DNA of 64,000 bases from Eledone cirrhosa (Eukaryota): positions 106,764,001 to 106,828,000 of the forward strand of contig OZ024744.1 of NCBI GenBank assembly GCA_964016885.1. Direction: 5' to 3'. The position numbers and the translations under genes were made by a program. Within the stretch, counting starts at the first letter, position 1. Each line of letters begins with the position of its first letter. Shown here piece after piece: positions 1 to 64,000 of this stretch. The notes beneath the pieces are model-generated. The model did not search any database and had not been told where the DNA came from. It saw only the letters and a program-made list of their open reading frames with translations.

Positions 1-3000
1 CAACCAGTTTGCTGTAAAGTGGGTGAGAGGAAAGTGCTGCCTTCCAACCAGTTTGTTGTAAAGTGGGTGAGAGGGAAGTGCTTCATTCCAACCTGTTTGT
101 TGTAAGGTGAGTGAGTGGGAAGTTCTGCCTTCCAACCAGTTTGTTGTAAGATGGGTGAGAGAGAAGTGCTGCCTTCCAACCAATTTATTGTAAGGTGGGT
201 GAGAGGGATGTGCTGCCTTTCAACCAGTTTGTTGTAAGATGGGTAAGAGGGAAATGCTGCCTTCCAACCAGTTTTTTGTAAGATGGGTGAGAGGGAAGTC
301 CTGCCTTCCAACCAGTTTGTTGTAAAGTGGCTGAGGGTGAATTTCTACCTTCCAACCTGTTTGTTGTAAAATGGGTGGGTGAGAGGGAAGTGTTGCCTTA
401 CAACCAGTTTGTTGTAAGGTGGGTGAAAGGGAAGTGCTGCCTTCCAACTAGTTTGTTGTAAGGTGGGTGAGAGGTAAGTGCTGCCTTCCAACCAGTTTGT
501 TGTAACTTGGGTGAGAGGGAATTGCTGCCTTCCAACCAGTTTGTGGAACTTGGGTGAGAGGGAAGTCCTGCCTTCCAACCAGTTTGTTGTAAAGTGGGTG
601 AGAGGGAAGTGCTGCCTTCCAACCAGTTTGTTGTAAGGTGGGTGAGAGGGAAGTGCTGCCTTCCAACCTATTTGTTGTAAAGTGGGTGGGTGAGAAGGAA
701 TTGCTGCCTTCCAACCTGTTTGTTGTAAGATGGGTGAGAGGGAAGTGCTGCCTTCCAACATATTTATTGTAAAGTGGGTGGTTGAGAGGAAGTGCTGCCC
801 TCCAACCTGTTTGTTGTAAAGTGGGTGAGAGGGAAGTGCTGCCTTCCAACCAGTTTGTTGTAAGATGGGTTAGAGGGAAGTGTTGCCTTCCAACCAGTTT
901 GTTGTAGAGTGGGTGAGAGGGAAGTGCTGCCTACCAACCAGTTTATCGTAAGGTGGGTGAGAGGGAACTGCTGCGTTCCAACCAATTTGTTGTAAGGTGG
1001 GTGAGAGGGAAGTGCTGCTTTGTAACCAGTTTGTTGTATAGTGGGTGAGAGGGAATTGCTGCCTTCCAACCAGTTTGTTGTAAGGTTAGTGAGAGGGAAG
1101 TGCTGCCTTCCAACCTATTTGTTGTAAAGTGGGTGAGAGGGAATTGCTGCCTTCCAACCAGTTTGATGTAACGTGGGTGAGAGGGAAGTGCTGCTTTCCA
1201 ACATGTTTGTTGTAAGGTGGGTGAGACGGAAGTGCTGCCTTCCAACCTGTTTGTTGTAAGGTGAGTGAGAGGGAAGTGCTGCCTTTTTACCAGTTTGTTG
1301 TAAAGTGGGTGAGAGGGAAGTGCTGCCTTCCAAACAGTTCGTTGTAAGGTGGGTGAGAGGTAATTGCTGCTTTCCAACCAGTTTGTTGTAAAGTGGTTGC
1401 GAGGGAAGCGCTGCATTCCAACCAGTTTGTTGTAAGGTGGGTGAGAGGGAAGTGCTGCCTTCCAACCTGTTTGTTTAAAATGGGTGAGAGGGAATTGCTG
1501 CCTTCCAACCAGTTTGTTGTAAGGTGAGTGAGAGGGAAGTGCTGCCTTCCAACCTGTTTGTTGTAAAGTGAGTGAGAGGGAATTGCTGCCTTCCAACCAG
1601 TTTGATGTAACGTGGGTGAGAGGTAAGTGCTGCCTTCCAACCTGTTTGTTGTAAGGTGGGAAGAGGGAAGTGCTGCCTTCCAACCTGTTTGTTGTAAAGT
1701 GAGTGAGAGGGAACAGCTGCTTTCCAACCAGTTTGTTGTAAGGTGAGTGAGAGGGAATTTCTGCCTTCCAACCAGTTTGTTGTAAGATGGGTGAGAGGGA
1801 AGTCCTGCCTTCCAACCAATTTGTTGTGAATTGGGTGGGTGAGAAGCAAGTGCTGCCTAACAACCATTTTGTTATAAGGTGGGTGACAGGGAAGTGCTGC
1901 CTTCCAACCTCTTTGATTTAAGTTGGGTGAGAGGGAAGTGCTGCCTTCCAACCTGTTTGTTGTAAAGTGGGTGAGAGGGAAGAGCTGCCTTCCAACCTGT
2001 TTGTTGTAAAGTGGGTGAGAGGGAATTGCTGCCTTCCAACCAGTTTGACGTAACGTGGATGAGATGTAAGTGCTGCCTTCCAAACTGTTTGTTGTAAAGT
2101 GGGTGAGAAGGAAGTGCTGCCTTCCAAACAGTTTGTTGTAAGGTGGGTGAGAGGGAATTGCTGCTTTCCAACCAGTTTTTTGTAAAGTGGGTGAGAGGGA
2201 AGTGCTGTATTCCAACCAGTTTGTTGTAAGGTGTGTGAGACGGAATTGCTGCATTCCAACCAGATTGTTGTAAGGTGGGTGAGAGGGAAGTGCTGCCTTC
2301 CAACCAGTTTGTTGTAAATTGGTTGAGAGGGAAGTGCTGCATTCCAATCAGTTTGTTGTAAGGTGGGTGTGAGGGAAGTGCTGCCTTCCAACCTGTTTGT
2401 TGTAAAGTGGGTGAGAGGGAATTGCTGCCTTCCAACAAGTTTGTTGAAAGGTGGGTGAGAGGGAAGTGCTGCCTTCCAGACTGTTTGTTGTAAAGTGGGT
2501 GAGAGGGAATTGCTGCCTTCCAACCAGTTTGATGTAACGTGGGTGAGAGGTAAGTGCTGCCTTCCAACCTGTTCGTTGTAAAGTGGATGAGAGGGAACAG
2601 CTGCCTTCCAACCAGTTTGTTGTAAGGTGAGTTAGAGGGAATTTCTGCCTTCCAACCAGTTTGTTGTAAGATGGGTGAGAGGGAAGTCCTGCCTTCCAAC
2701 CAATTTATTGTAAAGTGGCTGAGAGGGAAGTGCTGCCTTCCAACCAGATTCTTGTAAAGTGGGTGAGAGGGAAGTACTGCTTCCAAACAGTTTGTTGTAA
2801 GGTGGGTGAGATGGAATTGCTGCTTTACAACCAGTTTTTTGTAAAGTGGGTGAGAGGGAAGTGCTGCATTCCAACCAGTTTGTTGTAACGTGGGTGAGAG
2901 GGAAGTGCTGCCTTCCAACCAGTTTGTTGTAAGGTGTGTGAGAGGGAATTGGTGCTTTCCAACCAGTTTGTTGTAACGTGGGTGAGAGGGAAGTGCTGCC

Positions 3001-6000
3001 ATCTAACCAGTTTGTTGTAAAGTGAGTGAGATGGAAGTGCTGCCTTCCAGCCAGTTTGTTGTAAGGTGGGTGAGAGGGAAGTGCTGCCTTCCAACCAGTT
3101 TCTTGTGAAGTGGGTGAGAGGTAAGTGCTGCCTTCCAACCAGTTTCTTGTAAGGTGGGTGAGAGGGAAGTGCTGCCTTCCAATCTGTTTGTTGTAAGGTG
3201 GGTGAGAGGTAAGTGCTGCCTTCCAACCTGTTTGTTGTAAGACGGGTAAGAGGGAAGCGCTGCCTTCCAACTAGTTTGTTGTAACTTGGGTGAGAGGAAA
3301 GTCCTGCCTTGCAACCAGTTTTTTGTAACTTGAGTGAGGGGGAAGTGCTGCCTTCCAACCTGTTTGTTGTAAAGTGGGTGAGAGGGAAGCGCTGCCTTCC
3401 AACCAGTTTATTGTAAAGTGAGTGAGAGGGATGTGCTGTCTTCCAACCGTTTGTTGTAAAGTGGGTGAGAGGGAAGAGCTGCCTTCCAACCAGTTTGTTG
3501 TAAAGTGGGTGAGAGGGAAGAGCTGCCTTCCAACCAGTTTGTTGTAAGGTGGGTGAGAGGGAAGTGTTGCCTTCCAACCAGTTTGTTGTAAAGTGGGTGA
3601 GAGGGAAGAGCTGCCTTCCAACCAGTTTGTTGTAAAGTGGGTGAGAGGGAAGAGCTGCCTTCCAACCAGTTTGTTGTAAGGTGGGTGAGAGGGAAGTGTT
3701 GCCTTCCAACCAGTTTGCTGTAAAGTGGGTGAGAGGAAAGTGCTGCCTTCCAACCAGTTTTTTGTAAAGTGGTTGAGAGGGAAGTGCTTCATTCCAACCT
3801 GTTTGTTGTAAGGTGAGTGAGTGGGAAGTTCTGCCTTCCAACCAGTTTGTTGTAAGATGGGTGAGAGAGAAGTGCTGCCTTCCAACCAATTTATTGTAAG
3901 GTGGGTGAGAGGGATGTGCTGCCTTTCAACCAGTTTGCTGTAAGATGGGTGAGAGGGAAATGCTGCCTTCTAACCAGTTTGTTGTAAGATGGGTGAGAGG
4001 GAAGTCCTGCCTTCCAACCAGTTTTTTGTAAAGTGGCTGAGGGTGAATTTCTACCTTCCAACCTGTTTGTTGTAAAATGGGTGGGTGAGAGGGAAGTGTT
4101 GCCTTACAACCAGTTTGTTGTAAGGTGGGTGAAAGGGAAGTGCTGCCTTCCAACTAGTTTGTTGTAAGGTGGGTGAGAGGGAAGTGCTGCCTTCCAACCA
4201 GTTTGTTGTAACTTGGGTGAGAGGGAATTGCTGCCTTCCAACCAGTTTGTTGTAACTTGGGTGAGAGGGAAGCCTTGCCTTCCAACCAGTTTGTTGTAAC
4301 TTGGGTGAGAGGGAAGTGCTGCCTTCCAACCAGTTTATTGTAAGGTGGGTGAGAGGGAAGTGCTGCCTTCCAACCTATTTGTTGTAAAGTGGGTGGGTGA
4401 GAAGGAAGTGCTGCCTTCCAACCTGTTTGTTGTAAGATGGGTGAGAGGGAAGTGCTGCCTTCCAACCAGTTTCTTGTAAAGTGCGTGGGTGAGAGGGAAG
4501 TGCTGCCTTCCAACCTATTTGTTGTAAAGTGGGTGGGTGAGAAGGAAGTGCTGTCCTCCAACCTGTTTGTTGTAAAGTGGGTGAGAGGGAAGTGCTGCCT
4601 TCCAACCAGTTTGTTGTAAGATGGGTTAGAGGGAAGTGTTGCCTTCCAACCAGTTTGTTGTAGATTTGGTGAGAGGGAAGTGCTGCCTACCAACCAGGTT
4701 ATCGTAAGGTGGGTGAGAGGGAAGTGCTGCGTTCCAACCAGTTTGTTGTAAGGTGGGTGAGAGGAAAGTTCTGCTTTCTAACCAGTTTGTTGTATAGTGG
4801 GTGAGAGGGAATTGCTGCCTTCCAACCAGTTTGTTGTAACTTGGGTGAGAGGGAAGTGCTGCCTTCCAACCAGTTTGTTGTAAGGTGGGTGAGAGGGAAG
4901 TGCTGCCTTCCAACCTATTTGTTGTAAAGTGTGTGGGTGAGAAGGAAGTGCTGCCTTCCAACCTGTTTGTTGTAAGATGGGTGAGAGGGAAGTGCTGCCT
5001 TCCAACCAGTTTCTTGTAAAGTGCGTGGGTGAGAGGGAAGTGCTGCCTTCCAACCAGTTTGTTGTAAAGTGGGTGAGAAGGAAGTGCTGCCTTCCAACAT
5101 ATTTATTGTAAAGTGGGTGGGTGAGAGGAAGTGCTGCCCTCCAACCTGTTTGTTGTAAAGTGGTTGAGAGGGAAGTGCTGCCTTCCAACCAGTTTGTTGT
5201 AAGATGGGTTAGAGGGAAGTGTTGCCTTCCAACCAGTTTGTTGTAGAGTGGGTGAGAGGGAAGTGCTGCCTACCAACCAGTTTATCTTAAGGTGGGTGAG
5301 AGGGAAGTGCTGCCTTCCAACCAGTTTGTTGTAAGGTGGGTGAGAGGGAAGTGCTGCGTTCCAACCTGTTTGTTGTAAGGTGGGTGAGAGGGAAGTGCTG
5401 CTTTCTAACCAGTTTGTTGTATAGTGGGTGAGAGGGAATTGCGGCCTTCCAACCAGTTTGTTGTAAGATGAGTGAGAGGGAAGTGCTGCCTTCCAACCTA
5501 TTTGTTGTAAAGTGGGTGAGAGGGAATTGCTGCCTTCCAACCAGTTTGATGTAACGTGGGTGAGAGGGAAGTGCTGCTTTCCAACATGTTTGTTGTAAGG
5601 TGGGTGAGACGGAAGTGCTGCCTTCCAACCTGTTTGTTGTAAGGTGAGTGAGAGGGAAGTGCTGCCTTTTTACCAGTTTGTTGTAAAGTGGGCGAGAGGG
5701 AAGTGCTGCCTTCCAAACAGTTCGTTGTAAGGTGGGTGAGAGGGAATTGCTGCTTTCCAACCAGTTTGTTGTAAAGTGGTTGCGAGGGACGTGCTGCCTT
5801 CCAACCTGTTTGTTGTAAAGTGAGTGAGAGGGAACAGCTGCTTTCCAACCAGTTTGTTGTAAGGTGAGTGAGAGGGATTTTCTGCCTTCCAACCAGTTTG
5901 TTGTAAGATGGGTGAGAGGGAAGTCCTGCCTTCCAACCAATTTGTTGTAAATTGGGTGGGTGAGAAGGAAGTGCTGCCTTCCAGCCATTTTGTTATAAGG

Positions 6001-9000
6001 TGGGTGAGAGGGAAGTGCTGCCTTCCAACCACTTTGATTTAAGGTGGGTGAGAGGGAAGTGCTGCCTTCCAACCTGTTTGTTGTAAAGTGGGTGAGAGGG
6101 AAGAGCTGCCTTCCAACCAGTTTGTTGTAAAGTGGGTGAGAGGGAAGTGCTTCATTCCAACCTGTTTGTTGTAAGGTGAGTGAGTGGGAAGTTCTGCCTT
6201 CGAACCAGTTTGTTGTAAGATGGGTGAGAGAGAAGTGCTGCCTTCCAACCAATTTATTGTAAGGTGGGTGAGAGGGATGTGCTGCCTTTCAACCAGTTTG
6301 TTGTAAGATGGGTGAGAGGGAAGTGCTTCCTTCCAACCAGTTTGTTGTAAGATGGGTGAGAGGGAAGTCCTGCCTTCTAACCAGTTTGTTGTAAAGTGGC
6401 TGAGGGTGAATTTCTACCTTCCAACCTGTTTGTTGTAAAATGGGTGGGTGAGAGGGAAGTGTTGCCTTACAACCAGTTTGTTGTGAGGTGGGTGAAAGGG
6501 AAGTGCTGCCTTCCAACTAGTTTGTTGTAAGGTTGGTGAGAGGGAAGTGTTGCCTTCCAACCAGTTTGCTGTAAACTGGGTGAGAGGAAAGTGCTGCCTT
6601 CCAACCAGTTTGTTGTAAAGTGGGTGAGAGGGAAGTGCTTCATTCCAACCTGTTTGTTGTAAGGTGAGTGAGTGGGAAGTTCTGCCTTCCAACCAGTTTG
6701 TTGTAAGATGGGTGAGAGAGAAGTGCTGCCTTCCAACCAATTTATTTTAAGGTGGGTGAGAGGGATGTGCTGCCATCCAACCAGTTTCTTGTAAAGTGCG
6801 TGGGTGAGAGGGAAGTGCTGCCCTCCAACCAGTTTATCGTAAGGTGGGTGAGAGGGAAGTGCTGCCTTCCAACTAGTTTATTGTAAGGTGGGTGAGAGGG
6901 AAGCGCTGCTTTCCATCCTGTTTGTTGTAAGGTGGATAAGAGGGAAGTGCTGCCTTCCAACCTGTTTGTTGTAAGGTGGGTGAGAGGGAAGTGCTGCCTT
7001 CTAACCAGTTTGTTGTAAGGTTGGTGAGAGGGAAGTGCTGCTTTTCAACATGTTTGTTGTAAGGTGGGTGAGACGGAAGTGCTGCCTTCCAAACTGTTTG
7101 TTGTAAGGTGAGTGAGAGGGAAGTGCTGCCCTTTTACCAGTTTGTTGTAAAGTGGGTGAGAGGGACGTGCTGCCTTCCAAACAGTTCGTTGTAAGGTGGG
7201 TGAGAGGGAAGTGCTGCCTTCCAACCTGTTTGTTTTAAAGTGGGTGAGAGGGAATTGCTGCCTTCCAACCAGTTTGATGTACCGTGGGTGAGAGGTAAGT
7301 GCTGCCTTCCAACCTGTTTGTTGTAAGGTGGGAAGAGGGAAGTGCTGCCTTCCAACCTGTTTGTTGTAAAGTGGGTGAGAGTGAACAGCTGCCTTCCAAC
7401 CAGTTTGTTGTAAGGTGAGTGAGAGGGAAGTCTTGCCTTCCAACCAATTTGTTGTAAAGTGGCTGAGAGGGAAGTGCTGCCTTCCAACCAGCTTCTTGTA
7501 AAGTGGGTGAGAGGGAAGTGCTGCCTTCCAACCTGTTTGATGTAAATTGGGTGGGTGAGAAGGAAGTGCTGCCTTCCAACCATTTTGTTATAAGGTGGGT
7601 GAGAGGGAAGTGCTGCCTTCCAAACTCTTTGTTTTAAGGTGGGTGAGAGGGAACTGCTGCCTTCCAACCTGTTTGTTGTAAAGTGAGTGAGAGGGAAGAG
7701 CTGCCTTCCAACCAATTTGCTGTAAAGTGGGTGAGAGGGAAGTGCTTCATTCCAACCTGTTTGTTGTAAGGTGAGTGAGTGGGAAGTTCTGCTTTCCAAC
7801 CAGTTTGTTGTAAGATGGGTAAGAGAGAAGTGCTGCCTTCCAACTAGTTTATTGTAAGGTGGGTGAGAGGGAAGCGCTGCCTTCCATCCTGTTTGTTGTA
7901 GGATGGGTGAGAGAGAAGTGCTGCTTTCCAAACTGTTTGTTGTAAGGTGGGTGAGAGGGAAGTGCTGCCTTCCAACCAGTTTGTTGTAAGATGTGTTAGA
8001 GGGAAGTGTTGCCTTCCAACCAGTTTGTTGTAAAGTGGGTGAGAGGGAAGTGCTGCCTTCCAACCAGTTTATCGTAAGGTGGGTGAGAGGGAAGTGCTGC
8101 CTTCCAACTAGTTTATTGTAAGGTGGGTGAGAGGGAAGCGCTGACTTCCATCCTGTTTGTTGTAAGGTGGATAAGAGGGAAGTGCTGCCTTCCAACCTGT
8201 TTGTTGTAAGGTGGGTGAGAGGGAAGTGCTGCCTTCCAACCAGTTTGTTGTAAAGTGGGTGAGAGGGAAGTGCTGCCTTCCAAACAGTTCGTTGTAAGGT
8301 GGGTGAGAGGGAATTGCTGCTTTCCAACCAGTTTGTTGTAAAGTGGTTGAGAGGGAAGTGCTGCCTGTCAACCTCTTTGTTTTAAGGTGGGTGAGAGGGA
8401 AGTGCTGCCTTCCAACCAGTTTGTTGTAAAGTGGGTGAGAGGGAAGTGCTTCATTCCAAACTGTTTGTTGTAAGGTGAGTGAGTGGGAAGTTCTGCCTTC
8501 CAACCAGTTTGTTGTAAGATGGGTGAGAGAGAAGTGCTGCCTTCCAACTAGTTTATTGTAAAGTGGGTGAGAGGGAAGCGCTGCCTTCCATCCTGTTTGT
8601 TGTAAGGTGGATAAGAGGGAAGTGCTGCCTTCCAACCTGTTTGTTGTAAGGTGGGTGAGAGGGAAGTGCTGCCTTCCAACCAGTTTGTTGTAAGGTGGAT
8701 GAGAGGGAAGTGCTGCCTTCCAACCTGTTTGTTGTAAGGTCAGTGAGAGGGAAGTGCTGCCTTTTTACCAGTTTGTTGTAAAGTGGGTGAGAGGGAAGTG
8801 CTGCCTTCCAAACAGTTCGTTGTAAGGTGGGTGAGAGGGAATTGCTGCTTTCCAACCAGTTTGTTGTAAAGTGGTTGCGAGGGAAGTGCTGCATTCCAAC
8901 CAGTTTGTTGTAAGGTGGGTGAGAGGGAAGTGCTGCCTTCCAACCAGTTTGTTGTAAGATGGGTTAGAGGGAAGTGTTGCCTTCCAACCAGTTTGTTGTA

Positions 9001-12000
9001 AGATGCGTTAGAGGGAAGTGTTGTCTTCCAACCAGTTTGTTGTAAAGTGGGTGGGAGGGAAGTGCTGCCTTCCAACCAGTTTATCGTAAGGTGGGTGAGA
9101 GGGAAGTGCTGCCTTCCAACTAGTTTATTGTAAGGTGGGTGAGAGGGAAGCGCTACCTTCCATCCTCTTTGTTGTAAGGTGGGTGAGAGGGAAGTGCTGC
9201 CTTCTAGCCAGTTTGTTGTAAGGTTGGTGAGAGGGAAGTGCTGCCTTCCAACATGTTTGTTGTAAGGGGGGTGAGACGGAAGTGCTGCCTTCCAACCTGT
9301 TTGTTGTAAGGTCAGTGAGAGGGAAGTGCTGCCTTTTTACTAGTTTGATGTAAAGTGGGTGAGAGGGAAGTGCTGCCTTCCAAACAGTTCGTTGTAAGGT
9401 GGGTGAGAGGGAATTGCTGCTTTCCAACCAGTTTGTTGTAAAGTGGTTGCGAGGGAAGTGCTGCATTCCAACCAGTTTGTTGTAAGGTGGGTGAGAGGGA
9501 AGTGCTGCCTTCCAACCAGTTTGTTGTAAGATGGGTTAGAGGGAAGTGTTGCCTTCCAACCAGTTTGTTGTAGATTGGGTGAGAGGGAAGTGCTGCCTAC
9601 CAACCAGGTTATCGTAAGGTGGGTGAGAGGGAAGTGCTGCGTTCCAACCAGTTTGTTGTAAGGTGGGTGAGAGGAAAGTGCTGCTTTCTAACCAGTTTGT
9701 TGTATAGTGGGTGAGAGGGAATTGCTGCCTTCCAACCAGTTTGTTGTAACTTGGGTGAGATGGAAGTGCTGCCTTCCAACCAGTTTGTTGTAAGGTGGGT
9801 GAGAGGGAAGTGCTGCCTTCCAACCTATTTGTTGTAAAGTGTGTGGGTGAGAAGGAAGTGCTGCCTTCCAACCTGTTTGTTGTAAGATGGGTGAGAGGGA
9901 AGTGCTGCCTTCCAACCAGTTTCTTGTAAAGTGCGTGGGTGAGAGGGAAGTGCTGCCTTCCAACCAGTTTGTTGTAAAGTGGGTGAGAAGGAAGTGCTGC
10001 CTTCCAACATATTTATTGTAAAGTGGGTGGGTGAGAGGAAGTGCTGCCCTCCAACCTGTTTGTTGTAAAGTGGTTGAGAGGGAAGTGCTGCCTTCCAACC
10101 AGTTTGTTGTAAGATGGGTTAGAGGGAAGTGTTGCCTTCCAACCAGTTTGTTGTAGAGTGGGTGAGAGGGAAGTGCTGCCTACCAACCAGTTTATCTTAA
10201 GGTGGGTGAGAGGGAAGTGCTGCCTTCCAACCAGTTTGTTGTAAGGTGGGTGAGAGGGAAGTGCTGCGTTCCAACCTGTTTGTTGTAAGGTGGGTGAGAG
10301 GGAAGTGCTGCTTTCTAACCAGTTTGTTGTATAGTGGGTGAGAGGGAATTGCGGCCTTCCAACCAGTTTGTTGTAAGATGAGTGAGAGGGAAGTGCTGCC
10401 TTCCAACCTATTTGTTGTAAAGTGGGTGAGAGGGAATTGCTGCCTTCCAACCAGTTTGATGTAACGTGGGTGAGAGGGAAGTGCTGCTTTCCAACATGTT
10501 TGTTGTAAGGTGGGTGAGACGGAAGTGCTGCCTTCCAACCTGTTTGTTGTAAGGTGAGTGAGAGGGAAGTGCTGCCTTTTTACCAGTTTGTTGTAAAGTG
10601 GGCGAGAGGGAAGTGCTGCCTTCCAAACAGTTCGTTGTAAGGTGGGTGAGAGGGAATTGCTGCTTTCCAACCAGTTTGTTGTAAAGTGGTTGCGAGGGAA
10701 GTGCTGCCTTCCAACCTGTTTGTTGTAAAGTGAGTGAGAGGGAACAGCTGCTTTCCAACCAGTTTGTTGTAAGGTGAGTGAGAGGGATTTTCTGCCTTCC
10801 AACCAGTTTGTTGTAAGATGGGTGAGAGGGAAGTCCTGCCTTCCAACCAATTTGTTGTAAATTGGGTGGGTGAGAAGGAAGTGCTGCCTTCCAACCATTT
10901 TGTTATAAGGTGGGTGAGAGGGAAGTGCTGCCTTCCAACCTCTTTGATTTAAGGTGGGTGAGAGGGAAGTGCTGCCTTCCAACCTGTTTGTTGTAAAGTG
11001 GGTGAGAGGGAAGAGCTGCCTTCCAACCAGTTTGTTGTAAAGTGGGTGAGAGGGAAGTGCTTCATTCCAACCTGTTTGTTGTAAGGTGAGTGAGTGGGAA
11101 GTTCTGCCTTCGAACCAGTTTGTTGTAAGATGGGTGAGAGAGAAGTGCTGCCTTCCAACCAATTTATTGTAAGGTGGGTGAGAGGGATGTGCTGCCTTTC
11201 AACCAGTTTGTTGTAAGATGGGTGAGAGGGAAGTGCTTCCTTCCAACCAGTTTGTTGTAAGATGGGTGAGAGGGAAGTGCTTCATTCCAACCTGTTTGTT
11301 GTAAGGTGAGTGAGTGGGAAGTTCTGGCTTCCAACCAGTTTGTTGTAAGATGGGTGAGAGAGAAGTGCTGCCTTCCAACCAATTTATTTTTAGGTGGGTG
11401 AGAGGGATGTGCTGCCTTCCAACCAGTTTCTTGTAAAGTGCGTGGGTGAGAGGGAAGTGCTGCCTTCCAACCAGTTTCTTGTAAGGTGGGTGAGAGGGAA
11501 GTGCTGCCTTCCAACCTATTTATTGCAAAGTGGGTGGGTGAGAGGAAGTGCTGCCCTCCAACCAGTTTATCGTAAGGTGGGTGAGAGGGAAGTGCTGCCT
11601 TCCAACTAGTTTATTGTAAGGTGGGTGAGAGGGAAGCGCTGCTTTCCATCCTGTTTGTTGTAAGGTGGATAAGAGGGAAGTGCTGCCTTCCAACCTGTTT
11701 GTTGTAAGGTGGGTGAGAGGGAAATGCTGCCTTCTAACCAGTTTGTTGTAAGGTTGGTGAGAGGGAAGTGCTGCTTTTCAACATGTTTGTTGTAAAGTGG
11801 GTGAGACGGAAGTGCTGCCTTCCAACCTGTTTGTTGTAAGGTGAGTGAGAGGGAAGTGCTGCCCTTTTACCAGTTTGTTGTAAAGTGGGTGAGAGGGACG
11901 TGCTGCCTTCCAAACAGTTCGTTGTAAGGTGGGTGAGAGGGAAGTGCTGCCTTCCAACCTGTTTGTTTTAAAGTGGGTGAGAGGGAATTGCTGCCTTCCA

Positions 12001-15000
12001 ACCAGTTTGATGTACCGTGGGTGAGAGGTAAGTGCTGCCTTCCAACCTGTTTGTTGTAAGGTGGGAAGAGGGAAGTGCTGCCTTCCAACCTGTTTGTTGT
12101 AAAGTGGGTGAGAGGGAACAGCTGCCTTCCAACCAGTTTGTTGTAAGGTGAGTGAGAGGGAAGTCCTGCCTTCCAACCAATTTGTTGTAAAGTGGCTGAG
12201 AGGGAAGTGCTGCCTTCCAACCAGCTTCTTGTAAAGTGGGTGAGAGGGAAGTGCTGCCTTCCAACCTGTTTGATGTAAATTGGGTGGGTGAGAAGGAAGT
12301 GCTGCCTTCCAACCATTTTGTTATAAGGTGGGTGAGAGGGAAGTGCTGCCTTCCAAACTCTTTGTTTTAAGGTGGGTGAGAGGGAACTGCTGCCTTCCAA
12401 CCTGTTTGTTGTAAAGTGAGTGAGAGGGAAGAGCTGCCTTCCAACCAATTTGCTGTAAAGTGGGTGAGAGGGAAGTGCTTCATTCCAACCTATTTGTTGT
12501 AAGGTGAGTGAGTGGGAAGTTCTGCTTTCCAACCAGTTTGTTGTAAGATGGGTAAGAGAGAAGTGCTGCCTTCCAACTAGTTTATTGTAAGGTGGGTGAG
12601 AGGGAAGCGCTGCCTTCCATCCTGTTTGTTGTAGGATGGGTGAGAGAGAAGTGCTGCTTTCCAAACTGTTTGTTGTAAGGTGGGTGAGAGGGAAGTGCTG
12701 CCTTCCAACCAGTTTGTTGTAAGATGTGTTAGAGGGAAGTGTTGCCTTCCAACCAGTTTGTTGTAAAGTGGGTGAGAGGGAAGTGCTGCCTTCCAACCAG
12801 TTTATCGTAAGGTGGGTGAGAGGGAAGTGCTGCCTTGCAACTAGTTTATTGTAAGGTGGGTGAGAGGGAAGCGCTGACTTCCATCCTGTTTGTTGTAAGG
12901 TGGATAAGAGGGAAGTGCTGCCTTCCAACCTGTTTGTTGTAAGTTGGGTGAGAGGGAAGTGCTGCCTTCCAACCAGTTTGTTGTAAAGTGGGTGAGAGGG
13001 AAGTGCTGCCTTCCAAACAGTTCGTTGTAAGGTGGGTGAGAGGGAATTGCTGCTTTCCAACCAGTTTGTTGTAAAGTGGTTGAGAGGGAAGTGCTGCCTT
13101 TCAACCTCTTTGTTTTAAGGTGGGTGAGAGGGAAGTGCTGCCTTCCAACCAGTTTGTTGTAAGGTGGGTGAGAGGGAAGTGCTTCATTCCAAACTGTTTG
13201 TTGTAAGGTGAGTGAGTGGGAAGTTCTGCCTTCCAACCAGTTTGTTGTAAGATGGGTGAGAGAGAAGTGCTGCCTTCCAACTAGTTTATTGTAAGGTGGG
13301 TGAGAGGGAAGCGCTGCCTTCCATCCTGTTTGTTGTAGGATGGGTGAGAGAGAAGTGCTGCCTTCCATCCTGTTTGTTGTAAGGTGGATAAGAGGGAAGT
13401 GCTGCCTTCCAACCAGTTTGTTGTAAGATGCGTTAGAGGGAAGTGTTGTCTTCCAACCAGTTTGTTGTAAAGTGGGTGGGAGGGAAGTGCTGCCTTCCAA
13501 CCAGTTTATCGTAAGGTGGGTGAGAGGGAAGTGCTGCCTTCCAACTAGTTTATTGTAAGGTGGGTGAGAGGGAAGCGCTGCCTTCCATCCTGTTTGTTGT
13601 AGGGTGGATAAGAGGGAAGTGCTGCCTTCCAACCTGTTTGTTGTAAGGTGGGTGAGAGGGAAGTGCTGCCTTCCAACCAGTTTGTTGTAAGGTGGGTGAG
13701 AGGGAAGTGCTGCCTTCCAACCTCTTTGTTGTAAGGTGGGTGAGAGGGAAGTGCTGCCTTCTAACCAGTTTGTTGTAAGGTTGGTGAGAGGGAAGTGCTG
13801 CCTTCCAACATGTTTGTTGTAAGGGGGGTGAGACGGAAGTGCTGCCTTCCAACCTGTTTGTTGTAAGGTCAGTGAGAGGGAAGTGCTGCCTTTTTACAAG
13901 TTGTTGTAAAGTGGGTGAGAGGGAAGTGCTGCCTTCCAAACAGTTCGTTGTAAGGTGGGTGAGAGGGAATTGCTGCTTTCCAACCAGTTTGTTGTAAAGT
14001 GGTTGCGAGGGAAGTGCTGCATTCCAACCAGTTTGTTGTAAGGTGGGTGAGAGGGAAGTGCTGCCTTCCAACCTGTTTGTTTAAAGTGGGTGAGAGGGAA
14101 TTGCTGCCTTCCAACCAGTTTGTTGTAAGGTGAGTGAGAGGGAAGTGCTGCCTTCCAACCTGTTTGTTGTAAGGTGGGAAGAGGTAAGTGCTGCCTTCCA
14201 ACCTGTTTGTTTAAAGTGGGTGAGAGGGAACAGCTGCTTTCCAACCAGTTTGTTGTAAGGTGAGTGAGAGGGAATTTCTGCCTTCCAACCAGTTTGTTGT
14301 AAGATGGGTGAGAGGGAAGTCCTGCCTTCCAACCAATTTGTTGTAAATTGGGTGGGTGAGAAGGAAGTGCTGCCTTCCAACCATTTTGTTATAAGGTGGG
14401 TGAGAGGGAAGTGCTGCCTTCCAACCTCTTTGATTTAAGGTGGGTGAGAGGGAAGTGCTGCCTTCCAACCTGTTTGTTGTAAAGTGGGTGAGAGGGAAGA
14501 GCTGCCTTCCAACCAGTTTGTTGTAAAGTGGGTGAGAGGGAAGTGCTTCATTCCAACCTGTTTGTTGTAAGGTGAGTGAGTGGGAAGTTCTGCCTTCCAA
14601 CCTGTTTGTTGTAAAATGGGTGGGTGAGAGGGAAGTGTTGCCTTACAACCAGTTTGTTGTAAGGTGGGTGAAAGGGAAGTACTGCCTTCCAACCAATTTA
14701 TTGTAAAGTGGCTGAGGGTGAATTTCTACCTTCCAACCTGTTTGTTGTAAAATGGTTGGGTGAGAGGGAAGTGTTGCCTTACAACCAGTTTGTTGTAAGG
14801 TGGGTGAAAGGGAAGTGCTGCCTTCCAACTAGTTTGTTGTAAGGTGGGTGAGAGGGAAGTGTTGCCTTCCAACCAGTTTGCTGTAAAGTGGGTGAGAGGA
14901 AAGTGTTGCCTTCCAACCAGTTTGTTGTAAAGTGGGTGAGAGGGAAGTGCTTCATTCCAACCTGTTTGTTGTAAGGTGAGTGAGTGGGAAGTTCTGCCTT

Positions 15001-18000
15001 CCAACCAGTTTGTCGTAAGATGGGTGAGAGAGAAGTGCTGCCTTCCAACCAGTTTGTTGTAAGATGGGTGAGAGGGAAGTCCTGCCTCCCAACCAGTTTG
15101 TTGTAAAGTGGCTGAGGGTGAATTTCTACCTTCCAACCTGTTTGTTGTAAAATGGGTGGGTGAGAGGGAAGTGTTGCCTTACAACCAGTTTGTTGTAAGG
15201 TGGGTGAAAGGGAAGTGCTGCCTTCCAACTAGTTTGTTGTAACTTGGGTGAGAGGGAATTGCTGCCTTCCAACCAGTTTGTTGTAACTTGGGTGAGAGGG
15301 AAGTCCTGCCTTCCAACCAATTTTTTGTAACTTGGGTGAGAGGGAAGTGCTGCCTTCCAACCAGTTTGTTGTAAGGTGGGTGAGAGGGAGGTGCTGCCTT
15401 CCAACCTATTTGTTGTAAAGTGGGTGCGTGAGAAGGAAGTGCTGCCTTCCAACCTGTTTGTTGTAAGATGGGTGAGAGGGAAGTGCTGCCTTCCAACCAG
15501 TTTCTTGTAAAGTGCGTGGGTGAGAGGGAAGTGCTGCCTTCCAACCAGTTTGTTGTAAGGTGGGTGAGAGGGAAGTGCTGCCTTCCAACCTATTTATTGT
15601 AAAGTGGGTGGGTGAGAGGAAGTGCTGCCCTCCAACGTGTTTGTTGTAAAGTGGGTGAGAGGGAAGTGCTGCCTTCTAACCAGTTTGTTGTAAGGTTGGT
15701 GAGAGGGAAGTGCTGCTTTCCAACATGTTTGTTGTAAGGTGGGTGAGACGAAAGTGCTGCCTTCCAACCAGTTTATCGTAAGGTGGGTGAGAGGGAAGTG
15801 TTGCCTTCCAACCAGTTTGTTGTAAGGTGGGTGAGAGGGAAATGCTGCCTTCCAACATGTTTGTTGTAAGGTGGGTGAGAGGGAAGTGCTGCCTTCTAAC
15901 CAGTTTGTTGTAAGGTTGGTGAGAGGGAAGTGCTGCTTTCCAACATGTTTGTTGTAAGGTGGGTGAGACGAAAGTGCTGCCTTCCAACCTGTTTGTTGTA
16001 AGGTGAGTGCGAGGGAAGTGCTGCCTTTTTACCAGTTTGTTGTAAAGTGGGTGACAGGGAAGTGCTGCCTTCCAAACAGTTCGTTGTAAGATGGGTGAGA
16101 GGGAAGTGCTGCCTTCCAACCTGTGTGTTGTAAAGTGGGTGAGAGGGAATTGCTGCCTTCCAACCAGTTTGACGTAACGTGGGTGAGCGGTAAGTGCTGC
16201 CTTCCAACCTGTTTGTTGTAAGGTGGGAAGAGGGAAGTGCTGCCTTCCAACCTGTTTGTTGTAAAGTGGGTGAGAGGGAACAGCTGCCTTCCAACCAGTT
16301 TGTTGTAAGGTGAGTGAGAGGGAATTTCTGCCTTCCAACCAGTTTGTTGTAAGATGGGTGAGAGGGAAGTCCTGCCTTCCAACCAATTTGTTGTAAAGTG
16401 GCTGAGAGGGAAGTGCTGCCTTCCAACCTCTTTGTTTTAAGGTGGGTGAGAGGGAAGTGCTGCCTTCCAACCTGTTTGTTGTAAATTGGGTGGGTGAGAA
16501 GGAAGTGCTGCCTTCCAACCATTTTGTTATAAGGTGGGTGAGATGGAAGTGCTGCCTTCCAACCTCTTTGTTTTAAGGTGGGTGAGAGGGAAGTGCTGCC
16601 TTCCAACCTGTTTGTTGTAAAGTGAGTGAGAGGGAAGTGCTGCCTTCCAACCAGTTTGTTGTAAAGTGGGTGAGAGGGAAGTGCTGCCTTCCAACCAGTT
16701 TGTTGTAAAGTGGGTGAGAGGGAAGTGCTTCATTCCAACCTGTTTGTTGTAAGGTGGGTGAGAGGGAATTGCTGCTTTCCAACCAGTTTGTTGTAAAGTT
16801 GTTGAGAGGGAAGTGCTGCCTTCCAACCTATTTGTTTTAAGGTGGGTGAGAGGGAAGTGCTGCCTTCCAACCTGTTTGTTGTAAAGTCAGTGAGAGGGAA
16901 GAGCTGCCTTCCAACCAGTTTGTTGTAAAGTGGGTGAGAGGGAAGTGCTTCATTCCAACCTGTTTGTTGTAAGGTGAGTGAGTGGGAAGTTCTGCCTTCC
17001 AACCAGTTTGTTGTAAGATGGGTGAGAGAGAAGTGCTGCCTTCCAACTAGTTTATTGTATGGTGGGTGAGAGGGAAGCGCTGCCTTCCATCCTGTTTGTT
17101 GTAAGGTGGATAAGAGGGGAGTGCTGCCTTCCAACCTGTTTGTTGTAAGGTGGGTGAGAGGGAAGTGCTGCCTTCCAACCAGTTCGTTGTAAGATGCGTT
17201 AGAGGGAAGTGTTGCCTTCCAACCAGTTTGTTGTAAAGTGGGTGAGAGGGAAGTGCTGCCTTCCAACCAGTTTATCGTAAGGTGGGTGAGAGGGAAGTGC
17301 TGCCTTCCAACTAGTTTATTGTAAGGTGGGTGAGAGGGAAGCGCTGCCTTCCATCCTGTTTGTTGTAAGGTGGATAAGAGGGAAGTGCTGCCTTCCAACC
17401 TGTTTGTTGTAAGGTGGGTGAGAGGGAAGTGCTGCCTACCAACCAGTTTGTTGTAAGGTGGGTGAGAGGGAAGTGCTGCCTTCCAACCTGTTTGTTGTAA
17501 GGTGGGTGAGAGAGAAGTGCTGCCTTCTAACCAGTTTGTTGTAAGGTTGGTGAGAGGGAAGTGCTGCTTTCCAACATATTTGTTGTAAGGTGGGTGAGAC
17601 GGAAGTGCTACCTTCCAACCTGTTTGTTGTAAGATGCGTTAGAGGGAAGTGTTGCCTTCCAACCAGTTTGTTGTAAAGTGGGTGAGAGGGAAGTACTGCC
17701 TTCCAACCAGTTTATCGTAAGGTGGGTGAGAGGGAAGAGCCGCCTTCCAACCAGTTTATCGTAAGGTGGGTGAGAGGGAAGTGCTGCCTTCCAACTAGTT
17801 TATTGTAAGGTGGGTGAGAGGGAAGCGCTGCCTTCCATCCTGTTTGTTGTAAGGTGGATAAGAGGGAATTGCTGCTTTCCAACCAGTTTGTTGTAAAGTG
17901 GTTGAGAGGGAAGTGCTGCATTCCAACCAGTTTGTTGTAAGGTGGGTGAGAGGGAAGTGCTGCCTTCCAACCTGTTTAATGTAAAGTGGGTGAGAGGGAA

Positions 18001-21000
18001 TTGCCGCCTTCCAACCAGTTTGTTGTAAGGTGGGTGAGAGGGAAGTGCTGCCTTCCAACCTGTTTCTTGTAAAGTGTGTGAGAGGGAATTGCTGCCTTCC
18101 AACCAGTTTGATGTAACGTGGGTGAGAGGTAAGTGCTGCCTTCCAACCAGTTTGTTGTAAGGTGGGAAGAGGGAAGTGCTGCCTTCCAACCTGTTTGTTG
18201 TAAAGTGGGTGAGAGGGAACAGCTGCCTTCCAACCAGGTTGTTGTAAGGTGAGTGAGAGGGAATTTCTGCCTTCCAACCAGTTTGTTGTAAGATGGGTGA
18301 GAGGGAAGTCCTGCCTTCCAACCAATTTGTTGTAAAGTGGCTGAGAGGGAAGTGCTGCCTTCCAACCTGTTTGTTGTAAATTGGGTGGGTAAGAAGGAAG
18401 TGCTGCCTTCCAACCATTTTGTTATAAGGTGGGTGAGAGGGAAGTGCTGCCTTCCAGCCTCTTTGTTTTAAGGTGGGTGAGAGGGAAGTGCTGCCTTCCA
18501 ACCAGTTTGTTGTGAGGTGGGTGAGAGGGAAGTGCTGCCTTCCAACCAGTTTGTTGTAAAGTGGGTGAGAGGGAAGTGCTGCCTTCCAACCTATTTGTTG
18601 TAAAGTGGGTGGGGGAGAAGGAAGTGCTGCCTTCCAACCTGTTTGTTGTAAGATGGGTGAGAGGGAAGTGCTGCCTTCCAACCAGTTTCTTGTAAAGTGC
18701 GTGGGTGAGATGGAAGTGCTGCCTTCCAACCAGTTTGTTGTAAGGTGGGTGAGAGGGAAGTGCTGCCTTCCAACCTATTTATTGTAAAGTGGGTGGGTGA
18801 GAGGAAGTGCTGCCCTCCAACCTGTTTGTTGTAAAGTGGGTGAGAGGGAAGTGCTGCCTTCAAACCAGTTTATCGTAAGGTGGGTGAGAGGGAAGTGCTG
18901 CCTTCCAACCGGTTTGTTGTAAGGTTGGTGAGAGGGAAGTGCTGCCTTACAACCAGTTTGTTGTAAGGTGGGTGAGAGGGAAGTGCTACCTTACAACCAG
19001 TTTGTTGTAAGGTGGGTGAGAGGGAAGTGCTGCCTTCCAACCTGTTTGTTGTAAGGTGGGTGAGAGGGAAGTGCTACCTTACAACCAGTTTGTTGTAAGG
19101 TGGGTGAGTGGGAAGTGCTGCCTTCCAACCTGTTTGTTGTAAGGTGGGTGAGAGGGAAGTGCTGCCTTTTTACCAGTTTGTTGTAAAGTGGGTGAGAGGG
19201 AAGTGCTGCCTTCCAAACAGTTCGTTGTAAGGTGGGTGAGAGGGAATTGCTGCTTTCCAACCAGTTTTTTGTAAAGTGGGTGAGAGGGAAGTGCTGCATT
19301 CCAACCAGTTTGTGGTAAGGTGGGTGAGAGGGAAGTGCTGCCTTCCAACCAGATTGTTGTAAGGTGGGTTAGAGGGAAGTGCTGCCTTCCAACCTGTTTG
19401 TTGTAAAGTGGGTGAGAGGGAATTGCTGCCTTCCAACCAGTTTGATGTAACGTGGGTGAGAGGTAAGTGCTGCCTTCCAACCTGTTTGTTGTAAGGTGGG
19501 AAGAGGGAAGTGCTGCCTTCCAACCTGTTTGTTGTAAAGTGGGTTAGAGGGAACAGCTGCCTTCCAACCAGTTTGTTGTAAGGTGAGTGAGAGGGAATTT
19601 CTGCCTTCCAACCAGTTTGTTGTAAGATGGGTGAGAGGGAAGTCCTGCCTTCCAACAAATTTGTTGTAAAGTGGCTGAGAGGGAAGTGCCTCCTTCCAAT
19701 CTGTTTGTTGTAAAATGGGTGGGTGAGATGGAAGTGCTGACTTCCAACCAGTTTGTTGTAAGCTGGGTGAGAGGGAAGTGTTGCCTTCCAACCTCTTTGT
19801 TTTAAGGTGGGTGAGAGGGAAGTGCTGCCTTCCAACCAGTTTGTTGTAAGGTGGGTGAGATGGAAGTCCTGCCTTCCAACCAATTTGTTGTAAAGTGGGT
19901 GAGAGGGAAGTGCTGCCTTCCAACCTGTTTGTTGTAAAGTGGGTGAGAGTGAGAGGGAAGTGCTGCCTTCCAACCAATTTGTCGTAAAGTGGGTGAGAGG
20001 GAAGTGCTGCCTTACAACCAGTTTGTTGTAAGGTGGGTCAAAGGGAAGTGCTACCTTCCAACTAGTTTGTTGTAAGGTGGGTGAGAGGGAAGTGCTGCCT
20101 TCCAACCAGTTTGTCGTAAGGTGGGTGAGAGGGAAGTGCTGCCTTCCAACCAGTTTGTTGTAACTTGGGTGAGAGGCAAGTCCTGCCTTCCAACCAGTTT
20201 GTTGTAACTTGGGTGAGAGGGAAGTGCTGCCATCCAAACAGTTTGTTGTAAGGTGGGTGAGTGGGAAGTGCTGCCTTCCAACCTATTTGTTGTAAAGTGG
20301 GTGGGTGAGAAGGAAGTGCTGCCTTCCAACCTGTTTGTTGTAAGATGGGTGAGAGGGAAGTGCTGCCTTCCAACCAGTTTCTTGTAAAGTCCGTGGGTGA
20401 GAGGGAAGTGCTGCCTTCCAACCAGTTTGTTGTAAGGTGGGTGAGAGGGAAGTGCTGCCTTCCAACCTATTTATTGTAAAGTGGGTGGGTGAGAGGAAGT
20501 GCTGCCCTCCAACCTGTTTGTTGTAAAGTGGGTGAGAGGGAAGTGCTGCCTTCCAACCAGTTTGTTGTAAGATGAGTTAGAGGGAAGTGTTGCATTCCAA
20601 CCAGTTTGTTGTAAAGTGGGTGAGAGGGAAGTGCTGCCTTCCAACCAGTTTATCGTAAGGTGGGTGAGAGGGAAGTGCTGCCTTCCAACCAGTTTGTTGT
20701 AAAGTGGGTGAGAGGGAAGTGCTGCCTTCCAAACTGTTTGTTGTAAGGTGGGTGAGAGGGAAGTGCTGCCTTCTAACCAGTTTGTTGTAAGGTTGGTGAG
20801 AGGGAAGTGCTGCTTTCCAACATGTTTGTTGTAAGGTGGGTGAGACGGAAGTGCTGCCTTCCAACCTGTTTGTTGTAAGGCTAGTGAGAGGGAAGTGCTG
20901 CCTTTTTACCAGTTTGTTGTAAAGTGGGTGAGAGGGAAGTGCTCCCTTCCAAACAGTTCGTTGTAAGGTGGGTGAGAGGGAATTGCTGCTTTCCAACCAG

Positions 21001-24000
21001 TTTGTTGTAAAGTGGTTGCGAGGGAAGTGCTGCATTCCAACCAGTTTGTTGTAAGGTGGGTGAGAGGGAATTGCTGCCTTCCAACCAGTTTGTTGTAAGG
21101 TGAGTGAGAGGGAAGTGCTGCCTTCCAACCTGTTTGTTGTAAAGTGGGTGAGAGGGAATTGCTGCCTTCCAACCAGTTTGATGTAACGTGGGTGAGAGGT
21201 AAGTGCTGCCTTCCAACCTGTTTGTTGTATGGTGGGAAGAGGGAAGTGCTGCCTTCCAACCTGTTTGTTGTAAAGTGGGTGAGAGGGAACAGCTGCCTTC
21301 CTACCAGTTTGTTGTAAGGTGAGTGAGAGGGAATTTCTGCCTTCCAACCAGTTTGTTGTAAGATGGGTGAGAGGGAAGTCCTGCCTTCCAACCAATTTGT
21401 TGTAAAGCGGCTGAGAGGGAAGTGCTGCCTTCCAACCTGTTTGTTGTAAATTGGGTGGGTGAGAAGGATGTGCTGCCTTCCAACCATTTTGTTATAAGGT
21501 GGGTGAGAGGGACGTGCTGCCTTCCAACCTCTTTGTTTTAAGGTGGGTGAGAGGGAAGTGCTGCCTTCCAACCTGTTTGTTGTAAAGTGGGTGAGAGGGA
21601 AGAGCTGCCTTCCAACCAGTTTGTTGTAAAGTGGGTGAGAGGGAAGTGCTTCATTCCAACCTGTTTGTTGTAAGGTGAGTGAGTGGGAAGTTCTGCCTTC
21701 CAACCAGTTTGTTGTAAGATGGGTGAGAGAGAAGTGCTGCCTTCCAACCAATTTATTGTAAGGTGGGTGAGGGTGAATTTCTAGCTTCCAACCTGTTTGT
21801 TGTAAAATGGGTGGGTGAGAGGGAAGTGTTGCCTTACAACCAGTTTGTTGTAAGGTGGGTGAAAAGGAAGTGCTGCCTTCCAACTAGTTTGTTGTAAGGT
21901 GGGTGAGAGGGAAGTGTTGCCTTCCAACCAGTTTGCTGTAAAGTGGGTGAGAGGAAAGTGCTGCCTTCCAACCAGTTTGTTGTAAAATGAGTGAGAGGAA
22001 AGTGCTTCATTCCAACCTGTTTGTTGTAAGGTGAGTGAGTGGGAAGTTCTGCCTTCCAACCAGTTTGTTGTAAGATGGGTGAGAGAGAAGTGCTGCCTTC
22101 CAACCAATTTATTGTAAGGTGGGTGAGAGCGATGTGCTGCCTTTCAACCAGTTTGTTGTAAGATGGGTGAGAGGGAAGTCCTGCCTTCCAACCAGTTTGT
22201 TGTAAAGTGGCTGAGGGTGAATTTCTACCTTCCAACCTGTTTGCTGTAAAATGGGTGGGTGAGAGGGAAGTGTTGCCTTACAACCAGTTTGTTGTAAGGT
22301 GGGTGAAAGGGTAATGCTGCCTTCCAACTAGTTTGTTGTAAGGTGGGTGAGAGGGAAATGCTGCCTTCCAACCAGTTTGTTGTAACTTGGATGAGAGGGA
22401 ATTGCTTCCTTCCAACCAGTTTGTTGTAACTTGGGTGAGAGGGAAGTCCTGCCTTCCAACCAGTTTCTTGTAACTTGGGTGAGAGGGAAGTGCTGCCTTC
22501 CAACCAGTTTGTTGTAAGGTGGGTGAGAGGGAAGTGCTGCCTTCCAACCTATTTGTTGTAAAGTGGGTGGGTGAGAAGGAAGTGCTGCCGTCCAACCTGT
22601 TTGTTGTAAGATGGATGAGAGGGAAGTGCTGCCTTCCAACCAGTTTGTTGTAAGGTGGGTGAGAGGGAAGTGCTGCGTTCCAACCTATTTATTGTAAAGT
22701 GGGTGGGTGAGAGGAAGTGCTGCCCTCCAACCTGTTTGTTGTAAAGTGGGTGAGAGGGAATTGCTACCTTCCAACCAGTTTGATGTAACGTGGGTGAGAG
22801 GTAATTGCTGCCTTCCAACCTGTTTGTTGTAAGGTGGGAAGAGGGAAGTGCTGCCTTCCAACCTGTTTGTTGTAAAGTGGGTGAGAGGGAACAGCTGCCT
22901 TCCAACCAGTTTGTTGTAAGGTGAGTGAGAGGGAATTTCTGCCTTCCAACCAGTTTGTTGTAAGATGGGTGAGTGGGAAGTCCTGCCTTCCAACCAATTT
23001 GTTGTAAAGTGGCTGAGAGGGAAGTGCTGCCTTCCAACCTGTTTGTTGTAAATTGGGTGGGTGAGAAAGAAGTGCTGCCTTCCAAACATTTTGTTATAAG
23101 GTGGGTGAGAGGGAAGTGCTGCCTTCCAACCAGTTTGTTGTGAGGTGGGTGAGAGGGAAGTGCTGCCTTCCAACCTATTTGTTGTAAAGTGGGTGGGTGA
23201 GAAGGAAATGCTGCCTTCCAACCTGTTTGTTGTAAGATGGGTGAGAGGGAAGTGCTGCCTTCCAACCAGTTTCTTGTAAAGTGCGTGGGTGAGAGGGAAG
23301 TGCTGCCTTCCAACCAGTTTGTTGTAAGGTGAGTGAGAGGGAAGTGCTGCCTTCCAACCTATTTATTGTAAAGTGGGTGGGTAAGAGGAAGTGCTGCCCT
23401 CCAACCTGTTTGTTGTAAAGTGGGTGAGAGGGAAGTGCTGCCTTCCAACCAGTTTGTTGTAAGATGGGTTAGAGGGAAGTGTTGCATTCCAACCAGTTTG
23501 TTGTAAAGTGGGCGAGAGGGAAGTGCTGCCTTCCAACCAGTTTATCGTAAGGTGGGTGAGAGGGAAGTGCTGCCTTCCAAACTGTTTGTTGTAAGGTGGG
23601 TGAGAGGGAAGTGCTGCCTTCTAACCAGTTTGTTGTAAGGTTGGTGAGAGGGAAGTGCTGCTTTCCAACATGTTTGTTGTAAGGTGGGTGAGACGGAAGT
23701 GCTGCCCTCCAACCTGTTTGTTGTAAGGTTAGTGAGAGGGAAGTGCTGCCTTTTTACCAGTTTGTTGTAAAGTGGGTGAGAGGGAAGTGCTGCCTTCCAA
23801 ACAGTTGGTTGTAAGTTGGGTGAGAGGGAATTGCTGCTTTCCAACCAGTTTGTTGTAAAGTGGTTGCGAGGGAAGTGCTGCATTCCAACCAGTTTGTTGT
23901 AAGGTGGGTGAGAGGGAATTGCTGCCTTCCAACCAGTTTGTTGTAAGGTGAGTGAGAGGGAAGTGCTGCCTTCCAACCTGTTTGTTGTAAAGTGGGTGAG

Positions 24001-27000
24001 AGGGAATTGCTGCCTTCCAACCAGTTTGATGTAACGTGGGTGAGAGGTAAGTGCTGCCTTCCAACCAGTTTGTTGTAAGGTGGGAAGAGGGAAGTGCTGC
24101 CTTCCAACCTGTTTGTTGTAAAGTGGGTGAGAGGGAACAGCTGCCTTCCTACCAGTTTGTTGTAAGGTGAGTGAGAGTGAATTTCTGCCTTCCAACCAGT
24201 TTGTTGTAAGATGGGTGAGAGGGAAGTCCTGCCTTCCAACCAATTTGTTGTAAAGTGGCTGAGAGGGAAGTGCTGCCTTCCAACCTGTTTGTTGTAAATT
24301 GGGTGGGTGAGAAGGAAGTGCTGCCTTCCAACCATTTTGTTATAAGGTGGGTGAGAGGGAAGTGCTGCCTTCCAACCTCTTTGTTTTAAGGTGGGTGAGA
24401 GGGAAGTGCTGCCTTCCAACCTGTTTGTTGTAAAGTGGGTGAGGGGGAAGAGCTGCCTTCCAACCAGTTTGTTGTAAAGTGGGTGAGAGGGAAGTGCTTC
24501 ATTCCAACCTGTTTGTTGTAAGGTGAGTGAGTGGGATGTTCTGCCTTCCAACCAGTTTGTTGTAAGATGGGTGAGAGAGAAGTGCTGCCTTCCAACCAAT
24601 TTATTGTAAGGTGGGTGAGGGTGAATTTCTACCTTCCAATCTCTTTGTTTTAAGGTGGGTGAGAGGGAAGTGCTGCCTTCCGACCAGTTTGTTGTAAGGT
24701 GGGTGAGAGGGAAGTGCTGCCTTCCAACCAGTTTGTTGTAAGGTGGGTGAAAGGGAAGTGCCACCTTCCAACTAGTTTGTTGTAAGGTCGGTGAGAGGGA
24801 AGTGCTGCCTTCCAACCAGTTTGTTGTAATGTGGGTGAGAGGGAAGTGCTGCCTTCCAACCTATTTATTGTAAAGTGGGTGGGGGAGAGGAAGTGCTGCC
24901 TTCCAACCTGTTTGTTGTAAAGTGGGTGAGAGGGAAGTGCTGCCTTCCAACCCATTTGTTGTAAGATGGGTGAGAGGGAACTGCTGCATTCCAACCAGTT
25001 TTTTGTCAAGTTGTGGGTGAGAGGGAAGTGCTGCCTTCCAACCAGTTTATTGTAAGGTGGGTGAGAGGGAAGCGCTGCCTTCCAACCTGTTTGTTGTAAG
25101 GTGGATAAGAGGGAAGTGCTGCCTTCCAACCTGTTTGTTGTAAAGTGGGTGAGAGGGAAGAGCTGCCTTCCAACCAGTTTGTTGTAAAGTGGGTGAGAGG
25201 GAAGTGCTTCATTCCAACCTGTTTGTTGTAAGGTGAGTGAGTGGGAAGTTCTGCCTTCCAACCAGTTTGTTGTAAGATGGGTGAGAGAGAAGTGCTGCCT
25301 TCCAACCAATTTATTGTAAGGTGGGTGAGGGTGAATTTCTACCTTCCAACCTGTTTGTTGTAAAATGGGTGGGTGAGAGGGAAGTGTCGCCTTACAACCA
25401 GTTTGTTGTAAGGTGGGTGAAAAGGAAGTGCTGCCTTCCAACTAGTTTGTTGTAAGGTGGGTGAGAGGGAAGTGTTGCCTTCCAACCAGTTTGCTGTAAA
25501 GTGGGTGAGAGGAAAGTGCTGCCTTCCAACTAGTTTGTTGTAAAGTGGTGAGAGGAAAGTGCTTCATTCCAACCTGTTTGTTGTAAGGTGAGTGAGTGGG
25601 AAGTTCTGCCCTCCAACCAGTTTGTTGTAAGATGGGTGAGAGAGAAGTGCTGCCTTCCAACCAATTTATTGTAAGGTGGGTGAGAGGGATGTGCTGCCTT
25701 TCAACCAGTTTGTTGTAAGATGGGTGAGAGGGAAGTGCTGCCTTCCAACCAGTTTGTTGTAAGATGGGTGAGAGGGAAGTCCTGCCTTCCAACCAGTTTG
25801 TTGTAAAGTGGCTGAGGGTGAATTTCTACCTTCCAACCTGTTTGCTGTAAAATGGGTGGGTGACAGGGAAGTGTTGCCTTACAACCAGTTTGTTGTAAGG
25901 TGGGTGAAAGGGAAGTGCTGCCTTCCAACTAGTTTGTTGTAAGGTGGGTGAGAGGGAAGTGCTGCCTTCCAACCAGTTTGTTGTAACTTGGGTGAGAGGG
26001 AATTGCTTCCTTCCATCCAGTTTGTTGTAACTTGGGTGAGAGGGAAGTGCTGCCTTCCAACCTGTTTGTTGTAAGGTGGGTGAGAGGGAAGTGCTTTCCT
26101 TCTAACCAGTTTGTTGTAAGATGGGTGAGACGGAAGTGCTGCCTTCCAACCTGTTTGTTGTAAGGTGAGTGAGAGGGAAGTGCTGCCTTTTTACCAGTTT
26201 GTTGTAAAGTGGGTGAGAGGGAAGTGCTGCCTTCCAACCAGTTTGTTGTAAGGTGCGTGAGAGGGAAGTGCTGCCTTCCAACCTGTTTGTTGTAAAGTGG
26301 GTGAGAGGGAATTGCTGCCTTCCAACCAGTTTGATGTAACGTGGGTGAGAGGTAAGTGCTGCCTTCCAACCTGTTATTTGTAAGGTGGGAAGAGGGAAGT
26401 GCTGCCTTCCAACCTTTTTGTTGTAAGGTCGGTGAGAGGGAATTTCTGCCTTCCAACCAGTTTGTTGTAAGGTGGCTGAGAGGGAAGTGCTGCCTTCCAA
26501 CCTGTTTGTTGTAAATTGGGTGGGTGACAAGGAAGTGCTGCCTTCCAACCATTTTGTTATAAGGTGGGTGAGAGGGAAGTGCTGCCTTCGAACCTGTTTG
26601 TTGTAAAGTGGGTGAGAGGGAAGTGCGGCATTCCAACCAGTTTGTTGTAAGGTGGGTGAGAGGGAAGTGCTGCCTTCCAACCAGTTTGTTGTAAGGTGGG
26701 TGAGAGGGAAGTGCTGCCTTCCAACCTTTTTGTTGTAAGGTGGGTGAGAGGGAAATGCTGCCTTCTAAACAGTTTGTTGAAAGGTGGGTGAGAGGGAAGT
26801 GCTGCCTTCTAACCAGTTTGTTTTAAAGAGGGTGAGAGGGAAGTGCTGCCTTCCAACCAGTTTGTTATAAAGTAGGTGAGGGGGAAGTGCTGCCTTCCAA
26901 CCTGTTTGTTGTAAGGTGGGTGACAGGGAATTGCTGCTTTCCAACCAGTTTGATGTAACGTGGGTGAGAGGTAAGTGCTGCCTTCCAACCTGTTATTTGT

Positions 27001-30000
27001 AAGGTGGGCAGAGGGAAGTGCTGCCGTCCAACCTTTTTGTTGTAAAGTGGGTGAGAGGGAATAGCTGCCTTCCAACCAGTTTGTTGTAAGGTGAGTGAGA
27101 GGGAATTTCTGCCTTCCAACCAATTTGTTGTAAGATGGGTGAGAGGGAAGTGCTGCCGTCCAACCTTTTTGTTGTAAAGTGGGTGAGAAGGACGTGCTGC
27201 CTTCCAACCATTTTGTTATAAGGTGAGTGAGAGGGAAGTGCTGCCTTCCAATCTCTTTGTTTTAAGGTGGGTGAGAGGGAAGTGCTGCCTTCCAACCAGT
27301 TTGTTGTAAGGTGGGTGAGAGGGAAGTGCTGCCTTTTTACCAGTTTGTTGTAAAGTGGGTGAGAGGGAAGTGCTGCCTTCCAAACATTTTGTTGTAAGGT
27401 GGGTGAGAGGGAATTGCTGCTTTGCAACCAGTTTTTTGTAAAGTGGGTGAGAGGGAAGTGCTGCAGTCCAACCAGTTTATTGTAAAGTGGGTGAGAGGGA
27501 AGTGCTGCCTTCCAACCTGTTTGTTGTAAAGTGGGTGAGAGGGAAGTGCTGCCTTCCAACCAGTTTGTTGTAAGATGGGTGAGAGAGAAGTGCTGCCTTC
27601 CAACCTGTTTGTTGTAAAGTGGGTGAGAGGGAAGTGCTGCCTTCCAACCAATTTGTTGTAAAGTGGGTGAGAGGGAAGTGCTGCCTTACAACCAGTTTGT
27701 TGTAAGGTGGGTGAAAGGGAAGTGCCACCTTCCAACTAGTTTGTTGTAAGGTCGGTGAGAGGGAAGTGCTGCCTTCCAACCAGTTTGTTGTAAGGTGGGT
27801 GAGAGGGAAGTGCTGCCTTCCAACCTATTTATTGTAAAGTGGGTGGGTGAGAGGAAGTGCTGCCTTCCAACCTGTTTGTTGTAAAGTGGGTGAGAGGGAA
27901 GTGCTGCCTTCCAACCAGTTTGTTGTAAGATGGGTGAGAGGGAAGTGCTGCATTCGAACCAGTTTTTTGTCAAGTTGTGGGTGAGAGGGAAATGCTGCCT
28001 TCCAACCAGTTTATTGTAAGGTGGGTGAGAGGGAAGCGCTGCCTTCCAACCTGTTTGTTGTAAGGTGGATAAGAGGGAAGTGCTGCCTTCCAACCTGTTT
28101 GTTGTAAAGTGGGTGAGAGGGAAAATCTGCCTTCCAACCAGTTTGTTGTAAAGTGGGTGAGAGTGAGAGGGAAGTGCTGCCTTCCAACCAATTTGTTGTA
28201 AAGTGGGTGAGAGGGAAGTGCTGCCTTCCAACTAGTTTGTTGTAAGGTGGGTGAGAGGGAAGTGCTGCCTTCCAACCATTTTATTGTAAGGTGGGTGAGA
28301 GGGAAGCGCTGCCTTCCAACCTGTTTGTTGTAAGGTGGATAAGAGGGAAGTGCTGCCTTCCAACCTATTTGTTGTAAAGTGGCTGAGAGGGAATTGCAGC
28401 CTTCCAACCAGTTTGTTGTAAGGTGGGTGAGAGGGAAGTGCTGCCTTCCAACCTGTTTGTTGTAAAGTGGGTGAGAGGGAATTGCTGCCTTCCAACCAGT
28501 TTGATGTAACGTGGGTGAGAGGTAAGTGCTGCCTTCCAACCTGTTTGTTGTAAAGTGGCTGAGAGGGAATTGCTGCCTTCCAACCAGTTTGTTGTAAGGT
28601 GGGAAGAGGGAAGTGCTGCCTTCCAACTAGTTTGTTTTAAGGTCGGTGAGAGGGAAGTGCTGCCTTCCAACCAGTTTGTTGTAACTTGGGTGAGAGGGAA
28701 GTCCTGCTTTCCAACCAGTTTGTTGTAACTTGGGTGAGAGGGAAGTGCTGCCTTCCAACTAGTTTGTTGTAAGGTGGCTGAGAGGGAAGTGCTATCTTCC
28801 AACTTATTATTTGTAAAGTGGGTGGGTGAGAAGGAAGTGCTGCCTTCCAACCAGTTTGTTGTAAGATGGGTGAGAGGGAAGTGCTGCCTTCCAACCAGTT
28901 TCTTGTAAAGTGGGTGGGTGAGAGGGAAGTGCTGCCTTCCAACCAGTTTGTTGTAAGTTGGGTGAGAGGGAAGTGCTGCCTTCCAACCTATTTATCGTAA
29001 AGTGGGTGGGTGAGAGGAATTGCTGCCTTCCAACCTGTTTGTTGTAAGATGGGTGAGAGGGAAGTGCTGCATTCCAACCAGTTTTTTGTCAAGTTGTGGG
29101 TGAGAGGGAAGCGCTGCCTTCCAACCTGTTTGTTGTCAGGTGGATAAGAGAGAAGTGCTGCCTTCCAACCTGTTTGTTGTAAGGTGGGTGAGAGGGAAGT
29201 GCTGCCTTCCAACCAGTTTGTTGTAAGGTGGGTGAGAGGGAAGTGCTACCTTACAACCAGTTTGTTGTAAGGTGGGTGAGAGGGAAGTGCTGCCTTCCAA
29301 CCAGTTTGTTGTAAAGTGGGTGGGTGAGAGGGAAGTGCTGCCTTCCAACCTGTTTGTTGTAAGGTGGGTGAGAGGGAAGGGCTGCCTTTTTACCAGTTTG
29401 TTGTAAAGTGGGTGAGAGGGAAGTGCTGCCTTCCAAACAGTTCGTTGTAAGGTGGGTGAGAGGGAATTGCTGCTTTCCAACCAGTTTTTTGTAAAGTGGG
29501 TGAGAGGGAAGTGCTGCCTTCCAACCAGTTTCTTGTAAAGTGGGTGAGAGGGAGGTGCTGCCATCCAACCAGTTTGTTGTAAAGTGGTTGAGAGGGAAGT
29601 GCTGCATTCCAACCAGTTTGTTGTAAGGTGGGTGAGAGGGAAGTGCTGCCTTCCAACCTGTTTGTTGTAAAGTGGGTGAGAGGGAATTGCTGCCTTCCAA
29701 CCAGTTTGATGTAACGTGGGTGAGAGGTAAGTGCTGCCTTCCAACCTGTTTGTTGTAAGGTGGGAAGAGGGAAGTGCTGCCTTCCAACCTGTTTGTTGTA
29801 AAGTGGGTGAGAGGGAACAGCTGCCTTCCAACCAGTTTGTTGTAAGGTGAGTGAGTGGGAATTTCTGCCTTCCAACCAGTTTGTTGTAAGATGGGTGAGA
29901 GGGAAGTCCTGCCTTCCAACCAATTTGTTGTAAAGTGGCTGAGAGGCAAGTGCCTCCTTCCAATCTGTTTGTTGTAAAATGGGTGGGTGAGAGGGAAGTG

Positions 30001-31645
30001 CTGACTTCCAACCAGTTTGTTGTAAGGTGGGTGAGAAGGAAGTGCTTCCTTCCAACCATTTTGTTGTAATGTGGGTGAGAGGGAAGTGCTGCCTTCCAAC
30101 CTCTTTGTTTTAAGGTGGGTGAGAGGGAAGTGCTGACTTCCAACCAGTTTGTTGTAAAGTGGGTGAGAGGGAAGTGCTGCCTTCCAACCAATTTGTTGTA
30201 AAGTGGGTGAGAGGGAAGTGCTGCCTTACAACCAGTTTGTTGTAAGGTGGGTGAAAGGGAAGTGCTGCCTTCCATCTAGTTTGTTGTAAGGTGGGTGAGA
30301 GGGAAGTGCTGCCTTCCAACCAGTTTGTCGTAACTTGGGTGAGAGGGAAGTGCTGCCTTCCAACCAGTTTGTTGTAACTTGGGTGAGAGGCAAGTCCTGC
30401 CTTCCAACCAGTTTGTTGTAACTTTGGTGAGAGGGAAGTGCTGCCTTCCAACCAGTTTGTTGTAAGGGGCTGAGAGGGAAGTGCTATCTTCCAACCTATT
30501 ATTTGTAAAGTGGGTGGGTGAGAAGGAAGTGCTGCCTTCCAACCTGTTTGTTGTAAGATGGGTGAGAGGGAAGTGCTGCCTCCAACCAGTTTCTTGTAAA
30601 GTAGGTAGGTGAGAGGGAAGTGCTGCCTTCCAACCAGTTTGCTGTAAGGTGGGTGAGAGGGAAGTGCTGCCTTCCAACCTATTTATTGTAAAGTGTGTGG
30701 GTGAGAGGGAAGTGCTGCCTTCCAACCAGTTTGTTGTAAGATGGGTGAGAGGGAAGTGCTGCATTCCAACCAGTTTTTTGTCAAGTGGTGGGTGAGAGGG
30801 AAGTGCTGCCTTCCAACCAGTTTATTGTAAGGTGGATAAGAGGGAAGTGCTGCCTTCCAACCTGTTTGTTGTAAGGTGGGTGAGAGGGAAGTGCTGCCTT
30901 CCAACCAGTTTGTTGTAAGGTGGGTGAGAGGGAAGTGCTACCTTACAACCAGTTTGTTGTAAGGTGGGTGAGAGGGAAGTTCTGCCTCCCAACCAGTTTG
31001 TTGTAAAGTGGGTGGGTGAGAGGGAAGTGCTGCCTGCCAACCTGTTTGTTGTAAGGTGGGTGAGAGGGAAGTGCTGCCTTCTAACCAGTTTGTTGTAAGG
31101 TGGGTGAGAGGGAAGTGCTGCCTTCCAACCTGTTTGTTGTAAGGTGGGTGAGTGGGAAGTGCTGCCTTCCAACCAGTTTGTTGTAAGGTGGGTGAGAGGG
31201 AAGTGCTACCTTCCAACCAGTTTGTTGTATGGTGGGTGAGAGGGAAGTGCTGCCTTCCAACCAGTTTGTTGTAAGGTGGGTGAGAGGGAAATGGTGCCTT
31301 CTAACCTGTTTGTTGTAAAATGGGTGGGTGAGAGGGAAGTGCTGCCTTACAACCAGTTTGTTGTAAAGTGGGTGAGAGGAAAGTGCTGCCTTCCAACCAG
31401 TTTGTTGTAAGGTGGGTGAGAGGGAATTGGTGCCTTCTAACCTGTTTGTTGTAAAATGGGTGGGTGGGAAGTGCTGCCTTCCAACCAGTTTGTTGTAAGG
31501 TGGGTGAGAGGGAAATGGTGCCTTCTAACCTGTTTGTTGTAAAATGGGTGGGTGAGAGGGAAGTGCTGCCTTACAACCATTTTGTTGTAAAGTGGGTGAG
31601 AGGGAAGTGCTGCCTTCCAACCAGTTTGGTGTAAAGTGGGTGAGA
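1..31645. repeat. 44-bp tandem satellite, about 700 monomers, consensus CCTTCCAACCAGTTTGTTGTAAGGTGGGTGAGAGGGAAGTGCTG, with 48-bp (+GGGT) variants and multi-kb higher-order duplications; runs off the left edge of the window
   Basis: Monomer read directly and continuous to about 31645. Near-identical ORF translations recur at offsets of 4910 (4626 vs 9536), 4733 (7134 vs 11867), 3706 (220 vs 3926) and 2848 (20881 vs 23729). Confidence 0.98.
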
Positions 31646-31955
31646 ACGGTGAACATGGTCCATGTGAATGGGCCTGCCTTGTGTATACACCTGTAGATTG
31701 GAGTAGAAAGACTGGGAGAGGGCACTTTGCCGTAGAGGACAAGGTGACTGTGGTTTTTGTGGGATTTCTACACTATTGACCCTTAGAGTCTCCTCAACTT
31801 TGGGGAAGTTTTTTGTTTTAAATGTTTATTTTAGTCTCTTTTATAAATTCTGTTTTACACAAAGAAAGCCCCACACCGCATCGTCCTGTACCGTCTTTAA
31901 TATTTCCCTAATGTGAACCCTGTGTGGTTAATAAAGAAATTATTATTATTATTAT
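31598..31955 (+). mobile_element. 3' end of a non-LTR retrotransposon (probably Tx1/L1-like): ORF C-terminus, 3' UTR, polyA signal and (ATT)n tail, fused to the last satellite monomer
   Basis: Frame 31598-31696 reads EREVLPSNQFGVKWVRTVNMVHVNGPALCIHL*. It is followed by about 230 bp of T-rich UTR-like sequence, AATAAA at 31930-31935 and (ATT)n at about 31939-31955. The Tx1 assignment is from recalled similarity to cephalopod Tx1 ORF2 ends, not from a search. Confidence 0.6.
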
Positions 31956-32029
31956 CTTTCATTTATACAGTAATGATTCTTATTAACAGCGGATCCTTTA
32001 ACTGACTTCCTATAAAGTTATGTATCCTC

Positions 32030-33260
32030 AGATAGAAAGTACTACTTTCCGCAGGATATTACTGTTCCCCAAATTGTTATTTTCTGCCCATGTCTTTCTT
32101 GGTCTTCTGCTACTGGAATTTCTTGGCACTTCTTCACTCATGAACATCACATGCCCATACCAATACATGCACACTACATCGGATTCATCTTATACCCAGT
32201 TTCTCTCAGTTCATCCATGCTTTGTTAATCATGCACGTCCATCAAAGCATGCTCACTTCATTTCTCTCCAGCTTTCACATGTCCTCTACAGTCACTGCCC
32301 ATGTCTCACTACCATGTAGTATCACACATCACACACAGACATCATACAGCCGACCTTTCATTCATTGGGAGAAATCTTTTGTTTTCAACAGAGGAAGTAG
32401 CTCTCTAAACTCCTTCCATCCTGTTCTTATTCTAACTACTATGCTCTTGGAATACCCGCTCCAGAACTAATTATATTACCTAGGTAGCAGAAGCTATCAA
32501 CCACTTCTATGGATCCTTCCAATTGACCCTGAACATCTACTACATAGAAAGTCTGCCTGCTATCCCACAACACCACTTGTGTACCCAAAATTTGTATTTT
32601 CTACATCATTCTGCCAACTTCTGTATAACAAGCAAGTATTAGGGTATTAGAGTCCTGTCTTCTTTCCTACTTAGTAACACTTCAGTTTTTCTAAGTTTAC
32701 TCTCATCCCTTTTGATTCCAAATTCTGCCTCCACAGCTGTTATTTATTCTCTAGTTCTTCAACAGATTCAGCTATAAGGACCAGAAGTTCCTATGGACAG
32801 TTAGTCTTAAACTCCTCTGTTATAGCCTGGAGAACTATAGATAGCAGAAGTGGACTGAAGACCAAACCCAAATGAACTCCTACCTTGAATTCTACACTAA
32901 ACTTCCTACTCTCACTTTACTGACAGCCCCTCTGTACATGGCTTGCACTGCCCTCACCAACCATTCTTCTACACATAATTTCCTTCAGGACCACCAGATG
33001 ACAGATCGAAGTATACTATCAAAGGCCTTTAATAGATCAACAAAAGCTAAATATAGTGACTTATTCTTGGCTAGGAACTTCTCTTGTAGTTACCTCACTA
33101 AGAAGAGAGCATTTGGAGTACTTTTCCCAGGTATGAAACCAAACTACATCTCATCTAATTTGACTCTTTCCCTAATTACTATGATATAACTCTTTCTCTC
33201 ACTTTTATAACTTGGTTCATTAATTTTATTCCCCTGTAGTTGTTCTATTCTAGAGGACCA
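32030..33260 (-). mobile_element. Degraded RTE-clade LINE, reverse transcriptase and C-terminal region
   Basis: Minus-strand translation with stops and frameshifts gives IVLQAITEEFKT.CP.ELL, EVVDSFCYLG, RIRTGWKEFRELLPLL, KGRLYDVCV, LHGSETWAVTVEDM.KLERNE, typical of RTE ORFs. Boundaries approximate. Confidence 0.8.
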
Positions 33261-33503
33261 TCTTCACCCTTGTAGCAATTTATGATTGTACTGCTGTGCC
33301 AGTCATTGGGTATGAGGCCTTCTCAGCTTTATAACTAGATTTGCTCCCAACCAACCAGTCATAAGTTGATATGGTTGTAGATTGAAGACTCATGATTTGG
33401 GAGGAGAGGGCTAATTATATGCAATAATCATAAGTACTATGTAACTAATACACTTAATTTTATGTTGTTTATATATATATTTATATATATATATATATAT
33501 ATA

Positions 33504-33941
33504 TGTAGCGACCCCTTATGGCTGGAACTCAGAACGTATAAGAGTTGCGTCCCTTTGTGACGGTTGTGACCCCTAGTGGTACATCCATGAACTAAATGGA
33601 GTTACGTCCCCATGGTGACTATATATTTGAGAACTTGAGGCCATTCACTCTCTCACTTCCTATGCTGCAGCTGAAAGGACCACTTCAACCTTATGAAGAG
33701 AAGATTTCTGCTTTCTCTCCCTAGAGACGAATCCTGTCTTATGAAGAGACGACTCCTGTCTTCTCTCTCTCTTCTCTACACGCTCCAGTCTGGGAGTTGA
33801 GACCAACTCACCACCACGACACGTGGTAAAAATGTTTCTATTATTATTATTAGACTTCTGTGAAGTAAAACTATTGTACAAACATGCACCAGCCATTATT
33901 GTTCTTTTTAATAATATATACACTGATACTAACCTTCTAAA
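33504..33941 (+). repeat. 5' LTR
   Basis: Starts TGTAGCGACCCC and matches 38579-38991 apart from about 8 substitutions and a 22-bp insertion (ATGAAGAGACGACTCCTGTCTT). Ends ...AACCTTCTAAA. Confidence 0.93.
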
Positions 33942-33942
33942 T

Positions 33943-33956
33943 TGGTGACACCAAGA
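33943..33956 (+). promoter_or_regulatory. Primer-binding site, degenerate, tRNA-Trp-like
   Basis: TGGTGACACCAAGA immediately after the 5' LTR. The first 7 nt match the tRNA-Trp PBS (TGGTGACCCCGACG) used by CsRn1-type elements. Confidence 0.6.
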
Positions 33957-34158
33957 AAAAAAATGGGAGGCGGTATTATGTGTATATATAAAACAGAAAA
34001 AAAAAAAGAAAGAAAAAACATTTAATACAGAACAACACGCTTCATTCTGATCTGGTTATATTTTACTGATTTCAGCATCTTTCTCTGTAACATTTAACCA
34101 TCAAACTCCTCATATGTGCAAAGCGAACATTCCAATTATTTACACACATAAAAAAAAA

Positions 34159-34192
<34 letters not shown>

Positions 34193-34512
34193 TAATATTG
34201 CTGCTAGCTTCCTAGCAAAACAGAACAATTGTATGAATGTATTTTCTTCTTTTCTTTGGCTAAAAATTTTTGAGGATGACAAGATGGCGTGAAATCGTCC
34301 GCCTTATTGGTTTTCGTTTTAAATTCCCTGCCTATGTATTATTAATGCTATCGCTCGGTTAGTCGCTCCTTTACATGTTGTCTCGGATGCATTCTTTTTC
34401 CTGTCCAGTTGTTTGACAGAGAAAAACAAGCGAATTTGTTTTCTTTTTCCCTGGTGTTGGAGATATTTTTCCAAACGGAGACAAATTTTGGCCGTTTACC
34501 TACGGTATACCA

Positions 34513-35297
34513 ATGGCATCTCATTCTGTTCTACCTACGTACACGGGCGACGTAAGGTTATGGTTCACCCAACTCGAAGCATTTTTCGAGGTGAACACAA
34601 TCGACGAGGCACAACAACGTCCCCTAGTCCTTAGTGCAATTCCGCCGACACTTATCCCAGCGATTAAGGACCTGGTGTTAGATACACCTACCGACGCGAC
34701 GTACAAGTCTCTGAAGGCTGAAATACTCAGCCGAACTGCATAATCCGCAGAAAAAAGATTTAGGGCTCTGGTCTATCTGGAGCATATTGGTGATGGCACC
34801 CCATCGAACCTTTTAAGGCGAATGAAGGACCTAACGGAGGGGGTCGGTAGAGGAATCTGCCATGTTGAAGCAGTTGTTCTTCTTGCGCCTACCAACCAAG
34901 GTACAGGCATTTTTGGCCCCCATTAGGGATACTTGCACGGTGGATCAGCTTGCCGCCTCTGCGGACAAAGTTTTCGAAGTCACGGGTGCTGGAGGCAGCG
35001 AAGCCCTTGCCGCTGTTTCCCAACCAGCTCAGGCCACACCTGGTCATGCCATCTGTGCCACAACTCCTACAGACAGCTCAGCCATTATGGCGATGCAGAG
35101 GGCCATTCAGGAACTCACCCTGGAGCTCCAGAAGATGAAGGTCTGGTGTGGTGCCCGTTTGCGCTCGCGCAGCCGCGGGAGATCTCATTCTTTTAGACTC
35201 CGTCCCAGGTCACCAGCTTCATCTTTATGCTGGTACCATGAGCATTTTGCTGAGAATGCGAACCACTGCGGCGGGAAACGCCAAAGAGGTCCGCTGA
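34513..35297 (+). pseudogene. gag: Gypsy gag, disrupted by an in-frame TAA at 34741-34743 and a frameshift near 34850
   Basis: MASHSVLPTYTGDVRLWFTQLEAFF..., continuing past the stop as SAEKRFRAL...GDGTPSNLLRRMKDL, then [10 protein letters not shown]; RSRSRGRS tract; C-X2-H-X9-C motif [14 protein letters not shown]. Confidence 0.85.
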
Positions 35298-38200
35298 CGG
35301 AGGCAGTTGACCTCAGCATAAAGCCACCAAACCGCCATTTCTTCATTAAGGTCCTTATGTCAAGAAGAGGTTTCCTCATGGATACAGGGGCCTCCTGTAG
35401 TATTTGGCCGGTCCATTGCCTGAAAGATACCCCCGTGGAGTCATCCGTTACTCTGCAGGCCATTAACCACTCGTCTATAAAGATGTACGGACAAATCTTG
35501 CTTCCTCTCAAATTCCTAAATCTTCATAGGGATTTTAAGTGGATTTTTACGGTCGCCGATTTGCCATACCCAATCTTAGGAGCGGATTTCCTCCACAACT
35601 TCTCTTTGACTGTGGACGTCCGTGGCCAATGCCTGGTGAGTGACATCACCGGTTTTTCAATTCGTGGCCGGAAAGCCAATGCTCCAACAGTCAACCCCAT
35701 ATTCTTCATCGCTGCCGCTGGAGACGCCTACCATTCGTTGCTGGGTTCTTTCCCGGAGCTCACCGATGGAAATTTTCGAGTCACTGAGCCAACACACTCA
35801 ACTGAACATTTCATTTCCACCACCGGTACTCCAGTGTTTTCGCGTCCACGCCGCTTACCAGCGGACAAATTAAAGGCAGCACGGTCCGAGTTCGACCATA
35901 TGCTGCAGCTGGGCATTATTCGCCCATCTACGAGTCCTTGGGCTTCACCGTTACACGTGGTGCCCAAGACTTCCGGCGACTGGAGACCCACTGGGGATTA
36001 TAGGAGGTTAAATGCCATGACCGTCCCGGATAGGTATCCCATTCCCCATCTCCAGGATTTCGCATCTTCATTGCAGGGGTGTAAGATTTTCTCAAAACTA
36101 GATATAGTGCGAGCCTACCACCAAATTCCGGTCAGGAAGGAGGATATTCCGAAAACGGCGATTACAACTCCTTTCGGATCCTTCAAATTTTTTACCATGC
36201 CTTTCGGACTCAGGAACGCCGCTAGCACTTTTCAGCGGTTCATAGACGAAGTCACTCGTGGTCTGGTCTTCGTTTATGCATACATAGACGATCTTCTCGT
36301 CGCTAGTTCCTGTCCGGAAGAGCAAATGCGCCACATGCATCTCTTATTTCGGCAACTTCAGGATTACCGCGTTCGTGTGAATCCCGCAAAGTGTGTTTTC
36401 GGTTCCGCTTCGCTAAATTTTTTAGGTCACCTCATCGACACCGAAGGTATTAGGCCCCTTCCTCAGCGAGTTCAAGCTATACAGGATTTACCTCTGCCTA
36501 CTACACTTCACCAGTTGCGTCACTTCTTAGGCCTAATCAATTTCTATAGGCGTTTCGTTCCTCATTGTGCTAATTTGCTATCTTCCCTTACCGACATTTT
36601 GAAAAATCGTCGTAAGAAGAATGAGGATATTTCCTTGACACAAGGACAGCTCAAAGACTTCCAGACTGCCAAGACAGCACTTGCTAATTCATCTTCGCTA
36701 GCCCACCCGGTACCAGAGGCCAAGCTTTCGCTTTGTGTTGATGCATCTGATACTGCTGTGGGAGCAGTTTTACAACAGTATAATGCTGGAAACCAACAAC
36801 CTTTGGCATTTTTCTCAAGGAAGCTGAAACCAGCAGAAACGCGTTACAGCATGTTTGGGCGGGAATTATTAGCCATATATCTGTCGGTGAAACATTTCTC
36901 TCATATTCTTGAGGGGAGAAATTTTACTGTTTTAACTGACCACAAACCTCTGACCTTCGCTTTGAGGGCTAAAGCCGACAAATATTCACCCAGAAAGACA
37001 AGGCACCTGGATTACATTTCGCAATCACAAATGATATCCAGCACATTGCTGGCTCGCTTAACACAGCTGCAGACGCATTGTCACGTTTGCCAAACAGCTC
37101 CATCTCGTCATCCCAGGAAATCGACTTAAGTTGTTTAGCTGCAGACCAACCTGCACTCCAATTGTTGGATACTCAATCTGCCGAGTTTGCGACTTGCATC
37201 TTCAAATATCTGCCCTTGTCGACCACCGACAGGCAGATTCTATGTGATGTATCTACAGATTCACCACGACCTTATGTTCCTAAGACTCACCGTCGAATTG
37301 TGTTCCTTGCTTTGTACAACATTTCTCACCCAGGAATTTCAGCCACAGTAAAGCTCATAACAGCTAGATTTTTCTGGCCCAATATGAGGCGAGAAATTAC
37401 TGTCTGGTGCCGTTCCTGCATACAGTGTCAAAAATAAAAGTCCACAGAGACATCCGGACTCCACTTGGTACTTTCAGTACTCCAGATGCTCGTTTTCAAC
37501 ACATCCACATTGATATCGTTGGACCTTGGCCATTCAGCAGTGGATATTCGTACCTCTTGACCTGTATCGATCGTTTTTCGCGATGGCCTGAAGCCATCCC
37601 CTTAAAGGACATTACCGATGAGACTATAGCGCATGCCCTGGTATCAGGGTGGATTACCCGTTTTGGGGTACCAACTACAGTCACCACAGACCGTGGTAGA
37701 CAAGTTGAGTCTCATCTCTTCTCTGAGCTGACAAAGATCTTTGGTGCTCAACGTATTCGGACCACACCTTATCATCCTGCTTCAAACGGAATGGTGGAAC
37801 GATTCCACCGCCAATTAAAGGCCGCTCTTCCCGCCTATCCAGACTCTCAACGTTGGAGCGAGTACCTTCCTATTGTGTTGTTAGGAATTCGGTCATCAAT
37901 AAAGGAGGACCTTGGCTTCTCCCCGGCCGAATTACTGTATGGTGCTCCTCTAACGTTGCCTGGGCAAATGCTTGCTCCTGTTGATCTTGCTTTCCAGGAC
38001 CCTGTTTCCTACGTATCTCGTTTGCGTTCCTATTTTCAGGACTTACCGCCCATGAATACTAGGAAACAAACTATTAAAGCTGCAGTCCCGAGGGATATTG
38101 CCTCGTGGACACATCTTTGTCAGAAACGATGCGGTTAGTTCACCTCTCACACAACCGTACTCTGGACCCTACTGTGTTAGCACGTACTGACAAACATTTC

Positions 38201-38419
38201 ACAGTAGGCATTAAGGGGTCCAGCGAGACAATTTCGGTGCATAGATTAAAAAGGGCATACACTGACGCTCATACATCCGAGCCACAAATACCCCAATCTT
38301 TCTCTATTGTGTATACACCTGCTCCTTCTGCCCCACCTTCACCTACATACAAGATCACGACCCGTTCCGGTCGAAAAGTCCACTGGCCCCCAAAACTCTG
38401 CCAAACTGTTTTTATGTGA
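35273..38419 (+). pseudogene. pol: Gypsy pol (protease, RT, RNase H, integrase) with frameshifts near 37025, 37435 and 38110
   Basis: Protease FLMDTGAS; [28 protein letters not shown]; RNase H CVDASD..RELLAI..TDHKPL; integrase Zn region HPG..CIQCQ and core [20 protein letters not shown]; C-terminal TRSGR. Confidence 0.95.
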
Positions 38420-38566
38420 ACTGGCCACTGGAGCCTTTTTTGTTTTTCTTTTATTGAACTATGTATACATGTACCTTTTTATTTTTCATTACTATTTCAT
38501 GCATGTGCTTGCATCCCATGCTTGTGGGTTCGCTACAATTACCTTCGGGCTTTTCACCTATCGTCT

Positions 38567-38578
38567 GGAGGAGGGTAC
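38567..38578 (+). promoter_or_regulatory. Polypurine tract
   Basis: GGAGGAGGG-TAC directly before the TG of the 3' LTR. Confidence 0.8.
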
Positions 38579-38988
38579 TGTAGTGACCCCTTACGGCTGG
38601 AACTCAGAACGTATAAGAGTTGCGTCCCTTTGTGATGGGCGTGACCCCTAGTGGTACATCCACGAACTAAATGGAGTTACGTCCCCATGGTGACTATATA
38701 TTTGAGAACTTGAGGCCATTCACTCTCTCACTTCCTACGCTGCAGCTGAAAGGACCACTTCAACCTTATGAAGAGAAGATTTCTGCTTTCTCTCCCTAGA
38801 GATGAATCCTGTCTTCTCTCTCTCTTCTCTACACGCTCCAGTCTGGGAGTTGAGACCAACTCACCACCACGACACGTGGTAAAAATGTTTCTATTATTAT
38901 TATTAGACTTCTGTGAAGTAAAACTATTGTACAAACATGCACCAGCCATTATTGTTCTTTTTAATAATATATACACTGATACTAACCT

Positions 38989-38991
<3 letters not shown>
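38579..38991 (+). repeat. 3' LTR
   Basis: Starts TGTAGTGACCCC, matches the 5' LTR, and its end merges into (CT)n(TA)n. Confidence 0.93.
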
Positions 38992-39025
<34 letters not shown>

Positions 39026-39061
39026 GTGTAGGAACACATACTTTTATATATATATATATAT

Positions 39062-39205
39062 GGAGGCACATGGCTTAGTGGTTAGAGCATTGGCCTTGCA
39101 ATCGAAAGGTTGTGAGTTCAATTCTCAGACCGGGTGATGTGTTGTTTCCTTGAGCAAGGCACTTTATTTCACATTGCTCCAGTTTACTCAGCTGTAGAAA
39201 TGAGA
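39062..39205 (+). mobile_element. tRNA-derived SINE (5' part)
   Basis: Pol III box A TGGCTTAGTGG and box B GAGTTCAATTC, then TCCTTGAGCAAGGCACTTTA central domain. A related copy lies at 54277. Confidence 0.75.
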
Positions 39206-39249
39206 TGATAGGGACTGGGGTCCATATCATTCCACTGCAAAGTGGTCGT

Positions 39250-39397
39250 GGAGGTGCCACGGCAAAAAAGCACCCAGCACTCACTGTAAATGAGGTTGGT
39301 GTTAGGAAGGGCATCCAGCTGTAGAGATCAAGCCAGAATCAGTTCCCGCCCCACCCTTGCAAGCAGGGAAAAGCGGACGTAAAATGATGATGATATA
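39250..39397 (+). mobile_element. Retroelement 3' tail with (GAT)n end (RTE-type LINE/SINE tail)
   Basis: AAAAGCACCCAGCAC..GTTGGTGTTAGGAAGGGCATCCAGCTGTAGA..GGACGTAAAATGATGATGAT. Similar copies at 53850-54130 (+), 41715-41940 (-) and 60255-60320 (-). Confidence 0.65.
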
Positions 39398-39861
39398 TCA
39401 TTAAAGATCATCATCATCATCTTCTTTCCCAACAAGGGTTGGATAGGTTGTCAGCAGACTGGTTTGGTACACAAAGTGAAGGAAGTGACTTCTGAGCGAA
39501 CTAGGGTTCTGCATCCTGTTTATTTTCTTGCACCATACTGTGTTCTCAGATGTGCCAGTGGCCAGTGACTCATTTACATATGATGCCATGTGTTACTGAG
39601 TGCAGGGAGATTGTCAGGTTTTGACACAGCTAAACGGTCCTCCTGACTCTTTGTTTGGCAGGATTTCTATGTCTGGATATCCATCCTATCACCAACCACT
39701 TTACATATATTTAATTAACAATGCATATTTACCAGACATAGTTTCTGCCCCTTTGTCAATGAAACATTTGTAGGGAGACAGGGATAGTTGGATTTAACTG
39801 CTGAACCTTAATGGAAGCCAAGAGAAAATGTGCATGTGTAGAAATACAGATTTGTCCTAAT

Positions 39862-40680
39862 TGTGACAAAGGTTGTATCTCAGTACTGTGACAGAGGTTG
39901 TATCTCAGTATTGTGACAGAGGTTGTATCTCAGTACTGTGACAGAGATGTATCTCAGTATTGTGACATAGGTTATATCACAGTACTGTGACAGAGGTTGT
40001 ATCTCAGTATTGTGACAGAGGTTGTATCTCAGTACTGTGAGAGATTGTATCTCAGCATTGTGACAGGTTTATCACAGTAATGTGACATAGGTTGTATCAC
40101 AGTACTGTGACGAGGTTGTCTCTCTGGTGTGACACAGGTTGTCACAGTACTGTGACAGAGGTTGTATCTCTACTGTGACATAGGTTGTATCAGAGTAGTG
40201 ACATAGTTGTTTAACAGTACTGTGACAGAGGTATCACAGTACTGTGACAGAGATTGTATATCAGTATTGTGACAGGTTGTATCTCAGTACTGTGACAGAG
40301 GTAACACAGTACTGTGAGAGGTTGTATCTCAGTACTATGACATAGGTTGTACCACAGTAGTGTGACAGGTTGTATCTCAGTACTGTGACAGAGGTTGTAT
40401 CTCAGCATTGTGACAGAGGTTGTATCACAGTAGTGACATAGGTTGTACCTCAGTATTGTGACAGAAGTTGTATCTCTACTGTGACATAGGTTGTATCAGA
40501 TAACTGTGACAGAGGTTGTATCACAGTACTCACAGAGATTGTATCTCAGTATTGAGACAGGTTGTATCACAGTACTGTGACAGAGGGTGTATCACAGTAC
40601 GGTGACAGAGGTATCACAGAAGTGCGACAGAGATTGTATCACAGTACTGTGACAGAGGTTGTATCACAGTACTGTGACAT
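39862..40680. repeat. Degenerate 25-bp minisatellite (GAGGTTGTATCT/ACAGTACTGTGACA), about 33 copies
   Basis: GGTTG recurs at 39871, 39896, 39921 and onwards; many units carry the palindrome TCACAGTACTGTGA. Confidence 0.92.
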
Positions 40681-40845
40681 CTTATTTTAGAGGAAAAATA
40701 AATGAAAACAATAATAAAACAAAACTAAAAATCAACTGAAGTATTGTGAAACATTTATTTAACGATAACATCAAACTACTTTACATGATCACAGATAGTA
40801 TCTGAGACATAGAGGGGTAGGGGTGGGGGGCACCCAGTTAATGAT

Positions 40846-41463
40846 AATAAATAATAATAATAACAATAATTGTTTCTACTTTTGGCACAAGGCCAGCAAT
40901 TATCCCAGTACATTACTGGTACTTTATTTTATCAACCCCGTAAGGATGAAAGGCAAAGTTAACCTCAGCCGGATTTGAGCTCAGAACGTAAAGGGCCATA
41001 ACTCCATGCCACAAAGTATGGCGTCCGACCCTCTACCCATACTGCCAAACCACCCGCCCTATAGTGACAATAATAATTAATAATAATTGTTTCTACTTTT
41101 TGGCACAAGGCCAGTAATTACCCAGTGCATTACTGGTACTTTATTTTATCGACCCCGTAAGGATAAAAGGCAAAGTTAACCTCGGCAGGATTTGAATGGC
41201 AAGGGCCGTAACTCTATGCATCAAAGCATGGCGTCTGACCCTCTACCGATACTGGTTTCTAATTTGGGCAAAAGGCCAACAATTGTTTGAGTGGGCAGAG
41301 TGCAAAGCTGATTAAATCAACCCCAGTACTTGACCGGTATTTTATTTTCTCCACTTCATGTAGGCTGAAAGGCAAAGTTGACGTCGACAGAATGTAAAGA
41401 GCTGGACCAAATATTGTGAAGTCTTTTCTCCAATGCTCTACCGATTCTGCCAGTCCACTTCCT
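40846..41463 (-). mobile_element. Cluster of three head-to-tail tRNA-derived SINEs with a MetaSINE-like central domain and (ATT)n tails
   Basis: Family consensus on the sense strand has box A TGGCAGTATCGG, box B GAGTTCAAATCC and GCCTTTCATCCTTACGGGGTCGATAAAATAAAGTACCAG; more than 10 copies occur in the window. Confidence 0.85.
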
Positions 41464-42831
41464 TTCAATAATAATAATGATGATTTCATTCTGTATTTAT
41501 TAATAATAATATTAATAAGAATGGTTTCTAATTGTCTATATTATGGGGAGAGAGGGAGAGTATTTACAGGCTTAATAAATGAAATATCTAGCAAATAATT
41601 TACAATATTTTATATAGGAGTGGAGTTTGTTTTAATTTATATATTCTTTCTTCTTAAATAGAGATCCAGTCACCCACCCAAATTATTCATCAACTCTGCA
41701 AGACAATCATCAGCATCATCATTTAATGTCCATTTTCCATGCTTGCAGGGTTTAAATGGGTTGTCACATTATGAGACAAGTCAAGCCCAGTGACCATGTC
41801 TTGCTCATATGGAACAGTATTTTGGCTTTGTTTCTACGTCTGGATGCCTTTCCTAACACCAACCACATTACAATGTGGACTGGTGCTTTTTATTGTGTCA
41901 CCAACACAACCACTTTACAAGGTTGACTAGGTGCTTTTGTTGTTATGGCACCTGTTAGCCAACTGTTAGCAATATTCTTTTAAAATATAACATTTTTTTT
42001 ATTATTTTTATTTTACATTTTAATAATAATTTACTTCCAATTCATTTGAATTGAATTTTTAAATGCAATTTGAAATGTGTATGTCCCAACATAAAAAACT
42101 ATAACAATAATTGATCACTAAAAATAATAGTTGAGCAAATTGGGTAAATTACCTGTAGAGATGTAAAAAGGTGTGAATGAGGCGTACCACTCATTAGATG
42201 CTGGACTTTAACCACTATGCAAGAACCACCCTCTATGTTTTCCACCTCCAGGAATACTTTAGCCAATTTTCTAAATTATTATTTATAGTCATCATTTATG
42301 TTGGAATGCACTCATTTCAAAATTCACCAATGTTTCTTAAGTCAATCAGAAACTCACAAATTTTCTTTTTCAATTTGGAAGGGATGGGGTTGGGGGGTTA
42401 TAGTTATAAATTTATTTTATTTTTTTATAATTTAAAAATTTAGACACTTATAAAGTGATAAAACAAACAAATAAATAAAATAAATAAATAAAATAATATA
42501 AAATCAAGGAAAGAATGGAATAATTTAAGATTAAAATCAACTTGGAGAAGACCGTATCGAAAACAATTTCTTGAGAAGAAGGAGGAGGAGGAGGAGGAAA
42601 TTTGCTGCGTGTTAAATATTTGTTGTTTTCTGAAAATGTCAGAGGAAGAGGTTGACCTTACGATAAAATATACCGATGACGATGAAGAGATATATAATCA
42701 ATAATATTGAACAAATGATGAATTGGTTTCATTTAATATTGTTTGTTTTTCTTGATAGGTCAGTGAAGTTGTTGGAGGACAATTGAAGAGAGGGTCTCAC
42801 CAAGTTAACTGATTTCCAACGGAAAAACTGA

Positions 42832-43165
42832 TTTTATCGACCCAAGAAGGATTGAAGGCAAAGCTAACCTCGGTGGGATCTGAACTCAGAACGTAAAGGG
42901 CCGCAGCTCCATTCTACGAAGCAGGGTTTCTGACGCTCTACTGATTACCGCCAATTCACCACCCTAATAATAATAATTGTTTCTACTTTTGGCACAAGGC
43001 CAGCAATTATCCCAGTGCATTACTGGTACTTTATTTTATCGACCCCTGTAAGGATGAAAGGCAAAGTCAACCTCGGCGCGATTTGAACTCAGATCGTAAA
43101 GGGACGTAACTATGCTGGAAAGCATGGCGTCCGACCCTCTACCGATACTGCCAATCCACCACCCT
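42832..43165 (-). mobile_element. Two tandem copies of the same SINE family
   Basis: Same motifs as 40846-41463, followed by (AAT)n at 43167-43214. Confidence 0.85.
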
Positions 43166-43214
<49 letters not shown>

Positions 43215-43296
43215 TCTTTGGTAGATTATAAAAATAAATAAACATATGAATTAATTAATGACATATTTGGTCCATAATCTAAATGAATCCTAAAAT

Positions 43297-43302
43297 TTTA
43301 TT
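43297..43302 (-). promoter_or_regulatory. Candidate NEURL4 polyadenylation signal (alternative AATAAA at 43910-43915)
   Basis: AATAAA on the minus strand at the end of a unique-sequence block about 1.7 kb past the stop codon, followed by T-rich sequence. No transcript evidence. Confidence 0.3.
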
Positions 43303-44100
43303 CTTTAAAGAGGTGAATAACAGAATTAGAATCGGTGGAGCATCACATAAAATACTGTGTGTGGTATTTAAGCTGCATCGTGAGAGGTTTCCTTTATATT
43401 CCAGTGGATGGCTAACATTTGGATGTTGTAGAGCCCCAGGATGAACTGTAATGAAGGACACAGTGTCACATAAGTAGTTAATAGATCTGCTGGTTCATAT
43501 AATTCCATGTTTCTGCTCTACCATAACTGAGGACGAAACTGTGCAGCTGTTAATCATGAGATGGAGTGCATCTTGGGATGCTGCAGGTCCAGTCTGTACA
43601 TATAGCAGTGAGAGCAGTAGTGGTGACAAGAACAGAAGTGGACAACATGGACATGGACATGGTTACAGAGTGTGACAGTTGCTGGTCTTCCGGTGAACCT
43701 TCCATTACAATGCTGGAGGATAATGAGGATCTTGCAGTGTCTGTGTTATTTATAAGTGTTGTGTAAGTGAGTGGAAGAGAGAGGAGAGAGTTAGGGTACT
43801 GCAGTAATAATGTGTCTGGAGTGATTCTACCAGCAACGACTGTAATACTGGAAATTTGTTGCATGTCCTCACATAGTCTTCAGGTATTTGTGTATTGTGT
43901 GCTTTATAGTTTATTGTGTAAAGAATGGGGATCCAGGCACATCTGGCATTGTCTATGATAGATCTAATATATTGTTTCTACCCCATTGTTGTTGTTGTTG
44001 TTGACCAAATATGGTATCAAGTCTGGTGGAGCCAGGTTTCTATGTGATTCGTGTAGAATTGAATTTGTTTTGCAGTTGTCTGTAGAAAGGTCAGATGTAC

Positions 44101-44625
44101 GGTGTTGTGTGTGGTGTTATGTATTGTGTTGTGTTTGTGTGTGGTGTTATGTATTGTGTTGTGTTTGTGTGTGGTGTTATGTATTGTGTTGTGTTTGTGT
44201 GTGGTGTTATGTGTTGTGTTTGTGTGTGGTGTTATGTGTTGTGTTGTGTTTGTGTGTGGTGTTATGTATTGTGTTGTGTTTGTGTGTGGTGTTATGTGTT
44301 GTGTTTGTGTGTGGTATTATGTGTTGTGTTTGTGTGTGGTGTTATGTGTTGTGTTGTGTTTGTGTGTGGTGTTATGTATTGTGTTGTGTTTGTGTGTGGT
44401 GTTATGTGTTGTGTTTGTGTGTGGTGTTATGTGTTGTGTTGTGTATGTGGTGTTATGTTGTGTGTGGTGTTCTGTTATCTGTATGTTGTGTGGTGTTCTG
44501 TTATCTCTATGTAGTGTTGTGTTGTGTATGAGGTGTTGTGTTGTGTTGTGTTGTGTGTATGGTGTTGTATGGTGGTGTTGTGTGAGGTGAGGTGAGGTGA
44601 GGTGTGGTGGGTATGGTGTTGTGTG
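44101..44625. repeat. GT-rich minisatellite (25/30-bp units, GTGTTGTGTTTGTGTGTGGTGTTATGTATT)
   Basis: Directly visible tandem units. Confidence 0.9.
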
Positions 44626-45031
44626 TATGTTTCGAAAATATGTTGAAAAGTCGTATAGTATATGTCAAAAAACGTGGCTGACAGGACGGATCCTTGTTGT
44701 ATCTCATTCGGGAAAATTCTGAATTCTACATGTTTTGTATTTGTATAAAAGACAAGCTTAAAAACCTGAGGAGTAATTTGTTAGAGTAGTTTATGTGGAT
44801 TTGAGAATCAAGTTAAATCAAGGTTTGTTAATGTTGATGGTGGCTCTATATTTTTGGTTGTCTTTCATTACAGATATCGTGTATCATATGTGTGAGAGGT
44901 GACCTGATAATTGGGATTTTTTGCAAATATATTAAGTAGTTGGGATTTTCTTCTTCTCCCGGTAACTCCTTCTCACGAGAGCTCCTTCTTCTCACGAGAG
45001 CTCCTTCTTCTCTATACATACAAAGTCGAAC

Positions 45032-45236
45032 CTATTCAACTTTAATTAAAAGTGATGCAAGCATGATTGATCCTCTCTCCTTGGTACTCCATTCAATTTC
45101 ATTATTGCTGAACCTCGGGTCAAACTGTTCATTGGATCCTATTGATGAGGGGCCAACTTTGTAAGACGATGGTTTAACCCAAACCTGGAATGCTACTTGT
45201 GCTTGATGACATTTTTTGGTTTTAGGATCTGTGAAT
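45032..45236 (-). CDS. NEURL4: Neuralized-like protein 4, last coding exon (C-terminal ART/PARP-like domain end)
   Basis: Acceptor TTTTTTTTATTTCCAG, phase 2. Translates FTDPKTKKCHQAQVAFQVWVKPSSYKVGPSSIGSNEQFDPRFSNNEIEWSTKERGSIMLASLLIKVE*, matching the human NEURL4 C-terminus as I recall it (FRDPK..HQAQVAFQVCVRPGSY..DPHFS..ELEWVTKEKGATLLCALLVRVE*). Confidence 0.93.
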
Positions 45237-45351
45237 CTGGAAATAAAAAAAAGAATATATCATCATCCCCATCATCACCGCAACCACTTCCACAACAACC
45301 ACCATCACTGCCCCCCGCCACCACAACCACTGTCACACCCCCACCACCACA

Positions 45352-45561
45352 TTGTCCCAGTGAGGTGTCTCTATACTATAGTTAAGACCTACATGACTTG
45401 TGTATTGTCCCAGTGAGGTGTCTCTATAGTTAAGACCTAAATGACTTGTGTATTGTCCTAGTGAGGTGTCTCTATAGTTAAGACTTACATGACTTGTGTA
45501 TTGTCCCAGTGAGGTGTCTCTATAGTTAAGACCTACATGACTTGTGTATTGTCCCAGTGAG
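45352..45561. repeat. 48-bp tandem repeat, about 4 copies
   Basis: TTGTCCCAGTGAGGTGTCTCTATAGTTAAGACCTACATGACTTGTGTA recurs at 45405, 45453, 45501 and 45549. Confidence 0.9.
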
Positions 45562-45634
45562 ATGTGGGTTACTTACTGAAAGCATCTAAAACAGCTGAAA
45601 CACATTCATCAGCAGCAGTTTTATTGAATCATGT

Positions 45635-46704
45635 GTCTACACTAGAGGTTGTATGTGATGTTGAGGTCTACACTAGAGGTTGTATGTGATGTTGAGGTCT
45701 ACACTAGAGGTTGTGTGTGATGTTGAGGTCTACACTAGAGGTTGTATGTGATGTTGAGGTCTACACTAGAGGTTGTATGTGATGTTGAGGTCTACACTAG
45801 AGGTTGTATGTGATGTTGAGGTCTACACTAGAGGTTTACACTAGAGGTTGTATATGATGTTGAGGTCTACACTAGAGGTTGTATGTGATGTTGAGGTCTA
45901 CACTAGAGGTTGTATGTGATGTTGAGGTCTACACTAGAGGTTGTATGTGATGTTGAGGTCTACACTAGAGGTTGTGTGTGATGTTGAGGTCTACACTAGA
46001 GGTTGTGTGTGATGTTGAGGTCTACACTAGAGGTTGTATGTGATGTTGAGGTCTACACTAGAGGTTGTATGTGATGTTGAGGTCTACACTAGAGGTTGTA
46101 TGTGATGTTGAGGTCTACACTAGAGGTTGTATGTGATGTTGAGGTCTACACTAGAGGTTGTGTGTGATGTTGAGGTCTACACTAGAGGTTGTGTGTGATG
46201 TTGAGGTCTACACTAGAGGTTGTATGTGATGTTGAGGTCTACACTAGAGGTTGTGTGTGATGTTGAGGTCTACACTAGAGGTTGTATGTGATGTTGAGGT
46301 CTACACTAGAGGTTGTATGTGATGTTGAGGTCTACACTAGAGGTTGTATGTGATGTTGAGGTCTACACTAGAGGTTGTATGTGATGTTGAGGTCTACACT
46401 AGAGGTTGTATGTGATGTTGAGGTCTACACTAGAGGTTGTATGTGATGTTGAGGTCTACACTAGAGGTTGTGTGTGATGTTGAGGTCTACACTAGAGGTT
46501 GTGTGTGATGTTGAGGTCTACACTAGAGGTTGTATGTGATGTTGAGGTCTACACTAGAGGTTGTATGTGATGTTGAGGTCTACACTAGAGGTTGTATGTG
46601 ATGTTGAGGTCTACACTAGAGGTTGTGTGTGATGTTGAGGTCTACACTAGAGGTTGTATGTGATGTTGAGGTTTACACTAGAGGTTGTATGTAATGTTGA
46701 GGTC
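45635..46704. repeat. Highly homogeneous 31-bp minisatellite (CTACACTAGAGGTTGTATGTGATGTTGAGGT), about 34 copies
   Basis: Period 31 read directly; essentially a single A/G variant site. Confidence 0.96.
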
Positions 46705-46975
46705 CTTGAAAGAAGTCATTTTTAGAGCAGATTATCTCAACACCATCTCTGATGGGTGGGACATGTGGTGAGAAGGGAGGACTGAGCTGAGGAATGGCAA
46801 ATGTCCACCTCTTAAACCTAACATGAGGTTCAAGGACTGTGTGACAACATCTTTGATGAAAACTGGCATCTCCAATAGAGACTGGGAACAAGTTGCCAAT
46901 GACCGAATTCAGTGGAGGGAAGCTGTATATGAAGCGAAAGTACACTTTGAAATGATGGCCCAAAGAAAATATGAA
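46685..46975 (+). mobile_element. RTE-clade LINE 3' ORF fragment
   Basis: Translation CNVEVLERS..WVGHVVRRED..ELRNGKCPPLKPNMRFKDCVTTSLMKTGISNRDWEQVANDRIQWREAVYEA matches RTE/BovB-type C-terminal motifs. Confidence 0.75.
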
Positions 46976-47056
46976 GGGGATGTGAGGAAGGTTTGAAAAT
47001 CAAACTGCCAGGAAGTGTGGGAGAAATATAGAAATAAGAATTGTGCAAATGACTAA

Positions 47057-47911
47057 AAATAATAATAAAAATTGTTCCTACTTTTGGCACAAGGCCAGCA
47101 AGTACCCCAGTGCATTACTGGTACTTTACAACCCCGTAAGGATCAAAGACAAAGTTAACCTTGGCGGGAAGTTAATAATTGTGTCTACTTTTGGCACAAG
47201 GCCAGCAAGTACCCCAGTGCATTACTGGTACTTTAGAACCCCCGTAAGGATGAAAAGCAAAGTTAACCTTGGCGGGAAGTTAATAATTGTGTCTACTTTT
47301 GGCACAAGGCCAGCAAGTACCCCAGTGCATTACTGGTACTTTACAACACAGTAAGGATGAAAGGCAAAGTTAACCTCAACGGGATTTGAACTCAGACCAT
47401 AAAGGGCCGTAACTCTATGCTGCAAAGCATGGCGTCAGACCCTCTACCAATACTGCCAATCCACCGGGAGGTTAATAATAATAATGATTTCTACTATAGG
47501 CACAAGGCCAGCAATTTGTGGGGAGGGGAAAGTCAATTAAATTGACCCCAGTGCGTTATTAGTACTTTATTTTACCGACTCCATGAGGATAAAAGGCAAA
47601 GCTAACCTCGGCAGGATTTAAAACCCAGAACGTAAAGGGCCATAACTCTATACTGAAAAGCATATTGCCCAACTCTCTACGGATACTGCCAATCCACCGC
47701 CCTTTAATAATAATAATAATAATAATTGTTTCTACTTTAGGCACAAGGCCAGCAATTACCCAGTGCATTACTGGTACTTTATTTTATCGACCCCGTAAGG
47801 ATGAAAGGCAAAGTCAACCTCGGCGGGATTTGAACTCAGATCGTAAAGGGACGTAACTATGCTGGAAAGCATGGCGTCTGACCCTCTACCGATACTGCCA
47901 ATCCACCGCCC
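47057..47911 (-). mobile_element. SINE cluster: three SINE heads, the first with its 3' ~122 bp tandemly triplicated
   Basis: CTACTTTTGGCACAAGGCCAGCAAGTACCCCAGTGCATTACTGG recurs three times within 47075-47340, followed by two more full copies. Confidence 0.85.
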
Positions 47912-47933
47912 TACATAATAATAATAATAATAA

Positions 47934-48450
47934 CACATTCTGAGAAGTGGTATGAGCATAAGCCAGAGGCGGTGATAGAAAACGATCAGGTGAAGGTGCT
48001 GTGGGATTTTAGGATACAGACGGACAAGAAACTGGAACACAATAGACCTGACCTGGTGGTTTTGGACAAGGAAAAAAGATCGTGCCTGATTGTGGATGTG
48101 GCCTGCCCATTCGACACGAGAGTGCAAGAGAAGGAGAGGGAGAAAATTAATCGATACCAGGACTTAAAGTGGGAGGTAAAAAGGATTTGGAACTGCCATG
48201 AAGTCAAAGTGGTCACGATTGTCATAGGCGCACTAGGTACTATCTCAAAAAGTTTGCAAGGATGGTTAAAGAAAATTGGCCTCTTCACGCTTTTTGGAAC
48301 GCTTCAAAAGGCATGCTTGCTGGGAACAGCAAGAACCCTCCGATACGTCCTGAATATCTGAGGCTGCAGGTAGTGGCTTGATATTCATTTCAACAAACTT
48401 TCCAGTTAACTAACATCAATGACTGAGACTCAAAGAATAATAATAATAAT
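47934..48450 (+). mobile_element. 5'-truncated Dong/R4-clade non-LTR retrotransposon (restriction-like endonuclease domain and 3' UTR) inserted in (TAA)n
   Basis: Uninterrupted ORF to 48361: KWYEHKPEAVIEND..LWDFRIQTD..HNRPDLVV..IVDVACPFD..EKINRYQDL..IVIGALG..LQKACLLGTAR, with the PD-(D/E)xK RLE signature. (AAT)n on both flanks. Confidence 0.9.
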
Positions 48451-48749
48451 AAAAAGTTTGTTTTCCAGATATTTTTTTGTTTGTAAAATAGTGTTGTTAT
48501 TATGGGATGTATTTGTAAATAGAAGACAGAACTATCTGGCCATTTGTCAAAGGAGAAGCTTTACAACATAAACTTATATAATACAAAAGACCAGGAAGTA
48601 TTCCATTTATTCTTTTACTGGTTTAGTCATTAGACTGTGGCCATACTGGGGCACTGGCTTGAAGAGATTTATTCAATCATATCAACCTCAGGATATATTT
48701 TTTCAAAACTCTTTTTACAAAATGCTAACATAAACACGGTAAATATAAA

Positions 48750-51700
48750 GACACACATACATACATCATATACACACCTACATACACCATATATACACAT
48801 AAATACACCATATACACACATACATACACCATATATACACATACAGACACCATATACACACATACATACACCATATATACACATACATACACCATATACA
48901 CACATACATACACAATATACACACATACACACACCATATACACATACATACATCATTTACACACATACATACACCATATACACACATACATACACCATAT
49001 ATACACACATACATACACAATATATACACACACATACATACACAATATATACACATACATACACCATATATACACACACACCATATACACCATACATACA
49101 CAATATATACACATACATACACCATATACACACATACATACATACACCATATACACACACACACATACATACACCATATACACACACACACATACATACA
49201 CCATATACACACACATATCACACACATACATACACCTTATATACACACATACATACACCACATGCACACATACATGTATATACTCACACATACATTATAT
49301 ACATGTATATACTTACCACACAAACACATGAACATATATACTCATACATACATGCACCACATATATACAGACACATACATACTGGCACATACACATATAT
49401 ACTCACCATACATACACATATATACACACCACACACACACACATATATACTCACCATACACATAAATACTCACCATACATACACATATATACTCACCATA
49501 CACATATATACTCACCATACACACACATATACACTCACCATACATACACATATATACTCACCATAGATACACATATATACTCACCATACACACACATATA
49601 TACTCACCATACACATAAATACGCACCATACACATAAATACTCACCATACATACATATATACTCACCATACACACACATATATACTCACCATACATACAC
49701 ATATATACTCACCATACACACACATATACACTCACCATACACACATATATACTCACCATACACTCACCATACACACACATATATACTCACCATACATACA
49801 CATATACACTCACCATACATACACATATATACTCACCATACATACACATATATACTCACCACACTCGCACACATATATACACACTATACATACACATAAA
49901 TACTCACCATACACACACATATATACACATACATACATCATTTTCACACATACATACACCATATACACACATACATACACCATATATACACACATACATA
50001 CACAATATATACACACACATACATACACAATATATACACAATATATACACATACATACACCATATATACACACACACCATATACACACATACATACACCA
50101 TATATACACACATACATACACAATATATACACATACATACACCATATACACACATACATACATACACCATATACACACACACACACATACATACACCATA
50201 TACACACACACATACATACACCTTATATACACACATACATACACCACATGCACACATACATGTATATACTCACACATACATTATATACATGTATATACTT
50301 ACCACACAAACACATGCACATATATACTCATACATACATGCACCACATATATACAGACACATACATACTGGCACATACACATATATACTCACCATACACA
50401 CACATATATACACACCATACATACACATATATACTCACCATACACACACATATATACTCACCATACATACACATATATACTCACCATACACATAAATACT
50501 CACCATACATACACATATATACTCACCATACATACACATATATACTCACCATACATACACATATATACCCACCATACACATAAATACTCACCATACATAC
50601 ACATATATACACACCACACACACACATATATACTCACCATACATACACATATACACTCACCATACATACACATATATACTCACCATACATACACATATAT
50701 ACTCACCACACTCGCACACATATATACACACAATACATACACATAAATACTCACCATACACACACATATATACACATACATACATCATTTACACACATAC
50801 ATACACCATATACACACATACATACACCATATATACACACATACATACACAATATATACACACACATACATACACAATATATACACATACATACACCATA
50901 TATACACACACACCATATACACACATACATACACCATATATACACACATACATACACAATATATACACATACATACACCATATACACACATACATACATA
51001 CACCATATACACACACACACACATACATACACCATATACACACACATACATACACCTTATATACACACATACATACACCACATGCACACATACATGTATA
51101 TACTCACACATACATTATATACATGTATATACTTACCACACAAACACATGCACATATATACTCATACATACATGCACCACATATATACAGACACATACAT
51201 ACTGGCACATACACATATATACTCACCATACACACACATATATACACACCATACATACACATATATACTCACCATACACACACATATATACTCACCATAC
51301 ATACACATATATACTCACCATACACATAAATACTCACCATACATACACATATATACTCACCATACATACACATATATACTCACCATACATACACATATAT
51401 ACCCACCATACACATAAATACTCACCATACATACACATATATACACACCACACACACACATATATACTCACCATACATACACATATACACTCACCATACA
51501 TACACATATATACTCACCATACATACACATATATACTCACCACACTCGCACACATATATACACACAATACATACACATAAATACTCACCATACACACACA
51601 TATATACACATACATACATCATTTACACACATACATACACCATATACACACATACATACACCATATATACACACATACATACACAATATATACACACACA

Positions 51701-53366
51701 TACATACACAATATATACACATACATACACCATATATACACACACACCATATACACACATACATACACCATATATACACACATACATACACAATATATAC
51801 ACATACATACACCATATACACACATACATACATACACCATATACACACACACACACATACATACACCATATACACACACATACATACACCTTATATACAC
51901 ACATACATACACCACATGCACACATACATGTATATACTCACACATACATTATATACATGTATATACTTACCACACAAACACATGCACATATATACTCATA
52001 CATACATGCACCACATATATACAGACACATACATACTGGCACATACACATATATACTCACCATACACACACATATATACACACCATACATACACATATAT
52101 ACTCACCATACACACACATATATACTCACCATACATACACATATATACTCACCATACACATAAATACTCACCATACATACACATATATACTCACCATACA
52201 TACACATATATACTCACCATACATACACATATATACTCACCATACATACACATATATACCCACCATACACATAAATACTCACCATACATACACATATATA
52301 CACACCACACACACACATATATACTCACCATACACATAAATACTCACCATACATACACATATATACTCACCATACACATAAATACTCACCATACACACAC
52401 ATATATACTCACCATACATACACATATATACTCACCATACATACACATATATACTCACCATACATACACATATATACTCACCATACACACACATATACAC
52501 TCACCATACATACACATATATACTCACCATAGATACACATATATACTCACCATACACACACATATATACTCACCATACATACACATATACACTCACCATA
52601 CATACACATATACACTCACCATACACACACATATATACTCACCATACATACACATATATACTCACCATACACACACATATATACTCACCATACACACATA
52701 TATACTCACCATACATACACATATATACACACCATATATACACATATATACTCACCACACTCGCACACATATATACACACCATACACACACATATACACT
52801 CACCATACACACACATATATACTCACCATACACACACATATATACACACCATATATACACATATATACTCACCACACTCACACACATATATACTCACCAT
52901 ACACACACATATATACTCACCATACACACACATATATACACACCATACATACACATATATACTCACCATACACACACATATATACTCACCATAGATACAC
53001 ATATATACACACCATACATACACATATATACTCACCATAGATACACATATATACACACCATACATACACATATATACTCACCATACACACACATATATAC
53101 TCACCATACACACCATACATACACATATATACACACCATACATACACATATATACTCACCATACACACACATATATACTCACCATACACACACATATATA
53201 CTCACCATACACACACATATATACTCACATACACACACATATATACTCACCATAGATACACATATATACACACCATACATACACATATATACTCACCATA
53301 CATACACATATATACTCACCATACACACACATATATACTCACCATACATACACATATATACTCACA
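48750..53366. repeat. CA/TA-rich complex microsatellite array with an 834-bp higher-order repeat
   Basis: Identical ORF translations at 50248, 51082 and 51916 (spacing 834), with a related copy at 49262. Confidence 0.95.
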
Positions 53367-53618
53367 CCTGGAATTCCATCAGTTCTGATGAGTGTTTCAG
53401 TTGTTCAATCAACCATGTAAGCTGCTGAACATTCCACAGACACATGTACCCTTAAGGTAATTCTCAGGGAGATTCAGTATGGCACAATGTCTGTCAAAGC
53501 TGTCCCTTTTGAATTACAGGTATAACTCATTTCTATGGCTGAGTGACAGGAGTGATGTGAAATAAAGTGTCTTGTTCAAGGACACAATGTGCCACCAGGA
53601 ATTGAACTCATGCCCTAA
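53366..53618 (-). mobile_element. Degraded tRNA-derived SINE
   Basis: Minus strand has GAGTTCAATTCC box B and TGTGTCCTTGAACAAGACACTTTATTTCAC, as in the 39062 copy. Confidence 0.6.
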
Positions 53619-54276
53619 TTACTATTAGATGACACGGGACCATGGTCTCTGGCGCTATACAGTATTACAGAAGACCTGCCCGCCCATATGCTTGAGCTGA
53701 GGCATATATCTAGTATGCAACACCTTCCCTACCATCACCCCTCCCTTGCTGTAATCACTTCATCCCTATATCGACGTCTCCAATTACTCAGGCATCTCCA
53801 CCACCCCACCGCAGTCCCCAGCCTACTCCATGAAGAGGTCCCCCTGGAACCACAACAAAAGCACCCAGTACACACTGTAAAGTGGTCGTGTTGGGAACAC
53901 GAAAAAAGTGCTCAGCCCACACTATAAGGTGGTCATGTAGGTGACAACAAAAAGCAGCCAGCACTCACTGTAAATGTGGTTGGTGCTAGGAAGGGCCTCC
54001 AGCTGTAGAAACCAAGCCAGAATCAGTTCTGTGTAAGCAAAACACGGTCCTCCAACCTGATCCCTCACAAAGGGACAGCCTGTCCTACCCATGCTAGTGT
54101 AGAAGATGGATGTTAAACGATGATGATGTCCCTCACAAGATATTGGTCAGCCCAATGCTATAGTAGAAAACACTTGCTTAAGAAGTCACACAATGGGACT
54201 GAACCTGAAAATCCATGGTTGTGAAGTGAATTCTTTATCCATACTGCCAGAGCACCACCTGTTACTATTTGTTTTG

Positions 54277-54966
54277 AAGGTGCGTGGCCTAGTGGTAAGT
54301 ATGCTGAACTTACAATCATAAAATCATGGGTTTGATTCCTGAACTGGATTGTGTGTTGTGTTCTTGAACAAAACACTTCACTTCACACTGCTCCAGTATA
54401 CTCAGCTGAAAATAAGTATCAGCAATAGTGAGGGGTTTAACTCTGTGATGGGCTGGCATCCTGTCCAAGGAAAGTCACTTCACACCACCTAACTGGGATA
54501 AGCACTGACCTAATGAACCTTCTGGCTTCATTCAGATTTTAACCCTGTAATGGACAGGTGTCTTGACCAGGGGAAGTCTTGTACTTCACACCACCTAACT
54601 GGGATAAGCACTGACCTAATGAACCTTCTGGTATGAGGCAGACTTTAACCCTGTAATGGACAGGTGTCTTGTCCAGGGGAAGTCTTGTACTTCACACCAC
54701 CTAACTGGGATAAGCACTGGCCTAATGAACCTTCTGGTCTGAGGCAGACTTTAACCCTGTAATGGACAGGTGTCTTGTCCAGGGGAAGTCTTGTACTTCA
54801 CACCACCTAACTGGGATAAGCACTGGCCTAATGAACCTTCTGGTCTGAGGCAGACTTTAACCCTGTAATGGACAGGTGTCTTGTCCAGGGGAAGTCTTGT
54901 ACTTCACACCACCTAACTGGGATAAGCACTGGCCTAATGAACCTTCTGGTCTGAGGCAGACTTTAC
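54277..54966 (+). mobile_element. tRNA-derived SINE whose 3' 106 bp is tandemly repeated about 5 times
   Basis: Box A TGGCCTAGTGG and a box B-like GGTTTGATTCC. CACACCACCT recurs at 54481, 54587, 54693, 54799 and 54905. Confidence 0.8.
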
Positions 54967-55314
54967 ACTTAAACTTGTGTTTTAATTCTATTTTATCTCA
55001 CTCCTTGTCTATATGTAATTAATTTTAATTCACAACAGAAAAGAAGGTAGAGCTACAATAAAGATTAATTCTATTAAAATAATATTCAACAATGACCATT
55101 AACTGTTAGGAGGTGGTCATTAAGTCCAGCTGTATATAAATGATTAAATGTTATTGTTTGAAGACAGACCCCTCCCCCTCTTCTACACACAATTTGGCAG
55201 ACCACACTGTTGTGGATTTTCTGTATTTTGGTCAAACAAAATAATGTTGAAAATTCTCAGCATTTTATACAACTCACACTTCTAGACAAGGAAAAAAAAA
55301 AACTAATAAAATAT

Positions 55315-55570
55315 ACACCACCACCACCTCTACCACTGCCATCACTACCACCTCTACCACTGCCATCACTACCACTACCACCTCTACCACTGCCATCACC
55401 ACCACCACCACTGACATCACCACCACACCACCATCACTACTACCACACTTCACAATAAACACCACCACTGCTACTAACCCCACACCCCACAACCTCCACC
55501 ACCTCTGCACATCACACCTCACAACCACCATATCCACCACAATCATACACACACCACCATGCCGCCAACA
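55315..55570. repeat. (CAC/CCA)-rich low-complexity tract
   Basis: Direct inspection. Confidence 0.8.
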
Positions 55571-55619
55571 TCATCCTACTTAATATACCTGCCACTTCTT
55601 CACCAAACTGAAATCACCT

Positions 55620-58020
55620 ACACATATAACATGTCTATAACAGTGCAGTCAACTCTCTTGTACACAATATCTGATTACTCTTATACCCAGTTTACCCTTT
55701 AGTTCATTCATGCTTTACTGTTCATGCCCACTAACATTACACATACAACAAAGCATGTTAGTTTCATTCTTTTCTACCCTTCACCATCCTCTACATTAAC
55801 TACCCATGTCTCACTACCATGTAACATACACAGACATCATACAATCTACCCTTCACACATCCTCTACATTATCTACCCATGTCTCACTACCATGTAACAT
55901 ACACAGGCATCATACAATCTACCCTTCACACATCCTCTACATTAACTACCCATGTCTCACTACCATGTAACATACACAGACATCATACAATCTACCCTTC
56001 ACACATCCTCTACATTATCTACCCATGTCACACTACCATGTAACATACACAGACATCATACAATCTACCCTTCACACATCCTCTACATTAACTACCCATG
56101 TCTCACTACCATGTAACATACACAGACATCATACAATCTACCCTTCACACATCCTCTACATTAACTACCCATGTCTCACTACCATGTAACATACACAGAC
56201 ATCATACAATCTACCCTTCACACATCCTCTACATTAACTACCCATGTCTCACTACCATGTAACATACACAGACATCATACAATCTACCCTTCACACATCC
56301 TCTACATTAACTACCCATGTCTCACTACCATGTAACATACACAGACATCATACAATCTACCCTTCACACATCCTCTACATTAACTACCCATGTCTCACTA
56401 CCATGTAACACAGACACATCATACAATCTACCCTTCACATATCCTCTACATTAACTACCCATGTCTCACTACCATGTAACATACACAGACATCATACAAT
56501 CTACCCTTCACACATCCTCTACATTAACTACCCATGTCTCACTACCATGTAACATACACAGACATCATACAATCTACCCTTCACACATCCTATACATTAA
56601 CTACCCATGTCTCTCTACCATGTAACATACACAGACATCATACAATCTACCCTTCACACATCCTCTACATTAACTACCCATGTCTCACTACCATGTAACA
56701 TACACAGACATCATACAATCTACCCTTCACACATCCTCTACATTAACTACCCATGTCACACTACCATGTAACATACACAGACATCATACAATCTACCCTT
56801 CACACATCCTCTACATTAACTACCCATGTCACACTACCATCATACAATCTACCCTTCACACATCCTCTACATTAACTACCCATGTCTCACTACCATGTAA
56901 CATACAGACATCATACAATTTACCCTTCACACATCCTCTACATTAACTACCTATGTCTCTCTACCATGTAACATAGACAGACATACAATCTACCCTTCAC
57001 ACATCCTCTACATTAACTACCCATGTCTCACTACCATGTAACATACACAGACATCATACAATCTACCCTTCACACATCCTCTACATTAACTACCCATGTC
57101 TCACTACCATGTAACATACACAGACATCATACAATCTACCCTTCACACATCCTCTACATTAACTACCCATGTCTCACTACCATGTAACATACACAGACAT
57201 CATACAATCTACCCTTCACACATCCTCTACATTAACTACCCATGTCTCACTACCATGTAACATACACAGACATCATACAATCTACCCTTCACACATCCTC
57301 TACATTAACTACCCATGTCTCACTACCATGTAACACAGACATCATACAATCTACCCTTCACACATCCTCTACATTAACTACCCATGTCACACTACCATGT
57401 AACATACACAGACATCATACAATCTACCCTTCACACATCCTCTACATTAACTACCCATGTCTCACTACCATGTAACATACACAGACATCATACAATCTAC
57501 CCTTCACACATCCTCTACATTAACTACCCATGTCTCACTACCATGTAACATACACAGACATCATACAATCTACCCTTCACACATCCTATACATTAACTAC
57601 CTATGTCTCTCTACCATGTAACATAGACAGACATACAATCTACCCTTCACACATCCTCTACATTAACTACCCATGTCTCACTACCATGTAACATACACAG
57701 ACATCATACAATCTACCCTTCACACATCCTCTACATTAACTACCCATGTCTCACTACCATGTAACATACACAGACATCATACAATCTACCCTTCACACAT
57801 CCTCTACATTAACTACCCATGTCTCACTACCATGTAACATACACAGACATCATACAATCTACCCTTCACATATCCTCTACATTAACTACCCAAGTCTCAC
57901 TACCATGTCACATACACAGACATCATACAATCTACCCTTCACATATCTTCTACATTAACTACCCATGTCTCACTACCAGGTAACATCACACTACATACAC
58001 TAACATCTCTACCCTATTGA
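55620..58020 (-). mobile_element. RTE LINE fragment interrupted by tandem amplification of its own sequence
   Basis: The left flank translates on the minus strand to EKNETNMLCCMCNVSGHEQ.SMNELKGKLGIR, continuing the RTE ORF from the satellite monomer. Homologous to 32180-32350. Confidence 0.75.
55774..57990. repeat. 73-bp tandem satellite, about 30 copies
   Basis: CTACCCTTCACACATCCTCTACATTAACTACCCATGTCTCACTACCATGTAACATACACAGACATCATACAAT; period 73 (55846 to 55919). Confidence 0.96.
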
Positions 58021-58281
58021 GTACTTTTCTTAGTTGCTTCTCAATTTACAAGAAATCAATCACTGAGGAGGTCACAATGTGTGACAAAAGAGCTTTGCCA
58101 ATAAACAAACAACTATCCAGTTATTGAACCAACCCATTGGAAATTTATAATAAATTGAAGTGAAAACCAACAGGTGTATGTGTTGTCATTGGCAACATGA
58201 CCCTCCCAAAGTATAACAATATCTGTTTCAACACACGTTTTCAGATAAGCAATCTTACAAAACAAATTCAAAAATGAGTTA

Positions 58282-58815
58282 TGTATATTGCAATACACTG
58301 TATGCTTATTTAAAACCATTTCGAAAACCTTACGCTATTGTTTTAGAGTAGTGACAGTCTCACTTACTTTAAATTTTCAGCAAACAGGGGAGATAAAGCT
58401 GACAGAGCTATGTTTCGTACTGATTCGTACTTATCAAAGCCACGTACTTCACCTGTTTGCTGAAAATCATGAATGTTTGATTCATATATATATAAATGTT
58501 TCATTCATATATATATATAGCTATTTCAGAGCACCAATTCTAACTTTCAATTTCTGCTTGACCGGCAACCGCTCTGTATAATCAGTTCCTGATTATTACT
58601 AGAAATTCTATAAGAATCAAACAGTCATGATTTTCAGCAAACAGGTGAAGTACTTGGCTTTGATAAGTACCAATCAGTACGAAACATAGCTCTGTCAGCT
58701 TTATCTCCCCTGTTTGCTGAAAATTTAAAGTAAGTGAGACTGTCACTACTCTAAAACAATAGCGTAAGGTCTTCGAAATGCTTTTAATTAAGCATACAGT
58801 GTATTGCAATATACA
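58282..58815. repeat. Long inverted repeat, 202-bp arms (58282-58483 / 58614-58815), 130-bp spacer; MITE/foldback-like
   Basis: The arms are reverse complements with few mismatches; ORFs 58288+ and 58582- give near-identical peptides. Confidence 0.93.
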
Positions 58816-58829
58816 CTGTATATACATTC

Positions 58830-58860
<31 letters not shown>

Positions 58861-58892
58861 CAAGTAGAAACTTTGTGGTAACATTGACTAAA

Positions 58893-59324
58893 TAATTGTT
58901 ACTACTTTAGGCACAAGGCCAGCAATTATTACTGGTAATTTATTTCATCATACCTGTAACAATGAAAGGCAAAGTTAGCCTCGGTGGGATTTGAACTCAG
59001 ACCGTAACTCTATGCTGCAAAGCATGGCGTCCGACCCTCCACTGATACTGCCAATCCACCGCCCAACAGAACAGAAAAAGATATGTCCTGACAGCCATCT
59101 TTTTCTGTTCAGTATGTTCATATGCCTCATTATTAGGCTATATTATTTAATCAAGGGCGGTGGATTGTCAGTATTGGTAGAGGGTCGGACGCCATGCTTT
59201 CCAGCATAGTTACGTCCCTTTACGATCTGAGTTCAAATCCCGCCGAGGTTAACTTTGCCTTTCATCCTTACGGGGTCGATAAAATAAAGTACCAGTAATG
59301 CACTGTGTAATTGAAACAATTATT
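58893..59324. mobile_element. Inverted (head-to-head) pair of SINEs: minus copy about 58893-59064, plus copy about 59155-59324
   Basis: Same SINE family in opposite orientations about 90 bp apart. Confidence 0.85.
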
Positions 59325-59497
59325 TAATCAATGTTATATTTCAATTTTAAACCTTGCTTGCCATGTTCCAAACATACTCCTTTATATATATATAAAGGAT
59401 GGTCACAGCTGGAACAGCTTTGATCATAGGTCTGGTGGATCAAGTCTGACCTTGGGTTAAGAAAAAGAAAGGAAGAAGCAGAAGATAGTAAACATAC

Positions 59498-59645
59498 TTG
59501 TGTCTAGATGAGAAATATTTTGATCCTGCATATCGAATGGTTGGCGAAAGAAAGAGTTGTCGACTTAAAGAATCATCAGGTTTAGTTTTCTGTGTGTAAT
59601 GGAAAGACTGTGCCAGTAGAATGTTACTACCTGATAAGATTTCAG
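59498..59645 (-). CDS. NEURL4: NEURL4 penultimate coding exon
   Basis: Acceptor TTTTCTTCTTTCTAG, donor GTATGT, 148 nt, phases 1/2 matching both neighbours. Translates EILSGSNILLAQSFHYTQKTKPDDSLSRQLFLSPTIRYAGSKYFSSRH(K), cf. human LLSPSLQYAG as recalled. Confidence 0.92.
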
Positions 59646-59884
59646 CTAGAAAGAAGAAAAAACCAAAGTTAATAACATTTCATGTGAACACAACAGAAAG
59701 TATTTTAACAGTTACATAATGTTAACAATTCCAAAAGATGTTTGGAGAGAAAAAAATAAAACATACTTTGGTGGAAGTTTTATGTTAATATACAGAAATT
59801 AGACTTCATATGTGGCAGATCCACAGGTTTAGTCAGCAGTAGGGTACTCATGAAATAAACTACCTCAAATATTTAGAAGCATCA

Positions 59885-60230
59885 ATAGAAGTAATAGAAA
59901 GTGTTTGTCATCTAGGTGACTGCTTTAGCAGTGGAGGTGGATATATTGAATGTGATGTAACCAGAATGAGAATGGAGTGGAAGAAGTTCAGGGAGCTGTT
60001 ACCCTTCCTGGCAACAAGGTTTCCTCTCAGAGTGAAGGGCAGATTATAAGGTGCAATGCTGCATGACCAAAAGACATGGGCCTGGAATGCAGAATATTTG
60101 CAGGGGCTAAAATAAAATGAAGCATGCAAATGTAATGTTAGGGCGAAGAAAACGGCACTAATGAACTGAGGGAAATGATGAGTATGAAAGGAAAATAATG
60201 TAACATTAAAGAGACAATAGTGTTAGTACA
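59885..60230 (+). mobile_element. Degraded RTE LINE fragment
   Basis: IEVIESVCHLGD..SSGGG..RMEWKKFRELLPFL..RVKGRL..MLH..KTWA, the same region as 32270-32500. Confidence 0.75.
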
Positions 60231-60428
60231 ATGTTTTTCATACATTACGGGTTTGATGTGGTTTCTACACCTGGATGACATTTCTATCACCAATTATTTT
60301 ACAGATTGTACTGGGCTTATCATTGTACCAGTCCTAGGGTTGTGGTCAGGTTGTTGATGTGACTAAAGAGATCTCTCTACTCTATCATGCCTCTGTTAGA
60401 TCACAATCGATTTTACAGGATGTGCTGA

Positions 60429-61582
60429 GTGTATTTTATGACAGCAGTAACACTAGAGAGGTTGTCAGGTCATTAACTGGACTAAAGTGTCCTCTCACTT
60501 TATAGACAACACCAGGTGTATTTTATGATAGCAGTAACACTAGAGAGACTGTCAAGTCGTTAACTGGACTAAAGTGTCCTCTCACTTTATAGACAACACC
60601 AGGTGTATTTTATGATAGCAGTAACACTAGAGAGCTTGTCAGGTTGTTAACTGGACTAAAGTGTCCTCTCTATCACTTTATAGACAGCACCAGGTGTATT
60701 TTATGATAGCAGTAACACTAGAGAGGTTGTCAGGTTAACTGGACTAAAGTGTTCTCTCTATCACATTATAGACAACACCAGGTGTATTTTATGATAGCAG
60801 TAACACTAGAGAGGTTGTCAGGTTGTTAACTGGACTAAAGTGTCCTCTCACTTTATAGACAACACCAGGTGTATTTTATGACAGCAGTAACACTAGAGAG
60901 GTTGTCAGGTCGTATTTTATGATAGCAGTAACACTAGAGAGGTTGTCAGGTCGTTAACTGGACTAAAGTGTCCTCTCTATCACCTCAAAGACAGCACCAG
61001 GTGTATTTTATGATAGCAGTAACACTAGAGAGGTTGTCAGGTCGTTAACTGGACTAAAGTGTCCTCTCTATCACTTTATAGACAACACCAGGCGTATTTT
61101 ATGATAGCAGTAACACTAGAGAGGTTGTCAGGTCGTTAACTGGACTAAAGTGTCCTCTCTATCACCTCAAAGACAGCACCAGGTGTATTTTATGATAGCA
61201 GTAACACTAGAGAGGTTGTCAGGTCGTTAACTGGACTACAGTGTCCTCTCTATCACTTTATAGACAGCACCAGGTGTATTTTATGACAGCAGTAACACTA
61301 GAGAGGTTGTCAGGTCGTTAACTGGACTAAAGTGTCCTCTCTATCACTTTATAGACAACACCAGGTGTATTTTATGACAGCAGTAACACTAGAGAGGTTG
61401 TCAGGTCGTTAACTGGACTAAAGTGTCCTCTCACTTTATAGACAACACCAGGTGTATTTTATGATAGCAGTAACACTAGAGAGGCTGTCAGGTCGTTAAC
61501 TGGACAAAAGTGTCATCGCTATCACTTTATAGACAGCACCAGGTGTATTTTATGATAGCAGTAACACTAGAGAGGTTGTCAA
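60429..61582. repeat. 87-91-bp tandem repeat, about 13 copies
   Basis: CAGGTGTATTTTATGATAGCAGTAACACTAGAGAGGTTGTCAGGTCGTTAACTGGACTAAAGTGTCCTCTC(TATC)ACTTTATAGACAACAC; ACCAGG at 60511, 60598 and 60689. Confidence 0.93.
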
Positions 61583-61754
61583 GATTAGGAATAAATGGGA
61601 CAATGAGGGCAAGTGTTGTGGGGGTGAAACAAAATGATGAGGGGCAATGTACACATACAAGAATCCCTTGCCAGAAGGGAGAATGAACATTAAATGAGGA
61701 TAATATATATATAGAGAGTTCTTTTAGCTTACTGGAAACATTGTTGAATAGGAA

Positions 61755-61979
61755 ATACATATTTAAATTTTGCAAGTCAAACAATGCGTTATGTAGAACA
61801 TTAGATCACCAAGACAACAAAAGAATCTTACCTTAGCAAATTTAACGATCCCAAATGAGAGACTTAAACCTGAAAATATTTAGGATCGTTAAATTTGTTA
61901 ATGGAAGATTCTTTTGTTGTCTTGGTGATCTAATGTTCTCCATAAAGCATTGCTTGGCTTACAATATTTGAATTTGTAT
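61755..61979. repeat. Long hairpin: about 102-bp imperfect arms (61755-61856 / 61878-61979), 21-nt loop
   Basis: AGAACATTAGATCACCAAGACAACAAAAGAATCTT pairs perfectly with AAGATTCTTTTGTTGTCTTGGTGATCTAATGTTCT; pairing extends with mismatches on both sides. Confidence 0.92.
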
Positions 61980-62061
61980 ATATATGTATATAGTTATGTA
62001 ATAAACAACATAAGGCAATTATTTCATTTACCAGTGGTTTATATTTTTTCTTAGAATTATT

Positions 62062-62320
62062 TGTGTGTGTGCGTATGTAGGTGTGTGTACATATATCTAT
62101 ATTTGTGTATACGTATGTATGCGTGTATATATGTGTGTATGTATGTGTGTGTATGTGTATATACGTATGATTATGTCTATGTATGTATATATATATATGA
62201 TTATATAATCATACATATATATGTATGTGTATATATATATAGATGTATATATATATACATATACATATACATACATACACACATATATATCAACATATCC
62301 TAACATACACATACACACAA

Positions 62321-62361
<41 letters not shown>

Positions 62362-62510
62362 CATGTGTGTGTGTTTGTGTATGTATGGATATGTTGATAT
62401 ATATGTATGTGTATTTGTACATGTATGTATATGTATATATATATATATGTGTATATATGTATGTATATATATATATGTATATATATATGTGTGTGTGTGT
62501 GTGCATGTGT
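62062..62510. repeat. (TG/TA/CA)n compound microsatellite
   Basis: Direct inspection. Confidence 0.9.
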
Positions 62511-62776
62511 GTTTATTTTTCCTTTCCTTCTTCCTTTTCCAGCCTCATTTTCATATAGATTATATTTTTGTTTTTAAAATCCAATGTCAATAAATACACC
62601 AGGATTTTTTCATTTTGACGATTGAAAGCAAAATTTGTTTCCTTTCAAGAAACCACTGGTAAATGAAATAATTGCCTTATGTTGTTTATTACATAACTAT
62701 TAAGCTCTGTAACCTACATAGAGCACTCTTTTTTCCTGGACCTTTCCGATGGAATTACTTCATTTATATATGTATG

Positions 62777-62814
<38 letters not shown>

Positions 62815-63430
62815 TCATCCACCAACAGCATTTGCGATGAACTGGACACCTCTGCAGAATGGAGGATGATCGAATCCCAAAACAACTCTTGTATGGTGAG
62901 CTTTGTGAGGATAAGAGACCACCTCATAAGCCAAGTCTCCAATTCAAGGGTTGTGTAAAGGACTTATTGAAAAAAACTGGTTTATATGGTGGCTGACTGG
63001 GAGATAGAAGCTCTTGAAAGAGAAACTTGGCGTGGAATGATGAATGATGGGGTCCATAATTTTGAGGACAGACGCATAGAGCACGAGAAGATCAAACGGG
63101 ATGTGTGTAAGCAATGCCCTGGTGTATCTCTCGAAACAATCGGTGTCTCCATTGAATTGAAAGGCGCTGAGTGTGGAAAAATTTGCTTGAGCAAATCTGG
63201 TCTTAGGAGCCACAGTCGCAGCCATGTTCAAAGAGAACCAGTGAACTATGATCTCCACGGTGTAGTGAGGGTTCACGGGCAACCTGATGCAGGACCTCAA
63301 GCCAAGGAGATCCATAGTTGTCGTCAATGTGTGAAGGAGTGCAAGTCTCTAGCAGGTTTGAAAAGCCATATCCGGGTGTCAAACATCTGAATGACAAGCG
63401 ATTGCAATACTCTTGGCAGAGTTTGCAGCC
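62815..63430 (+). mobile_element. RTE-clade LINE 3' end with two C2H2-like motifs, flanked by (TA)n
   Basis: HLR.TGHLCRMEDDRIPKQLLYGEL..DWEIEALERETWR..FEDRR..ECGKICLSKSGLRSHSRSH..CRQCVKECKSLAGLKSHIR. Confidence 0.85.
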
Positions 63431-63435
63431 ATCAT

Positions 63436-63484
<49 letters not shown>

Positions 63485-63547
63485 CACACATATATACCAC
63501 ATAAACATATATTTTATAAGAAATAAATAAAAATAGTTTAAACATAC

Positions 63548-63663
63548 ATGATATATGTAAATCACCGCAATCTAATATTTTCCGAACTGCTTCCAAACGA
63601 GTTCCATAAAACGCTGCATGCCATTTTTCAAACATGTTCAAATTGTGAGATTTACAAGGTGTC
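63548..63663 (-). CDS. NEURL4: NEURL4 internal coding exon (start of the ART-like catalytic core); gene continues beyond the right edge of the window
   Basis: Acceptor TTTTCTGTTTGCAG, donor GTATGT, 116 nt. Translates TPCKSHNLNMFEKWHAAFYGTRLEAVRKILDCGDLHIS, cf. human [24 protein letters not shown] as recalled. The phase-1 junction T+CT gives Ser in frame with the next exon. Confidence 0.92.
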
Positions 63664-63746
63664 CTGCAAACAGAAAATCAGTAATAATGGTTTCTGATTT
63701 TAGGCACAAGACCAACAATTTTGGGGGAGAAAAGTCGATGAATCAG

Positions 63747-64000
63747 GTGATAGAGAACGATTGGACATAGAATTAGAAAACAATATCTATATATAAGCGT
63801 GGAACACGGACGTTAAACGTTGATGATGATGATGATGATGATGATTTGTTCCTTGTCAAAAACCACTAGTTCACTAGTGGTTTTTGACAAGGAACAAATA
63901 TATATAGATGTAGCCTGCTCCTTTGACACAAGGGCAAGAAAAGGAGAAGGAGAAAATTAACTGGTACTGAGATCTAAAGAGGGAACTGAAAAGGATCTGG
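63747..64000 (+). mobile_element. Degraded Dong/R4 LINE fragment with an internal 27-bp foldback
   Basis: GTGATAGAGAACGAT and GATGTAGCCTGCTCCTTTGACACAAG..GAGAAAATTAA..AAAAGGATCTGG are homologous to 47972-48190. Confidence 0.75.

What the first reader, a model, noticed from the sequence alone, without database searches (positions are those of the whole stretch)
31598..61582. Recurring process: at least five independent tandem arrays each built from a slice of an adjacent retroelement
The arrays are 44 bp (LINE ORF end, about 700 copies), 31 bp (abuts and reads into an RTE ORF, about 34), about 122 bp (SINE 3' end, 3), 106 bp (SINE 3' end, about 5), 73 bp (inside an RTE ORF, about 30) and possibly 87-91 bp (about 13). 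In each case the unamplified remainder of the element lies at the array edge, and for the 44- and 73-bp units a short microhomology marks the join. The copy numbers form a graded series from 3 to about 700. This suggests an unusually active, microhomology-seeded tandem amplification mechanism acting on retroelement debris, which could help explain satellite-filled giant introns in this genome. TE-derived satellites are known in general; the local density and graded series are the unusual part.
Basis: partly seen in the sequence, partly recalled or inferred. Interest (0 to 1): 0.75.

Follow-up and report, generated by a model that had tools for sequence, protein, structure and literature searches.

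The report
Octopus-genome satellites grown from retrotransposon scraps
Several tandem repeats in and beside an octopus-type NEURL4 gene are short pieces of dead retrotransposons copied head to tail up to about 1,900 times, likely started by an ordinary short-homology duplication and enlarged by kilobase block duplications; such arrays fill roughly a sixth of sampled DNA across this genome and show no preference for retrotransposon DNA, so this is a known process on an unusually large scale rather than a local or retroelement-specific one.

Summary
The arrays are real and retroelement-derived, but they are not five independent births by one retroelement-specific local mechanism. The 44-bp array (1,886 units, 89-kb span) and the 31-bp array grew in place: both flanks continue one LINE fragment, with 5-bp and 3-4-bp microhomology. 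The 44-bp array grew by kilobase block duplications. The 73-bp array belongs to a family with one junction at 9 or more loci on 6 contigs, most without parent flanks. The 106-bp array expanded an older SINE 3' dimer that other copies share. The '122-bp' unit is 108 bp. Evenly spaced 10-kb samples show arrays over 14-33% of DNA, in 33 of 59 stretches. Overhangs of 3-10 bp are in modest excess. Arrays fill 65% of 170 kb of NEURL4 introns; the 44-bp array lies downstream of the gene. The mechanism is published (Haber-Louis/MTD, TE-derived minisatellites, squamate sSats). The scale in an octopod was not found in print by my searches. The scan noted the same process on other DNA of this genome.

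The parts
1..31645 (+). Right third of a single-locus 44-bp satellite (1,886 units, window -57,579 to 31,645) made of a slice of the ORF2 3' end of a zf-RVT-bearing LINE; bounded by GAGAG
31646..31950 (+). Unamplified 3' remainder of the same LINE (ORF end, 3' UTR, ATT tail); the 5' remainder lies at window -57,990 to -57,580
39862..40679 (.). 25-bp array, about 34 copies, unit without dispersed match (counter-example to TE specificity; a short unit limits the search)
45032..45236 (-). Last coding exon of NEURL4 (stop at 45032-45034)
45351..45565 (+).
45566..45634 (+). Unamplified RTE-like LINE sequence between the 48- and 31-bp arrays
45635..46704 (+). Single-locus 31-bp array, about 34 copies, 98% alike, bounded by GTC (GGTC in several dispersed copies)
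46705..47024 (+). Unamplified downstream part of the RTE-like LINE fragment
47066..47467 (-). tRNA-type SINE followed head to tail by two 108-bp copies of its 3' half; the three units share derived changes
54270..54965 (+). Second SINE family; 106-bp array x4.6 (54477-54965) expanded from an older 3' dimer whose TTTA join other copies share
55565..57991 (-). RTE-type LINE fragment (55565-55772) running into a 73-bp array x30 (55773-57991); member of a multi-locus satellite family
59498..59645 (-). NEURL4 second-last coding exon (ends approximate)
60250..61581 (+). Dispersed repeat with degenerate internal repeats (60250-60428) running into the 87-91-bp array x13 (60429-61581)
63548..63663 (-). 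NEURL4 third-last coding exon (ends approximate)

Best explanation
These arrays are slices of retrotransposon copies repeated head to tail, likely seeded at the DNA level by a duplication between short homologies or an older tandem dimer, then enlarged by kilobase block duplications and sometimes likely copied to new sites, in a genome where such arrays form from TE and apparently non-TE DNA alike. Step 1, seed: shown for 44 and 31 bp, where collapsing the array restores the single-copy element with the microhomology at both ends; shown as an older dimer for 106 bp; inferred for 87-91 bp; replication slippage or microhomology-mediated repair is inferred. Step 2, growth: shown for 44 bp as multi-unit duplications up to 3 kb at 98% identity, and as shared-variant diagonals in five other long arrays; unequal sister exchange or break-induced template switching is inferred. 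Step 3, export: shown for 73 bp as arrays without parent flanks on several contigs; circular DNA or ectopic repair is inferred and untested. Retroelements supply about half of the units because they make up about that share of the non-array DNA. No function is implied; the arrays are likely neutral filler tolerated in introns and intergenic DNA.
For: Collapsed 44-bp allele is spanned by one alignment in 27 of 29 dispersed copies, mean 85%; collapsed 31-bp allele in 13 of 24, mean 69%. Junction patterns: 32 of 32 matches in the window for 31 bp; for 44 bp the first 100 of 114 listed matches lie in this array and none is on the reverse strand. Chance of an exact microhomology of 5 or more is 0.9%, of 3 or more 6.8%. 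Survey of 99 closed arrays: 27 with 3-10-bp overhang and 14 with 0-2 bp, against 14 and 31 expected from a blunt-plus-random mixture, p 2e-5; one per family p 0.002. 329 duplicated blocks of 10 or more units at 95% or more in the 44-bp array vs 6 after shuffling; neighbours are no more alike than distant units. 73-bp junction: 1,257 exact matches, 9 loci, six without RTE flank beyond 36 bp. No TE enrichment. Arrays in 33 of 59 evenly spaced stretches.
Against: The TE test used only 566 kb of unmasked reference and misses true cases: it scored the 31-bp array as unmatched although searches show its origin, and hits were more diverged for arrays (median 77% vs 88%), so a bias toward old TEs cannot be excluded. 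Per family, the 3-10-bp class alone is not above a uniform-phase null (18 vs 13.8, p 0.14). Only 16 of 99 arrays have both edges colinear, and 33 of 99 have ends out of phase by more than 10 bp, so a clean in-place origin is shown for a minority. One SINE segment gives 10 separate 47-51-bp arrays, so some TE sites are hotspots. The 108-bp join shows no clear microhomology. No orthologous unamplified allele or second individual was examined.
Confidence: 0.72

Rival explanations
1. One reading: a locally active amplifier that acts on retroelement debris and made five or more independent arrays here.
For: Seven of the eight complex arrays checked in the window trace to dispersed repeats. The 384-kb region is 64% arrays, above the 14-33% of evenly spaced samples.
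Against: No TE enrichment over control DNA. Units with no dispersed match exist, such as the 25-bp array and the 29-bp array 9 bp from a NEURL4 exon. Other regions fetched on C28, C21 and C26 are also packed with arrays. The 73- and 106-bp joins are shared with other loci.
Confidence: 0.1
2. Reverse transcription makes the tandem units (template jumps or circular RNA templates during retrotransposition), and the arrays are insertion products.
For: SINE 3' dimers with the same TTTA join recur: 11 of the 14 dispersed copies read show a second 3' unit, though the query selected for them. 24 of 115 clusters of the other SINE have a head-to-tail extra piece; four of these clusters are parts of one array. 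The 73-bp junction sits in three different RTE copies, which a source element carrying the dimer would explain.
Against: Units within an array share changes absent from the family: T for A in 1,308 vs 4 units of the 44-bp array, shared deletions in the 106- and 108-bp units. So amplification came after insertion and decay. The 44- and 31-bp joins are single-locus. Block duplications of different ages argue for repeated DNA events.
Confidence: 0.1
3. Each long array arose in one rolling-circle burst from a small DNA circle that reinserted at or near its origin, then decayed.
For: Flat identity along the 44-bp array and no neighbour effect in 21 arrays of 50 or more units. Arrays of the 73-bp unit without parent flanks start and end at arbitrary phases.
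Against: No fixed higher-order period. Many duplicated blocks at different offsets and identities of 95-99% show repeated later growth. Perfect colinearity of both flanks over 89 kb needs homologous reinsertion.
Confidence: 0.06
4. Assembly artefact.
For: Long repeats are hard to assemble, and no reads were laid on the arrays, so exact copy numbers are unverified.
Against: Units differ by about 6% from consensus with individual changes, the closest blocks are 98.6% and not identical, an LTR element with a 4-bp target duplication sits inside the array, and the window has no N.
Confidence: 0.02

Closest known systems
Haber-Louis minisatellite origin / microhomology-mediated tandem duplication (MTD; PMC13167724, abstract and section 10 read; Haber and Louis 1998 seen only as cited in PMC6947457 passages and PMC3389668)
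   Same: A single-copy segment flanked by short direct repeats is duplicated and expands; the array ends in a partial unit equal to the microhomology (44 bp, 31 bp).
   Different: In yeast only 131 of 9,149 loci with a 2x allele reached 3x; here arrays reach tens to about 1,900 copies and cover 14-33% of sampled DNA.
TE-derived minisatellites of the human genome (Ahmed and Liang 2012, PMC3389668; parts 1-2 of 4 read)
   Same: Units colinear with a TE, mostly single-locus, a minority multi-locus, some TE families with built-in repeats over-represented.
   Different: Human: 7,276 arrays, mean about 2.3-2.4 units for Alu-derived ones, about 0.32% of the genome by their figure. Here median 10 units and arrays up to 90 kb; the filters differ, so the comparison is rough.
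SINE-derived satellites (sSat) of squamates (Vassetzky et al. 2023, PMC10702118; part 1 of 5, passages and Discussion read)
   Same: Tandem units shorter than the element, a terminal unit that continues to the element's end, a few to 1,000 units per locus, genomes differing in susceptibility for unknown reasons.
   Different: Here LINE coding DNA and apparently unique intron DNA are used as well, 80 distinct unit families in 100 arrays, and long arrays are not more homogeneous.
Euchromatic Rsp-like/1.688 satellites of Drosophila (Sproul et al. 2020, PMC7403614; abstract and outline seen)
   Same: Intralocus growth by unequal exchange and spread of arrays to new loci along one chromosome, as for the 73-bp family.
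   Different: They showed eccDNA and microhomology-guided insertion into an older satellite; neither is tested here.
Ogre-derived satellites of Lathyrus (PMC7004042; passages read)
   Same: Many different satellites in one species grown from short tandem repeats already inside retrotransposons, like the 106-, 87- and 48-bp cases.
   Different: LTR elements' 3' UTR repeats in a plant; here non-LTR elements, and seeds also arise after insertion.

Membership tests
MTD / Haber-Louis minisatellite | Collapsed array restores a single-copy ancestral allele | tested here: met
   44 bp: 27 of 29 dispersed copies span it; 31 bp: 13 of 24. Not met as a unique origin for 73 bp.
MTD / Haber-Louis minisatellite | Short direct repeat at both unit ends that predates the array | tested here: met
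   GAGAG in dispersed LINE copies; GTC/GGTC for 31 bp; TTTA for 106 bp. Not seen for 108 bp.
MTD / Haber-Louis minisatellite | Microhomology above chance across many arrays | tested here: inconclusive
   Excess over blunt and mixture nulls, p 2e-5 and 0.002, but p 0.14 per family against uniform phase alone.
MTD / Haber-Louis minisatellite | 1x and nx alleles at the same locus in a population; dependence on flap endonuclease | not testable with these tools
   No related genome is held; no reads were laid on the arrays.
TE-derived satellite (Ahmed-Liang, sSat) | Unit similar to a TE (about 70% or more) or overlapping it by one period | tested here: met
   44, 31, 48, 73, 106, 108 and 87-91 bp; 31 bp and 87 bp are near the limit at 69-79%.
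TE-derived satellite (Ahmed-Liang, sSat) | Terminal unit continues into the unamplified element | tested here: met
   Both sides for 44 and 31 bp; one side for 73, 87-91, 106 and 108 bp.
   49% vs 58% of edges; 35% vs 55%; small reference with known false negatives.
Multi-locus mobile satellite (Rsp-like type) | Same unit and join at several loci without parent flanks | tested here: met
   73-bp family, 9 loci on 6 contigs; not met for 44 and 31 bp.
Multi-locus mobile satellite (Rsp-like type) | Monomer-multiple eccDNA | not testable with these tools
   Needs circle sequencing or 2D gels.
Reverse-transcription-made tandem | Units decay independently from the family sequence after one insertion | tested here: not met
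   Units share post-insertion changes; the first dimer of the 106- and 73-bp families may still be RT-made.

The most novel reading that the evidence does not exclude
This octopod lineage is a genome-wide tandem-amplification mutator: ordinary microhomology duplications, which stall at two or three copies in yeast and humans, are routinely driven to tens or thousands of copies by kilobase block duplication at on the order of 100,000 loci, and some arrays detach and colonise other chromosomes. Because TE copies preserve the ancestral allele, the genome is a ready-made record of satellite birth, growth and spread, and array growth rather than TE insertion would be the main driver of its intron size.
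Probability: 0.35. Interest if true: 0.65.

Novelty: new member of a known kind. Interest (0 to 1): 0.38.

Why it matters
How satellites start and why some genomes amplify them are open questions (stated in PMC10702118 and PMC3389668). Here the ancestral single-copy allele, the microhomology, the growth blocks and the exported arrays can all be read in one assembly, for example an 89-kb satellite still bracketed by the two halves of its parent LINE. If the scale holds genome-wide, models of satellite birth become testable on very many loci, and tandem arrays must be counted beside TEs in cephalopod genome and intron expansion. The mechanism itself is not new and no function is indicated.

Tried and rejected
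Single-burst (star-like) growth of the 44-bp array: suggested by flat identity and by a stringent ungapped megablast that found no duplicated block, rejected after unit-level analysis found 329 blocks. The window as sole birthplace of the 73-bp family: plausible after (only locus of five with a long RTE flank, ancestral bases at its right edge), weakened by C7 and C23 loci that carry the same join inside other RTE copies. The C21 80-bp array as an independent origin: rejected, it shares the deletion and a variant with C28 arrays. Copy number as an age series: rejected. PDB search of the last exon gave 0 hits; Pfam gave no family for five of nine frames, the last exon among them; the protein atlas gave no result. 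Sequencing runs: 4 of 7 listed hold the exon-intron stretch, one study, no RNA holder listed; copy-number variation between individuals remains open. Literature searches for tandem arrays in cephalopod genomes listed no paper on the subject; a 2026 coleoid genome-expansion paper has no occurrence of 'satellite' or 'tandem' in its main text (PMC13652810; supplements not looked at). The library lacks most subscription papers, so absence from print is not established. The survey's complexity filter dropped the 73-bp, 25-bp and AC-rich arrays; the 73-bp window array was added back by hand for the overhang count, and the two halves of the 44-bp array were counted once.
Full report
Setting. The window is G000:C28:106,764,001-106,828,000 of a 3.0-Gb animal genome. 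A frame at 45035-45238 on the minus strand is 96% identical to Octopus bimaculoides and O. vulgaris proteins and 59-76% identical to proteins named neuralized-like protein 4. Neuralized-domain exons run from C28:107.047 to 106.845 Mb, and tblastn with P0003 places 21 exon matches down to the stop at 45032. The organism is therefore an octopod (inferred), and 45237-64000 lies in the last introns of NEURL4. The 44-bp array ends 13 kb downstream of the stop codon; whether it lies in another gene was not tested.

Observation. All six arrays exist. The '122-bp' unit is 108 bp. Two more complex arrays lie in the same stretch, 48 bp and 25 bp.

The 44-bp array is the clearest case. It runs from window position -57,579 to 31,645 with 1,886 units and is interrupted by a 5.5-kb LTR element with 96.6% identical LTRs and a 4-bp target duplication. 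The DNA on both sides continues one LINE fragment: removing the extra units gives an allele that 27 of 29 dispersed copies span in one alignment. A related copy nearby carries RVT_1 and zf-RVT; the L1/Tx1 label is recalled. Dispersed copies have GAGAG at both unit ends, or 9 of 10 bases with one gap; an exact match of 5 or more arises by chance in 0.9% of random pairs. The join was found only in this array among the first 100 of 114 exact matches, none on the reverse strand. Nearly all units carry a T where the family has A (1,308 vs 4), so amplification followed insertion.

The 31-bp array behaves the same way: both flanks are colinear with an RTE-like LINE (label recalled; 13 of 24 copies span the collapsed allele), the overhang is GTC, and 32 of 32 junction matches are in the window. 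The 48-bp array 70 bp upstream comes from the same fragment.

The other arrays differ. For 106 bp, 11 of 14 dispersed SINE copies read already show a second 3' unit joined at TTTA (the query selected for these). In the window the first unit's 5' half is diverged from the rest, so a recent expansion started from an old dimer. The 87-91-bp unit continues a dispersed element that shows degenerate internal repeats in one of the three copies aligned. The 108-bp array is a SINE plus two 3' halves with shared derived changes and no clear microhomology. The 73-bp join has 1,257 exact matches, only the first 100 listed. Together this gives at least nine loci: C7, C21, C23, C24, C25 and four on C28, from 2 units to more than 90 kb. 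Three sit in RTE sequence on one side (window 208 bp, C7 155 bp, C23 238 bp); six show 36 bp or less, with one end of the longest not reached. So this array is one member of a mobile family and not a proven independent birth. The 25-bp unit, and a 29-bp unit that ends 9 bp from a NEURL4 exon, have no dispersed match (short units limit sensitivity).

Is the density local? In 59 evenly spaced 10-kb stretches (60 asked), complex arrays cover 66,198 of 200,000 bases on C28, 27,145 of 200,000 on large contigs (slightly overcounted in one stretch) and 37,005 of 190,000 on small ones; 33 of 59 stretches hold one. The 384 kb around the window is 64% arrays and the 20 NEURL4 intervals between exon matches are 65% arrays, 110,449 of 169,479 bases. 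This region is rich, but other fetched regions look alike. Weighted by contig class the sample suggests about a sixth of the genome and on the order of 100,000 arrays; this is my extrapolation.

Is it retroelement-specific? In 1.254 Mb surveyed, 121 arrays passed the filters and 100 had both ends, in 80 unit families. Units matched dispersed DNA in 35 of 100 arrays vs 273 of 500 controls, and with a more sensitive edge test in 97 of 198 vs 343 of 594. 53 of 99 arrays had one colinear edge and 16 had both. The reference is small and missed the 31-bp array, so the TE share is underestimated, possibly more for arrays than controls. One SINE segment is a real hotspot with 10 arrays.

Microhomology in bulk. 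Of 99 arrays, 27 end with a 3-10-bp overhang and 14 with 0-2 bp; blunt in-place simulation predicts 10 and 68, uniform phase 17 and 6. A mixture null is rejected (p 2e-5; one per family p 0.002), but per family the 3-10-bp class alone is not above uniform (p 0.14). The signal is present and modest.

Growth. Neighbouring units are no more alike than distant ones in 21 long arrays. The 44-bp array holds 329 blocks of 10 or more units at 95% or more identity (6 after shuffling), including tandem duplications of 2.7 and 2.3 kb at 98%; 1,573 of 1,822 units lie in such blocks. Five other long arrays show similar shared-variant diagonals. Growth is thus by repeated multi-unit duplication; unequal exchange or break-induced copying is inferred. 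Copy numbers form a continuous skewed range (median 10, maximum about 1,840 in one piece) unrelated to divergence, so the 'graded series' is a sample of that range and not a time course.

Comparison with print. Seeding by 5-10-bp repeats and later expansion is the Haber-Louis model (PMC6947457 passages; PMC3389668 parts 1-2), now supported broadly as MTD (PMC13167724 abstract and section 10). TE-derived arrays with a terminal unit running into the element are described in squamates (PMC10702118) and reviewed (PMC12628747 passages and part 1 of section 6). Spread of arrays is described in Drosophila (PMC7403614 abstract). Five searches listed no paper on such arrays in cephalopods. Earlier notes of this scan report the same process on other DNA of this genome.

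Verdict. Real, mechanistically ordinary, not local and not shown to be TE-selective; notable for its scale and for how completely the history can be read. New member of a known kind, interest 0.38.

Noticed in passing
window 33504-38991: Gypsy-type LTR retrotransposon with protease, RT, RNase H and integrase matches, several breaks, LTRs 93% identical.
   Followed up: partly
L036-L035 (window -54,772 to -49,252): A related LTR element with a 1,002-aa open frame inserted inside the 44-bp array; it gives a minimum relative age for the array.
   Followed up: partly
window 48751-53366: 4.6-kb AC/AT-rich low-complexity array with an 834-bp higher-order repeat, grown from a microsatellite and not from a TE.
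   Followed up: no
L042:6919-8788 (window +80,919 to +82,788): 29-bp array of 64 copies ends 9 bp before a NEURL4 exon and leaves the splice acceptor intact.
   Followed up: partly
window -105,345 to -58,340 (L109-L036): 59-bp array of about 797 copies next to the 44-bp one; one edge is colinear with a dispersed repeat and the flank reads like reverse transcriptase (family label not tested).
   Followed up: partly
L215 (C28:118,095,412-118,098,788): Separate 47-bp array cut from the same RTE segment as the 73-bp unit but with other ends, seated in its own RTE flank.
   Followed up: partly
window +66,825 and L134:3339-4070: The 41-bp array of 248 copies has an 18-copy sister 15 Mb away, a second multi-locus family.
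   Followed up: no
C28 as a whole: C28 (136.5 Mb) is out of size order among the contigs and had the highest array load, 6 of 20 stretches wholly satellite; it may be a separately named chromosome such as a sex chromosome (untested).
   Followed up: no
window 58249-58827: Inverted repeat of about 250 bp with shared open frames on both strands, MITE-like.
   Followed up: no
window 47882-48361: 159-aa frame resembling the C-terminal nuclease region of a non-LTR element (recalled); no Pfam family.
   Followed up: partly
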